In this document: positions 1 through 64,000 of the stretch, in pieces
Layout: the number at the start of each line of letters is the position of its first letter
Numbering within the stretch: position 1 is the stretch's first letter
Source: Amoebophrya sp. A120
Taxonomy: Eukaryota > Protista > Dinoflagellata
DNA: 64,000 nt
Direction: 5' to 3'
Assembly: GCA_905178155.1 (NCBI GenBank)
Contig: CAJINV010000010.1
Location: forward strand, 1,087,486 to 1,151,485
Program-made: the position numbers and the translations under genes
The notes under the pieces: generated by a model
The model's input: only the letters and a program-made list of their open reading frames with translations
The model's database searches: none
What the model was told of the DNA's origin: nothing

Positions 1-25
1 GGTGGGGGCGTTTTTGCATATGATG

Positions 26-3000
26 CGTTACGTGTTTGAGTTACTTCCCCTGGTTCGACATTATGTTCCCCGAGGGAAATGAGCTCTGCACCTCCTCTCC
101 CGAGTTCTGCGACCGAATTCTATTACCCGCGCGGCTGTACATGGACCTGATTCTGAACATCCCCGTGATCACGTTCGCCATGTCGCTCATTCTATCAAAT
201 GCAAAAATGTCTGGGTCTGGAAACTTGTGATGCAAGTCAGTCAATAACACATGCGCTGTAATGCGCCGCCAAGCATGACAAGTTCCTTCGTGCTTCTGTG
301 CTGCGTATTCCGCATGAGAAGCTGCGTTTTTGCATGACGAGCGAGAGAGGCTGTTTGTGGTCACGCAATACAGATTTAAGGGCCATGCCAGATCAGCATG
401 ACAAATCTCGCAATCTTCCAGACGCAGACATTTTTGCATTTGATACATTCCGGGCATAGCCGGCGGGACCATGTCCGTCACGGAGGTGTATCCTGTGCAA
501 AAGTATCGTACCCTTAAGGTAAACCCGCATTACAAATTTTATTTCTCATGCTGAGGGGTATATGCATTTATACGAGTGCGATACTTTTGCAGTGCATAAG
601 GTGTTACCCTTCACGATTTTCCCCTACTTCGTGATGCTGTGTGCGCCCTTTTTGGTGGTGGTTTTGACCCTATGGCCCATGCTGTCCATCATCGCACACG
701 GCCTGGGGTCGGTGTACATGATGCTGGGCGCTTTGTTCTACGTAGCCTACGCATTGGTCCTGTCCTACGGTGCTTTCAAAGGAATGCACACCATGACGGC
801 GTTTGAAGACTTGGGATCGGAAATCTACTTATGAACTGCAAAAGTATCGTATTCGTCTAAATGCATGCAGTACGTTGGAATGTTGTTTTTGGTTGGGATG
901 TTGAGCATCACTACGAAATGTTGAAAATATACTGCGACAGGATTTTTGCGCGCAAGCATCGCAAAAGCAAAAGCAAAGCAATGGCGTACCCTTTTCCCTG
1001 TGAAAGCAAAACAGAACATCCGAACCCGAGAAAACACTCCACATCTCTCCAAGCCGATGGATTGCGCAAAACATTCGATTGCCGGAAAAAGAACAATCGA
1101 AAGAAAAACAGCAATGCAATGGTCTACGGGAGAAGTGAATTGCTGGCAACAGTGGCCCGCAGTTGCCCCGATGTGGTGTGGTGATTTTCTTGCGCGCACG
1201 CAAAAAAGAGGGCAAGACGCGATATCAGCGAAAGAATTTCCCAGCTGTCGTTTTGATATGGAACCAACAAAAGGCAACTTTGGAAAATGGGCGAAAGGAC
1301 TCAAAAGCAGGAGCCTCGCTCAAAATAAAATGTAAAGCAACGCTAAGAAATACGCAGCGCAAAAAACAAAATCGAAGCAAAACCAGCAATGCAATGGTCT
1401 AAGGGAAAAGCGCATTGCTGGCGCAAATAGCTACAAGATGCTAGCAGCAGCGGCGCCGGCGCACCTTGGCCCCTATTAAATGCGAGCGCGAAGAAGAGAA
1501 TGCGAAGCCAACAAAGCAGTGCGCTCGCTCTTATTTGGATGGATGCGCTGAAGGCAACAGAAGATAACCTGGGGAGGAAAGACAGCCCCTATAGAGAATA
1601 GCTACGGGGGAAAGGTCCCTGCTACCACGGCAAGCGAGGGGCGGAAATCGACGACGAGCTAGGAAGTTTGAGTGCACGAGAAGCAGAGCCGCTGCGATCA
1701 TCGGAGCGAGTTTGCTTCGGTGCGTGGGGCGAAGGGCGAAGCGAGATTACGGGGGAGGGGGGGGGGAAAGGGCGCGGAGGTCTGCGTTTTCGCCGCGAGC
1801 CGACTCCCCATGCTCGGTCGCCTGTGCGATTTCGATGCCCCGCGCGACGGCGGGCCCAGCCCCCGAAAAAAAAACCAGACGACAGCAGCGCCGGCCCCTG
1901 AAATAACAAAAAGCACGATCGCGCCCGGCGTGGGGCCCTCGCAATGCACGGACGAGCGCACGCATTTTCGAAGAGGAATGGGGGAGCAATGAATCCCAGG
2001 GCCGCAGAATTTCAGCGGGACAACGCGCGACCAAACTGGCTCGGACGCAAGCGGGGCACGCAGCGGCGCACAATTACGGCACACAAGGGCGAACGCAAGC
2101 GGGGGCCCTACGTCCTACAGGAGACAAGAGGGAGCCACGCGCCCTACGAGAGACAAGGGGAGCCGTTGCTGCTGGTGTTTTTCAAGAAAGCCGGGCGACT
2201 TTTTCAGCATGGTCATAAGGCCAGTTCGGATGTAATCCTGGCGACTTTTTCATGGGTTTTTGTGCGTTTTGAAATGATGAAAAACAATCCAAATTGCGAG
2301 CAGTATTGCACTTTTTCAGCCATCACTGCAAGCAAATATGACGCCGATAGGTTTTTTTTGAAGGGGAAAACCACATTTGATCGCGGCGCGCGATGAAATG
2401 TCTACACATTCCAACTAGAACAGCAATTGATCGCAGCAGCTGTTTTGTACGAAATCTACATTCCATCGTAGCAGCAATCGAAATTTCTGCATGCATGACA
2501 AATTCCCTTAGCATGAGAAAGAAAATTTGTAATGCTGTTTTATCTTGAGAAAAAAATTTGTAATGCATGATTGCAATACGAGTACGATGCTTTTGCACAG
2601 GATACTACTCCCGGACGAACGAATCGAAGTTAGAACAACTGTATGAACCGCAAATATGTCTGGGTCTGGAAGGGTGCAAGGTTTGTCATGCTTGTCTAGC
2701 ATGACTGAAAAGTCTGTGATGTGTGTCCAAGAAGAGACCCTTTTGCTTGTCATGCACAAACGCAGTTTCTTTGTCATGCCGAAAGCGCAACACTAAGCCC
2801 TGCAAATATTTCTCATGGAGGTTGGTTGGCTGTGCATTACAGACCATTCACTATTCACAACTAAGCATTGTTACAAGTTTCCAGACCCAGACGCTTTTGC
2901 ATTTGATAAGCTACAGCATATGGCGATTCAGCATTACACGCCGAAGAAGTCGGTGTTTGGCAAGGTGTTGTCAGCTGTGTCGAAAAACAAGTCCACGAAT

Positions 3001-5376
3001 GCGAGCCCTAAAATGTCCCCGGCAGCTCCGAGCGGCGGCAGGGAAAATCAAGTCGTAGTCTGTGGCGGTGAAATGATCCAGAAATGCAACACAACACACA
3101 CGACCCACAGCGAGGCGCTGAGGACCTATAACGGTCGTGTCGACCACCGCTGCACGGAAAAGAACTACGACAGTACGCTGTTGCAAGATGAGGAGGACAA
3201 CAAGATCACCAAAACTCGATCGGAGGAAGAGATTGGGGACTTGGAAATGAGCGAGCACCAGGCGGTCGCGGTACTGGAAGATGTTAACCCGGTCGTCGTG
3301 TTTAATAATGGTAGTACTGGCGATGGACAGCAGGAACAGCAACCGCAAGACTATTCCGCCCAAGAGAACCACACTTTCGAAGACGCCGAGCAGTCGAACG
3401 CAGAAGAGATGCACAGTCTTGACCACCAGAGTTTCGTCGAAGGGCAGCATAGCAAAATGAACCAGAACTCCGCCGCGGACGACGATAGCGAAGATGCTGA
3501 GCAGAAGAACAACAAGCCCTTATCGGTCCGGGTCGTCGGACTAGCCCCGGCTTCCCCCGAGCGGGAAACGAGTCAGCTGAGCATACAGCAAAACGTCACG
3601 GAAGATTCCGGCGGAATCATGCAGTCAACCTTTATAAAGTCCAGCGAGAAACTATGAAAGTGCACAACTCCCCCTCATTTGTATTGCATGCACAGCAATA
3701 TTACAAGCGTTAGAAAGAATACAGTTTTTGCATGCCAAATTTAGACAGGCGTGTAGTGCTATTTGGGCTGCCAGAACTTGCCATGCATACAGTGCTAAGA
3801 GCCAAGGCGTAAGTTAGGCACTTTGCATGACAAACGAGTGGGGGGGCTGTGCACTTTCATAGAAACTCCGAAAGAAGATGTCGCACTACAGCGGCATGAT
3901 AGAATCCCGACTGAAGAACAACCGAACGGGAGGATTACTTGTCGGGTCGACGTTTCTCGGTGGGGTGGACGACATGACGAACAAGGCGAATGGTACAGCA
4001 GGAGGAGGTGTAAATGAAAACAAGCCGAATGTCGAGTACGCACTGGTACAGGCGACGTTGATCAAGCATCTGTGCACGAACGTGAAGAAGAAGATGATGA
4101 ACGTGATGCGCTTGTCACTCCTTATGCAGATTCTGGCGCTGGGGTTCATCGCGGCGGCAATCATCATTGAGGGCAAGGAGTTCATCGATTTGGCCATCAA
4201 TTCCGATATGGTGGCGAGCATCATGCTGCTCTATGAACTGCAAAAGTATCGTACTAGTAGTAGTAATTGCAACACAAATTCGCTCAGCGTGACAAATGGA
4301 ATTTGTCATGCTTATTTAGCTTGAAAAAGAAATCTGTCTTGCATGACTGCGATTAGTACGAGTACGATACTTTTGCACAGGATATGCTCTTCGCGGACGC
4401 AATGATCAACAAGACCATGATGGACCTTATCACTATCGATTTCCAATTCGGAGCGTTTATGCATTGCAAATGTGTCTTGGTCATCTGGAGACACGCAAAC
4501 TTGTCTGTGATGCGTATTTTAGATCACACGAAAATCTGTCATGCATAAACAGCAAGAGCATCGATCCCGTTACCGTTTCTTGTCACCGAGAGCGGAAATT
4601 TGTCATGCGGATTAAGCATTGGTAGGCGCTTGAAAAACCTGTGATGCTAGGGCTTGCATGGCAGACCTTGAGGGTCAAGCAGAGACAGCATGACAAACAG
4701 CTGTGCTCATCCAGACCAAGATAAATTTGCATTTGATAGCGTTGGTCAAAATGCGATTGTACAATGGCTACATGTCCGACGATCAGGACCTGTCCAACCT
4801 GGCGGTCCTTTTCAAATTTTCCGACGCCTTAAACGAACATTTCTGCAAGGGCATCCTCCGGGCGCAGGCCAAGGAGCAGCAGAAGCGGAGCGGGGACAAA
4901 AACGAAACGGATGGGAACAGTGCTACTACGAAAAACCCGACGTCGGTCGGCGCCAAGGGAAGTAGCGCCGCGTATTACAATGAAAAATGCCCCCACGACC
5001 CCCGAACTTGGGAGCATTTGTATTGCAAACCTTTCCAAGTGAAACACTCGCCCTCTTGCATCTATCAGCATCACAGGTTTCCAATCGTGAATAGCAAAAA
5101 TTTGTATTGCAAAAAACCCCAGCAAGAGCGGCGCTTGTCATGCAGGCGATGCGATACACGCCTAGACTCTGCATCAGAAAGATTCACACTCCTTTCATGC
5201 ATGACAAAAAGTTTTCATGTGGAAGCTTCGCATCACAAATTTTTGCAACTTCAGGGGTGGAAGGCATTTTTCACTGTAATACCGCGAAGAATTTGTTTAC
5301 CGCGCCGGTGTCGTTTGTGGCGAACAAAATGGTCTCCGGGGTGAGTCCGCGCTCGAAAAAGGAATGCGTGGATTGA
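26..5376 (+). CDS. Hypothetical multi-pass membrane protein, 3' part (5' end outside window), split by 8 complete introners
   Basis: Exons ~26-192,451-488,604-829,2610-2641,2914-3652,3867-4231,4390-4457,4744-4972,5287-5376 join in one frame after removing each element + one 5-bp DR: ...FAMSLIPGIAGGTMSVTEVLPFTIFPYFVMLC...EIYSRTNESKLEQLQHMAIQHY...KKECVD*. Several hydrophobic segments and an acidic low-complexity middle. Confidence 0.8.
193..445. mobile_element. Introner family A
   Basis: TIR TATCAAATGCAAAAATGTCTG...CAGACATTTTTGCATTTGATA; DR CATTC/CATTC. Confidence 0.92.
489..598. mobile_element. Introner family B (short)
   Basis: TATCCTGTGCAAAAGTATCG...CGATACTTTTGCAGTGCATA; DR AGGTG/AGGTG. 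Confidence 0.9.
830..2604. mobile_element. Introner family B expanded by a nested 1.6-kb insertion
   Basis: Family B ends at 830 and 2604; DR CTACT/CTACT; frame restored on removal. Confidence 0.88.
867..2490. mobile_element. Nested non-autonomous element inside introner
   Basis: Flanked by ATGCAT at 861-866 and 2491-2496; ends GCAG...CTGC with weak imperfect TIR; internal ~45-bp direct repeat (~1104, ~1378); no recognisable transposase. Confidence 0.7.
2642..2908. mobile_element. Introner family A
   Basis: Family A TIRs; imperfect DR AACTG/AGCTA. Confidence 0.85.
3653..3861. mobile_element. Introner family F
   Basis: TATGAAAGTGCACA...TGTGCACTTTCATA; DR GAAAC/GAAAC. Confidence 0.9.
4232..4384. 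mobile_element. Introner family B
   Basis: Family B TIRs; DR TGCTC/TGCTC. Confidence 0.9.
4458..4738. mobile_element. Introner family A (diverged)
   Basis: TATGCATTGCAAAT...ATTTGCATTTGATA; DR GCGTT/GCGTT. Confidence 0.88.
4973..5281. mobile_element. Introner family D
   Basis: TATTACAATGAAAAATGCC...GGCATTTTTCACTGTAATA; DR CCGCG/CCGCG. Confidence 0.92.
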
Positions 5377-6329
5377 GACGTGGAAGAAGGCGGATTTTTT
5401 TTGGTGGGAAAGTAGCGAGGAATCTGAATTTGAATACGAAATGGCTTTAGAAGTTTTTTTAGTAGTTTCACGTAGTATAATCACGACAGCAACAAGCAAC
5501 TCTATCATCTAGAAATAGAAAGCAAAACAGAGTGTGAAAAAAGTTGACAAGATACTGTTTCTGGAAATAAGGCTTGAATAAGTAGAAGAATATCGAAAGA
5601 CCGCGCTTTTTCTCAATATAGCAAATTTTTTAGCAGCAAACTGATTTGAAAAGAATATGCAGATAGTGGTCTCAGCATAGCAAATCGAAAGCATTGACTT
5701 CAAAACTCTCCTTGAAAAATAGCGACTGACTTTATTACAGAATATTTACAAATGATAGATTATTTTCCCATGAAGGTTCGATATCCTCGATTTCCTAGTT
5801 CCATAGATTGCGGACCCTTACACCAACATTCATATGAGTTTGAAAAGTAAAAGCATAGCATGATGAAAAACAAGTGCATACAAATGAAAAGGAAAAATAT
5901 CGAAAGCAAACAGGAATGAAAGAAAAGAAAGAGTCCCCTCTAGCATCCCTGCAAAAGTCGAACGCGAACACAGCGCAGCGCTGGAGCAGTGAACATGAAG
6001 ACACAACATAAATGGGAACGAGAAAATAACATAACAACATGCGCTAGTAATGCTCTCAGCGTTATAATCTATCAGTGCCTAGTACACCTGCACCGCATAG
6101 GTGGGAGGGCATCTTGTGAAGGGGAATCTGTTCCGCAAAGACGACCGCAGTCAACGAGTGAAGAACGAGAGTGTTTGCCAATACCGAGCGCAAATAGAGA
6201 GGCAGCAGGCGAATCTCCGATATTGCACAGATCACGATTGAAAGTCACCGGGGCAGTGAATGGCGAAGATTCTGCGAAGAAGGCCCGCCCTGTGGGCCAG
6301 CAGTGCAGAGCTGAGGAAGCGGGCAAATT

Positions 6330-7300
6330 ATCGCGCGCTCCTGCGCCCCTGCTCTTGGTCCTGCGACCACCTAGCAGCGAAGCCAGTGGCGGCGGCTGGC
6401 GTGTGATTCAGTCGCCCCGCGTGTTGGGTGGCCGCTTTGTTTTCCGGGGGCCCGCCCGGTTGGGCCGCCTGCGCGGGCCGCGCGCGCCCGCGCGCCACGG
6501 CCGGCGGGGTTTTGTGTTGCTGCCAGAGCACCCGGGGAAGGGCCCAGGTAGATGGGTGCCGCCCGGCGGCGGGCCAATAGGCGGCGCGCCCCGCTGCGGC
6601 GCATTGGTTGCGGCATTTCAAAACCAGAAGCAGCCACCGCGATGGAATCGCACGCCCGCGCGCCCCGCGGAAGAAATCTCACGCGCCCGCGGCCGGCGCC
6701 TTCGCGCCCCCTTTTTGCCCCCTCCCCCTCGCCCGTGTCATGATTATTATCAGGCCGGAGAACACGCCGCCGGCCGCGCCCGATTCGGCATCCGCTGGGT
6801 CCAGCGCACACAATTCGAGTCATCATCGCCCGCGCGACGGAAGCCCTGCAGAGTCTCCGCGAGGTGGGGCGAACGCTGCGGAATTCTCTGCCGAATTCAG
6901 CGCGCACATTACGCCGGGCCCGGGCGGCGGGCCTTCTATCAATCTCTCCGCGCGCTCGGGGGATGATCCGGGGCGCCCCATTGCTTTGGCCGGTGTGGCT
7001 GTGTGACTTACTAGCCGGCCGGGCCAAGGTGTTTGCTTGCTGGGCCGGCTGGGTGGTGGCGCCCCCGCTCGTGGCCCTTTTTCGTCCCGGGCCGGCCCGT
7101 TTTTCTTGTGATCTTTGCGCTTGGCGTCGACGTGCCCCTGTGGAGGGCAGGGCAGACGGGACTTGGGTCTGCGCTGGTTTTTTTTGTGCCAGCCTCCCTC
7201 GTTCTACTTGCCGTTGTGGAAGTGGCCCCCGACCGCAGATGGTCCTGTCGCTGTTGCGTATGGATTTTGGCAGCCGACTTCGGTCTCTCGGCCCGTACTC
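6330..7300. repeat. GC-rich non-coding segment, probable dispersed repeat or non-autonomous TE
   Basis: Abrupt very high GC in intergenic DNA; ORFs in all frames are Arg/Gly/Pro/Ala-rich; ends not defined. Confidence 0.35.
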
Positions 7301-7575
7301 GTTGTGGTAGTAGCGGTTGCAAGTAGATACTCTGTATTTATTGCGTCCTTATTAAAAATGCCCATGCGCACGCTTATTTGCTCTTCCTCTTTCAGGCCTG
7401 TTCCCTGTGTGCGGTGTTCTTTTCTCGAGTGCTGATGTGCCACGCCCTTCTTTTCTTGTTGTTCGTGCACGGTTGAAGAAGGCCGTAACAGTTCTCCGCC
7501 TGTTTTTGGCCTCACAGCGTTACTAACCGAACTTAAAATGAGAACTGCAACTGCCCATCTCGTTCTCGTCCCACC

Positions 7576-9930
7576 ATGACTGCCGCCAACCCTTCGCCCC
7601 AGGGTCACGCCTCTGCGGTGGAGGAGCCAGCGGTGGACTACCAGCTCGACCATCGTGTTCCAAGAACGTCATCGTCTAGCACCGAAGATGGATCCACTTC
7701 ACCGGACAAAACCAAACCGATGAACAAGGAGCGCCACCTCCTCACCGGTTGCTATGAACTCCTCCACTTCGGCCACCTCAACGCGTTGCGACAGGTGAAG
7801 CAGTGCTACACCAATTCGCAGTCAAGTACAAGCTCCAGCAGCAGCAGCAGGGACGTCCACGTCGTCGCAGGGATCCACCCGAACGAGGAGATCTTGCGGG
7901 TGAAGGGCGGGGTTTGCATTTTGGACGAAAAGGAGAAGGAAAGACTGCTGTTGGGGTGCAAATTTGTCGACGAGGTGGCGCACAACGTGAGATACGACAC
8001 TATGGCGTTCTCAATTGTTACATTCTCTACTGTTACATGGATTTGTGATGCGAGAGTGGCAAAATTGAAAGGAAGGATCTTGCGCGTCTTGCATGACAGA
8101 TTTGGCACAGATTCTAAGCCTGTTGGGCCGTCTCAGAACTTGTCATGCGAAGCAGCTCGATGGCGTCGATAGTCAAGGTAATTTTGCACGACAAATCATG
8201 TAACAGTTGAGAATGTAACGTTTGAGAACGCCACAGACACGATACAGCCCGAAGAATTCAACTGCGACTACTGCTTATCAAATGCGAAAATGTCTGGGTT
8301 TGGAAGAGTCATGCTGTTTTTGCATGACACAGAAGGTCTGGCATGGAAGCTCTAGCATCACAGGTTTCGAGAAGCTTCCGCGATGCCGAACCCGCATGAG
8401 AAATCCCCCATTTTGGTGACAGAAAGTCGGCAGCTTTTGCTACCTATGCATGAGAGATTTTTCTGTGTTCTAAAATGCGCATCACAAGTTCGGATCCTTC
8501 CAGACCCAGACACTTTTGCAGTTCATACTGCTGGCACGGGGACGATGCGGTGGTGGTGCAAGGTAGGAAATATCTTTTTCGTTTGGTAGTTTGGAGAATC
8601 TGAATCATCACCATGACCACAACTTGCATAATTAATACTACACTCGTCTTTTTTTCATGCGAGACGAACACTTTAGATTTAGAATGGTGGAAACGTATCA
8701 CTTCGCACATGACAAATACCCACTCTACTACTACTCCTCGCTTCCCAGCACAGGCACCGACATATTCGGGTACGCGAAAAACACCGAGAAATTCAAGACT
8801 CTTCGTATGGCCTGCTCAAGCGTTACAATCTCAAGCGTTATAATAGAATCTGGAATTTGTGTTGCATGATGGGCATGACAGACTCGCACAGCGTTCCACC
8901 TTTTGCAATACAAATTTCGACAGAATGTAGAGGGGTTTGGAGCTCCGGAACTTGTCATGCGCAACCCTATGAGAGTTGGCTGGATCAACATGCTCATCAT
9001 GCAAGACAAATCTCAGATTCTATTGTAACGTTTGAGATTGTAACGCCTGAGCGGGTTATACTTCGCCGCACCGAGGGAATTTCAACCACGCTGATGATAG
9101 CGCGGTTTTTCACGAACCAAGAGCGAGAGGGCGGGTTTTCCGGGTCCAACAGCCCGTCGAAGACAACACGAGGTGCAGGAGGTGGAGCTGCTCCGAGCCC
9201 CTCGCCCGCGCTTTCGGAGGAAGAGGAGACGCTGATGGAGATGAGTTGTCTGGGGGAGAATTTGGCGGAGAAGATTCTTTCGAAGCAGGACAAAACGGAA
9301 ATCCAATACATCAACGCGACGGCGTCGCGCATCTCCCGCTTTTTCCTTCCCAACCGGCCGCGGTCGGTGTGCAAATCCGTGGTGTACTTGCAGGGATGCT
9401 TCGACCTGTTCCACGTGGGTTACTTGGACCTGCTCCAGCTGATTCTCGAAACGGAGCGGAAACGGAAGAATTTGGAATCCGTGAAGGACGTCTTTCTCAT
9501 CATCGGGGTGTTGCATCACACAACAACATCTACTACGACGCATAATTCTGATGTTGACAACGACGGCGATCATCATGTCAAGACGCAGTTCTGCCTGCAG
9601 TCCCTGCACGAGCGGGCGATCTCCATGCTGTCGCTGCGGTGCGTGGACGATGTGGTCCTTGACGTGCAAAATAAGGTGGACGAGACGTTTCGACGGTCTC
9701 TGGGGATCACAACGGTGTATGGGATCGAAAACCACTGCGACTTTGTGAACGACGAGAGGAACGCCAGTTGCGTCGACGCGTGGGTGGACGGGTTTGGGTA
9801 CTTTAGCTCGCGGACGATCCAGCTCCGGGTGTTGAAAAGCAGGAAGGTTTTGAAGGAGAGGCAGGCGAAAAAGAAGGAACCCGAGATGGCGGTGGCCGGG
9901 TCGATCAACATGATCGACAGTGGGGCTTGA
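7576..9930 (+). CDS. PCYT2: Ethanolamine-phosphate cytidylyltransferase (two CT domains)
   Basis: Exons 7576-8000,8241-8275,8533-8562,8754-8805,9066-9930 give GCYELLHFGH, GCKFVDEV, CDYCWHGDD, RTEGISTT and a second domain GCFDLFHVGY...SLHERAISMLSLRCVDDVV. Confidence 0.9.
8001..8235. mobile_element. Introner family E
   Basis: TATGGCGTTCTCAA...TTGAGAACGCCACA; DR GACAC/GACAC. Confidence 0.9.
8276..8527. mobile_element. Introner family A
   Basis: Family A TIRs; DR CTGCT/CTGCT; splits the CDYC|WHGDD motif. Confidence 0.92.
8563..8753 (+). other. Canonical GT-AG spliceosomal intron
   Basis: CAAG|GTAGGA...CACAG|GC; joining gives VVQG-TDIFGYAK in frame; no TIR. Confidence 0.8.
8806..9060. mobile_element. 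Introner family E variant
   Basis: TATGGCCTGCTCAAGCGTTACAATCTC...GAGATTGTAACGCCTGAGCGGGTTATA; DR CTTCG/CTTCG. Confidence 0.9.
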
Positions 9931-10149
9931 GTTAGATAAGAGGAAGAGTCTTTCGGGGACAGAAAAGTTTCAGGACTTCGTGAAAAGAGATTTCCTCAAC
10001 CTGCTCGAAGAAAAGCAGGCTCTGAAAAATTTTCAACGCAAGGCCTTGTTTTGTGTTCTCAGAGTTGATTGAGTAGCTGGCTCAACAGTCGTCCGACGCC
10101 ATGAGGGTCCAGCTCTGTGCCTATCAGGCAATAGCCTCTTCGTTTTTTT

Positions 10150-11180
10150 TGCCCAGCCACAGGTGGCGGAAGCGGGCCGGGCGCATTGTCGTGCCGGCCG
10201 CAGGAGAGGGAAACGGGGCGGGCCGGGCAGGTTGGGCGGCCCGCGAAGGCGGCCGGGAAGCGGGGGCGGGCCGGGGGCCTGCTAGAGAGACGCACCCCGC
10301 AACCAGTACCAAGTGCCGCGCCCGGGGCCGCGGGGGCGGGCCCGCTACTTAGGTGTTGCGCGGGAAGTTGAAGCGATCGCGTGGCGCCGCCCTCTGCCCG
10401 CTTCCTTGCCGGCCTATTCACCTCGCACGCCGGGAGCCCGCATCTGCATGCTCGGTGACAGAGGCAGCATTCGAGCAGATGAACGCTGGCAATGACAGCG
10501 AGGGGGCCGCCCTGTTATCGGAGACGCTCGGCGGCCCGCCTGCTAGCCTCCTGCGTCGCTATGCTTGCCCGCCGCCCCCCGGTGTCGCGTCCGTACATCG
10601 GGGGGCGCCTGCTCGTGTGTTGTTGCCGTGTGGGCCCCCCTGGCTGCCCCGCCGCGCGGGCCAGGCCGCCAGTGGCGACGAGGATGGAAGGGAAATGGGG
10701 CCGGGTTGGCTGGGGCCTTTTCGGAAACACACAAAGAAAACCCCGTGCGCCCGGCGCCCAGTGGGCCGGGCCCGGCTGCAGCAAGGGCCTCCCGGCTGAA
10801 GGAGCACGCAGCGCCGTGCGAGCGCGCGCGCCGCGCCACGGCTCCTGCGGTGCAGCACCGGGGGTAGTGTTTGCCGGTCGTCTTCAGAGAAAGTGGGTCG
10901 TCCGCTGGCTTCGCAGCCGCCGGTGGCAGCAAATTGTTTGGATGGCTGCAGGGGGGGCCTCGCCGGTACGTGGGCATGGCCCGTCCGCTGATGGATTGCG
11001 CAGTATACCGCCAGACCGCTCGGACAGAGCTCCTGCTAGTTCGCGTTTTTTGCATGCGAGGAACTCCTATATTAGTGCAGCTGGCTCCTCTTCTTGTAGT
11101 GCAAACGGCGGCCGCGTTACGTGGCCGCCGTTGCGGCGTTCCGGGCTTTTTCGCCTGCCGCCGGTTCTTTGGAGTGTGTT
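10150..11180. repeat. GC-rich non-coding segment, probable dispersed repeat or non-autonomous TE
   Basis: Composition like 6330-7300; only short similarity to it (CGCGCCACGG); ends not defined. Confidence 0.35.
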
Positions 11181-11855
11181 GAAGATGCCGCTGATGTTGC
11201 TGTGCTAATATACGGCGCTCGCGCTTCTACCTTGAAGAAGAAACTCGGTTTGGATGAAAACTACAAGTTCGTTGGAATTCAAAATGAAAGATCGTTGCCA
11301 TTCGGTGTCTAAGTAATTACAAAAATGATACGGGTCAGTGGCTCCTTTTACTACAGATGATCCAGGATAAGTGCAGATCACGCAGACAGGAATTAAATAT
11401 AAATTTTGAAACAAGATCAAAAGCATAAATGTTCATCCCTGAAGATCCAGAGAGACGGAGACTCTGTACGAAGCAGAACTTATCTAGGTCCGACGTCGTA
11501 GCGGTAGTCGTGGTGGGTACCAAGCGTGGAAATCAAAGCCGTTCTTTCTCTAGATCCTTTTCCAGGGTACGACTAACGCATCTTCGATAGGCTTGAGATA
11601 GAGCTCTAAGCAACCTGACTTAATACCGGGAAAAAGTTTTCGTGTGTATAGGAGTAGCAGACAGGAGCTGTAGCAGAAGCAGTACTGATTCTTGCGGTAG
11701 CTTATGTCGAAATCATGTTAATATTCCGAATTCGAGTGTGGTTTTCCGAAAGCGAAAAGGTCCGCCTATGATATTTTCGCTTTAGATGAACATTCATCAG
11801 TCGAGTATCGTACTACACAATCAAATTACACAAACTTTCTTCGAATTAAAACGCT

Positions 11856-24099: not shown

Positions 24100-24834
24100 G
24101 TAGTGAGGTCACGAACGTTCTATCCTAGCGGTTTTTTTGACAGCTCTCATCCAAAACGACCGGCAGTTTTCAATCGGCCGGAAGCGTTTTTTGACATAAA
24201 AAATTTCCAATTATCAATCGGCCAGGGCTTTGCCAACAAACAAGCCCGGGCGGATTCTATCGGTTCCCGATGGATAAAACGACGCAGGGGAGCCGGCAAA
24301 AGGGACGCCCTTCCGAGGCGCCCAGCGCATCTGTTTCCGTCGATTTGGGGCGCCCAAAAAGGGACGCCAAGAAAATGCAAAGACGACAAAATCCCTGAAT
24401 CCGCACGGTATGGGCCGTATTTTGGCCCACTTTTGGAGGTCGCAAAGCCGGCCACCAAAAGCGGGCATTTGTAATGCGGGGAGTAGGGCAAAAAGCGCAA
24501 CTTTTTAACAAAAAAAATACAAAAATGCAAAGGCCGCCAAAATCTGTGAGCTAACCCGCATGCTACGGGCCCGATTTGGGGCGCGCAAGGGGCCGGCCCT
24601 GGCGGAGGCCCTTGGTGGGCCATAGCATGCGGGGAAAGCTTCCGGGCTTGGAAGAGACGAAGGCGGAGGCCTGTAGCTGTGATTTTTAGCATCCGCGACA
24701 CCATGCGGAGTAATCTTATACGCGACGGAATACTCGAGGCAAAGAACGCGACTACTTTGCTCACTGGTGGAATGCGCGAGAACGGTAACGAAAATGGGGT
24801 CGGGCAGTCAAAAAAACCGCGTTGACCTCACTAC
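24100..24834. mobile_element. Intergenic MITE-like TIR element
   Basis: TIR GTAGTGAGGTCA (24100-24111) / TGACCTCACTAC (24823-24834) plus subterminal GCGGTTTTTTTGAC / GTCAAAAAAACCGC; no TSD visible. Confidence 0.7.
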
Positions 24835-24951
24835 CCCCGCCTCGGCGGCTATATTTGGTAAGTTGTCCACCTTCGAAGAAGATTTAGTCGCTGACCCCCT
24901 CACCTCGCCCACACGACGAGTGAGAACAACACCTGTCGAAAGGAAAAAACT

Positions 24952-27900
24952 ATGACGGCTGCTGATGAAATAAATGGTGAAAATGCAGAACGGGGAACAA
25001 CCTCAACCCCTGAACAAGCAGCGGGCGATCAAGAACATGCGGCTTTCCTGCAAAATCATGACGAATCGGTGCTCCATTCCCTCAAAGTCGGCGTCGTCGC
25101 GGGTACGACCTGCGTGTGTGTCGGCTACCCGTTCGACACGATCAAAGTGCGGCTGCAGGCGGCGGCGGGTGCTGCAGGAGCTTCCCGGGGAAGAACTCCG
25201 GCAGGCGGAGGTGCTGGTCGTGGCTCATCGACGTCCTTCACCCACCTGTGGAAAGGCATTTCCGCACCCCTGCTCGTATGCGTTGCAAAAGTATCGTACT
25301 AGTGTACATGGCATTACAAATTTGCTCAGCATGAAAATAACTGGAACTTGTCATGCTGTTTTACCTTAAGAGCAAGACTTGTCATGCATATTGCAATTAC
25401 TACGACTGCGATACTTTTGCACAGGATAGCTCGGCGTGGTGCCTTCCTGGGCGATTTCCTTCACGCTGTACGGCGCCGCGCTGAAGTATGGCGCCCTCAA
25501 ACGTTACATTCTCAACTGTTACATGAATTTGTAATGCAAAAGTGTCATCAGCATCTATGTGATCAAGGTACTCCGCATGACAAACTGCCCAAGAGCTAAA
25601 CAGCATTGCAATCCGTTCCGAATTTGTAATGCAAAACGCGCAATCTTCCCGACCCGCTTTCGCTTTTGCTGTTATTGCATGAAAAATTTATGTAACAGTT
25701 GAGATCTAACGTTTGAGAACTCCATACGAAGTACCTCGAGTCCAACAGCATTCCCGCTTGCGCGCTTGCCGGCGGTATCAAATGTAAAAATGTCTGGGTC
25801 TGGAAGATTGCCAGGTTTGTCATGCACATTGTGCATCACTCCTGATGTCTGTGATGCATGCCCTAGCATCACAGATTTTGTGAGGGCTTCCTGATGCCTA
25901 TACCGCATGACAAATGCTCTTTCCGTGTAGCAAAACTTGGACTCTCTTTGCTGCTCATGCAATACAGATTTTTTTAGAATCCAAAATCAGCATCACAAGT
26001 TGGATTCTTTCAGACCCAGACATCTTTACAGTTGATAGGCGGCGTGGCGGGGGTCGGGTACGCGGTGGTGATGTGCCCGCTGGAAATGGTGAAAGTGAAT
26101 TATCAAATGCAAAACCATCGTACTACTTAGTTAGTAAAAATCGCATGACAAATTCGCCCAGAAGCATGAAAAATGGAATTTTCAATGCGGATTTAGGTTA
26201 AGAAGGAGATTGTGTAATGCATGGTTGCGACTACTACGAGTGCGAAGATACTGTTGCATACGATATTAGTTGCCAGGTGGCAAAGTCCGAGGATACTTTT
26301 GCTATGGCGAGACGGCTTTTCAAGATGGGAACTAGTACTTATCAAATGCAAATATGTCTGGGTCTGGAAGGTTGCAAGACTTGTCATGCAGGTTTTCCAT
26401 GACCCATGAGGTCTGGAATGCGGGACCCAGCATGACAGATTCTGCGAGGTCTCTATCATGCCTATCCTGCATGAGAAACTCCTTCTCAACTTGGTCAAAA
26501 GCAGACAGCTTTTGCTACTTATGCAACACAGATTTTTGCATGATTCAGATTTAGCATGACAACTTGCAATCTTCCAGACCCAGACATATTTGCAATGCAT
26601 AGTACTGAAGGCGGTGCAACAGCAACTACATCTACACCTCCGAAGATGATCTTCACAGGTGAAACAAATGGCACGAAAGGAGCATGTTTACAACCGAGAA
26701 CAAGTAGAACAACAAACACTACTTCTACACCTTTTTTCTCCGCCCGCCCAACCATTCTCTACCGGGGTTTCCTCGCGTGTCTCGCTCGCGATTTTAGCCA
26801 GGGCGTCGCCTACTACAGCCTGGCGGAATACTTGAACCGAACCCTCGAGGGTCCGCTCGGCAGCTTCTACGCCCCGCTGGTCTCCTATGGGGGTTTCAGG
26901 ATTGAGATCGTCAGAATTGAAATAGTTTGTCATGCATAAAATGCACCCCACAAAGTGCCTGTCTTGCAGAGTAGGCAAATGAGGCAGATTGTAAGCCTGT
27001 TGAGGGATAGAAACTGAGCTGCTAAAGTAGCACGACAAAAGACGTCTTACTTACCCAAAAAGCATGACAAACTGGATTTCGGCTCTACCCAAATTTGTCG
27101 TGCGCCACTTAGAAACTGGGTTACAACTTTCATCCATTTTATGCATTACAACTTTGTAGATTTCAATCCTGACGCATCCATATCTCCGGCGCGCTCACCG
27201 GAGTGGGGCACTGCACCGTGGAGTACCCATTTGACGTGGTGAAAACCCAGAGTATCACGAGAAAAAAGTGTTACAGTCACACATTGTGTTGCAAGCCCAG
27301 CATGACAGACAACCTCTGTCATGCCAGAAATGCTTCCGAGCTTCATTTCATACGTGTTTTCCCTTATGGTCTGCGCATTGCAAGTTTTCCTTCTCATGCG
27401 CAGAAAATTTGTGTTGCTGAAGTTACAACAACTGTGTATAACTGTAAACACTTTTTTCTTGTGATACAGAGGCAGGCATTGCTAGTAGAAAGTCTTGAGG
27501 TATTTAAACTAGGTGGACCACTTACAACCGATCGTAGTAGAAGTGAACTACAGGTAGGTCGCCAAGCCGCTCCTGCTGGTTTATTAATAAAGTTTTCATC
27601 GAACGGAGAGAATCATAAAAGCAGTAGCAGGCCACGACTTCCGGCTGTTGATACATTGATGTCAACAACTACAATATCCCACAAAAAAACTGTTTCACTG
27701 TGATGGTTTTGCAAGATCTGCATCACAAGTTTGTTACACATGACGCAGAAAATTTGCCATGCGCGTTTTCCAAGGGAAAACACGACTAAGATTCCATTGT
27801 GTTGCAGGTGTAGCAAGACAAACACTTTGGTGCTTCGTTCTCTGCATCACAGGTTCACAGTGAAACAGTTTTTCTTGCGATATACAACATCCTCCAACAA

Positions 27901-28581
27901 GAACCAAAACCACTGCCACGACGACCATCCTCTCCCGCCAGATAATCATATGAATTGCAAAAGTATCGTACTCGTATAAATGCATTACAAATCCCCTCAG
28001 CATGAGAAATAAATATAAAATTTGTACTGCGGATTTACCTTAAGAAAAGGATTTGTAATGCAAGACTTGCATACGAGTGCGATACTTTTGCACAGGATAG
28101 CTCAACAGAAGTCCTACCGCAAAATTCTCCGTACGATTTACCGGAATGAGGGCAACATTCGTGCGACGTTGCGGAGTATGCATTGCAAATATCGATCTGC
28201 ATCTGGGTCCGGAAGGATGCAAAGAAAGTTGTAATGCGCGTTTCACATCACACCAAAATCTGTTATGCGTGGATACATAACAAAAGTTGCGCACTTCATT
28301 CATCTGGCCACTAGCACTAAAAGAAGGGCTTTGTCATGCGCATTTAGGCATAATTTGGAGAGGACCTTGTCAATAAAACCTGTGAAGATGCTAGGGCTCG
28401 CTTGCCAGACCTTCTGGGTCATGCGAAACATTGCATCACAAAGAACCTCGTCTGCATCCTTTCAGACCCAGATCGATATTTGCAGTTTATACGGAAAGGC
28501 TACTTTGTCTCCATCTCGCGCGCGGTCCTCGCTCACTCGGCGAGTTTCTCTGTGCTGTGCCAGTTACGCGGGTATTTGTGA
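24952..28581 (+). CDS. Mitochondrial carrier family protein (carnitine/acylcarnitine or basic amino acid carrier-like) with 10 introners
   Basis: Three Px[DE]xx[KR] signatures after reconstruction: YPFDTIKVRLQ, CPLEMVKVNCQ, YPFDVVKTQRQ; also LWKGISAPLLG, LYRGFLACLARD, GYFVSISRA; stop 28579-28581. Confidence 0.9.
25277..25428. mobile_element. Introner family B
   Basis: DR GCTCG/GCTCG. Confidence 0.9.
25487..25726. mobile_element. Introner family E
   Basis: DR TGAAG/CGAAG. Confidence 0.88.
25776..26037. mobile_element. Introner family A
   Basis: DR GGCGG/GGCGG. Confidence 0.9.
26101..26265. mobile_element. Introner family B (degenerate)
   Basis: Decayed TIRs; DR TGAAT/TTAGT; frame restored (VKVN|CQ). 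Confidence 0.8.
26340..26601. mobile_element. Introner family A
   Basis: DR GTACT/GTACT. Confidence 0.9.
26886..27182. mobile_element. Introner family H
   Basis: DR TCTCC/TCTCC. Confidence 0.9.
27253..27466. mobile_element. Introner family G
   Basis: TATCACGAGAAAAAAGTGTT...AACACTTTTTTCTTGTGATA; DR CAGAG/CAGAG. Confidence 0.9.
27675..27882. mobile_element. Introner family G
   Basis: TATCCCACAAAAAAACTGTTTCACTG...CAGTGAAACAGTTTTTCTTGCGATA; DR TACAA/TACAA. Confidence 0.9.
27949..28099. mobile_element. Introner family B
   Basis: DR AATCA/GCTCA. Confidence 0.85.
28177..28491. mobile_element. Introner family A (diverged)
   Basis: DR CGGAG/CGGAA. Confidence 0.85.
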
Positions 28582-29632
28582 ACAGGTTGCTTTCAGCTCT
28601 GTATCGATCTCGAAATGTTGTGCAATTCTGTTTCGTTTTATACCGGAGGTGAATCTAGTGGAGTTGGTGAAACAAGAGCTAATATAATCGGCTTGAGCAT
28701 CCATCACCTGCTAGAATTACGATGTACGATATATAGGAACTACCGGTTTCGGTGCAGGAGCACGAGCAGGGAATCATGATCGTTTTTAAAGAAGTTTGTA
28801 TTTAGACAGAAGAGCAGAAACCCTTCGAGTTGTGACAACTTCAGGAGGGGCGAGTTTATTGTTCAGTAACCTATTTTTTATGAATCGTGACACAACTAGG
28901 ACTCCGACGAATACTATCGTATTACAGAAAATTTTGCAAAAATCAGAGCAGACGAAATAAAGAAACGACAATCCTAGAAATGGAATAGGAACAATCTTGC
29001 CGTCTGAGACAATCCGACGTGGTCCACCATGTCTCTGCGGTCGCGTTTTTCGCTTCATTGTTCAAAAAGAAATGTTGCTGCATATTACAGTCCCGGTTGC
29101 ACCAGCTGATGTGATTATGTGCGTTGCCTGTCTTCCCGGTTTCCCAACTAGCAGCTGCGCGTCGTCCTCTGTTCATGAGGGCGCTCTGTATCAATCTCTT
29201 GACTACAACAACGACCTGGAAAATTAAACCGGTTCTGTTCATTTTTGCTTTACGGAGTTATTATTGCGCAAAGAGTTATATACAGTAACAGTTGACTTGT
29301 GGCTGTTAGTGTCATCATGCACCTTAGATGTAGTGGTCCGAGTGCGAGTCTGAAGAAAGGCGCAAGAATGTTCTTGTGTGGTGGAAAAACTTTTTACCAA
29401 AAACGAAAAGAGCACGAGTGTTCTTCGCACTACGAAAAATAAAACGTCGTCACAACTATATGCTGCATAATTTAGTAGGAATAGGCTGGTATTATTAAAT
29501 ATTTTGGTACGTGTACGTCGACTACGAATTGAAGGTAGAAGTAAAATCAATTTAAGCTCGGAACAATTTGGTGAATTTGCAGAATTTCCGCCGGGCCTTG
29601 TTGCGGCGTAGAAAGAAAAAAAAACAAACGAA

Positions 29633-32600
29633 ATGGTCGTCACTACCGATTTATGCGTTGCAAATATGTCTGTGTTGGGAAAAGTGTAGAAGTAAGAAGT
29701 TTGTAATGCAGGTTTTGCATGAGCAGGGTCCAGAAGAATGTGTGGCCTAACATCACAAGTTTTATTGGGAGCGCTTTGTGATGCCTATTCTACATGAGAA
29801 ATCCTGTCCCAAAGCGGTCAACAACAGACAGCTGCTTTTGCTTCTGAAGACGCATGACAGATTTTCGTGTGACTGACGGAGAGCATCACAGGTTCAATCT
29901 TGGTACCTTTCCAGACCCAGACATTTTTCAACTGGATACGTTTCCATGTTCGCCGGAGATGGGTCCATGCCCGGCCGTATCCTGTGCAAAAGTATCGCAC
30001 TCGTACTAATCGCAGGCATGCATGACAAATTTCCCTTCCAAGGTGAAGCAGCATGACAAATTCAATTCTTCATGCTGAGAAAATTTGTGATGCAATTACT
30101 ATATATTATATTCATGCGAAAAAAGAGGTAGACAGAGGGTAAACAAGAGGTGGCCGAGAGGTCAAAAAGAGGTCAAAAGAGGTAAAAAAGAGGTCGACAG
30201 AGGTGGAGAGGTGGCGCGGGACCCCTTTCGAGAGGGTCGGCGAGAGGGTGCGCGAGTATAGCCCGCCGAAGGACCCACCTTAAGGCGGCGCCTAAGTGCC
30301 TCAGAGGGTGCAGAGAGGTCACAAAGAGGGGGCGCGAGAGGTCGACAGAGGTCGAGAGAGGTGGCGCGAATAAGGGCCAACCTCTCGCGCACCCTCTCGG
30401 CCACCTCTGGGCCACCTCTGTCGACCTCTACCCTCGAGTATAGCCGGACTATTAGCGGGGACCCCCAAAAGAGGTAAAAAAGAGGGTCTGCGAGAGGTCT
30501 GCGAGAGGGTAAAGACACAAAGTAGCGGGCGCGAATCCGCATGGGAGTCCCCATATTTAGCGTCGCAGGCTCTTCGCGGACTTGTTTTGTCCGGCGCCTG
30601 TCCCCACCACCCTCTCGCGCACCCTCTCGCGCCACCCTCTCGCATCACCCTCTCGCGCACCCTCTCGCGCCACCCTCTCGCGCGACCCTCTCGCGCCACC
30701 CTCCCGCGCCACCCTCTCGCGGCGGGCGGCTTCTGTTCGCCCCCGGTGTTCTTTGCAGTTGCTCCCTGCGCAGAGCGCCCACAGGCGCGGGAGGCGCGCA
30801 AGTAGTCCTGCGGGTTGGCGCGGCGCAAACTCCAGTATGCTTCGTTGCGCACAGGCCCGTGGCGTTGTGGTCCGATCGGCAAACTGTCTTGCCCCGGTCC
30901 AACAGCCTTGCGCTCCGGCGGCAGCCGGAGCATGGCTGGTTTATACTAGTCCGATGCTTTTGAAATTCATAGGCCGCCGCGAAGCCCTGAACCGCAAGCG
31001 CGCAGCCAAGGATGCCTACACCGACAAAATCGGTGGGGGCGGGTTCCGTGCAGATTTGAGTGCATCAAACGTCAACTCCGGGGTCTTTCAAGGCGGGTAC
31101 AACTACTTAGTGATCTTGCCATGCAGATACAAACACCATGGAAAATAAATGGAACGACATTGTAGTGATGCGTAGTAAAAATTGTAGTTATACTGGCTGT
31201 ACAAGTGCTCAAGAACTTCTGAAAGCCATCAAAATTATCACACAACAGGGCCGTCGCCGAGCCGCAGTCCGTTGTGTCCACTGCGCGTTCGGTATCGTTG
31301 TGAAAGAATGTTGTGACAGAGGGGGCGCGTGAGCCTAGCTTATGTTTCTTGTCATGCGTCCTAGAGCAGGCGTGTAGTGAGCATAATGCATGTTGGTCAT
31401 GCGTAGTTCTACTTGTCATGGAGACAAATCGAACACCTTGCATGAATCGAACACGAACGATGAGTAGGTTGTGCTTTATTAACTACTACTTGCTAATATA
31501 GAGATCATGTAGATGTAGATGATGTTGTTGAGGTTGATCAGAAGCAGATTGTATGGTCGTCGTGCGTTCGTATTTATCATTTGAGCCATTCTTTTTCACG
31601 CATCAAGATCAAACCCGTTAAGCTGCATGACAAACAGAGCAAAACAAGTTGTTCTCCTCGATCAAGCACTCTTTCACCCCCTGTTATACCCGCAGTTCAT
31701 GCCGCCCACACCCACCTATGAATTGCAAAAGTATCGTACTCGTATAAATGCATTACAAATTTCCTTAGCATGAGAAATAAAATTTGTAATGCGGATTTAC
31801 CTGAGGAAAAAGATTTGTAATGCATGACTGCAATTACTACGAGTGCGATACTTTTGCACAGAATACCACCTCCGCGAGTGCCAGTGTGTCGGAGAACACC
31901 ACAAGTATATGACAGTGCACAACTCCCCCTGCTCCCCTTCATTTGTATAGCATGAACGGCGATAGTACAAGCATCAGCGCGAATGTTGGTTTATTTGCAT
32001 GACAAATTTACACTGGATTGTAGTGCTTCTGAGGTTTCTCGGTTCCCCCGAGAGATTTCCTCGTTTTTTTGTCGACAGTTTTAGGTAGTCAGGCGAGCCT
32101 TCTTGCGCATACGTACGTAGATCTCCTGGTGCTTCGGCACTTCGAGGTTTAGGGTCGGAACTACGTTCTCAGCACTGCTGAAGCTTAAGAAGAAAGGGGC
32201 GTGCATGCCCTGGCCCTCAGTTTGCTCTGCCTTTTATCTTTTTGACGATCGTTTACCAAATCCTCCTTTTTTGCTGTACCTCTTGTTCCCCGGGCCCAAC
32301 TGGCACCAAGCAGTTTTTTTCCTAGGTTTAGCTTTAGGTTTAGGTTTAGGTAGGCCGCCACCACCGCCGGCACGGGATAACCGCCAACGCGCCCGTCTCA
32401 CCTTCGATCTTCGCCTTCTCGTGCTGCACAAGTTCGATCCGGAAGGGTTTTGTTTTAGGTTTCAGGGTTTAGGCCACATTTACGCTGGATTGTAGTGCTA
32501 TTTGGGTTACCAGAACTTGTCATGCAAACAGTGCCATAAGGCGGCGACTGGAGTTTTCGGGGTTGTGCATGACAAATGACAATGAGGGGGAGGGGAGTTG

Positions 32601-33160
32601 TGCACTGTCATAAAGTCTCGCTTTTCAGCAAAAAATCTCCGTCAAGCGCACACTGTTTACCTTGGATCTGACCTGCGATTTTCCCATCGTCGACATGGAA
32701 CAGAACATGAAGCGCCGATCGCTGATCTTTTACTGTGTGGTGGACCAAACCGGCACGAAAGAATCTGTTATCAAATGCAAATATGTCTGGGTCTGGAAGA
32801 GTGAAACTTGTGATGCTGGCCTTGGATCCTACATAAAATCTGTATTGCGTGAACAGCAAGAGGGGTCCAGTTCTGGCTACGCGGAAAGGGTATTTCTCAT
32901 GCGGTATGGGCATCAGGAGGTCCTCATAAAATCTGTGATGCTAACGCATGTAAAATAGACACCATGGGTCATGCAAAATGCGCATGACAAGTTTTGCACT
33001 CTTCCAGACCCAGACATATTTGCAGTTCATATCTGTGGCGATCCAGGTGCCCCTGTCTTTTGACTTGACCAAGGCAAAATTCACCAACGACGACTTTGCC
33101 AATGGGCGGTGCTCGATGGCAATCCCAGCAGCGAATTCCAACGCCCTGTCGTGGGACTGA
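29633..33160 (+). CDS. Hypothetical protein with 5 introners and one probable canonical intron
   Basis: MVVTTDSMFAGDGSMPGRREALNRKRAAKDAYTDKIGGGGF... then acceptor CCCGCAG at 31695 (donor near 31085-31110, uncertain) ...FMPPTPTSAS...SLAFQQKISVKRTLFTLDLTCDFP...QVPLSFDLTKAKF...LSWD*. Confidence 0.65.
29652..29938. mobile_element. Introner family A
   Basis: DR CGATT/CGTTT. Confidence 0.82.
29978..30971. mobile_element. Introner family B with nested ~840-bp insertion
   Basis: DR GGCCG/GGCCG; nested segment ~30099-30940. Confidence 0.85.
30099..30940. repeat. Nested foldback-like element with subterminal tandem repeats
   Basis: Left part has AAAGAGGT/GAGAGGGT repeats; right part has the inverse CACCCTCTCGCG repeats (30605-30720). 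Confidence 0.65.
31717..31865. mobile_element. Introner family B
   Basis: DR CCACC/CCACC. Confidence 0.9.
31908..32612. mobile_element. Introner family F with nested 450-bp insertion
   Basis: TATGACAGTGCACAACTCCCC...GGGGAGTTGTGCACTGTCATA; DR AAGTA/AAGTC. Confidence 0.88.
32028..32477. mobile_element. Nested insertion with 22-bp target duplication and telomere-like repeats
   Basis: ATTTAC(A/G)CTGGATTGTAGTGCT at 32006-32027 and 32478-32499; TTTAGG runs at ~32323-32354 and ~32453-32473. Confidence 0.75.
32769..33031. mobile_element. Introner family A
   Basis: DR TCTGT/TCTGT. Confidence 0.9.
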
Positions 33161-34178
33161 GGTGAGAATTTGTTTTTACAATTTATTCTGTCATGCATTG
33201 TCAATGATTGAACTCAACTTGAAGTGATCGGTCGGACATTTTTGCTGCACTGCTGGTTCTTGCGACTCTGTTATTCAAGAGGTTCAACACCACTTTCGCG
33301 CAATCGAAAACGATGGTCATGAGGATGACGTGACGCAATTTTGAATCGACATGCAAATAAAAATCTTCACCAGCTGCAGCTGTATCACAAGGAGCTTTGA
33401 CGAAAAATAACTTTGTTCGTCGGGTCTCGGGCGGGCCGCACCCGAAGACGAAGAGGAGAAAAAAAGTTTGGATTTTGGTACCTTGTATTTCGACGTTTTC
33501 ATCGATTTATTGTACTAGTAGAATTTGTAGATCTTTACATTTTAATCGCTACAGATTTTACGACCAATCAGGAATGGATGTTGAAATTACAGACTATGGA
33601 TACAAAAATACGCCCGCATCGATAGTACTTACAAAAATTCGTCTATATGTCGACATCAATAGATGTAAGTTGAATAGTATTCTGAAAAGATTCTACAAGC
33701 TAGTTGTGAATGAATAATGTTCGTACAGAAACTAACAGGATCAGGAATAACGACATCAAAGCGACTTTTTGTAGTAAGCACAGCCAGCAGGAGAAGCAGG
33801 TAGATTTTCCAGAACGGGCTGCATTACTACTGGGGGGTTTCTCATTTCCGACTCCTTATTTTTGACTGCTGGAGCTGCAGTAATGATATGGTCTTTATTT
33901 TGGTGTCAAGAAAATGAGGACTATATTCTATCTCGACGTCACTCCTCGCAAAAGTCGAAGGCTACAGGGCAACTTCTTGCTCCTGTGAGTACTTTTGCTT
34001 AGTAGAGCCCCACCTGCTTGACAACTTTTTTTCATCTTCACGCGTATGAATTCTGTCAAGACAAATGCACGAGATCACAATTTTTTGTTAACAAAGCTTA
34101 TCACTGAATTTGATGGTTTCTAAAAAGATTTCCTACCGCTCAATAATGTGACTGAGTATATTGATTTGGTTATGGTTT

Positions 34179-34860
34179 AGACAAGGAAAATTCCAGAAGT
34201 ACATCAAAAATCGAGCACCCCCCTCCCACGGGGTGGCGGCGGGGCGAGATGATTTGTCTGCGTTGCGGCTAGTAGCGGCCCGCCCCATTTCTGCAAGCCT
34301 ATCGGCCCGGACCAGCCGCGACTCCTTCTCGAGTAGAAAGGGCAAGCGCGCATCTGCCGCGCAAGTGTTTCGCCTTTGGCGCAACTGGCTCGGGGGCTCG
34401 TTTACAAACAAGGCCGGCCAAAACTCTACAAAGGCGACAGGCGGAACCCAGGGGCCCCCCTCCAGGGGGGTGCCTGAGGGGGGTACTTTTTTTGATTCCG
34501 AAATCGGCCATTTTAGGTCGGGGGAAGGAACGCCAAGGGGGGTGCTTTTTGGGGGTGCTTTTTCTTGGGCAAAAGGGGGGCCCTTGGATTGGCCCCGCGG
34601 CGCGACTTTCCAGGAGACGGCCATTGCTCATTGGATCCGGAAAGACCTGGCCGCAGAATTCTTGAAGTATTGTCGTGGTGTTGCTCTGGGTGGTGACGGA
34701 AGACGAACGCCGAAGCCGGAGGCGTTTCCGGTTGTGTGGGACCCACTGAAGAAAGCCGCCACCTAGATGAAGCCTACCCGAGCCAACCGCCTGTCCCGTC
34801 ACCCCACCCACGGGAGGGGGGTGCTCGATTTTTGATGTACTTCTGGAATTTTCCTTGTCT
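34179..34860. mobile_element. Mutator-like MITE with ~50-bp perfect TIRs
   Basis: AGACAAGGAAAATTCCAGAAGTACATCAAAAATCGAGCACCCCCCTCCC and its exact reverse complement at the right end; flanks TTATGGTTT/AAATGGTTT (7/9 match, possible 9-bp TSD). Confidence 0.85.
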
Positions 34861-36156
34861 AAATGGTTTCTAGTATTTAGCTTTCGTTATTTCGGAGTTC
34901 TATTCGCAGCAGCATGGAGCAGCTCCTGCAATGAGACGATGAAAGAGTCCGCAGCTGGATGATGGCAAGCGGTTGCGCGATTCTGTTTCAACTGAAAATC
35001 GGTGAAATTGATTGTAGAAGCTGCGGCCTATGGAAAAAAACATCAGGAAATTCTTGCGATATATAAAACAAGGCGAAAATAAGAGCATGAATGTTCGTAG
35101 TTCGAAGGATCATGATAGAATGAACCACAAGATTATCGATGATCCTGCAAGGAGCTTGATTTGAATGCAATCGGTCCGAGGGTCGATGGAGTGGATTCGG
35201 TTTCGGAAGGTAGAATAAAATGGCATCTCTCTGTACTTAGCGCGAGCGATCCGCGGTGGAGGAGGGAAATAAAAAAGCCTCAACGTGATTAAGATCTTCT
35301 TCAAATAATAGCAAAGGATGATACGATACACGGAAGGAAACGAAATCAAGATCCGAGCGAAAATATAGTATCGCAGTTTTTTTTTGTGGAAATCGTTGCC
35401 TCTATTGTCGGTCGAAGTCGATGTCGAAGGAAGGATCCGCGTTTTTGTCTGGACACAGCAAGCCTATCTACTAACATCGCTGCCTGGTTGATGTTGTGAC
35501 GAGTTTGAAGTTTATATTCCTTCGGAAGCATCATGCCTGCGTGTCAACTTTGCATTCCCTCCCAGGTCCCAAAACTTGAAAAAACTTGAAGTTTAAACTC
35601 GAATAGCAACTTCAGTGGTCTTCATCACAGGCTTTAATCTACTTAAAGTATTTCGTCATCGTCTAGATCAACATCAAAATCAACAAGCTGCAATAGGACC
35701 TAGAAGTAGGGCGCGCCTGTCCTGCTGCTCGCTCGTTAGCTTCTCGACCTATCGCAACCAATACGAAATACGTTCAGCCTGCTCAGAATAGTTTCTCGTG
35801 TTGGAGAAGGAACGAACACGAAGTAGCACGCAGCAGTCACAGTCTGATACCAAAAAGCAGCACACTGTTGTAGTCAACAACATTACATCAACATCTTCAT
35901 CGCTTTTAAGACTCAATCTTTATCTTCTTCAGCTAAATTTTCTCTCCGAACAAACCGCGACCTGTGGAAATTTAAAGCATCCTCTTCGAGTCTGCGACTT
36001 AAAGAGAAAACGTTTATTCATCATTAATAGTACCCTATTATTTTCTACTTCTATTTGATACAACTAGAACTTTTCAAAAAGAACTTTACACCAGCGAGCG
36101 CTTTTATTCATAAAGCTAAAAACAAGAACCACTACAAAAGAAGAAGTTGCAAAAAG

Positions 36157-38889
36157 ATGGTGTGCATGAACATGCCCTCGTTCGTGTCGTCGACGTTGGC
36201 CGCGGCCGTGTTTCTAGTAGCGGTTAAGAACGGCGCAATCTCTGGGTGCCAAGCGTTGGAACTCCAGCTTGGTATGAATGCTAATATGCGGCGTGGTACT
36301 TCTCGGAGTGGTCGGCATCAACGTGCTGTTCGGGTGCCTCCCAATCCGGATAATTATAGGCAGGCTCCGGCTCTTGCAACCAGCCACCTAGAGGACTTCT
36401 TCGCCCCTATCTCGCTCGAGCTGGAAGTTGCAGGTGGACCACGAGGAGGGGCACAGGAACAAGCCGCGTTTACTAGCGCCGGCGCTGGAGGCAGCAGTAG
36501 TAGCACAAGAACTCCTGCACCTGCTACAGCCGTGACGCCTTCGCAGGATCAACATGTTGAGCCGCCGGCCCTCGACGCTATTCGCCGGCAAGAGGACCCT
36601 CTTGAACCTGTTGGCGCTCGGCTACCTTATTCTGCAGATTTTGCAAACCTCCTCGCCCTATGCAGTGCAGATATGTCTGGGTCTGGAATTATGTTCGAAC
36701 CTGTAACGCTGGTCTTACATCTATTCCTTCCCTGTGAACAATAAATCTGTATATATTGCATGACCAACAAAACTTTCGTGCAGCAATGAGGATGCGACTT
36801 TTAATAAAGTCGCAGCACTCATTGCGTATGATGAGAAAGCGTTCTGGAATAAGTAGTAAAGTTGCCACGCTTGTTTGCTCCTGCGTTCGGAAGTGTGTGG
36901 TCCACACTTTAGCATCTTCACAAGCTTCCAGACCCAGACATATTCGCTTTTGATACGGCGAGGCCCCGCTGATTTCGTCGCAGCACCCGGATCACGAGGT
37001 TTTTGCACTTGATTCTGTTAGTGAGCGCCTAGGGGCGGCCGCCGGGGGGTCTTTGTTGGACCGAGTAGGTCAGGCAAGTGTAGCCGCGGTCGGGCGTGGC
37101 TGGCAGAGGCTTGCCTTTGGGGACCAGATTGAGCGATCGAAACTGATTGACACCTTTGCCAAGAACTTTCTGCGGAGCCTGCTTGCGTACCTTCCCGGAA
37201 CGAGCGAGGGGAGCAAAGGGTTTGGGCGTTATGCCAAGAACTGGCATATGGAAACACCCCCGCTGCGGGTCGCGCCCCATTTGTCGCCGAAAGAGGTGTT
37301 GCTCCGGGTTCCGCTTGGGACCATTATCCAATGCAAATAGGTCTGGGTCTGGAAAATTGCGACATTTCTCATGCTCGTCTGGCACGAGCACGACTCTGAG
37401 TCTGAGCGCAACACAAGGAGCTGCTCCTGTCTGCCATGCAAAAACGCAGTTTCTCATGCTAAACACACAACACAGAGCCAGGAAAAAAACTGTCAGGCGT
37501 GGTTATTTTTCACTGACATGCACCACAAGTTTGTTCCAGACCCAGGCATATTTGCAGAGGATCATAGGCACGTCTACGTACTACGCAGCCGAGCCAACGG
37601 TAGCTTCGGCACCAACCCGAGCCGGGTTTCCGCCGAAATCGAAAGACGAGTTATTGTCGGAGATCGGAAGCCCAGGATTTTTCAAACGACCGGAATTAGA
37701 AGTTTCTGAAGCGGAAGGCGGGGCGCTGGCAACCTCCGTTAAGTTTCGCCTGGAGAGTCGCCGAGAAGTCAGTTACTACCGTGCGGCGTGGCCGGGGGAC
37801 ACCGAAAGTGCTGGGGCCGTACACCTTCTTGACGACGTTGGGCGGGAGGCCAGGCTTAATGTTGGAATCGTTGAGGTTTCGAAGCCGATGTTTGTCGCTG
37901 AGTTTGAATTCGCGCTCGGCAAAGAGGCAAAAGCAGAACTTGTGAGGGCTGACGTCCTCCTGCGGCACGCGCCTGCCGAGCCCTATAACCGCAACAAAAC
38001 CCTCGCCAGGGGCTCCTGTGCGGGTACGCAAATGTGGGGCTCGCGGGTGGTCATCGCTCCTGAGCCGGTCGTCAGGAGGACCCGGTCATCCTCACGAGAA
38101 CCTACAGGACGGCCAGGTTGGCCCGACCGGCAGGACAACCGGTTCTGTACGCCCGTGATGCGTGGGGTGGACGAGGACCATGGGCTGTGATATCCCGCAT
38201 AAATAAAGCGTCCCCGCCCCCGAGCTGTCATGCAGCTAATTTATTTGCAATTTTTACAGGGCCTCTTACCGAGGAAGCGCTCGGTCTTTGTATGTTGAGG
38301 TCGCCGATAAAGTGCTTCCTCGCCCGCCCCCCGGGGAGGGGATCGTCCTTGACCTATGGCGCTGGGTGCGGGTGTCCACTACATGATGACTCGGCTTACA
38401 ATTTGTAAGTACTAAAAATGCGCACGATCCCCAATGGAGGCTCAGTTATTTATAATATATTTTCCAGTCGTGTATTGGGGTTTGTAGTGCTGCAAACAGG
38501 ATATTAGAAAGGACGCGGCTTCCTTGCTGACCTGCACTACTATACAGCGAGAAACTTATCATGCGCGTTGACGCCCAAGACAAAGCTTTTGGATTTGTGT
38601 TGCAGAGATCCACCCAAGGTGGTGCTGGGATGTTTTTCCTCAGGACATGTCGGTATCGGACCGTATCGCAAGGTTTACAGCTCCGACCGGACCTACCGCC
38701 GGCACAGCGGGGAGCGCATCGCCGAGTGAACAGAGCGAGCGCAGCTATCGTATCCAAAATTGCTCCTTTGAGGAAAAGGGATCGGTCTGGGGGCGCAGGG
38801 TGGACGGGACGTCGTCGAGCATGATTACTGGTCCGCCGCATCATGGTTTGTGGACTCAGGAAGGCCATGATCTGAGGACCCGGAGGTGA
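36157..38889 (+). CDS. Hypothetical secreted protein with 3 introners
   Basis: Signal-peptide-like STLAAAVFLVAV; exons 36157-36658,36961-37324,37566-~38188,~38651-38889 join in frame; 3' end uncertain (alternative stop at 38190). Confidence 0.6.
36659..36955. mobile_element. Introner family A
   Basis: DR CGCCC/CGGCG. Confidence 0.82.
37325..37560. mobile_element. Introner family A lacking terminal ATA at right end
   Basis: DR ACCAT/ATCAT; frame restored. Confidence 0.75.
38191..38647. mobile_element. Degenerate introner family C with nested retroposon-like fragment
   Basis: TATCCCGCAT..AGCGTCCCC...GGGATGTTTTTCCTCAGGACA; DR TGTGA/TGTCG. Confidence 0.7.
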
Positions 38890-38935
38890 TTCGAACACCG
38901 GCATATTATTATGAACAAGCACGAGCTCGAGCCCG

Positions 38936-39224
38936 TATCCTGAGGAAAAACGTCCCCACGCCAGAGTTGTCATCCAAAAAAATCTGCAAGCCTAAAAACG
39001 TTTCATCTCATCATGGGCAGCCCCATGAGCAGCCTCTTCTAATGCCATCTGGGAGTTTGTCATGCTCTACTAATGAGCAGGATAAGGACCTCCACAGATG
39101 TGGCTTCACTAGCCGAAGACCACTACACTAAAGTAGCCAAGAACATGGCGCTCGCCCTTGTCGATTTGTGTTGCAAGCAGGTCCCGATGTTGACTCTGGC
39201 GTGGAGACGCTTTTGCACAGGATA
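38936..39224. mobile_element. Introner family C, outside the confident CDS
   Basis: Family C TIRs; DR GCCCG/GCAAG (degenerate). Confidence 0.75.
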
Positions 39225-40933
39225 GCAAGAAGATCGGAGGTTCGACGGATCAACTGCCGGTCGCTTGTTTTGAGCCGCGCAGAAGTTTTTCATCAGTAAT
39301 ATCCGGCACGGAGTCGAGGTGCCGACTATTTATTTCTCGAAACTACATCGATAAAAAAACCGTTCTGCCTGGTGCTCTAGAAGTACTATGAAGTACCTGC
39401 TACGTACTCACTCGTATGTAGAAGTAAAAACTAAAACCGGCAAGTGGTGGACCTAGAAGTGCTGTTAGTGTAGTAGATATGGCGATAATTGCGGGGATCA
39501 TCGTCCTTCCAAAACATCCAGAATTACTTTCTTATCTTGTTTTTAGCGAAGGTTCGAAGGGCCCTGTACCGATGATTTACTCGCAAACAGAAGTGCCGCG
39601 GGTTTAAATAGAACGCAGAAACCCGGAGCATAATTTCGTACTTCTACATAGATCTTTATTGACTGCTTTTGTTTGTCTACAGGTCGACAGGGGTCGAAGT
39701 CGAATAATTTGAACATACTTGCTACACGCTTTTTATTTTACTAGAAGCTGACGCAAATTTTGTGTATGTTCGAACCTTTCGTGTGTTTAGTTTAGCATCG
39801 GTCCGTGCGTAGCAATGCAAGCTAGCAAGCATCTGTGCATCTGAACGCCATAGATCTTTATTGATTTTTTTACGGTTTTATTTCTACAAAAAAACTAGAA
39901 AAGCATGTGTATGATGCCCCCACACCTTACTAGTACTAATAAAGTACTTTCCCTTGTTGAAATGTGTAAGATTGATGAGATGAGCTTGATGATGAGTATT
40001 CCTCAGAAATAAAAGGCGTATGAGTTGTTGAACATCAAGTGGTCCTCTCGGAAATAGAAATAGTGCCTGAGAACTCAACCTGTGGTAAAAAGCCGCATAA
40101 AAAGAACTCAAAAACTTTCCCAAAGCGTCGAGTCAGGGAGGAACGGAGGAAGAAGAACCTCAGCTGGTATTTTTAAACAAAGCAGAGCTCCACCTCATGC
40201 CCGGAGCGTCTCGCTAAGGTCTTCGCTTACGTGGCACACGTGCCGCCAGATGACTCCAGCACCGACGAAGAGCTGTGACCCCCCCACGGGGGCTCCCGCC
40301 CAAGGGCAGCGCGGAAGTTTTTGTATGGCGACGCACCTGGAAGGCACGCATCAGCATCTGCTAGAGGGCACGATGCGTGATGTGTAGCGCAGTCAGCTCG
40401 CAGCTGAAGCTGCTTCACATCTAAAGACCGTGGCGTAATCGATCGAAATAATGACGCTTGTAGCGTGAACCGCATTGATGCAGCCATCTAGGACAAGGAA
40501 TAGAGATTGCCGGAGCGCACACAGACGCCCGCCCCCCTAGGGGAAGCATAGGCCCCTCCTGGCTTCGATGTTCACTTTTTGAGATGATGACCGATCCCAA
40601 GGTCTCGTAAGACCAGACAAGTTCACAGAGAGTCGCTACACCCTCTTGCCCGTCCGTACAAATCGTTTGAGTGGATCGCTTTCCCGGTGTCACGATCAAA
40701 AATCGAGCGTCACGCACCCCAGACGGGGCAGAGTGAATCGCGTATGCATGTGCGCAGTGATGTGCAGTGATATGGACGAAGAAGATCAAGATCAGGTGGA
40801 CGGAGATCAACTATGAATCCTTGACAGAACCGCAGGGAACATCAAAGATGGACAAAAGCACGATGAATAGTCTAAAACTAAAAAGACGTGTGCGATACCG
40901 CCCGAAATTGGAGTTTCGCTGGTGTTCCTCGCG

Positions 40934-42257
40934 AGGACAGTGACTTTGTCTCGTCGAAGATCGATTTGCAGAGTCACATTTTCGAAATTATAGAGACACC
41001 AGCCAAGCGAGACAAACTTTCGGAACGCTTTCTGACGGATGCTTGGTGCGCATATTAGTTAACATCACACTCCGTGATGTTTGCATGGTCGACGGATCAT
41101 GTGGTCAGCCTCCAGTTGTACTTCTCTGTCGATCAAGCAAAAGGCACAGCTTCAGCAGGAGCGAGTTGGCCAGACCATGACCACCGGAGATCAGACCACG
41201 TCGTGTAGTTTAGCCCCAGTACGACAGCACGTTGGTGCGAACAAGGCCGGAGGGGAGGAGGAGGAAACTACATGCAACCGCACGACCAATGCACCAGGAC
41301 GAGGGTTTAATATTCAACAAGAACACCAGCCGGCATTATTTCAGTTGTCCGACTTCTACCTAGTACTGGAGCGAGATGATGAACAAGGAAACGACGGTAC
41401 AGTAGAGAATTATCAGCTTCAAAATCAAAGCCAGGACAATTCTATTAATTTTTGCCGTCGGAGCAGCTCCTCGTCCTGTAGGCCGTGGCCGTTATTAAAC
41501 GAGGCAAAGCTCGCGGAATTTTTTTTCGTGGACATTCTGAATAGGACAAAACCCTATCACCTGTTTTACGGCGGACCGTTCAGCAACTGGCACCGGCAGC
41601 AAGGCGTTTTCTACGTGGAGAAGCAGGCTTACAATTGCGGAGAGCAGTACCTGATGGCGGAGAAGGCGAAACTATTTCAAGATTTCGGCACGCGGAAGAA
41701 AATCCTGCAAGCGGCGCATCCAAAGGAGCAGAAACAGCTGGGGCGCAAGGTGAGGAATTTTGACGAGGCTGTGTGGACCAAGCACCGCCTGGGCATTTTG
41801 TTGGCAGGGTTGAGGCAAAAATTCTCCCCCGCACAGAACCCGGAGATGAGCAACTACTTGCTGCAGACCAAGAAGAAACTGTTGGTAGAAGCCAGCCCGG
41901 TGGACACGATCTGGGGCGTGGGACTGAGCGAGCACGACGACAGCGCGCTGGACAAAAACGCCTGGTTGGGAAAAAATCTGCTGGGCCTGGCATTGATGAT
42001 TGTACGCGAAGAACTTAATACAACAACTTTGACGCTACAGTAGTATGTATTCGCGGATGAACATGAAGCAGAAGTTGGGCCGGAAAAATCAAGAACACAG
42101 GAGGTTCGTCGGTCAGGATGCGCATAAGTAATGTAGGTAGGCATGTTGCAGCACCTGCTCCGGCTGCTTTGTTGATAGATACCGACAAAAATCCGTTGTT
42201 CCACATTTGATACTCGCCAGGACAGTGACTTTGTCTCGTCGAAGATCGATTTGCAGA
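40934..42257. repeat. 39-bp perfect direct repeat flanking the NADAR gene
   Basis: AGGACAGTGACTTTGTCTCGTCGAAGATCGATTTGCAGA at 40934-40972 and 42219-42257. Confidence 0.9.
41177..42043 (+). CDS. NADAR (YbiA-like N-glycosidase) domain protein, intronless
   Basis: FYGGPFSNW, EQYLMAEKAKLFQD, PKEQKQLGRKVRNFD, QKF..QNP, LVEASPVDTIWGVG, GKNLLGLALMIVREEL; first ATG at 41177. Confidence 0.92.
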   Translation: MTTGDQTTSCSLAPVRQHVGANKAGGEEEETTCNRTTNAPGRGFNIQQEHQPALFQLSDFYLVLERDDEQGNDGTVENYQLQNQSQDNSINFCRRSSSSSCRPWPLLNEAKLAEFFFVDILNRTKPYHLFYGGPFSNWHRQQGVFYVEKQAYNCGEQYLMAEKAKLFQDFGTRKKILQAAHPKEQKQLGRKVRNFDEAVWTKHRLGILLAGLRQKFSPAQNPEMSNYLLQTKKKLLVEASPVDTIWGVGLSEHDDSALDKNAWLGKNLLGLALMIVREELNTTTLTLQ

Positions 42258-42857
42258 CTATGATAAAATGCAAGCTGTCTTCTCGTTCTCGAAGTTCTAG
42301 CACGCTGACGATCTTCACATTCACGATGGCACGGTACTTCGCGTTGGCGTAACTGCTGGTGTCGTAAAGAAGCTTTGCTTTTTATTCTTTGAACAAGTTC
42401 TCTTTCTTTTCTTTGGCAAAGGCAGAAATACCACACTGCAATTATGAATTTCGCTGTGTGAGGACGAGGATGGCAACATGTGATGTTCTTGTTTATTGGG
42501 TGAGGACGCGGATGCCGTTTCATCTTGATGCGTGTTTATTTGGTATTAGGTAGCTTCTTGCTCAAAAAACAGGTCGAGAACAAGAAGACGGAAGATTGGT
42601 GACAGCGGTGACCGAATACGCCCCCGTATAATCATTTTTTTGCGACCGTAGTATAAATAGCTATCGTTTATTCTTGGTGCTAAAGCAGTCTTCATTTTGT
42701 TCGAACGAGCTCATCTATCTTAAGCTCAACAAAAAGAAGAGAAGACACCGAGACAAGTCGTGTTGTGGTCCTGCAACACCAACAGGGAGACTTGTTTTGT
42801 TCCAGAAGATCATTCTGAGATCTGAGTAAAATAAGCATCACGATTAGTACATGGAAA

Positions 42858-43799
42858 ATGAGTGCTGGCAAGAGCTCCAACTCGGCCCAACATCCGGAAG
42901 ATGAAAGAAATGCCTCTATCCTGTGTAAAAACGTCCCCACCCCAGAGTTGTCATGCAAATCTGCATGCTCAAAAGAAAATGTTTGTTATGCGGGGGCTGT
43001 CGCGCTCTGTATTTTAGGCAGTTCGCGCTCTGTATGTTATCGTTCTGTATGTTGGGCTGTCGCGCTCGGCTAGCTGGCCGGGCTGTACTGATCAGGTGTG
43101 GTGGGTAGCTCCCGACTGGTTGGCACCTTTATTGGGGCGACTTGCTGTGGTAGCGCTCGGCTTTTGTATGTTGAGGTCGCCGAAAGTGCTTCCTTGCCCA
43201 CCCCCCGGGGAGGGGATCCTTGACCTGTGGCGCTGGGTGCGGGTGTCCACTACATGATGATGATGATGATGCGGAGACACATGAAAAGCCTTTTCTTGCG
43301 CGCTTTGGAATTTGTAATGCGCCAATCAGCATAATACACTAGATCTGTGATGCTGCTGAACTACCTCAAACAGCACTACACTGCGATTCCAAATTTGTCA
43401 TGCAAAACAGCCAAAACTCGCGGAGTTGTCTAGCGCATTCCCCATCTTGACTCTGGTATGGGGACGTTTTTGCTCAGGATAGCCTCTAGTACAACAACAT
43501 CAACTGTGCACCCGGGGGCAACAACTACAGCACAACATCAACAAGATCTCCTTCTCCAGTCTCAGCTCGACGCGAAGGACCGGCAGCTCCGAGCAGCGCA
43601 GGGTGTGAATGATTTTCTTCGTAACCAAGTGGCGCGTTTCTTTGCCCAGCACGAGGAGGCAAAATTGCTCCTTCGAGGAATGGGGAGCGGCTCGCACCGG
43701 AATGAATTTTTTGGAAGAGCGCACGCGTTTGTGGACGGAGGACGGCTATACTCTCCAGCACGGGTGGAGGCCAGTATGATGAACAAGCACGAGTCTTGA
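42858..43799 (+). CDS. Short coiled-coil hypothetical protein, paralog A (possibly truncated or pseudogenised)
   Basis: Exons 42858-42916,43487-43799: MSAGKSS...QSQLDAKDRQLRAAQGVNDFLRNQVARFFAQHEEAK; homologous to 45315-46698. Confidence 0.55.
42917..43481. mobile_element. Introner family C with nested retroposon-like insertion (42994-43268)
   Basis: DR GCCTC/GCCTC; nested piece ends in (TGA)n and is flanked by ATGCGG repeats. Confidence 0.85.
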
Positions 43800-43803
43800 T
43801 GCG

Positions 43804-44125
43804 TATCCCGAGCAAATAAAGGTGATGCCCACACCCCAGACCCAGAGTTGTCATCTTCCAAATCATCTTCATCTGCAAGCGGAAATAAAGGTTTCCTGAA
43901 ACGATTTTGGCATGCTTTAATCGTAATCAGGATGTAGCACCTAGATTTTTTGATGTGATGTGGCTTGTTCAGACTTGGTCCAAACACCACTACTACATCA
44001 GAGACTCAGCTTTGATGATGTCTTGGTGCCCGGCACCAGCCAATCCTTGTGGATTTGTGATGCAAAGTGCAGCCCATCGTAACTCTGATGGTGATGTGGA
44101 GACGTTTTTGGTACACATGAGGATA
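43804..44125. mobile_element. Degenerate introner family C
   Basis: TATCCCGAG...GACGTTTTTGGTACACATGAGGATA; at the homologous site to 38936-39224; DR not preserved. Confidence 0.65.
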
Positions 44126-45314
44126 CTTGAACAAGATGTGAGTCCTCGCGGGACTCGCAACTGCGGGTCGCGTGACTCGCAAGTAAGGTTTGCTCTTCAT
44201 GAGGATCTAGAACGGGGTCGAGGCACCGACTAACTGCACCTATAGCTATACATATTGATAAAAAAGCCGCGCGGCCTACCTGTGCTCTAGAAGTACCTGC
44301 TACATACGCACTCGTATGTGGTAAGGAATAAGACAAGTAATTCATGGCAGGACTTAGAAGTGTAGCAGAAGCTGAAGCAGTTCGCGATTGTGGGGAGCAT
44401 CTTTGGCCTTCGAGAATATGGACGAATGAGAATTACTCCTTTATCTTGTTAGCGAAGGGCCGAAGGCCGCCATTCTAGCGATTTGCTTGCTGATACATTC
44501 AACAAGAGAAGAAACATCGTCCGCCGGTTGCCAAGAATTTTGTTTTATCTGCCTGTAAAATGCAACTTCAAAACATTGAGAAACATTCCCGGATCATGTT
44601 GGTAGAATCACTTGTTCTTGTGTAAGATTCACCTGTAAAGGATGTAAAATGCAACTTTAAAACAGTGAGAAACATTCCCGGATCATGTAAAAAACGTTCA
44701 GATGAAACATAAGAATAGCAAGTACTTAACTTGTTACGGCCATATCGTCGTTTTTCTTGCGTCAAGTGTTCCTTGTTCTTTAGGACGAGTCATCTACACG
44801 ACAGATGAAAGCCCGTAGTTGTACAACGGATACCGTATGAAGATGTTTCTCGTGATGTGCGCCGAAGTAGAATTTGAATGTCTTGATGCATGTTTGCGTT
44901 CTTTACGTAATTACGCAGGTGGCTTGAAAAATGCCGAACCGAGAAGACCGAACATTGCTGACGTCGTGGCTTTGCGTCGCATTTTTGCGAGCCTAGTCAG
45001 TACCTAGTACTGGCAGCGTTTTCCACAAAGCAATTTATTTTTGCCTACGAATATGGATATGCACACTAGGACTAGCTCATCCTGACAAGACCGTAAGACT
45101 CGCACTTCTCTAGCGCCACAGCTACTTACAAAAGTTTTTCTTCTGGGCGCAACATCGAACTATTTCTTCGACGCTCGCAAACGGTTCATGTCCAGCATAC
45201 TTATTAGAAAGTACTTACTTTGTTTTTTTCCGCGACAGAACCGCATTTTTCCATGATACGTAAGTACAGTATTTTCAAATAAGTCCTAAAAAGCAAAAAC
45301 AACACGAATACAAA

Positions 45315-46698
45315 ATGACGAGTGCTGGCATTTTTAACAGCTCCGACGTCCATGATCCACCTGATGAAAATGCCCTCACGACAAGTGTGTCTGGGTCATC
45401 AACTACTACATCGCAACATCACCAAGATCAAGATCATGCTCTCCAGTACCAGTCTCAACTCGAGTTGAAGGACCGGCAGCTTCGAGCGGCGGAGGGTGTG
45501 ATATGACAGTGCACCACTCCCGCTCCCCCTCATTTCTTGTCATGCAAAATACAACCCAGTCCACCCATTGCCTCTTGGCACTGGTTGCATGGCAAGATCT
45601 GGTAGCCGAAATAGTATCACACTCCAGTGCATCAACTGGAAATATGTCATGCAAAGCCGCGCACTCTTGCTGAGTTGTAAGACACAAATGAGGGGGAGGG
45701 GCGGGAGTTGTGCACTGTCATATGCGAACGATTTTCTTCAAAACCAGGTGGCGCGTTTCTTTGCCCAGCACGAGGAGGCAAAGAGGGAGTACGACGCTTT
45801 TTTCGACACACAGAAAAAACAACAAGAAGTATATGAGGTGGAACTACAGCAACGTCTTCACGTGCTAGTAAACAGCGCACCAGGTGGTCCTCGACGTGCT
45901 GGCTGTCGTCTGGAAGAACAAAATGGAAGAGCCTCGTCAGCAGGAGCAATTACGACATCCGCGTCTTCATCATGGCCCACATCCGGAGGTTCTTCGAGTT
46001 GTAATAACGCTGTGAAGATGAACAATGACACGGGCGAGCAAAACATTTTTCAACATCCCCAGCACCTACTTCTCGCGGCCTCTCCCTCGGGCTCCACTAC
46101 GGCTGCGGCCCCGACACCGTCTCCACTACAGCAGGTTTCGGTAAGGAGAAACACGGGGGAACTGCGACAGGTTGAAAATATTCTTGAACCCGTCGGGCTC
46201 AACATGCGGCCACAGCTGGCAAGAACCTCTTGTGTTGGAGCGAGGAGAGGGCACTTGTGTGAGAACGATGAAGCGTTGAGAGTTGATTCTTCGATAGGAA
46301 CCAACACTACAAGAGCCACGACCTCAACAGCGCGGACCGCAGCCAGCTGTAACTCAGAAGAACAACTTCTAGGTGTGCCTGCAGCTTCATCCCAGCAGGT
46401 CGTGGTCACAAGAATTTCAGCACGAGCAGAACAAACGACAGGACCGAACAACACAGCAACTCTTAAAACAAGCCTGAAGCGGCCACGGGAAGTAGAAGAG
46501 GAAGATGATGTTGTTGCAGCGGCACCATTAATATTGGGCACTAGTTCATCGGCCGAAACAAAATCTTGGGACGAACCACCACAACAACAATTGTTGGGAG
46601 GAAAAGGAAAAAGCGAGTTGAGCTTGAAAAACACCACGAGGACTGCAGACGAAGTGAACAAGGATGCTTTGAAAAAATTTAAGCGGTATGCATCGTGA
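45315..46698 (+). CDS. Coiled-coil hypothetical protein with disordered tail, paralog B
   Basis: Exons 45315-45501,45728-46698: QSQLELKDRQLRAAEGV|NDFLQNQVARFFAQHEEAKREY...; basic patches LKRPRE and KKFKR. Confidence 0.72.
45502..45722. mobile_element. Introner family F
   Basis: DR TGTGA/TGCGA; empty site in paralog A. Confidence 0.92.
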
Positions 46699-47051
46699 AG
46701 ATGAAAGTAACAGTATGTCGATTGTAAGTATTATCAAAGTTTTATTTTCCGCCGCACGAGCTGCACGACAGGGACAGTACGAGTTGCATTCACAAAACAG
46801 TTATACGTAAAACGAGTGAAATGAAAATGAAAGTACAAGTAGCTTCTTGCGTATAAAAATGCTCCGTTTATTTTGCTGAATGAATGCAGGTTATGATGAA
46901 AAAATAAAGGACCACCGACGCCATCCGAAGACGCGTCGTGGAACAATATTTCATTTGACTCGCAGCTTGTGGGGCGCATGATCCGCATGTAGTCCGATAG
47001 TATTTTTTTTACTTTTTCATCTTTTTCACTGCATAGGCAAACTTTGTACGC

Positions 47052-47225
47052 TATCACACAGAAAAGAGCAGGCAGGTCATATTTGTGAAGCAAAAACAAA
47101 TACACAGAAATATCCGCGCTGCATATCCTACACAGCATGCTATGGGGCCGCGCATGACAAATTTTTCTTTGTATTTATTTTTGCATTACAAACTACATGC
47201 CCTGCTAGCTTGTTTCTCTGGGATA
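47052..47225. mobile_element. Introner family G2
   Basis: TATCACACAGAAAA...TTTCTCTGGGATA; DR TACGC/CACGC. Confidence 0.75.
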
Positions 47226-47585
47226 CACGCTATTCTTGACAGCTGGTCGGTTTGGGACGTGACGGCCTCGTATGAACAGAAAAATCCAGAAAATTCTCGC
47301 TAGCCTGACACATGGATACAGGTACAGCAGGTTCTCATGCAAGTTTTTACAAGAGGAAGAGGGACGATATAACAGATTTGTAGTTGATGCGCCCGCTGGC
47401 GGTGGCGGCACCGTGGTACGATATCGATAATCGCATGTAACGATGGGCGTGACGCAAACGCATGCAACAGGAGGTATAAGGACTGACAGGTCGTGTGATC
47501 AAGACTGACAGGTCGTGTGATCAAGAACGTACATGGAGCAGGCAGATCAAATTTTCGAGATGATATTTCGCAAATGTTTGAGCAT

Positions 47586-47991
47586 TATCAAATGCAAAAG
47601 TGTCTGGGTCTGGAAGATTCTGACACTTGTCATGCACGTTTTGCATGGACCCTGATGTCTGTGATGCGTGCCCTAGCGTCACAGATTTTTTGAGAGCTTC
47701 TTGATGCCTATTCCGCATGACAAATGCCCTCTCCGCGTAGGGCGTGGAGCGGGTGTCCACCTAGGGGTATTGGCAGAGGCTAAATCTGTTCTAACGCCAC
47801 GGTATCGGCAGAGGCTAAATCTGTTCCAACGCCGCCCAGACAGGAGTTAAAGGTCAACACACACACACACACACACACGCGTAGCAAAAATTACATTCCT
47901 TTTGGTACTCATGCAATACACATTTTTCTGGAATCCAAACGCAGCATCACAAGTTGCATTCTTCCAGACCCAGACACTTTTACATTCGATA
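47586..47991. mobile_element. Introner family A with nested 137-bp (CA)n-tailed insertion
   Basis: DR AGCAT/AGCAT; nested 47741-47877 flanked by CGCGTAG repeats. Confidence 0.88.
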
Positions 47992-49784
47992 AGCATTTGC
48001 GGAGGCACCCGGGGGACACAGAAACGTCGTCTTCTATGAAGACAAGCGATAGCAACAGAACTACTACAACGCCACAACCACGAGAGAGCTGTGCAGCAAA
48101 AGGTCGGGATGGAAATAAAGACGTGGCAATCAACAACAACGACCCAGAAGTCAACAGGAGCACCTCGTCTCTGTCCACTGCCGGTAACAATGTTGCAGGT
48201 GAAAATAAAGAACGCAATCTTCATAGCGAGAAGACCACCAGCAGCACGACTTTGGTGTCGTCCTATCAACATCAAAATTTTATTTCCACCTCTGGCGAGC
48301 AACCAGCACAGAAGATTATGGCACCGCCAGGAGGTCCTCCTGGAGTAGATGCGGCAAATAGAACATCTTCCAAACTACACGAGGGTGAGCTTGCGGAAGA
48401 ACCTCCAGCAGTGGTGGACCTTTTTCCCGATGTGCAGACGGTGATTGCGTGCATGAAAACCATCTGCGTCAAGAACCCCGAGGTGTTTTCGTTTTGCGAG
48501 TTCGATTTTGAGCGTGTTCGAAATGAGGACCACAGCTGCGGTCGGCACGAAGAAGTGGGGAACAAGGTGGCCACGTCGGAAAGTACTAGAATTAGTAGTG
48601 CATCACACTGCTCCGGAACGCCATCGATTCCCCGCAATGCGATTTTGAAGGTCAGAACCGGTTGAGGTGTTGGAGGTGGTGGTCGGAAACAATTGTATTA
48701 TGTCAGCGAGTGGTCAGTGGCGCAACAGCTACTTTTAGTCGATGGGACCATCGGTTGTTGAGTAGTTCTTAGCTCTCAACAGAAAGTGCTCCTGCACTGA
48801 GCCTGAGCCTTGTTTCAGCTGTACTAGTCTAGCAGCAGCTTGTCACAAACTATACAGGGACGTATTTCATCATCTACTTTGCGGCCATTCATAGTGGAAA
48901 AAATGAATTTCAGAAGTCGTTCTCGCCGTCCTGCTTTCACTATCAGGTGATGAGTTACTTCATTATTTTGCTCGGGTGAAGAGCGCGATATTAAATGTTC
49001 TTCACGTAGCTGCTACTCGGTCATCGATCGGACATCTTCTATCGGTTGCACAGCGCACAACAACTCCAACTGCAACTCTAGAAGTAGCCCCATGTCGGTG
49101 ATAAGATCTTCGCGTCATAATTACAAATAAAGTCAAAGCAGCATCTGTTTCAAGCAGGAGCATCATCTGCAAGAAGAAGAACGGAACAGCAGCGCTGTGT
49201 GCACGCTCATGATCAACACGATTTCTGGTGTCTCGAAGTACTATTTGTATCGCATTGGCATTCGGTTTTATTTCTTTTTGACATTCGCATCAGCTCGGTT
49301 GATGTTTTTCATGACACGACTTGTTTAAATCGCCACTTGGCCCTTGGTGTGGCCGTAGCGGGCTTAGTAAAGATGGAGGAGGCATTTTTGCGGTAAGTTT
49401 GTTGTCGGTTTATCAAATATATTTGCTCGGTCGTGATGAATATGGTGATATTCTTGCAGTGAGTCTGTATGAACACCAAAATCGGTCTTTGTCATAGTTT
49501 CTCTTTATTTTAGTAAGTACTGTAGTACAGAATTTGAATTTCTAGAGCTATCTAGGTGTCTTCCACATTTCAGTCATTTATTAAACAATCGAACTACGCA
49601 CCGTAACGCCACCAGGATTCTACGCACACCGCTTAGCCTCGGCCATGACTTTCTTTGCTTGATTCATTTTCGATTTACCATCCAAATCCATTTTCTTTTT
49701 CAGTTTTCATTTGACAATTTGTACTTCGTGATTTTCATTCTGATTCTGATTCTGGTTACTTACTTTTTTTACAGGAGAAGCAAG

Positions 49785-52700
49785 ATGTTGCGTCAACATC
49801 CAGCTGCAGCGCCAAGCAGCATGATGAAAGAACCGGTTGTGGGTCATCAAAATCTTTTGCGTAGAAATAATTTCGGGGCCGCGTACTGCTACCTAGCGCT
49901 TCTAGGTGGATCATTTTACCGGGCCACAGCTTATCCACAGTAAATTTCCTGTACACGTACAAATGCTGTCTCTACATGACAAAATTTGCCTTCAGTCCTA
50001 GTCTAGCATGACAAGTTGTACACTGCAAGTTAGTAAAATTTGTCATGCATTTTGTACAACATGTACGGGAAATTTACATTGCATACAGCTGTCGTGATGA
50101 TGACGGGCAGCAGGAGTACAAATTCGAAACATATGGCAACGGCAAGTACTTTTTTTCAAAAAACTTTTTTTTTTGGCTACATATGAATCACCGGCCGTGG
50201 CGAGTAAATAGCTTTTTCCTAGCAAAAATCGAGTGCATGGCAACAATGTCAGCACTGGCATACTGAGTTCGTTAGCCTAAAGCCAGAGAGATGGCTGCAT
50301 TGGTGGCGCACTGTCTCACGGGTTCGGGTCCGTTATGTCCGGCGTACATGTTGGACGGCCAGCCCCTGCACTGCTGCTGCTTCAATGAAAGAAAAGCGCA
50401 GCCAGCCCGAGACCGGATGTGCTGCGCGTTGAAGTCAGTGGAGGGCCCACGCCTCAACAGGCGAAACAGACGGCGCGCACGGCTTTCGAAAAATTCCGAG
50501 CCGTGCGCGGCACTGCCGAAGACATTGATGCCGCGGCCGCAAATCTCTTTCGGAGCTGGGTCGCGGGAGGTGGTTCTTCGCCTTCGGCGGATTTTCCTGG
50601 AAAGTGACAGAACTCCTTGTGAAGCCGCACACCGAAATCCTTTTTGGGGCCCCCCGGAAGGCCCCCCAAACCCCCCCTCCTTTTGGGCCTTGGAAGACAG
50701 CTACTCCCCCTTGATATCCCCACGAAGGAGGGTCCCCCAAACCCCCCCTCAAGGGGGGGGCCCGGCCCCCCTTTTCGTTTCCGCAAGTTTGCTGCTTTTG
50801 GCGAGCTGCGTCCTTGAAAATGATAACCCGGATTCGGCCCCGAAGGAAAGTAGCACAATGCGGCCGGGAATAGAATCAAAGACAGCAGAGGCGTGAGCCT
50901 CCTCTGTTTTTCTTTCGTAGGGCACTTCGAAAGCTAGGGCGGGCCACGTCTCGTAGCCGTGCTCGTTTGAGATTGCCGCCCTCGAGAGAACCAGTCAGGG
51001 CTGTGGTGACTTATCTTGAGTCCCCTTTCGATACCCCAAAGCCGCGGCGGGGGGCTGGCGTGCTACCTGCCTTGGGGCTAAAGCGTTGAAGACCGAACCC
51101 AAGGTAGCGTCTGCAGCCGGGACGGCCTCCCTTCAGCCTTCGGGCCAGCAAGCTATCACCTAACCCGCGCCGAAGCTTTTCTGCTATTCTACTCTGCGCA
51201 TACCCGCTGGCATGCCTATAAAGTGCCGTGAAATCATATGTAGCAAAAAAAAAAAGTTTTTTTGGAAAGAGTCTTTACAGTGATGATGACGAGCAGCAGG
51301 AGTACAAATTTGAAACAAAAAAGCGTTATGTCTTCAACGGGCGTTAGCATACAGAAGGGTGAATTTGCAGTGAATTTGTATTGCGTGGCATGATGCATGA
51401 ATTAAGGGGCATATGAAGAACACGAGGAGGACGCCAGGCAGTCCGCGTTCCGTGTAGTTGAAAGGCTAGCACTTGCCTGGTGCCATTTGGATGGTGACGC
51501 TCACTGTCAGAGCCTAAAGTAGAGACGCACGTCTTTGCTGCCTGGTGCGTTGCCAAGAAGCAAAGGCGGCCTGTGGCGGTCTCACAATATAACACTGCCT
51601 CTGCGGAGTCCATAGTGGGTCGAGAGGGAGGGGGCCGAAGCCTCAACAGGAGAGGGGCACTGGGTCAACATCTAAGTGGGTAGCTCTCACGGGTTGTGGC
51701 TGGCTCGGCTTGGATGTCTGGAGACATGTTGCAATGGATGCTAGCATCGCCTGCGTTGCTCTGTAGCTCGCATCTTCCCTGCTGTGTTCCTGCCCCATCT
51801 TGTTCGGGTCCTCTAGTTTTCTTCGACGTGATCCCCAGGTCAGAAATTCTCCTGGTGAATTTTGAGGCTTTTTCTTTTTGTTAAACTTTTCTGGAGCTCC
51901 AAAACCCGCAGTTTCTCATGCGCTGCCGGATAGACGCGCCTGCCGGAGAGATCACGCGCCTGCCGGATAGACGCGTCAAAGCTCTCGGCCGGGTCCTTTC
52001 GCCCTTGCTTTCGCGCCTTCGTCTTGCCTAATTGCATGCGCTCCGCGGCCCTTGTTTTTGACGTCTTTGCCGCCGCTGTTGCAGTGCTCTTATGCGAGCA
52101 CAGGAACAAGGCGCAAGGACATGGTCAAAGAACGACGCCCAGGCCATGTCCAGTTGCCCACTGCATAGCCGGCGAGTTCTGCGGTGTGCAGAACGCTCTT
52201 CCCAGAAGGGCAAGAGGGACAATGTCCCGGCGGACTCATCTGCAATTTGTCATGCAAAATTCACTAGAGATTCGCCACGTCTCATGCTAACGCGTGTTAA
52301 AGCTCTAGAAAAAGCGACGTAGAGATGATGACGGGGAGCAGGAGTACAAATTCGAATCAAAAAAGCGACGTAGAGCAGAAAAACCTCATCTCAGCTGGGA
52401 GATCTGGCGCAACTACTTGGAACCACGACCACGGGCGCGCGGATGAAATGGAGGAAACGACTGCGCTTGCGTCAGATAATATTTTGAAAAATAGATCGCA
52501 CGACGAGGTGGGCCCCGCCTCCACTCTGCTCCAGCTGGATAAAAAACTACAGGAAAAGGAGGGGCCCGAAGACGAGGACCAGGCTCGGGAAAATGGAGAA
52601 TTTCGGAGGGCTCCTTCCGCGGCCCCCAAGCGAACGTATGGAGCGACCTATGCCCTCGCCACGTTTGGGCGAGACATGAGCGCCGATCAAGAGGAGCAGG

Positions 52701-55700
52701 CCGCGGGGACAGGAGTATGAATTGCAATTATGTCTGGGTCTCCTGGAAAGATGCAAGGTTTGTCATGCTCTGCTAGCATGATTCTCAGGCTTGTCATGCA
52801 GAGTAGACAAGAACGCTGCAGCATCTCCAAAACTTGTCATGCTTGGCAGCCAATTGAGGCGTGCTCCTCTTTGTCCAACCACCATCACAAGTTTCCAGAC
52901 CCACACATTTTTACACTTGATAAGGAGGGCGACAAGACAACTTCCTTGATGAAAATCAGGAAACCTCCGAGGGCCGCGCGGAACTGTACTCAGCACTGAG
53001 TTTCAATTCCCAAGAAGTAATATCCTGTGCAAAAGTATCGCATTCGTACAAATGCAATACAAATTTCCTCAGCATGAGAAATAAAATCTGTCATGCAGAT
53101 TTACCTTGAGAAAAAAATTTGCAGGACCGCAATTACTACGAGTACGATACTTTTGCACAGGATAAGTAACCTGCCCTTTCGATCGGACGTGGAGCACTGA
53201 CATGAAGCTGGCGTGCGAGGTTCTCCGGGACGTGTATCAATTGCAAATGTTTCTGGGTCTGGAAGGTTGCAACTTATAATGCTGTCTTTGGATTCCAAAA
53301 AAATGAAAACCTGTATTGCATGAGCAGCAACAGGAGTCCAGTTTGTGTTACGAGGAGAAGGCGTTTCGCATGCGGAATAGGCATTAGAAAGCCCTCTAAA
53401 AATCTGTGATGCTAGTAGATCATGCATTACAGGCGTCATGGATCATACAAAATATGGATATGCATGACAAACCTGGCAAACTTCCAGACCCAGACACATT
53501 GGCATTTGATAACGTGTACCACTTTGCAACACACACGGTGCCCACGAGTCTGACTGCAGGTGGGACGACTTCTGCTCCCGGCACCACGAGGGCCGACAAA
53601 AAGCTCGAGACGGCTTCTGTTAACACGTTTGCACGCTCGGGCGCCCAGATAGCCATGGTGCAGGATCTGTTTTCTTTAGATGAAACACTACGCAGTGCCG
53701 GGAATTTCGACCTGAATATGAAGGCAGCCAGCGTGGATGAAAGCATCGGCACCCGGTACGACCAGATTGCGGGGAGTGCGCTGGGCACCCGGACGGACAC
53801 GCTGTACAGTAGTCTGGTAACGCACTACTACGGAGCGCAGGGTGAGTCCGTATCAAAATGAAAAGTCCCCCCTCCCCATATCGAAAGGGGAGTCTGTGAT
53901 GCTGTATTTGCGTACACAAATCAGCTTTGTCTTGCAGCAGAGCACTCCAGGCAGATACAAAGCCCGGAAAGGGTGGCTTGAGGTAGGCACTTAGCGTGGC
54001 AGACGTCTGCCCCATTGGCGCAGCAGCATTACAAACCGCCTACGAAATGCGGCGGAAGCGCTGGCTTTGCTCTCTTGCAAGACATGCTCGATTTGTGACC
54101 ACAAACTGGCATCGCAAATTTTCAAAAGTAGGTGCGTCGCTTCGATATGGGGCGGGGGGATTTTTCCTTACAATAGTCTGCCAGCAGTCTCCAATTGGTC
54201 GGCGAGAACGGGGGGCCCGACCTGCCAGGCGCCGGAATCACGCCGGGCGTTATCAAATGTAAAAATGTCTAGGTCTGGAAGAGGAGAAGTTTGTCATGCA
54301 CATTTTCCATGATCCAGGATGTCTGTGATCTATGCCATAGCATCACAGATTTTTTGAGCGCCTATCGATGCTGATCCTGCATGGCAAATGCCCTCTCCGC
54401 GTAGCCAAATTTGAATCCTTTTGCTGCTCATGCAATACAGATTTTTTTAGCATCCAAATAATGCATCACCATCATCACAAGTTTGGCTCTTCCAGACCCA
54501 GACATTTTTGCATTTGATAGGCGTTTTGTTTGTGCAAAATGTGAAGATCTCGAAGCGCCGCGTGCTGCCCGAGGTATGGGACCTCACTCTCGGAGCATTG
54601 AGACACGCCCACGACCGTATTGGTATTTCCCCCCGATCTTTGAACTCGCCTCCACCACCGCCACCTCCTCCTTCTTTTCTGGACCTGCAAGAGGGACAAA
54701 GTAGAGTGAAAGAAGAGCTGGTGCTGGAGCAGAATACGGCAAGAAATAAAATCGGACTACCAGGATCTACTACTTCAAGGAGTGGTGCCGCTAGCGGCGC
54801 AACTACAGAGACACTACCTGCACTGCTGCCCGTCCAGGCGGGTTGGCGGGTGAACGAGGACTCTCAAGAAAATTACCACCGCTATCGCAGGACAAACGCC
54901 CCGGGTGCCGGTTTTGCAACGCCCCGGGTGCCTACACTAAAAGCCTACCAGGAGGCACTCGCGTTTCCCCCGGAAATTATCCGGCCTTTTCTCGCGACCG
55001 ATATCGTATTGAAAAACGTCCCCGCCGCCCCATAGTTGTATATGCAAACCTGCATGCTGAAAATGTTTGTTTCTCATGCGGGGCCCCATGAGAGGCATTG
55101 TCTGCCCGTGTTTTGGAATTTGTCATTCTCGAATCAGCACGATATACGAGAAGATCTGTGAAGATGCCGCTCCTGAGCTAGCTCAAACAGCACTACGCTA
55201 CGAGTCCAAATTTGTCATGCAAAGCATTGTCATGTTGCAAAACATAAACAGCCAAAGCAAAGCTCGTAGATTTGTCTAGCCGATCCCCATCTTGACTATG
55301 GGGTCGTGGGGACGTTTTTACATAGGATAACCGACCGGATTTCTTTACTCGTCCACAATGCCACTTTACCTGCGCTGCCTATTGTGAGGAAAAACCCCCC
55401 CTCCCCATATCATAATCGAAATTTCCGATGCTGATTTGTGGCGACAAATCAGATTTGTCTTTCAGAAATAAGTGCTTACCGGTATTTTCTAAGCCTGTTC
55501 GGGAGGTATGCAGAAGGCTAGCAATTAGGCATGGCAAACAGGTTTGCAGTAGTCGAAAGCGCATGACTGACTGGCTGTAGAATGCGCCCCAGGGCGCCCA
55601 TTACCCTGTAGACAAGACAGAGGTGATCTGTGACCACAGATCAGCATCACAAGTCTCCTTTTCGATATGGGGAAAGGGGATTTTTCCTTTTGATACTGCC

Positions 55701-58700
55701 CGGGAAGTATTCCAACAACCCTGAGCGAGCGGTGCGGCCCAAGGTGTATCTGCTGCAACAGAATGCTCACGGCTGGGGCATGACGTGGCTACCAGGGCCG
55801 AATGTTGCTGTGGAACGCGACGCCCCCCTTCTCGGTAACGGTTACAATCCGTTACGGTTTACGAACGCCATTACAACGGTTAGGGTAGACAACTTATCAT
55901 TTGTAAAAACGTCCCCGCCCCAGAGTTGAGTTGTAATGCAAATCTGCATGTGCTAAAAAAAAAAATGTTTCTGATGCGGAGACTGATAATGAAAGGCAGT
56001 TTCTGTTGCTGCCTTGCGATTATATCTGCTTCTCACATCCGCATGGTGTTGTAGATTTGTGATGCTGCTTCGCTAGCTAAACGCAACAACATTGCGAACT
56101 GAGTAAATCTCTCATGCGCAGCAGCCAGCGTTGGTTGATTTGTGTAGCAGATTTGCCATCTTGACTCTACTGGGGTGGGGACGGGTTTTGCTCACCATAC
56201 AACTACGTGCAGCCTTACTTTCAGGCGGCGATGTTCGCCCAGCAAGTGGAGGAGCAGGACAAAATCGTGGAGAAATGTGATGAGGAGGAGCGGGCCTGCA
56301 TTGTTGTGATCAATCTACAGGAGGATCTCTTTGTCGGCAAACGCAACCCAGATTTTAAGAAGAAGACCTCGGCTATATCCTGAGGAAAAACGTCCCCACA
56401 CCAGGGTCAAGACGGGAAATCTACTAGACAAATCAACCTACCAGCGCTGCTTGTTCCGCATGACAAGTTTGCCCTCGTAATGTGCTAATCCTGTTCAGCT
56501 ATTTCCGCAGCGTGGTCACAGATCTAGCATATCCCATATCATGCTGGTTCCAGCGTCACAAATTCCAAAAGACGCCGAAGAAAATGCTTCTCATGGGGCT
56601 TCGCATGAGAAACTTTTTTTGGCATGCAGATTGATTAGCATGACAACTGTTGGGTGGGGACGTTATTTTTCCTCAGGATAAGCTAATAGTACAGAACCAG
56701 AAGAGCAGGAGTATCTCGACGTGAAGCCTGTCCCGGGTGCCTACTGGACCGCGATGCTGCAGCTAGACCGGCTGGACGGCTGGAAAAGCATGTCGGACCC
56801 GCAGAAGTCCTACTACAAGCTTCCGGGAACACTCCACAGTCAGGTACCCAAAGAAAAACTGATTGTAGTACGTGTAACTTTTATTATTTTGGCGGAGCTG
56901 CTGCTGCATTGATTACAACTACAAGTCTGTCTGGCATGATGACAGCAAACACCTGTCTTCATGCGCAGATAGTCCGTGAAACTGAAAACGCGCCCGAATG
57001 GAGTTCCCTGTAATACATGACTAGCATCGTCACAGACGCAATCATCTTATGTGCACCATCACCAGCATCTTCACAGACGCATGACCTACAATCTTTTTTT
57101 GTGGGATATTTGTTGCTATGAAATGCAAAAATGTCTGGGTCTGCAAGAATGCGCGATTTGTCATGCTGCTTTTCCATGACCCATGAGGTCTGGAATGCAG
57201 GACCTAGCATGACAGATTCTGCGAGACCTTTCTCATGCCTGTCCTGCATGAGAAACTCCCTCCCCACTTGGTCAAAAGTGGACGACTTTTGGTAATCATG
57301 CAACACAGATTTTTGCATGCTGCAGATTTAGCATGACAAGTTGCAATGTTCCAGACCCAGACACTTTTACATTTCATAGTTGCTGCGGTCCTACCACGGA
57401 GAAGCGGTGAATGAGATATCAAAATCAAGAATCCCCCCACCCCATACTCACACTGGAAATTTGTGATGCCGATTTGTAACCACAAATCATGTTGTCATGC
57501 TAGAAGGGAACAGATGGGGACTGTAGTGCTGGCTAGCTTGGGAAAGCCTTGCATCTTCTTCAGCATGACAGGAGGCAGCTGGAAGTGGGAAACAGCATGG
57601 CAAATTTCTTCCAAACAAGGCCGCGACTGCGTCTCTTGCCCTTCTAGCAATGCAATCCAATTTGTGTACGCAAATCAAGCATCACAAATTTCCTGTCCGA
57701 TATGGGGAGGGGGGATTTTTCCTCTCAATATGAGACCGCAGTCGGCATACTGCACCCGTATAGTGCAGAGGAGATGCGGAAAATTGTTCAGAAGGCAGAG
57801 GCATTTGTGAAGAACAAGAATCTGCTACAAAAGAACCGTATGCAATGCAAATAAAGTATCGTACTGCACTACAAATTTTCGCCGTATCATGTTGGCATCG
57901 GATGGAATTTGTAATGTTGTTTTGGCTTTTTAGCTAGGAACGCGATTCGTTATGCCTATCTGCAATGAGTAGGGGTACTACGAGTGAGATAGCGATATAG
58001 TAGTACTTTCGCAATGCATAAGCCGCACCGAGGCAGATCGAATTCTTCAGGAAGCCAAGGATAAAAAGAGCGAAGCTCGGTGGTACACGATGACAGTGGA
58101 CGAGGAAAATGGATACGAACTGCTACTGGGAAATTCGGTGTACGTGAAAACCAGCCGAAAATTCCGTGTCAATTGCTTTGACATGGTGATTGACGGGCAG
58201 GGGTTCAATGACCGGTCGGAGGTGGTGTACAAAAATTTTGAAGAGTCGACCATCGGTATACTGCACTGAAAAATTCCCCCTGCTCGTCCCCAAAGAAACG
58301 GAATAAACGAACGAGATCTTTTGTGTAGCTTCATTAAATTTGTGATCACAAGTCACCGAAGATTCATTTAGGCTACAAGGGAAGTAGTAGTAGAGATGTG
58401 AACACCTGTAGTGCTGACTGAGACTGGCGTGGGGAACAAGCCTTGCGCTTTCAGCATGACAGAGAGGAAGCAACTGGAAGCGGACGACAAATTATTGCCT
58501 GCAAACGAGGCAGCTGCAAGTGCATCTCTTGGGCTTCTAGCAATACCAGTCGACCTGTGTTGCAAGTACGCAAATTATCCAGCGTGGACACAAATGTTCT
58601 TTTCGAGGATTATATGGGGAGCAGGGGCAATAACTTTTCTTCCCAATACGGAACGAAGTCTTTCGCGTATGGGGGTATCGAGTGCCGGGTCGACTTGTTT

Positions 58701-60164
58701 CAAGACAGTGAGTCGAGCTCCGCGTCCTGTTGCGGGGGGGACGGCAGCAGTGATTTTGTCGTGCCACAAGAAGACGTCGACAAGCAGCCACAGCAGTCAA
58801 ACGATCTTGGGCCGCCCCTTGACGGGGACGAGAACAAACCGCAAAGGAAAGTGTATGTGCCCGTGTTTCGCACGGGCTCGGCGCATCTGAGCGGCACGGA
58901 GTTCGACGACTTGAAAGAATTCTATGATTGCGTCAGGTTTGAAATCAACAAAGTTGAAATGATTTGTCATGCATAAAATGGATGCCAGTTCTTGGGACCC
59001 AGTTTCTAAGTGGCGCATGACAAATTTTCCGAGTACCGGAATCCAATTTGTCATGCTGTTTGGGCACAGACGGCTGCTTTTGTTATGCTCCTTTAGCAGC
59101 TCTACTTCAAACCCTAAACAGGCTGACACGCGGCCTCACTTGCCATCCCGGCAAGACAGGCACTTCATGCCTTGCATTTTATGCATGACAAATCATTTCA
59201 ACTTTGACGATTTCAAACCTGACGCTTCCATAAATTCTTGCAGTTGGCCGTGGAGGGACAAACCCTGGATGGGCAGAGAACCGAAAATATCATATGTAAA
59301 AACGTCCCCACCCCATAGTCAAGTTGGGGTCCTAGCAAGACAAATCCACAAGCTTTGGAAGCCACGCATGAGAAGTTGCAGTCCGTAGTGTAGGTGTAGT
59401 GCATGTTAGCAAGGACAACCGCATCACAAATCCATCTGTTTATCCTGTTTACAGCATTACAAATTCCAAAACGCGATTGGAAATGCCTCTCATGGAGATG
59501 CGCATTACAAATCTTCCTGTAGTCGCAAATCTGCACGACAACTATGGGGTGGGGATGTTTTTACTCAGGATAGAAAACCGCACCAAAACTTTGTATGAGG
59601 AAGAGAAGGACTCGCTGCTGCTTCCCTACATCCAGATAGACACTACGATGACGGCGCCGCCGCTCTGGACAAATTTTGTTGCGCGCTTACGTGTATGCAA
59701 TGCAAAAACATCGTATTAGTACAAATTGCATCACAAATTCCGGCAAGAACAGAACTGGAATTTGTAATGCTGTTTCAGGCTTAGAAAGAGATGTGCATGA
59801 ATGTAATTTAATATACGAGTACGATACTTTTGCACAGGATAACGTGAGAAGCGGAGGACTTACGCGGGCGGTGCATATCGCAAGAAAAAACTGTTTCACT
59901 GTGAACTTGTGATGCACAGAAGGCAACATCACAGAACTATTTGTCTTGCTCCACCTGCAAGACCTCGACTCTTTGACGGTGTTTTCCCTTTGGAAGCGCG
60001 CATGGCAAATTTTCTGTGTCATGTGTAAGATGAAACTTGTGATGCAGATCTTGCAAAATCATCACAGTGAACAAACAGTTCTTTCGTGGGATAGTGCACC
60101 CTTGGACCCTAGTGTTTTGGAGCAAGGCAAACTGATGCGCAGCGTTTTGGCAAGGGGGAAAAGG
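49785..60164 (+). CDS. Large hypothetical protein, 5' part (copy 1), with at least 18 introners, two kb-size TIR insertions and one canonical intron
   Basis: Continuous frame on element removal: MLRQHP...YCYLALLGGSFYRATAVV MMTGSRSTNS...CPFDRTWSTDMKLACEVLRDVYHF...GVLFVQNVKIS...KFRVNCFDMVIDGQG...GKLMRSVLARGK; no family recognised. Confidence 0.72.
49932..50085. mobile_element. Introner family J
   Basis: DR CAGCT/CAGCT. Confidence 0.9.
50131..51279. mobile_element. 1.15-kb TIR element inserted in coding repeat
   Basis: ~55-bp imperfect TIRs (CAAAAAACTTTTTTTTTGGCTACATATGA / TCATATGTAGCAAAAAAAAAAAGTTTTTTTGG); exact ends uncertain. Confidence 0.7.
51327..52307. mobile_element. ~1-kb TIR element with TA ends inserted in coding repeat
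   Basis: TATGTCTTCAACGGGCGTTAGCAT...AGTGAATTT / AAATTCACT...ATGCTAACGCGTGTTAAAGCTCTA; flanks both contain AAAAAGCG; exact ends uncertain. Confidence 0.65.
52716..52922. mobile_element. Introner family A
   Basis: DR AGGAG/AGGAG. Confidence 0.9.
53021..53164. mobile_element. Introner family B
   Basis: DR AGTAA/AGTAA. Confidence 0.9.
53235..53511. mobile_element. Introner family A
   Basis: DR ACGTG/ACGTG. Confidence 0.9.
53851..54175. mobile_element. Introner family I
   Basis: DR GTCCG/GTCTG. Confidence 0.88.
54251..54519. mobile_element. Introner family A
   Basis: DR GGCGT/GGCGT. Confidence 0.9.
55002..55329. mobile_element. Introner family C
   Basis: DR ACCGA/ACCGA. Confidence 0.9.
55380..55695. 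mobile_element. Introner family I
   Basis: DR CTGCC/CTGCC. Confidence 0.9.
55895..56199. mobile_element. Introner family C
   Basis: DR CAACT/CAACT. Confidence 0.88.
56376..56680. mobile_element. Introner family C
   Basis: DR GGCTA/AGCTA. Confidence 0.88.
56844..57076 (+). other. Canonical GT-AG intron
   Basis: CAG|GTACCC...TCACAG|ACG; phase-0 join TLHSQ-THDLQSFFVGYLLL is in frame. Confidence 0.7.
57117..57378. mobile_element. Introner family A
   Basis: DR GTTGC/GTTGC. Confidence 0.9.
57417..57730. mobile_element. Introner family I
   Basis: DR TGAGA/TGAGA. Confidence 0.9.
57839..58020. mobile_element. Introner family B (diverged)
   Basis: DR AACCG/AGCCG. Confidence 0.82.
58259..58648. 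mobile_element. Introner family I (diverged)
   Basis: DR CGGTA/CGGAA; frame restored. Confidence 0.78.
58923..59232. mobile_element. Introner family H (opposite orientation to 16391-16700)
   Basis: DR AATTC/AATTC. Confidence 0.9.
59288..59572. mobile_element. Introner family C
   Basis: DR GAAAA/GAAAA. Confidence 0.9.
59694..59841. mobile_element. Introner family B
   Basis: DR ACGTG/ACGTG. Confidence 0.9.
59876..60093. mobile_element. Introner family G (opposite orientation to 27675-27882)
   Basis: DR GTGCA/GTGCA. Confidence 0.9.
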
Positions 60165-60455
60165 TATGGAATTGCAAACATCGATCTGGGTTTAGATGTG
60201 TCAATCGGAAGGTGCGTTTGGATTCCAAAAAAAACTGTATTTTTGCATCCGCAGCAAAGGGAATGGAATTTTTGCTACGTCGCGGAGAGGGTATTTTTTG
60301 TCATGCGGAATAGGCAACATCAGGAAGCCCTGAAAAATAAAAAATCTGTAATGCTAGGGCATGCATCACAGAGGACGTCATGGCTCATGCAAAAGAACGT
60401 GCGTGACAAGCCTTAGAATCTTCCAGACATCATCCAGGGATATTTGCAATTGATA
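60165..60455. mobile_element. Chimeric family A introner (left end matches the 61145 element, right end matches the 63178 element)
   Basis: Flanks AAAGG and GCTGC do not match each other, but each matches a different element in copy 2; switch point ~60217. Confidence 0.8.
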
Positions 60456-60985
60456 GCTGCGTGAAGCACACTATGAACTGCAAAAGTATCGTACTCGTAT
60501 AAATGCATGACAAATTGTTCCCCCAGCATGAGAATTCAATTAAGATTTGTAATGCGGATTTACCTTGAGAAAAAAATTTGTAATGCAAGACTTGCATTTA
60601 TACGAATACGATACTTTTGCACAGGATACACACAATGCTGAAGTTTGGGACCGCTTTCCAGCAGTATCAAATGTAAAAATGTCTGGGTCTGGAAGGATGC
60701 AGAGATTTGAGATGCAGCTTTGGCATGAACCCTGATGTCTGTGATGCATACCCTAGCATCACAGATTTTTTGAGGGCTTCATGATGCCTATACCGCATGA
60801 GAAATGCCCTCTCGCCGTCGCAAAAACTGCAACTCTTTTGCTGTTCATGCAATACAGATTTTTGTAGAATCCAAATGCAGCATCACAAGTTGCATCCTTC
60901 CAGACCCAGACATTTTTGCAATCCATAAGCAGAGTACTTGGACCAGTTGGAAGCAGAAGCCAACGGCGAGCTCTAGTAGTACGAA
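60217..60985 (+). repeat. Near-identical duplicate of 63233-64000 (gene 3' end, including introners 60472-60628 and 60665-60927)
   Basis: Colinear sequence with a few substitutions and indels; stop at 60974-60976; assembly N at 61058. Confidence 0.9.
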
Positions 60986-61115
60986 ATTAATTTATTAAAG
61001 CCCAAAAGGACAAGCTGCAACCGCATTGCGTTGTACATCATCGCGTCACATTCAGAANTTTAAGCATGCAGAGTTGCATGACAACTATGGTGTGGGTACG
61101 TTTTTACTTAGGATA

Positions 61116-63992
61116 TGCGCAGCGTTTTGGCAAGGGGGAAAAGGTATGGAATTGCAAACACCGATCTGGGTTTAGATGTGTCAATCGGAAGGTGCGTGAG
61201 CGTGACGCCGAGATCTGTATTGCATGAAGGGGATTATGTACATAGCCAGTTTGTTGAAAGGCAGCTTCTTTGTCAACATGCTAAATGTTACGTCGAATTA
61301 ACTCGCGATAATAGATAAGAACTGAATTGTATCTTCGATGATGCGTTCATGCCGGGCAAAAGGGTGCTTTATTGTCATCCCAGGCTCACCAGCACGACTT
61401 TGTTCTATCCAGACCCAGACACATTTGCAATGCATAAAAGCAACGCTGTCTTCATTCGGAACGCGGGAAATCTGGTGCGCAAGCAGGTGGAGCTATCACA
61501 CAGAAAAAAGTTTTTAGCAGGGGGTTATAATTTGTACTGCAAAAATAAGTACAACTAACAAATACACAGAAAATCGAAAACCTGCATAAGTATCCCCTAC
61601 ACATCATGTGACCATGGGCTCGCCCATGGCAGATACCTCAGCTGTGCATTTATTTTTGCATGAGGTACAACAAATGTAGTTAATGTTGACTGCTAGTAGC
61701 TTTTTTCTTTCTGAAAGGCGCTCTTTGCGGGAATTTTGGAGCGGTACTTGATGCCGCACGAGCATGAAGAAAAGTTTACGGACCTGAAGCGCATTCTCGG
61801 CAATCCGAAGCGGCGCCGTCGCGCTGCGGATGATGACACGACCGAAAAAAGTGCCGACAACGAGGCAGAGCGAATCCCAACGATTTTGTCAATCTCGTCC
61901 GACTACGCAAAAGCCCCGGAGCACATGGGCCTCTTCGTCAGCTTCTTATCCTATGTAGAAAGGTCCCCATCCCATAGTCAACATGGGGAATCGGTTTGAC
62001 AAATCCACACGTTTTGGCTGTTTTGCATGACAAGCTTGGACTCGTAGTGTAGTGCTGTTTGACGTAGCTCAGCAGCATCACAGATCTACGATATCACGCT
62101 GATTGGAAAATGAAAAATTTTTCCAGAACACGACTAGAGAATGCTTCTCATGGGGCTCCGCATGAGAAACGTTGCCAGCTTGCAGAGTTGCATTACATTT
62201 ACAGCTGTGGGGTGGGGCCGTTTTTAGATACGATACTTCTTGCAGCGAATCTACGGAGCGGCGTTTAAGCGCGGCGACCGGATAGCGTACCGTATTACAA
62301 AGAAAAATGCCCCCACCCCCGAACTTGGGAGCATTTGTATTGCAAACCTTTCCGAATGAAACATTCGCCCTCTTCTTGCATCTATCAGCATCACAGGTGT
62401 CCAGTCGTGAATAGCAAAAATTTCTATTGCAAAAGGCCCCAGCAAGAGCGGCGCTTGGCATGCAAGCGATGCGATACACGCCTACACTCTGCATCAGAAA
62501 GATCCATACTCCTTTCAATCATGCATGACAAAAAGTTTTCATTGGGAAACTTCGCATCACAAATTTTTGCAATTTCAGGGGTGGGGGGCACTTTTCACTG
62601 TGATATACCGCGGGTATGATCCCGACCTGGTCCATGTGGACGAGAATGGCACGGAGCTGCAGGGTATCCTGTGCAAAAGTATCGTATTCGTATTGCAATC
62701 ATGCATTACAAATCCTTTTGTCAAGTCAAATCCGCATAACAAATTTTATTTCTCATGCTGAGGAAATTTGTAATGCATTTATACGAGTGCGATACTTTTG
62801 CAATGCATACAGGGGAACAATAATGTGCCGAACACGTCGTTCCGTATCCACTGAAAAAAACCCTTGTTCCCCATCCATTTTTTGCATGACAGAAACCGAA
62901 TTTTGTGCATGTTTTGCATGACAAATTGGATGTGGGCGGGGTTTTTTTCCTGTGGATATTCCACTATCGGTACAGCGAAACGGATATGAAATGCAAAAGC
63001 ATCGTACTAGTAGTAGTAATCGCATTACAAATTTGCTCAGCATGACACATGGAATTTATCATGCTGGTTTACCTTGAAAAAGAGATTTGTCATGCATAAA
63101 CGCGATTACTACGACTACGATACTTTTGCACAGGATAACGGAGGACAGCGCCATGTTTCTGTTCGATCGGGAGCTGCTATCAAGTGCAAATATGCCTGGG
63201 TCGGGAAGAATGCTGCAACTTGTCATGCTGCATTTGGATTCCAAAAAAAACTGTATTTTTGCATGAGCAGCAAATAAGGGGATGGAATTTTTGCTACGCG
63301 GAGAGGGTATTTTTTGTCATGCGGAATAGGCAACATCAAGAAGCCCTGAAAAATAAAAAATCTGTGATGCTAGGGCATGCATCACAGAGGACATCATGGC
63401 TCATGCAAAAGAACGTGCGTGACAAGCCTTAGAATCTTCCAGACATCATCCAGGGATATTTGCAATTGATAGCTGCGTGAAGCACACTATGAACTGCAAA
63501 AGTATCGTACTCGTATAAATGCATGACAAATTGTTCCCCCAGCATGAGAATTCAATTAAGATTTGTAATGCGGATTTACCTTGAGAAAAAAATTTGTAAT
63601 GCAAGACTTGCATTTATACGAATACGATACTTTTGCACAGGATACACACAATGCTGAAGTTTGGGACCGCTTTCCAGCAGTATCAAATGTAAAAATGTCT
63701 GGGTCTGGAAGGATGCAGAGATTTGCGATGCAGCTTTGGCATGAACCCTGATGTCTGTGATGCATACCCTAGCATCACAGATTTTTTGAGGGCTTCCTGA
63801 TGCCTATACCGCATGAGAAATGCCCTCTCGCCGTCGCAAAAACTGCAACTCTTTTGCTGTTCATGCAATACAGATTTTTGTAGAATCCAAATGCAGCATC
63901 ACAAGTTGCATCCTTCCAGACCCAGACATTTTTGCAATCCATAAGCAGAGTACTTGGACCAGTTGGAAGCAGAAGCCAACGGCGAGCTCTAG
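61116..63992 (+). CDS. Large hypothetical protein, complete 3' part (copy 2), with 10 introners
   Basis: Overlaps copy 1 at MRSVLARGK; continues NAVFIRNAGNLVRKQVELFAGILERYLMPHEH...FLQRIYGAAFKRGDRIAYRGYDPD...ELREAHNAEVWDRFPAEYLDQLEAEANGEL*. Confidence 0.75.
61145..61436. mobile_element. Introner family A (diverged)
   Basis: DR AAAGG/AAAGC. Confidence 0.85.
61494..61716. mobile_element. Introner family G2
   Basis: TATCACACAGAAAAAAG...CTTTTTTCTTTCTGAAA; DR GGAGC/GGCGC. Confidence 0.72.
61947..62235. mobile_element. Introner family C
   Basis: DR CTTCT/CTTCT. Confidence 0.9.
62293..62605. mobile_element. Introner family D
   Basis: DR TACCG/TACCG. Confidence 0.92.
62665..62809. mobile_element. 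Introner family B
   Basis: DR CAGGG/CAGGG. Confidence 0.9.
62845..62958. mobile_element. Introner family K (114 bp)
   Basis: TATCCACTGAAAAAAACCC...GGGTTTTTTTCCTGTGGATA; DR TTCCG/TTCCA. Confidence 0.85.
62985..63137. mobile_element. Introner family B
   Basis: DR ACGGA/ACGGA. Confidence 0.9.
63178..63471. mobile_element. Introner family A
   Basis: DR GCTGC/GCTGC. Confidence 0.9.
63488..63644. mobile_element. Introner family B
   Basis: DR CACAC/CACAC. Confidence 0.9.
63681..63943. mobile_element. Introner family A
   Basis: DR AGCAG/AGCAG. Confidence 0.9.
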
Positions 63993-64000
63993 TAGTACGA

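What the first reader, a model, noticed from the sequence alone, without database searches (positions are those of the whole stretch)
193..63943. Window-wide system of TIR-bounded, 5-bp-duplication-flanked non-canonical introns that must be precisely removed from coding sequence
Seen: about 80 elements in 64 kb, nearly all TA(T)...(A)TA, with family-specific TIRs, a 5-bp flanking duplication and no conserved GT-AG. In intact genes, deleting the element plus one duplication copy restored the frame at every junction I checked, including conserved motifs (CDYC|WHGDD, PLEMVKVN|CQ, PS|GP). Established: IR/DR introner elements are reported in Amoebophrya, so the class is probably not new, but to my knowledge the excision machinery and mobilising transposase are unresolved. 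Inference: these are MITE-like DNA transposons domesticated as introns and removed by a mechanism independent of splice dinucleotides. Programmed DNA excision (like ciliate IESs) is an alternative I cannot exclude from sequence.
Basis: partly seen in the sequence, partly recalled or inferred. Interest (0 to 1): 0.92.

Follow-up and report, generated by a model that had tools for sequence, protein, structure and literature searches.

The report
Fixed cut rule for transposon introns
The genes of this marine parasite are packed with about 90 small transposon-like inserts of an already described kind, and its transcripts lack them with cuts that, wherever they could be placed, fall one base before and four bases after the hairpin-forming ends, a rule that would let a new copy in either orientation be spliced out cleanly, likely by a modified spliceosome.

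Summary
Observation confirmed. There are 88 inverted-repeat elements, 87 of the TA(T)...(A)TA type, with a 5-bp flanking duplication. A strict scan gave 52 versus 0 in each of 10 shuffles. These are the introner elements published for Amoebophrya sp. A120, so the class is already known.

What I did not find in print is the cut rule. All 24 displayed transcript-contig joints skip element+5 nt. Where the two duplication copies differ, one register fits all 24: intron = N-TAT...ATA-NNNN, cut 1 nt before and 4 nt after the inverted repeat. The duplication need not match (1 of 5 at 37325). The register follows the transcript strand. A genomic-like run keeps the elements, so DNA excision is unlikely.

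Removal is AG-independent but not motif-free: U+2 in 53/53 supported introns, A-7 in 52/53. Best reading: a modified spliceosome that measures from the transposon ends (inferred; no lariat data). A Euglena-like separate machine is the main rival. No transposase was found in the window; a Ginger-like candidate is published.

Limits: contigs from one study, and no minus-strand gene. The scan noted single similar introns in two other dinoflagellate genomes (unchecked).

The parts
193..63943 (.). Set of 88 TIR elements (87 TA(T)...(A)TA type, 1 TTAGAC type); each predicted intron runs from start-1 to end+4 on the + strand
   Evidence: Coordinates: 193-445;489-598;830-2604;2642-2908;3653-3861;4232-4384;4458-4738;4973-5281;8001-8235;8276-8527;8806-9060;16052-16317;16391-16700;16728-17022;17097-17353;17395-17545;17596-17870;17953-18244;18427-18664;18901-19169;19218-19378;19459-19743;19809-19957;19983-20288;20342-20633;20699-21016;21040-21318;21405-21709;21797-22181;22260-22526;25277-25428;25487-25726;25776-26037;26101-26265;26340-26601;26886-27182;27253-27466;27675-27882;27949-28099;28177-28491;29652-29938;29978-30971;31293-31688;31717-31865;31908-32612;32769-33031;34177-34862;36659-36955;37325-37563;38191-38647;38936-39224;42917-43481;43804-44125;45502-45722;47052-47225;47271-47565;47586-47991;49932-50085;52716-52922;53021-53164;53235-53511;53851-54175;54251-54519;55002-55329;55380-55695;55895-56199;56376-56680;56845-57108;57117-57378;57417-57730;57839-58020;58259-58648;58923-59232;59288-59572;59694-59841;59876-60093;60472-60628;60665-60927;61145-61436;61494-61716;61947-62235;62293-62605;62665-62809;62845-62958;62985-63137;63178-63471;63488-63644;63681-63943
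37324..37567 (+). Intron with an unambiguous joint; duplication only 1/5, 3' end ATC; fixes the 1+4 register
   Evidence: joint 37323>37568, 0 ambiguous letters, in 4 of 4 runs; in-register stem, z -3.75
38190..38651 (+). Intron with an unambiguous joint; duplication 3/5, 3' end ACA; fixes the 1+4 register
   Evidence: joint 38189>38652, 0 ambiguous letters, in 4 of 4 runs
50131..51289 (+). 1159-nt intron N-TAT...ATG-NNNN with no duplication; folded ends pair +2..+4 with -7..-5
   Evidence: only donor/acceptor pair giving the peptide of annotated protein P0001; MFE fold
51326..52313 (+). 988-nt intron N-TAT...AGA-NNNN with no duplication; long stem 3 nt out of register
   Evidence: only pair giving the P0001 peptide
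57113..57115 (+). Predicted 3-nt micro-exon between two elements
   Evidence: exon size at register 4; P0001 allows only register 3 or 4 at 56845; no RNA laid here
34177..34862 (+). 686-nt MITE-like element with TTAGAC ends and a long near-perfect TIR, in a 3' UTR; skipped with +5 nt
   Evidence: joint 34171>34863 in 4 of 4 runs, register not resolvable
29978..30971 (+). Composite element (150-nt family with about 850 nt inserted), skipped whole
   Evidence: similar composites at 830-2604, 31908-32612 (skipped), 42917-43481 (joined across in run X4, table 8), 47586-47991
43804..44125 (+). Element just after a stop codon, with the TAT-to-AAA spacing of its 3' arm broken; retained in the listed contigs
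   Evidence: contiguous pieces from 43482 in X3, X4 (to 44300) and X5 (to 44010) (table 8); 6 joints of that call were not shown
24..5376 (+). Membrane-protein-like gene (5' end outside or unresolved) with 8 elements
   Evidence: 651 open codons after removal
7576..9930 (+). Cytidylyltransferase-like gene with 3 elements and one GT-AG intron (8563-8753, inferred from sequence)
   Evidence: PF01467 weak, below cut-off; 468 aa
15910..22544 (+). DXD glycosyltransferase gene with 19 elements
   Evidence: PF04488; 479 aa; 11 joints displayed plus one double skip
24952..28581 (+). Mitochondrial carrier gene with 10 elements
   Evidence: PF00153; 437 aa; 2 joints displayed
29633..33160 (+). 183-aa gene with 6 elements and GT-AG introns 31097-31248 and 33162-33373 (3' UTR) in the same transcript contig
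36157..39224 (+). Gene of unknown family with 3 coding-region elements and 1 spliced 3' UTR element
49785..63943 (+). Large gene matching annotated protein P0001, with about 30 elements; assembly duplication around 60100-61150
   Evidence: 964/964 aa identity of my register-3/4 splice of 52328-60160 to P0001

Best explanation
These are the known Amoebophrya A120 introner elements, transposon-like inserts with inverted ends and a 5-bp duplication, and transcripts lack them with cuts that fit one register, 1 nt before the opening TAT and 4 nt after the closing ATA, likely made on RNA by a modified spliceosome that measures from these end motifs rather than reading GT-AG. SHOWN: element+5 nt is absent from transcript contigs; one register fits every displayed joint; the duplication need not match; both orientations of a family are removed; a genomic-like run retains the elements. 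INFERRED: (1) Insertion by a DDE transposase/integrase that makes a 5-bp duplication with no target preference; the Ginger-like A120 family 38 is the published candidate. (2) The inner stem (TIR positions 9-25) brings the ends together and may replace U1-dependent bridging. (3) N-UAU(G/C) acts as a donor with a free first base, and the A at -7 is the branch point, with the acceptor set by distance from it. (4) Since 1+4 equals the 5-bp duplication and both strands show TAT...ATA, a fresh copy in either orientation restores the original message exactly, which would explain how the elements saturate coding sequence. Odds: RNA-level fixed register about 0.85; spliceosome rather than a separate machine about 0.6-0.65.
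For: Joints: 24 of 24 displayed non-canonical joints skip element+5; compatible with register k=4: 24, k=3: 19, k=5: 18, k=0: 11. Two joints have zero ambiguity and give k=4 in 4 of 4 runs. Annotated protein P0001 independently allows only k=3-4 at 56845, k<=4 at 61145 and 62845, k>=3 at 61494, and places two duplication-less long introns exactly 1 nt before TAT. Strand: 9 of 9 joints that separate k=4 from its mirror k=1 take k=4, while families lie in both orientations (10+/11-, 5+/11-, 6+/4-; pairwise checks). That is about 0.002 if the cut followed the element's own orientation (my calculation, assuming random orientation). The same contigs skip two GT-AG introns. Run X1 holds clean single-copy pieces spanning 21797-22526 and 29652-29938 intact and shows none of the 11 X3 joints. 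Motifs in 53 supported introns: U+2 53, A+3 52, U+4 49, S+5 50, A-7 52, U-6 49, A-5 51. Six introns whose ends came from joints or annotation rather than my motif scan all have U+2, A+3 and A-7. Folding: 17 of 21 fold with z<-2; the ends are linked by a stem in 20 of 21. TIR positions 4-7 are least complementary (0.42-0.61 versus 0.72-0.95 at 9-20). A120 keeps U2, U4, U5, U6 and 83 of 89 spliceosomal proteins but no detected U1 snRNA (PMC7789003). Fixed branch-to-acceptor distances of similar size exist in Yarrowia, Giardia and Trichomonas (PMC2483917).
Against: No raw reads of this strain (X9 and X10 did not cover the genes). Contigs show only majority paths, and the four RNA-like runs are 2 samples of 1 study with 'RNA' a guess on record. 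2901 joints and 6 joints were not displayed and could hold other registers. Only 4 junctions are exact, 2 of them from a gene model. All genes with elements are on the + strand, so the mirror test is missing. Motif conservation is partly circular, since most elements were found by TAT/ATA, and transposase contacts could equally explain it. Four supported introns lack an in-register MFE stem or have a weak one (21797, 31293, 38191, 51326). The TTAGAC element has T at -7 under k=4 yet is skipped. No lariat, branch or protein evidence. No significant drift toward G+1 (8 v 3, p=0.11) or G-1 (4 v 2, p=0.34). A U1-70K homologue is reported in strain A25 (PMC12787238), so U1 may only be undetected. 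X1 differences were incompletely counted, and X1 may be the assembly's own source.
Confidence: 0.6

Rival explanations
1. Same fixed 1+4 register on RNA, but cut and ligated by a non-spliceosomal machine that recognises the closing helix, as proposed for Euglena nonconventional introns (released as circles without lariats).
For: No AG, free first and last bases, orientation independence, and a terminal helix with fixed spacers parallel the Euglena code N3-CDG...CHG-N5-6 (PMC12501133). Euglenid introns leave as circles (review PMC11282704). U1 snRNA was not detected. The TTAGAC element is skipped although it lacks A-7.
Against: Some supported introns have no in-register stem yet keep U+2, A+3 and A-7, which suggests linear motif reading. 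NUAU(G/C) resembles a spliceosomal donor (recalled). Fritillaria shows that a U2 spliceosome can adapt to transposon introns (review only).
Confidence: 0.28
2. Splice sites float within the duplication, guided by the direct repeat (the 'variable border' view of Farhat 2021).
For: 11 of 24 joints allow k=0 and most allow several registers. Published calls are mixed. Hidden joint rows were not seen.
Against: Joints with 1/5 and 3/5 duplication are cut exactly at k=4; two long introns have no duplication; no displayed joint excludes k=4. At 37325 an alternative 4/5 repeat pair (skip 250, same frame) is not used; the TAT-anchored skip of 244 is.
Confidence: 0.07
3. Programmed DNA excision (IES-like) produces element-free templates.
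For: TA-bounded ends with duplications recall IESs (recalled). Contigs drop rare variants, X1 was incompletely counted, and the kind of run is not on record.
Against: X1 pieces at depth 24-31 span elements that X3 skips, and none of the 11 X3 joints is in X1. The skipping contigs also skip GT-AG introns. A cut tied to the transcript strand is hard to get from symmetric DNA ends.
Confidence: 0.03
4. Reverse-transcriptase template switching across hairpins flanked by direct repeats (false introns).
For: Hairpin plus short direct repeat is the classic substrate (recalled), and the evidence is cDNA-derived.
Against: Joints occur with zero microhomology. Up to 19 elements per gene must go for any long frame. 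The skipped form is the main contig in 4 of 4 runs.
Confidence: 0.02

Closest known systems
Introner elements / non-canonical introns of Amoebophrya sp. A120 (Farhat et al. 2021, PMC7789003)
   Same: Same organism by the source name of P0001. TAT + 7 nt + AAA inverted repeats, 3-5-nt direct repeats, hairpin, repeated families, no internal transposase, RNA-supported removal.
   Different: The paper calls splice sites variable relative to the hairpin and the border unknown (Fig. 3 legend; Fig. S23 legend says 1-5 nt). Here the duplication is 5 bp and the cut fits one register, 1+4. Figures themselves were not visible.
Euglena nonconventional introns (Nomura et al. 2025, PMC12501133)
   Same: MITE-like inverted ends; sites set by fixed spacers from a paired triplet; no GT-AG.
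   Different: Triplet TAT/ATA with spacers 1 and 4, versus CDG/CHG with 3 and 5-6. No purine preference at the first exon base here (G 26, C 22, A 21, T 19). Euglena was tested by knock-in; this case is not.
A120 introner family 38, Ginger-like TIR element (Gozashti et al. 2025, PMC12130899)
   Same: Listed with '5-bp TSD, TA/TA Termini', as for these elements.
   Different: About 810 bp with Copia/Gypsy-like ORFs; none of the 27 ORFs scanned here hit a transposase or integrase. That dataset's site calls for A120 families are mixed (40 of 58 rows seen).
Fritillaria borealis non-canonical introns (Henriet 2019, seen only through review PMC11282704)
   Same: Transposon-derived, TIR and TSD, genome-wide, non-GT-AG.
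   Different: Preferred ends AG-AC/AG-AT and reported excision by the spliceosome; here the terminal bases are free and the machine is untested.
Micromonas / Symbiodinium / Polarella introners (PMC9860276, PMC11282704)
   Same: TIR+TSD elements that become introns without changing the message.
   Different: They carry or co-opt GY and AG sites; only 1 of 88 elements here is GT..AG at the fitted register.

Membership tests
Amoebophrya A120 introner elements | Inverted repeat starting TAT, about 7 variable nt, then a run of A | tested here: met
   T 86/86, A 86/86, T 82/86 at positions 1-3; A 72-80/86 at 11-13 (that list predates two corrections)
Amoebophrya A120 introner elements | 3-5-nt direct repeat overlapping the exon/intron boundary | tested here: met
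   5 bp, 54 of 86 perfect; cut lies inside it
Amoebophrya A120 introner elements | Removed from transcripts with non-GT-AG ends | tested here: met
   24 of 24 displayed joints; 1 of 24 has any G(T/C)..AG register
Amoebophrya A120 introner elements | Repeated families; genome is A120 | tested here: met
   11 families of 2-21 copies and 21 singletons; P0001 named Amoebophrya sp. A120, 964/964 aa
MITE / non-autonomous TIR DNA transposon | TIRs, fixed-length TSD, no coding capacity, both orientations | tested here: met
MITE / non-autonomous TIR DNA transposon | Cognate autonomous element with the same ends; empty-site polymorphism | not testable with these tools
   no whole genome held; collection scans gave chance hits only
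Ginger-like elements | LTR-integrase-like DDE transposase inside the TIRs | tested here: not met
   no such Pfam hit in 27 chosen ORFs, including those inside the long elements; only the ends and TSD match family 38
Spliceosomal (U2-type) introns | GT/GC donor and AG acceptor | tested here: not met
   at k=4: GT 32, CT 20, TT 18, AT 18; AG 7 of 88
Spliceosomal (U2-type) introns | Lariat with branch adenosine; snRNP dependence | not testable with these tools
   A at -7 in 52 of 53 is only a candidate
Euglena-type nonconventional introns | N3-CDG...CHG-N5-6 | R signature | tested here: not met
   signature here is N1-TAT...ATA-N4 with no exon purine bias
Euglena-type nonconventional introns | Paired triplet at a fixed distance from both cuts | tested here: met
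   (works-like feature; pairing predicted, and absent in some supported introns)
Euglena-type nonconventional introns | Release as full-length circles | not testable with these tools
   no raw reads of this strain
Ciliate IES-like DNA excision | Element-free junctions in genomic DNA | tested here: not met
   0 of 11 joints in X1, and elements spanned intact; weak, since contigs drop rare forms

The most novel reading that the evidence does not exclude
A120 runs a splicing code with no fixed terminal bases, in which a transposon end is the whole signal: N|UAU as donor, the A of AUA seven bases from the end as branch point, and the hairpin in place of U1. The 1+4 offset equals the 5-bp duplication, so any insertion in either orientation is born a perfect intron. 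It would be the second eukaryotic lineage after Euglena with a genome-wide offset-from-hairpin code, arisen independently, and it handles introns over 1 kb, nested insertions and a 3-nt exon.
Probability: 0.45. Interest if true: 0.85.

Novelty: already known. Interest (0 to 1): 0.62.

Why it matters
The elements are published for this organism, hence 'already known'. The open question since 2021 is how more than 60% of introns without GT-AG are recognised, and the borders were reported as variable or unknown. A single register turns that into direct tests: where the branch or circle junction must lie, which bases to mutate, and what U6, U2 or Prp8 should look like. It would also allow tens of thousands of A120 introns to be re-annotated unambiguously. 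And it explains why transposon saturation of exons costs little: the offset matches the duplication and the ends are palindromic. I did not find the rule in searches or in the texts read. Figures, theses, Roy 2023 and Henriet 2019 were not available and could already contain it.

Tried and rejected
- No whole genome was held, so no genome-wide transposase or snRNA search.
- No RNA holder was on record.
- Raw RNA runs X9 and X10 laid only 323 and 273 partial reads on repeats, apparently another strain; uninformative.
- My first reading of register k=1 assumed the 21.8-23.5 kb transcript was minus-strand. It was dropped when the joints proved to finish the plus-strand DXD gene.
- My first end for element 38191 (38503) was wrong and was corrected from the joint. 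Element 31293 was missed by all my scans and found from a joint.
- Homologue search used the wrong frame and says nothing. One search found one 149-aa protein (P0002, 97% identical) that joins the 18427 element but reads into the 19218 element; not used as evidence.
- TIR pattern scans: 1 metagenome and 11 viral hits, all chance matches.
- Rfam: none. Pfam on 27 chosen ORFs (the window has 120 of >=120 aa): no transposase. A sub-threshold PF12919 hit on the DXD exon is a shared glycosyltransferase motif.
- Drift toward G at the intron ends was not significant.
- An alternative 250-nt skip at 37322-37566 was rejected by the joint.
- No earlier notes on this genome.
Full report
Observation. The elements are real and far above chance. 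A strict scan found 63 duplication-flanked inverted-repeat pairs, 52 of them TA...TA, against 3-10 pairs and no TA...TA pair in each of 10 shuffles (similarly). Curation gave 88 elements covering 25,876 bp. Two are copies from a duplicated stretch beside the N at 61058. The duplication is 5 bp: 54 of 86 are perfect, with sharp edges and no base preference. The ends read TAT-N7-AAA on both strands. There are 11 families and 21 singletons, and members lie in both orientations. Those orientation labels were propagated by BLAST and can err in palindromic elements, but pairwise checks confirm opposite orientation for 17395/31717, 17395/27949, 17953/38936, 18427/8001 and 193/37325. Removing element+5 nt opens long frames in six genes; other lengths break five of them early.

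Identity. An exon search returned P0001, named by its source 'unnamed protein product [Amoebophrya sp. A120]'. It matches my splice of 52328-60160 at 964 of 964 residues. Farhat et al. 2021 (PMC7789003; abstract, sections 10, 11, 12, 16, 32, passages and supplement legends read, figures not visible) describe A120 introner elements with TAT + 7 nt + AAA repeats and 3-5-nt direct repeats. They report no transposase found in A120, U1 snRNA undetected, and splice sites 'variable' with the border 'unknown'. The class is known.

Transcript evidence. Runs were listed and laid. The two raw RNA runs laid did not cover the genes. Contig runs X3, X4, X5 and X7 are guessed RNA (2 samples, 1 study) and behave as spliced RNA, since they skip two GT-AG introns. 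One search displayed 15 joints: 11 from X3 and 4 repeat-derived from X1, with 2901 not shown. One search displayed 15: 13 non-canonical and 2 GT-AG, with 6 not shown. All 24 non-canonical joints skip element+5 nt, and only one has any G(T/C)..AG register. These include composites of 705 and 994 nt and the 686-nt TTAGAC element. Run X1 behaves as DNA. It has clean pieces at depth 24-31 spanning 21797-22526 and 29652-29938 intact, and none of the 11 X3 joints, though its counts were incomplete. One element, 43804-44125, just after a stop codon, is retained in the listed contigs.

The cut register. Write the message as the first k bases of the upstream copy plus the rest of the downstream copy; mismatched copies then bound k. 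Of 24 joints, k=4 fits 24, k=3 fits 19, k=5 fits 18 and k=0 fits 11. Two joints are exact (37323>37568 and 38189>38652), three need k>=4 and four more need k<=4. P0001 adds k=3-4 at 56845 (implying a 3-nt exon), k<=4 at 61145 and 62845, k>=3 at 61494 and k>=2 at 57839. It also shows two introns of 1159 and 988 nt with no duplication that begin exactly 1 nt before TAT; this is gene-model evidence, not reads. So the intron is N-TAT...ATA-NNNN. The duplication is dispensable (1/5 at 37325), and there a competing 4/5 repeat pair in the same frame is ignored. Nine of nine joints able to separate k=4 from its mirror k=1 take k=4. Since elements lie both ways round, the offset follows the transcript, which points to an RNA process (about 0.002 under random orientation, my calculation; most of the nine have no family from which to read orientation). 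No minus-strand gene with elements is in the window.

Signals. In 53 introns supported by joints or P0001: U+2 53, A+3 52, U+4 49, C/G+5 50, A-7 52, U-6 49, A-5 51, with free +1 and -4..-1. This is partly circular, but six introns whose ends came from joints or annotation (21797, 22260, 31293, 38191, 50131, 51326) all keep U+2, A+3 and A-7. Seventeen of 21 folded introns have z<-2 and 20 of 21 link their ends (for 37325). TIR positions 4-7 are the least complementary, and the in-register stem is weak or missing in four supported introns. Motif and stem probably both contribute (inference).

Mechanism. I commit to RNA splicing measured from the transposon ends (about 0.85) by a modified spliceosome (about 0.6-0.65 of that). 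NUAU(G/C) looks like a donor with a free first base (recalled knowledge of donor consensus). A-7 lies in the range of fixed branch-to-acceptor distances in Yarrowia, Giardia and Trichomonas (PMC2483917, passages). A120 retains U2, U4, U5 and U6. Against this: no lariat data; the TTAGAC element lacks A-7; no significant drift to G ends; and a U1-70K homologue is reported in A25 (PMC12787238, passages). The main rival is a Euglena-like separate machine. Euglena uses N3-CDG...CHG-N5-6 with strict spacers (PMC12501133; abstract, sections 8 and 12) and releases circles (PMC11282704, passages and section 6). Floating borders, DNA excision and template switching are each disfavoured as set out under the rivals.

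Mobilisation. No transposase was found in 27 chosen ORFs, and no autonomous copy in collection scans. Gozashti 2025 (PMC12130899; passages and 40 of 58 A120 rows of Dataset file 8; files 13 and 14 not searched) lists family 38 as Ginger-like with '5-bp TSD, TA/TA Termini', a fitting candidate that I did not test. Its site calls for A120 families are mixed, as expected if the register was unresolved.

Novelty. The elements are already known. The 1+4 rule, its independence from the duplication and its strand dependence were not found in searches, nor in passages of PMC9860276, PMC12005148 and PMC11453091. Roy 2023 and Henriet 2019 were not read; the Roy preprint's search listing shows no mention of Amoebophrya. 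The unseen Farhat figures (3, S19-S23) may bear on this. Two earlier scan notes describe single similar introns in other dinoflagellate genomes (unchecked). Interest 0.62: a known class, but a concrete rule that makes the open mechanism testable.

Noticed in passing
window 60100-61150 and 63450-64000: Near-identical duplicate (562/564) and an apparently chimeric element (60165-60455) beside the N at 61058; likely a scaffolding overlap. The annotated protein jumps across it.
   Followed up: partly
window 34177-34862: TTAGAC-ended element fits the end motif reported for the other strain, A25 (TTA, two purines), yet is skipped in these transcripts; 51 nt of its TIR are perfectly complementary.
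   Followed up: partly
window 38259-38389 and 43135-43260: The same 130-nt GC-rich insert (88% identical) sits inside two different elements; possibly another small mobile sequence.
   Followed up: no
window 830-2604: 150-nt-family element expanded to 1775 nt by an insert with an internal 60-nt repeat; no Pfam hit in its two ORFs.
   Followed up: partly
window 31908-32612: Insert flanked by a roughly 20-nt direct repeat inside the element; whole element skipped in transcripts.
   Followed up: partly
window 11850-14318 and 41078-42043: Long element-free ORFs (822 aa with no Pfam hit; 321 aa NADAR PF08719) amid element-saturated genes; possibly recent or retroposed genes. A 45-nt direct repeat (40928-40972 / 42213-42257) brackets the NADAR ORF.
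   Followed up: no
window 42850-43800 and 45315-46698: Tandem paralogous genes with different elements at different positions, a natural empty-site comparison.
   Followed up: no
window 22545-23503 and 33161-35000: Long apparent 3' UTRs (1-1.8 kb) in transcript contigs, one with a GT-AG intron right after the stop and a skipped element.
   Followed up: partly
window 39448-40665: Highest contig depth with no obvious ORF and no Rfam match; possibly a repeat or a non-coding RNA. Contig depth cannot rank expression.
   Followed up: no
window 1-25: Looks like the 3' end of a further element cut by the window start.
   Followed up: no
whole window: All genes carrying elements are on the + strand, as expected for unidirectional gene clusters.
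   Followed up: no

Follow-up and report, generated by a model that had tools for sequence, protein, structure and literature searches.

The TAT...ATA introners of a 64,000-nucleotide stretch of Amoebophrya sp. A120 DNA (the window, i.e., the whole stretch that was analysed) share one short interior motif across all 12 of their terminal inverted repeat (TIR) classes. We consider it probable, if narrowly, that this motif is a double-stranded-DNA site for one mobilising protein serving all TAT...ATA classes during copying. The putative shared protein, whose binding we infer, would be either a transposase or a host co-factor. This reading rests on the presence of the site in all classes, on the spacing of site pairs by three helical turns, and on a core that is kept in young copies and lost in old ones.

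The elements were called without reference to the motif, by TAT...ATA ends and a flanking 5-bp repeat, which gave 70 candidates. On curation four of them were dropped (three with poor TIRs and one interrupted) and 14 were added by eye. Some of the added elements were found around orphan motifs, which makes the resulting set of 80 partly circular and the motif-blind gene parse given below the cleaner test. The division into classes A to L was made by visual inspection of BLAST clusters and element ends. The features are:

193 to 63943: the 80 curated TAT...ATA introners, 12 classes (A-L), 110-705 bp, 20,743 bp in total
193 to 445: one of 26 class A copies in the window (mostly 242-315 bp); TIR core GTCTGGGTCTGG
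489 to 598: class B element, TIR core GTATCGTACTCG; 15 copies, 110-182 bp
3653 to 3861: class E element; three copies (3653, 31908 and 45502)
4973 to 5281: class F element; three copies; seven sites, including the pair 5199/5230
8001 to 8235: class G element; four copies (8001, 8806, 18427 and 25487)
8563 to 8753, + strand: TIR-less canonical GT-AG intron (predicted), with a single matrix site at 8711
15910 to 21840, + strand: gene with 17 introners (classes A, B, C, D, F, G, H and J), whose excision restores a 482-codon frame
16052 to 16317: class A element; contig joint from 16047 to 16319 (266+5 nt)
16391 to 16700: class H element; three copies; direct pair 16535/16566 (31 bp)
16728 to 17022: class C element; 13 copies
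19218 to 19378: class J element; two copies
19983 to 20288: class D element with a mismatched duplication; joint from 19981 to 20293
20342 to 20633: class C element, reversed; no strict motif, three to four variant sites; joint from 20336 to 20634
21040 to 21318: class C element; seven same-facing sites, forming three 31-33 bp pairs
24952 to 28578, + strand: mitochondrial carrier gene with 10 introners, whose excision restores a 456-codon frame
27675 to 27882: class I element; three copies (27253, 27675 and 59876)
29978 to 30971: class B element into which a GC-rich repeat is inserted, with three sites to the left of the repeat; outside the 80
36659 to 36955: degenerate class A element; one site; within a restorable 536-codon frame
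47052 to 47225: class K element; direct pair 47152/47183 (31 bp)
62845 to 62958: class L element of 114 bp; no more than two sites, a variant (62884-62893) and a strict one (62916-62925), 32 bp apart

The element tips have the form TAT[C/G]-N6-A-run in all classes, and the class-weighted end profile is T 1.0, A 0.99 and T 0.99 (the caller demanded TAT/ATA), with A at 0.71-0.89 in positions 11-14. The 5-bp target duplication is perfect in 53 of the 80 elements and mismatched in 27. Copies form clusters of 22, 14 and 10 in the window, and the same families are found at 46 loci of JACKZZ01 contigs. The TIRs had been described as unrelated; this does not hold for the tips, which are common to all classes and in classes A and B extend to exact outer 13-mers, but it does hold for the interiors. 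When the sites are masked and the outer 32 nt removed at either end (up to four copies per class, 12 shuffles), interiors of different classes align with scores of 12-31, against shuffle means of 14-23, while within-class scores are 42-252. The interiors are thus not alignable between classes, as they would be if the motif reflected descent only.

Several other properties of the elements were observed. Single mismatches in the duplication fall at the outer positions 1 and 5 in 12 of 16 cases. Within the first 14 bases of classes A and B, TIR positions 4-10 vary more than the neutral interior (about 20%) and occur as discrete types common to both classes, which suggests end swapping. Nested inserts of other repeats lie in the introners at 29978-30971, 31908-32612, 42917-43481 and 47586-47991, and a 131-bp piece is common to 42917 and 38191. 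A near-identical segmental duplication (60165-60990 and 63178-64000, with N between, near 61058) contains at least three exons and introners. Nearly all TAT elements are located in or beside genes, and neighbouring elements are separated by exon pieces of mostly 11-116 bp, which is about the size of linkers. Run X9, apparently from another strain, has reads that match part of 24096-24213 and raw RNA reads that match a class A right arm with its sites (26516-26591), with other flanks; as its matches are confined to short repeat pieces, this run was left out of the evidence.

The strict motif, GCATBACAA, matches 152 times over the two strands (225 to 63904), where 2.66 ± 1.63 matches are expected (100 dinucleotide shuffles, maximum 7); the multi-copy motif of the original prediction is therefore real and enriched over background. 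The elements of the motif-blind caller, 19.5 kb, contain 131 of these matches, and the 80 curated introners with their 5-bp target duplications contain 141. Of the other 11, broken or interrupted elements account for seven (2493-2558, 30020-30085 and 61076), predicted GT-AG introns for three (31349, 31625 and 52247) and an intergenic MITE for one (24469). Several copies had been claimed for the families, but at least two strict copies are found in only 44 of the 80 elements and none in nine. The 114-bp element at 62845, also proposed as multi-copy, has a single strict copy with a variant 32 bp upstream.

Iterative matrix training gives a fuller motif of ten letters, GCA(T/a)(G/c/t)A(C/g)A(A/g)(A/g), with near-invariant G1, C2, A3 and A8, and 370 sites in the 80 elements of the window (191 on the + and 179 on the - strand). 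A matrix trained on 11 classes and applied to the remaining one found 341 matches (14.6 in shuffled sequences), and for every one of the 12 classes the held-out matches outnumbered those in each of 100 shuffles. No matches were returned by an Rfam search. The whole motif resembles the Oct4-Sox2 composite site; we take the likeness to be a coincidence, though it suggests a two-part binder.

The direct pairs of sites, 31-33 bp apart, are present in 11 of the 12 classes (class-weighted score 8.01, against 1.07 ± 0.52 and a maximum of 3.42 in 2000 random placements); no such pair is found in the window copies of class E. Relative to the TIRs, the first site is located about 36-52 bp from the element end (score 9.12 against 4.54 ± 0.67, for a distance range picked after viewing the histogram), and in class A sites are seen ~37-48 and 75-85 bp from the ends. 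The number of sites and their orientation relative to the element end vary by class. In class C nearly all sites face the same way, and the class itself is oriented both ways with respect to the + strand (six and seven copies). The spacer between paired sites shows only a weak T-rich bias.

A metagenome scan with the pair pattern (125 stretches, 11 of 64 parts) returned stretches resembling the elements exclusively from JACKZZ01 contigs, which appear to come from the same or a very close strain; the replication is across loci, not species. These contigs provided 46 non-overlapping loci (163 kb) with 136 elements and a site density of 20/kb inside the elements and 2.8/kb outside. After removal of 29 elements containing the search pattern, the pair spacing was replicated in the remaining 107 (8.07 against 1.23 ± 0.44), with 55 pairs at 31 bp, 35 at 32 bp and 19 at 33 bp. 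The 12 viral pair matches and the metagenome matches outside JACKZZ01 showed no similarity to the elements and were rejected, as was the locus L094, a simple tandem repeat.

The motif-blind gene parse covered the window and 27 JACKZZ01 loci over 1.5 kb, with 180 of 207 TIR introns kept. The TIR introns hold 839 sites in 46 kb, whereas the exons hold 31 in 80 kb (24.5 in shuffled sequences) and the intergenic DNA (17.9 kb, chosen by eye) eight (7.3 in shuffled sequences). Together with the absence of strict matches from both intronless ORFs of the window and the single one in the MITEs, this bears out the impression that the motif is rare in exons, intronless genes and intergenic MITEs. The intergenic GC-rich MITE-like elements (6278-6937, 24128-24820, 34176-34863 and 50139-51281), which have other termini, contain one strict motif in all (24469). 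Both intronless ORFs are introner-free though their neighbours are packed: 11856-14318 encodes 820 aa with no Pfam match, and 41099-42043 a 314-aa NADAR protein, whose named matches are bacterial or archaeal.

Reading frames are restored when each element is removed together with one 5-bp duplication. In the 15910-21840 gene, the lengths of the X4 contig pieces (1085 and 564 nt) correspond to the exact excision of all 17 elements, and the 536-codon frame is obtained by excising 36659-36955 and 37325-37566. The contigs X1 and X4 show joints of the element plus 5 nt, which X5 is without (e.g., 16047 to 16319); the runs X1-X5 (at most two samples, one study) are contigs guessed to be RNA, none of which is recorded as such. 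The borders of the excised TIR elements are not GT-AG, both at the X1/X4 joints and at the seven TIR elements joined in the locus L042, and within one gene class A and C elements are excised in both orientations. Three joints with mismatched duplications (19978-20293 in the window, element 19983; 6411-6621 and 6859-7059 in L042, elements near 6416 and 6864) jointly fit only a cut after base 4 of the duplication. The intron is consequently N+TAT...ATA+4 nt and starts one base before TAT. The canonical donors are GTAT in 20 of 34 introns, with TAT at intron positions +2 to +4, in the same register as in the elements, and nearly all predicted folds show paired TIRs. Judging from these few joints, splicing likely rests on the ends, i.e., on paired TIRs and TAT at intron +2 to +4, in either orientation. 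A drift to G at intron +1 is not claimed, as 9 of 12 position-5 duplication mismatches have the intron-side G in the window, but only two of nine in JACKZZ01.

Two further joints without TIRs, from 21795 to 22186 and from 22258 to 22531, have two sites each and ends that are not cleanly GT-AG, and were excluded from the counts. Both are contained in a transcribed stretch (21767-23511) that converges on the 15910-21840 gene.

The core of the site is constrained between sister copies. In 37 disjoint pairs, for which a third copy served to define the sites, it differs at 17 of 723 positions (2.4%), against 656 of 4091 other interior bases (16%), and its divergence is lower than elsewhere in nine of nine classes. 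TIR positions 11-28 are also conserved, and positions 4-10 vary freely. Damage to the 5-bp duplication was used as an age clock, which is only five bases long and is subject to alignment noise and to the bias of the caller towards intact duplications and TIRs. By this clock, departures in the core amount to 2.7% where the duplication is perfect (122 copies) and to 9.8% where it is damaged (36 copies), a difference of 7.1 points (bootstrap 3.6-10.8). Those in TIR positions 11-28 go from 4.5% to 8.1%, and those in other conserved columns from 10.6% to 14.0% (+3.3 points, 0.1-7.2). The erosion persists when the four most degenerate copies are left out, and site density declines with three age proxies (rho 0.19-0.34), although in the 12 most diverged copies it still stands at 74% of the normal value. 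In the sister pairs, the core difference of 2.4% (1.4-3.7) compares with a duplication mismatch of 2.7% (1.3-4.9), which would fit neutral decay, though the comparison carries little weight by itself. A core kept in young sisters and eroding with age indicates that the site is maintained in the copied lineages and is unprotected after insertion.

The sites are also found in canonical GT-AG introns without TIRs. The first gene parse over-called such introns (213) and was filtered to 44, in which a few false window calls remain; two containing the search pattern were dropped. The resulting 42 predicted introns hold 18 sites, nine sense and nine antisense, against 3.9 ± 1.9 in shuffled sequences, with at least one site in 13 and a density of 2.5/kb, compared with 18/kb in the TIR elements. 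In a cleaner set of 34, from which the window calls and three doubtful introns were removed, a site occurs in 12, and the two most enriched hexamers are GCATGA and CATGAC (17 against 4.4 each). At L042:3300-7500, where X1-X4 contigs join five GT-AG introns and seven TIR elements, four of the five introns hold a site scoring at least 15.9, while one intron and 744 bp of intervening exon are without. The site-bearing canonical introns may be old introners; in the accessible text of PMC7789003, 24.8% of A120 strain-specific intron positions are canonical. A search of the TIR-less introns for remnants found no ATA-plus-4 at their 3' ends, and no link of the sites to GTAT donors was found in the canonical introns (7/20 vs 5/14).

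Because of this enrichment, the idea of a splicing marker stays a rival. A host DNA-binding protein would mark introns on the chromosome and aid co-transcriptional splicing in a spliceosome reported to be without U1 snRNA, the introners spreading by dense packing of its site. The motif hexamers at the top of the TIR-less introns, the sites in contig-joined GT-AG introns, and the shuffle-level exons and intergenic DNA all favour such a marker, as does the U1 snRNA that went undetected in A25 or A120 according to the part of PMC7789003 available. Against it, 29 of the 42 predicted canonical introns and one of the five contig-joined ones are without a site, the canonical density is far below that of the TIR elements, the core is unprotected in older copies, and an element with a single site lies inside the restorable 536-codon frame. 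We regard this explanation as unlikely. In a related scenario, which we hold to be unlikely to the same degree, unrelated TIR elements converged on 31-33 bp pairs of a host intron-marker site, with intron recognition in either orientation and a mass invasion of genes as the result. The original prediction that the motif lets a TIR element behave as an intron is not supported as the main reading, given the same site-less introns and eroding core and the lack of strand bias described below; the evidence favours a shared mobilising protein over a splicing mark.

A spacing of 31-33 bp corresponds to three helical turns of DNA. This geometry, the mostly 11-116 bp exon pieces and the class B size of ~150 bp would suit a site that recruits a chromatin or elongation factor and makes the insertion tolerable (e.g., by nucleosome positioning), with no role in transposition or splice choice. 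However, no 10-bp AA/TT periodicity was found, few sites are spaced by about 10, 21 or 42 bp, and the loss of sites is tolerated in old copies, making such a factor distinctly improbable.

An action of the motif in RNA, as a stem-forming partner or as a site for an RNA-binding protein, is more doubtful still. Gene-strand folds predict that 78 of 188 sites pair with another site, but for class C (0 of 24) and class L (0 of 2) no such pairing is predicted. The sense-strand bias expected of an intronic splicing signal at the RNA level is not observed (422 sense and 417 antisense sites in the TIR introns), and elements of classes A and C are excised in both orientations in one gene. The class C sites are nearly all same-facing and are unpaired, and the class is present in both orientations in one spliced gene; the motif is most simply read as a site in double-stranded DNA. 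The proposed cis signal bound by one factor thus stands in so far as it is common, constrained and not explained by alignable descent, and it is probably read as DNA; the binding itself we infer.

Least probable of all is a functionless relic of one ancestor of all classes, which would account for the shared tip consensus, the outer 13-mers of A and B and the modest masked cross-class scores (AD 29/22, EH 28/21, DG 29/22 and GH 31/22, 12 shuffles), but a neutral relic cannot hold 2.4% against 16% nearby while alignability elsewhere is lost, and site number and orientation differ by class. Common ancestry of the element ends is possible and compatible with function.

For the shared mobilising protein, a dimer or oligomer would bind the site pair and help to bring both ends together. 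The common tip, TAT[C/G]-N6-A-run, would act as the cleavage signal, and an integrase-like cut would leave the 5-bp duplication. The inner TIR would be free to drift into many classes, so that one enzyme could serve all of them, and TIR-less introns would have their sites left over from old insertions. Against a shared protein stand the class-dependent orientation of the sites relative to the end, the enrichment in TIR-less introns, and the site density kept in diverged copies. No autonomous element or transposase was found in the 227 kb examined, where the longest elements are 705 and 631 bp, and no integrase ORF in any element examined (all at most 705 bp). The TIR patterns gave no matches in viral contigs and one in prokaryotic genome contigs. 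The available part of Farhat 2021 (PMC7789003) reports no transposase in A120.

The introners themselves are already published. In the text portions of PMC7789003 and PMC12130899, A120 introners have inverted repeats beginning with TAT, followed by seven looser bases and an A run, with short direct repeats at the borders and non-canonical splicing; the ends, border repeats, splicing and many families are as here, and family lengths in Dataset S7 (near 106, 149, 160, 209, 252-260 and 305 bp) match our classes. Some families of that dataset are labelled 'co-opt 5 prime'. The same portions describe no shared interior motif, 31-33 bp pairing or fixed N+TAT donor register. The motif and its pairing were found in no searched text, which comprised the introner papers, their supplements and a review (PMC11282704), in text form only and with 41 of the 58 A120 rows of Dataset S7.

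The closest parallel is the Emigrant/Lemi1 MITE, in which, by the accessible text of PMC1636448, subterminal repeats are bound cooperatively by the transposase; hAT, CACTA and Sleeping Beauty are cited alongside for such repeats. As there, a short site is repeated inside the TIRs in mixed orientation and in a conserved arrangement, and in Emigrant/Lemi1 the arrangement matters for cooperative binding. In that case, however, a single family is concerned, the repeats resemble half of its TIR and the transposase is known, whereas here one site extends over 12 TIR classes with unalignable interiors and into TIR-less introns. A variant of the motif occurs in the tips of some A, B and J elements only (13 matches, 8 bp from an end), at the most variable TIR positions.

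The Ginger2/Tdd elements, as given in the consulted part of PMC2836005, have TGTNR termini, a 4-5 bp duplication (5 bp in TDD-4/5) and a Gypsy-like integrase. The introners share the 5-bp duplication but differ in their TAT termini. A120 family 38 is annotated 'Ginger; 5-bp TSD, TA/TA termini' in the rows available from Dataset S7 (PMC12130899), and by this annotation its duplication and TA ends match the elements described here. The left half of the motif, TGCATG, matches the ApiAP2 site of AP2-EXP, TGCATGCA, which the available text of PMC6631176 presents as a palindrome enriched in intergenic DNA, whereas the present motif is asymmetric and at background level there (8 vs 7.3).

Should the binder turn out to be a host intron marker, it is in the DNA that introns would be defined. 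Splicing of TIR elements in either orientation could follow a simple rule, given by the N+TAT donor register. The text available from PMC7789003 counts tens of thousands of A120-type introners, divided among about 1,950 families, for which it gives neither a transposase nor a rule of splicing. The constrained site with its fixed spacing, present in all 12 classes, suggests one shared machine rather than thousands, and provides a defined bait to identify it.

What the first reader, a model, noticed from the sequence alone, without database searches (positions are those of the whole stretch)
4973..60093. The same introner sits in both orientations inside sense-strand genes
Seen: 4973-5281 and 62293-62605 are reverse complements of 21405-21709; 27675-27882 is the reverse of 59876-60093; 16391-16700 is the reverse of 58923-59232. 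All interrupt + strand genes with frame-restoring boundaries. Established: spliceosomal introns are polar (donor, branch point, acceptor). Inference: recognition depends on the symmetric TIR hairpin or on symmetric motifs, pointing to structure-guided or DNA-guided excision.
Basis: partly seen in the sequence, partly recalled or inferred. Interest (0 to 1): 0.85.

Follow-up and report, generated by a model that had tools for sequence, protein, structure and literature searches.

The report
Introns removed in either orientation
In a marine parasite whose transposon-derived introns were already known, copies of the same intron family sit in genes both ways round and are missing from the spliced RNA either way, likely because their two mirror-image ends, rather than the usual splice signals, mark a fixed cut position.

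Summary
Observation confirmed. The window is Amoebophrya sp. A120; the elements are its published TAT…ATA introners. The named pairs align far better reversed. Each of the seven has a 5-bp target duplication (TSD) and lies in a + strand gene. Orientation is unbiased: 9:9, 5:9 and 6:4 in the three largest window families, and 36:44 in another assembly. RNA-type contigs drop element+5 nt exactly, including both orientations of one family in one transcript. Two named elements rest on RNA joints, five on annotated proteins.

New here is a single register that fits every informative junction: N|TAT…ATA-NNNN|. TSDs are nearly sequence-free, GT–AG is mostly impossible, and no branch motif is enriched. 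I favour a strand-symmetric end code read on pre-mRNA, probably by a relaxed spliceosome. DNA excision is disfavoured; the machinery is untested.

The introners, the hairpin idea and two-way introners (Aureococcus, Polarella) are published, and this scan noted two-way introners on other DNA. Nine paper searches found no orientation or register statement for A120. New variant; interest 0.5.

The parts
4973..5281 (.). Introner, family 5 orientation A, TSD CCGCG; in the last coding part of the P0002 gene (+ strand)
   Evidence: junction peptide present in annotated P0002
21405..21709 (.). Introner, family 5 orientation B, TSD GGGAA; in the DXD glycosyltransferase gene (+ strand)
   Evidence: RNA joint 21399>21710 skips 310 = element+5
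62293..62605 (.). Introner, family 5 orientation A, TSD TACCG; in the P0001 gene (+ strand)
   Evidence: junction peptide in P0001
27675..27882 (.). Introner, family 11 orientation A, TSD TACAA; in the mitochondrial carrier gene (+ strand)
   Evidence: junction peptide in P0005; PF00153
59876..60093 (.). Introner, family 11 orientation B, TSD GTGCA; in the P0001 gene
16391..16700 (.). Introner, family 7 orientation A, TSD TTGGA/CTGGA; glycosyltransferase gene
   Evidence: RNA joint 16386>16702 skips 315 = element+5
58923..59232 (.). Introner, family 7 orientation B, TSD AATTC; in the P0001 gene
16728..17022 (.). Family 3 orientation A; removed from the same transcript as 20342-20633
   Evidence: RNA joint skips 300; interior vs 20342 scores forward 21.5, reverse 186, shuffle max 37
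20342..20633 (.). Family 3 orientation B; the within-transcript opposite-orientation case
   Evidence: RNA joint skips 297
19983..20288 (.). Introner with diverged TSD (AGGCG/AGGGT) that fixes the register: 4 nt of the left copy and the last nt of the right copy are kept
   Evidence: RNA joint 19981>20293 with no slide
21797..22181 (.). Worn introner (TAC...ATA, TSD 3 of 5 identical), removed exactly with almost no predicted end pairing
   Evidence: RNA joint skips 390
22260..22526 (.). Worn introner (TSD 3 of 5 identical); ends predicted to pair in a shifted register
   Evidence: RNA joint skips 272
24097..24853 (.). Introner upstream of the carrier ORF; cut 4 nt after the terminal ATA, 5 nt short of an available AG
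   Evidence: X3 contig pieces 23868-24095 and 24858-25271 are contiguous in the record (table 8)
15910..22560 (+). DXD glycosyltransferase gene with 19 introners; 479-codon ORF after removal
   Evidence: PF04488 E 3.4e-10 on one exon
24952..28521 (+). Mitochondrial carrier gene with 10 introners
   Evidence: P0005, 10 of 10 junction peptides
49786..63178 (+). Gene of the 1230-aa annotated protein P0001, no Pfam match; start coordinate read from the sequence
   Evidence: 23 of 30 junctions examined match, plus 49932

Best explanation
These are transposon-like elements that sit in Amoebophrya A120 genes in both orientations about equally and are missing, with one 5-base target copy, from RNA-type contigs in either orientation, likely because mirror-image ends (TAT...ATA on a loose stem) mark a fixed cut on the pre-mRNA that is probably made by a relaxed spliceosome. 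Step 1, shown from sequence: terminal inverted repeats, a 5-bp duplication of a nearly sequence-free target, and no orientation bias. Step 2, inferred: insertion by a TIR transposase or integrase encoded elsewhere. Step 3, shown by symmetry of the ends: either orientation presents 5' TAT-S-N6-AAAA and 3' TTTT-N6-S-ATA to the transcript. Step 4, predicted: the arms pair loosely and bring the ends together. Step 5, shown where TSD copies differ: the cuts fit 1 nt before TAT and 4 nt after ATA, so the mRNA regains the pre-insertion sequence whatever the element's length or phase. Step 6, inferred: a U2-type spliceosome that has dropped the G+1 and AG requirements but still reads U+2/A+3 does the chemistry and sets the 3' site by distance from ATA.
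For: Orientation: families 1-3 are 9:9, 5:9 and 6:4 (coding-only 5:9, 4:9, 6:4). In loci of another assembly they are 36:44, 11:7 and 5:6, among 142 strand-called of 245 elements (the caller was right 70, wrong 3, undecided 40 in leave-one-gene-out). RNA: 11 single joints equal element+5 and one double joint equals two elements (12 of the 15 rows shown, 1574 rows not shown). Symmetry: 5' and reverse-complemented 3' logos are nearly identical. Register, counted as nt kept of the left TSD copy: exactly 4 at 19983; >=4 at 21797, 22260, 24097 (RNA) and 26101 (annotation); <=4 at 18427, 28177 (RNA) and 61145, 62845 (annotation); none excludes 4. All nine top A120 non-canonical classes in Farhat Table S4 have T as second base, as this register predicts, and the nine A25 classes all start TT. 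For a spliceosome: U+2 is invariant as in GU donors; GT..AG at this register is 9 of 140 vs 2.6 expected in the loci, p 0.001, with 0-2 at other registers; the paper reports all but 6 of 89 spliceosomal proteins and 35% canonical introns.
Against: The GT..AG excess is not seen in the window (1 of 73 vs 0.9). No branch motif is enriched, and U1 snRNA was not detected in A120, so the spliceosome step has no direct support. No strand-specific sign of selection on the stem was found. Arm complementarity at positions 4-10 equals random within-family pairing (179 vs 179). 21797 lacks a predicted end stem. Only one junction fixes the register exactly; the rest are one-sided bounds. Three worn elements were delimited after seeing their joints. 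TAT/ATA invariance is partly built into my search. The RNA evidence is one study's contigs, whose kind is guessed by the tool, and the annotation may derive from the same RNA. P0001 reads into element 63178, and it treats 57117 as part of a GT-AG intron.
Confidence: 0.55

Rival explanations
1. The same symmetric end code is read on RNA by a separate, non-spliceosomal cut-and-ligate machine (structure-specific endonuclease plus RNA ligase), as proposed for euglenid non-conventional introns.
For: No G+1, AG or branch requirement. The ends are predicted to pair in 18 of 19 verified elements and exceed all 8 arm-shuffled controls in 17 of 19. A complementary triplet with fixed spacers mirrors the Euglena code N3-CDG...CHG-N5-6, where pairing was shown to be needed (PMC12501133 passages). 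U1 was not detected.
Against: Invariant U+2 in both A120 and A25. GT..AG excess at this register in one of two sets. 21797 is removed without a predicted stem. Positions 4-8 of the arms are often mismatched. No candidate enzyme was examined.
Confidence: 0.27
2. The elements are excised or marked at the DNA level (programmed elimination, or a cruciform or bound protein that directs co-transcriptional removal), which would be blind to strand.
For: The signals are fully strand-symmetric, with no G-U over A-C excess and equal folding of sense and antisense (37 of 68 lower in sense, p 0.39). A short motif chosen by eye occurs 314 times in 22,102 element bases vs 37 times in 41,898 other bases, on both strands.
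Against: DNA-like run X5 has depth 0 at all 12 joints shown and has contigs running through elements (its counts are incomplete, and contigs drop rare forms). X1 record 2 retains 19983 while its 6 unlaid letters lie where 19809 would continue, which fits a partly spliced RNA (inferred from lengths). The cut register is asymmetric (1 and 4) relative to the transcript strand. Symmetry is also what unbiased TIR insertion gives.
Confidence: 0.08
3. The joints are reverse-transcriptase template switches across the 5-bp repeats at the base of a hairpin, not introns.
For: Direct repeats plus a hairpin are the usual setting for this artefact (general knowledge; PMC2923612 abstract).
Against: Joined contigs are about 100 times deeper than retained ones where both are listed (627.7 vs 5.67, 1122 vs 14.5, 1186 vs 5.86; contig depth is crude). 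The 19983 joint has no shared letters. Proteins need the removal: retention shifts the frame or adds a stop in all but one element tested (27253), and homologues P0003 and P0004 align through the 193, 489, 4232 and 4458 junctions.
Confidence: 0.03
4. Each orientation carries its own conventional donor, branch point and acceptor.
For: G[TCA]-AG is possible in some register for 7 of 73 and 24 of 142 elements. The annotation uses the ATA+G end of 57117 as an AG acceptor.
Against: 66 of 73 cannot be canonical in any register. The 19983 joint does not use its one possible GC-AG register. At 24097 an AG 5 nt downstream is not used. YTRAY counts are 26 sense, 24 antisense and 25.5 in shuffles.
Confidence: 0.02

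Closest known systems
Amoebophrya sp. A120 introner elements (Farhat et al. 2021, PMC7789003; sections 10, 11, 16, 25, abstract, passages and supplement part 3 of 5 read; figures not visible)
   Same: Same organism. IR starts with TAT, then seven variable bases and at least three A; 5-bp direct repeats; repeated families; non-canonical ends; hairpin proposed; U1 not detected.
   Different: In the text I saw, the paper says nothing on element orientation (its 4 main-text uses of 'orientation' and the supplement hits shown concern gene orientation). It calls splice sites variable relative to the hairpin and reports no clear signature. Here orientation is unbiased and one register fits all informative junctions.
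Two-way introners of Polarella glacialis (e.g. classes 6, 8, 10, 3) and Aureococcus anophagefferens (bioRxiv 10.1101/2020.10.14.339549 passages; Huff et al. 2016 not held, known only through citing passages)
   Same: TSD-flanked transposons that make introns in either orientation and usually leave the mRNA unchanged.
   Different: They carry or recruit GT/GC/GA and AG sites from a constrained TSD (such as GHN6 or AGGH), and classes 6, 8 and 10 are biased to one orientation. Here the TSD is near background composition, most introns have neither site, and no bias is seen.
Euglenid non-conventional introns (PMC12501133 passages; PMC11282704 passages)
   Same: Complementary triplets at the two ends, fixed random spacers, an end-joining stem, TSD-like slidable borders, suspected MITE origin, unknown machinery.
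   Different: Euglena has N3-CDG...CHG-N5-6 followed by a purine. A120 has N1-TAT...ATA-N4 with no purine preference (40 of 70). The lineages are unrelated, so this is a working resemblance, not membership.
Fritillaria borealis non-canonical introns (review passages PMC11282704; passages of PMC13326754)
   Same: MITE-like introns with TIR and TSD and non-canonical ends, reported as removed by a modified spliceosome.
   Different: Fritillaria keeps dominant end classes (AG-AC, AG-AT). A120 keeps only U at +2.

Membership tests
Amoebophrya A120 introner element | Found in A120 | tested here: met
   Three exon queries are 100% identical to A120 proteins
Amoebophrya A120 introner element | IR starts TAT, seven variable bases, then three or more A | tested here: met
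   A at positions 11-13 in 59-65 of 70; TAT was required in most of my calls
Amoebophrya A120 introner element | 3-5 nt direct repeat at the borders | tested here: met
   5-bp perfect in 42 of 67 first-pass candidates, 0 at 4, 6, 7 or 8 bp; 48 of 70 coding elements
Amoebophrya A120 introner element | Repeated family, removed from RNA | tested here: met
   12 families; 12 joints in X1 and X3
MITE / non-autonomous TIR DNA transposon | TIRs, fixed-length TSD, no coding capacity | tested here: met
   8 ORFs from 3 long elements have no Pfam match
MITE / non-autonomous TIR DNA transposon | Cognate transposase with the same ends | not testable with these tools
   No genome held; Farhat reports none in A120; PMC12130899 reports TIR elements with integrase-like ORFs (passages)
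MITE / non-autonomous TIR DNA transposon | Empty orthologous site | tested here: inconclusive
   None of 163 loci matched the window's non-element sequence
U2-type spliceosomal intron | GT/GC/GA donor with AG acceptor | tested here: not met
   Possible in 7 of 73 in any register; at the fitted register GT start 25, AG end 6, both 1 of 73
U2-type spliceosomal intron | Branch consensus near the 3' end | tested here: not met
   YTRAY 26 vs shuffle 25.5; CTRAY 4 vs 11.6; the true A120 branch motif is unknown
U2-type spliceosomal intron | Lariat intermediate, snRNP dependence | not testable with these tools
   Needs lariat sequencing or inhibition
Aureococcus/Polarella two-way introner | Creates introns in either orientation | tested here: met
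Aureococcus/Polarella two-way introner | Canonical-type splice sites carried or recruited from a constrained TSD | tested here: not met
   TSD positions match flank background in the window (all p>0.7); one position deviates in the loci (A at 3, p 0.0009)
Euglenid non-conventional intron | CDG/CHG motif with 3 and 5-6 nt spacers, purine starting the next exon | tested here: not met
   TAT/ATA with 1 and 4 nt spacers; purine in 40 of 70
Euglenid non-conventional intron | End-to-end pairing | tested here: met
   Predicted in 18 of 19; whether it is needed was not testable

The most novel reading that the evidence does not exclude
A120 runs a second, genome-scale splicing code with no polarity in the element: any DNA between TAT and ATA arms is cut out at a fixed 1+4 register in either orientation by a non-spliceosomal or radically rewired machine. 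That makes TIR transposons harmless at any exonic site, converges on the euglenid solution, and would be a portable scarless intron.
Probability: 0.3. Interest if true: 0.85.

Novelty: new variant of a known kind. Interest (0 to 1): 0.5.

Why it matters
How Amoebophrya removes more than 60% of its introns without GT-AG has been open since 2021. Two results narrow it. Orientation does not matter, so the signal must lie in the symmetric ends and not in the interior. One register (N|TAT...ATA-NNNN|) explains the apparent scatter of splice-site dinucleotides as random target bases. That gives a rule for re-annotating A120, says where to look for branch points or circle junctions, and defines simple minigene tests (flip, break the stem, mutate TAT or ATA, move the spacers). 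It also explains why these elements could spread to tens of thousands of copies: every exonic insertion is repaired in the mRNA.

Tried and rejected
No whole genome is held, so the genome-wide table could not be made. The run search listed no holder on record as RNA; X1 and X3 are guessed RNA. Raw-read run X9 laid only 106 reads of 3.3 million and gave no junction data, so there are no read counts, strand or efficiency by orientation.

Selection for an RNA stem on the sense strand was not found (G-U vs A-C 43:59 and 80:93; folding energy and mirror pairing equal on both strands). Within-element arm matching exceeds within-family shuffles at positions 11-20 (374 vs 362, p 0.0004), but shared subfamily descent can give this, so I did not use it.

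Drift of intron +1 to G looked real in the window (6 of 9 mismatches at TSD position 5) but was not reproduced in the loci (2 of 4; at position 4, left G 7 vs right G 2). Rejected.

My first reading that 22260 has no end hairpin was wrong: it pairs in a shifted register.

The closest opposite pair, 16052 vs 57117 (93%), is not a clean test, because the annotation places 57117 inside a GT-AG intron.

Rfam gave 0 hits on the window and on 23900-24950. Pfam gave no hit on 8 ORFs inside long elements. No orthologous or empty site was found among 163 loci.

Dropped before counts: 60165, 60472 and 60665 (duplicated stretch beside the N); nine elements not placed in a coding model (8276, 29652, 29978, 38191, 38936, 43804, 47052, 47586, 57117) for the 'coding' counts; 103 of 245 locus elements without a strand call, and 19 of the remaining 142 without a family.

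Huff et al. 2016 was not held. PMC12621601 had 0 hits for the terms asked. Earlier-finding look-ups by place and by sequence were empty.


Full report
Observation. The named pairs are real reverse complements, with reversed alignment scores of 283-390 against 75-111 forward and negative shuffle means. The window is packed with such elements: I delimited 83, not counting three in a duplicated stretch. They run TAT...ATA, carry imperfect terminal inverted repeats, and are flanked by a 5-bp duplication (42 of 67 first-pass candidates perfect at 5 bp, none at 4, 6, 7 or 8). Three exon queries are 100% identical to proteins named Amoebophrya sp. A120, and the anatomy matches the A120 introners of Farhat et al. 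2021 (PMC7789003).

Orientation. Using element interiors only, 64 of 79 elements form 12 families with no orientation conflict. Eight families hold both orientations, and the three largest split 9:9, 5:9 and 6:4. Restricted to coding models they split 5:9, 4:9 and 6:4, none different from even (p 0.27-0.75). Host genes are on the + strand by Pfam (glycosyltransferase, mitochondrial carrier; weakly a cytidylyltransferase) and by annotated proteins. A motif scan gave 163 loci, the 80 listed all from one other assembly, with 245 distinct elements. A coding model (70 right, 3 wrong, 40 undecided in validation) called the strand for 142; family 1 splits 36:44, family 2 11:7 and family 3 5:6. Those loci were chosen by a family 1 end motif and have no RNA data.

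Removal. On 15001-35000, contigs of runs X1 and X3 (RNA by the tool's guess, one study) show 12 joints among the 15 rows displayed; 1574 rows were not shown. Eleven equal one element plus 5 nt and one equals two neighbouring elements. The length of one X3 contig matches removal of every element between its listed pieces (492=492, 564=564), so all 19 elements of the glycosyltransferase gene are gone from it. Among them, 16728, 17953 and 21040 lie one way and 20342 the other (interior scores 103-191 reversed vs 21-33 forward). This shows two-way removal inside one transcript without needing the strand. Of the seven named elements, 16391 and 21405 have RNA joints. The other five are supported by junction peptides in annotated proteins: 7 of 7 in P0002, 10 of 10 in P0005, and 23 of 30 in P0001. 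The seven misses are 57117 (inside an annotated GT-AG intron), three duplicated copies, 63178 (read into by the annotation) and two beyond the protein's end. The annotation was built from transcripts and may share RNA with X1 and X3.

Register. A perfect TSD lets a junction slide, but diverged copies fix it. At 19983 the joint keeps four bases of the left copy and the last base of the right. 21797, 22260, 24097 and 26101 need at least four; 18427, 28177, 61145 and 62845 allow at most four; seven weaker bounds agree. The intron is therefore N-TAT...ATA-NNNN, starting with any base plus T and ending with any two bases. Farhat's Table S4 fits: all nine top A120 classes are NT-NN and all nine A25 classes TT-NN. 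At 24097 the contig cuts 4 nt after ATA although an AG lies 5 nt further on. Only one junction is exact and three worn elements were delimited after their joints were seen, so the rule is the simplest fit and not yet proven genome-wide.

What carries the signal. The 5' arm and the reverse-complemented 3' arm have the same logo, and in family 2 one arm type changes ends with orientation. TSD composition matches flanking exon in the window; in the loci one position deviates. G[TCA]-AG is possible in any register for 7 of 73 elements, and branch-like motifs are not enriched. The ends are predicted to pair in 18 of 19 RNA-verified elements, but the stem is loose: positions 1-3 pair in 206 of 210 cases and 11-14 in 256 of 280, while positions 4, 5 and 7 pair in 35, 37 and 27 of 70. 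There is no G-U excess on the sense strand, and 21797 is removed exactly with almost no predicted end pairing. I read this as a motif-plus-proximity code: the stem helps, and the TAT and ATA triplets set the cuts.

RNA or DNA. Run X5 (kind not on record; DNA-like by its share of words and its contigs) shows depth 0 at all 12 joints and has contigs through elements, though its counts are incomplete. X1 record 2 retains 19983, and six of its letters fail to lie on the genome where 19809 would continue. That fits an RNA with 19809 removed and 19983 kept; it is inferred from lengths, as the letters were not shown. Template switching is unlikely because joined forms dominate about 100-fold in contig depth, one joint has no shared letters, and the proteins need removal. 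DNA-guided marking during transcription cannot be tested here.

Which machine. For a relaxed spliceosome: U+2 is kept in both strains, most spliceosomal proteins and 35% canonical introns remain, and GT..AG is in excess at this register alone in the loci (9 of 140 vs 2.6). Against: that excess is absent in the window (1 of 73 vs 0.9), there is no branch motif, U1 was not detected, and the code resembles the euglenid one, whose machinery is unknown. I put 0.55 on the spliceosome and 0.27 on a separate machine. Together these give about 0.8 for a symmetric end code read on RNA.

Comparison and novelty. The elements, their hairpin and the puzzle are published (PMC7789003). Introners that work either way round are published for Polarella and Aureococcus, but they recruit canonical-type sites from constrained TSDs. 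Orientation indifference and a fixed register for A120 were not found in nine searches, nor in the passages read of PMC7789003, PMC12130899, PMC9860276, PMC11282704, PMC11453091, PMC12005148, PMC13326754 and PMC10228655. The library lacks most subscription papers, and figures could not be seen. The introner screen of PMC12130899 required same-orientation similarity. Earlier notes of this scan describe two-way and position-cut introners in other genomes; I did not test them.

Verdict. A real feature in a known system with two added, testable properties. New variant of a known kind; interest 0.5.

Noticed in passing
window 34177-34862: A 686-bp element with TTA...TAA ends (A25-like triplet), a near-perfect repeat of about 50 bp and a 5-bp TSD. 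X1 and X3 contig pieces stop at 34171 while the records go on, which suggests it is removed from a 3' UTR.
   Followed up: partly
window 60213-60984 and 63229-64000; N at 61058: A duplicated stretch (760 of 769 aligned bases identical) beside an N, likely a misassembly. P0001 joins across it.
   Followed up: partly
window 830-2604: A 1775-bp family 2-type element with perfect TSD CTACT; P0002 has exons on either side of it. Other long elements with inserts lie at 29978-30971, 31908-32612, 42917-43481 and 47586-47991. No Pfam match in 8 internal ORFs of three of them.
   Followed up: partly
window 56847-57379: The annotated GT-AG intron ends at the ATA+G of element 57117-57378, so an introner end appears to supply the acceptor of a canonical intron.
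   Followed up: partly
window 24096-24150: About 100 raw reads of run X9, which otherwise hardly covers the stretch laid, match the 5' end of element 24097 with a different upstream flank. The family may be shared with another strain. Rfam negative.
   Followed up: partly
window 24838-24853: A 16-nt stretch between the 3' arm and the terminal ATA of element 24097 is predicted to fold out as its own small hairpin; the cut still falls 4 nt after ATA.
   Followed up: partly
elements throughout the window: A short motif of the TTGTCATGC type recurs on both strands inside all families (314 hits in 22,102 element bases vs 37 in 41,898 other bases; motif chosen by eye). It could be a transposase or splicing-factor site.
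   Followed up: no
window 20694-20706 and 21017-21029: The TSD and first 8 bases of element 20699 (TAC start) repeat as a 13-bp direct repeat with the following 23-nt exon.
   Followed up: no
window 41140-42043 and 11855-14318: Two intron-free + strand ORFs (300 and 820 codons). The first resembles a NADAR/YbiA protein (recalled, not tested).
   Followed up: no
window 42858-43797 and 45315-46696: Two paralogous genes with introners of different families at different sites (42917, 45502), in line with insertion after duplication.
   Followed up: no
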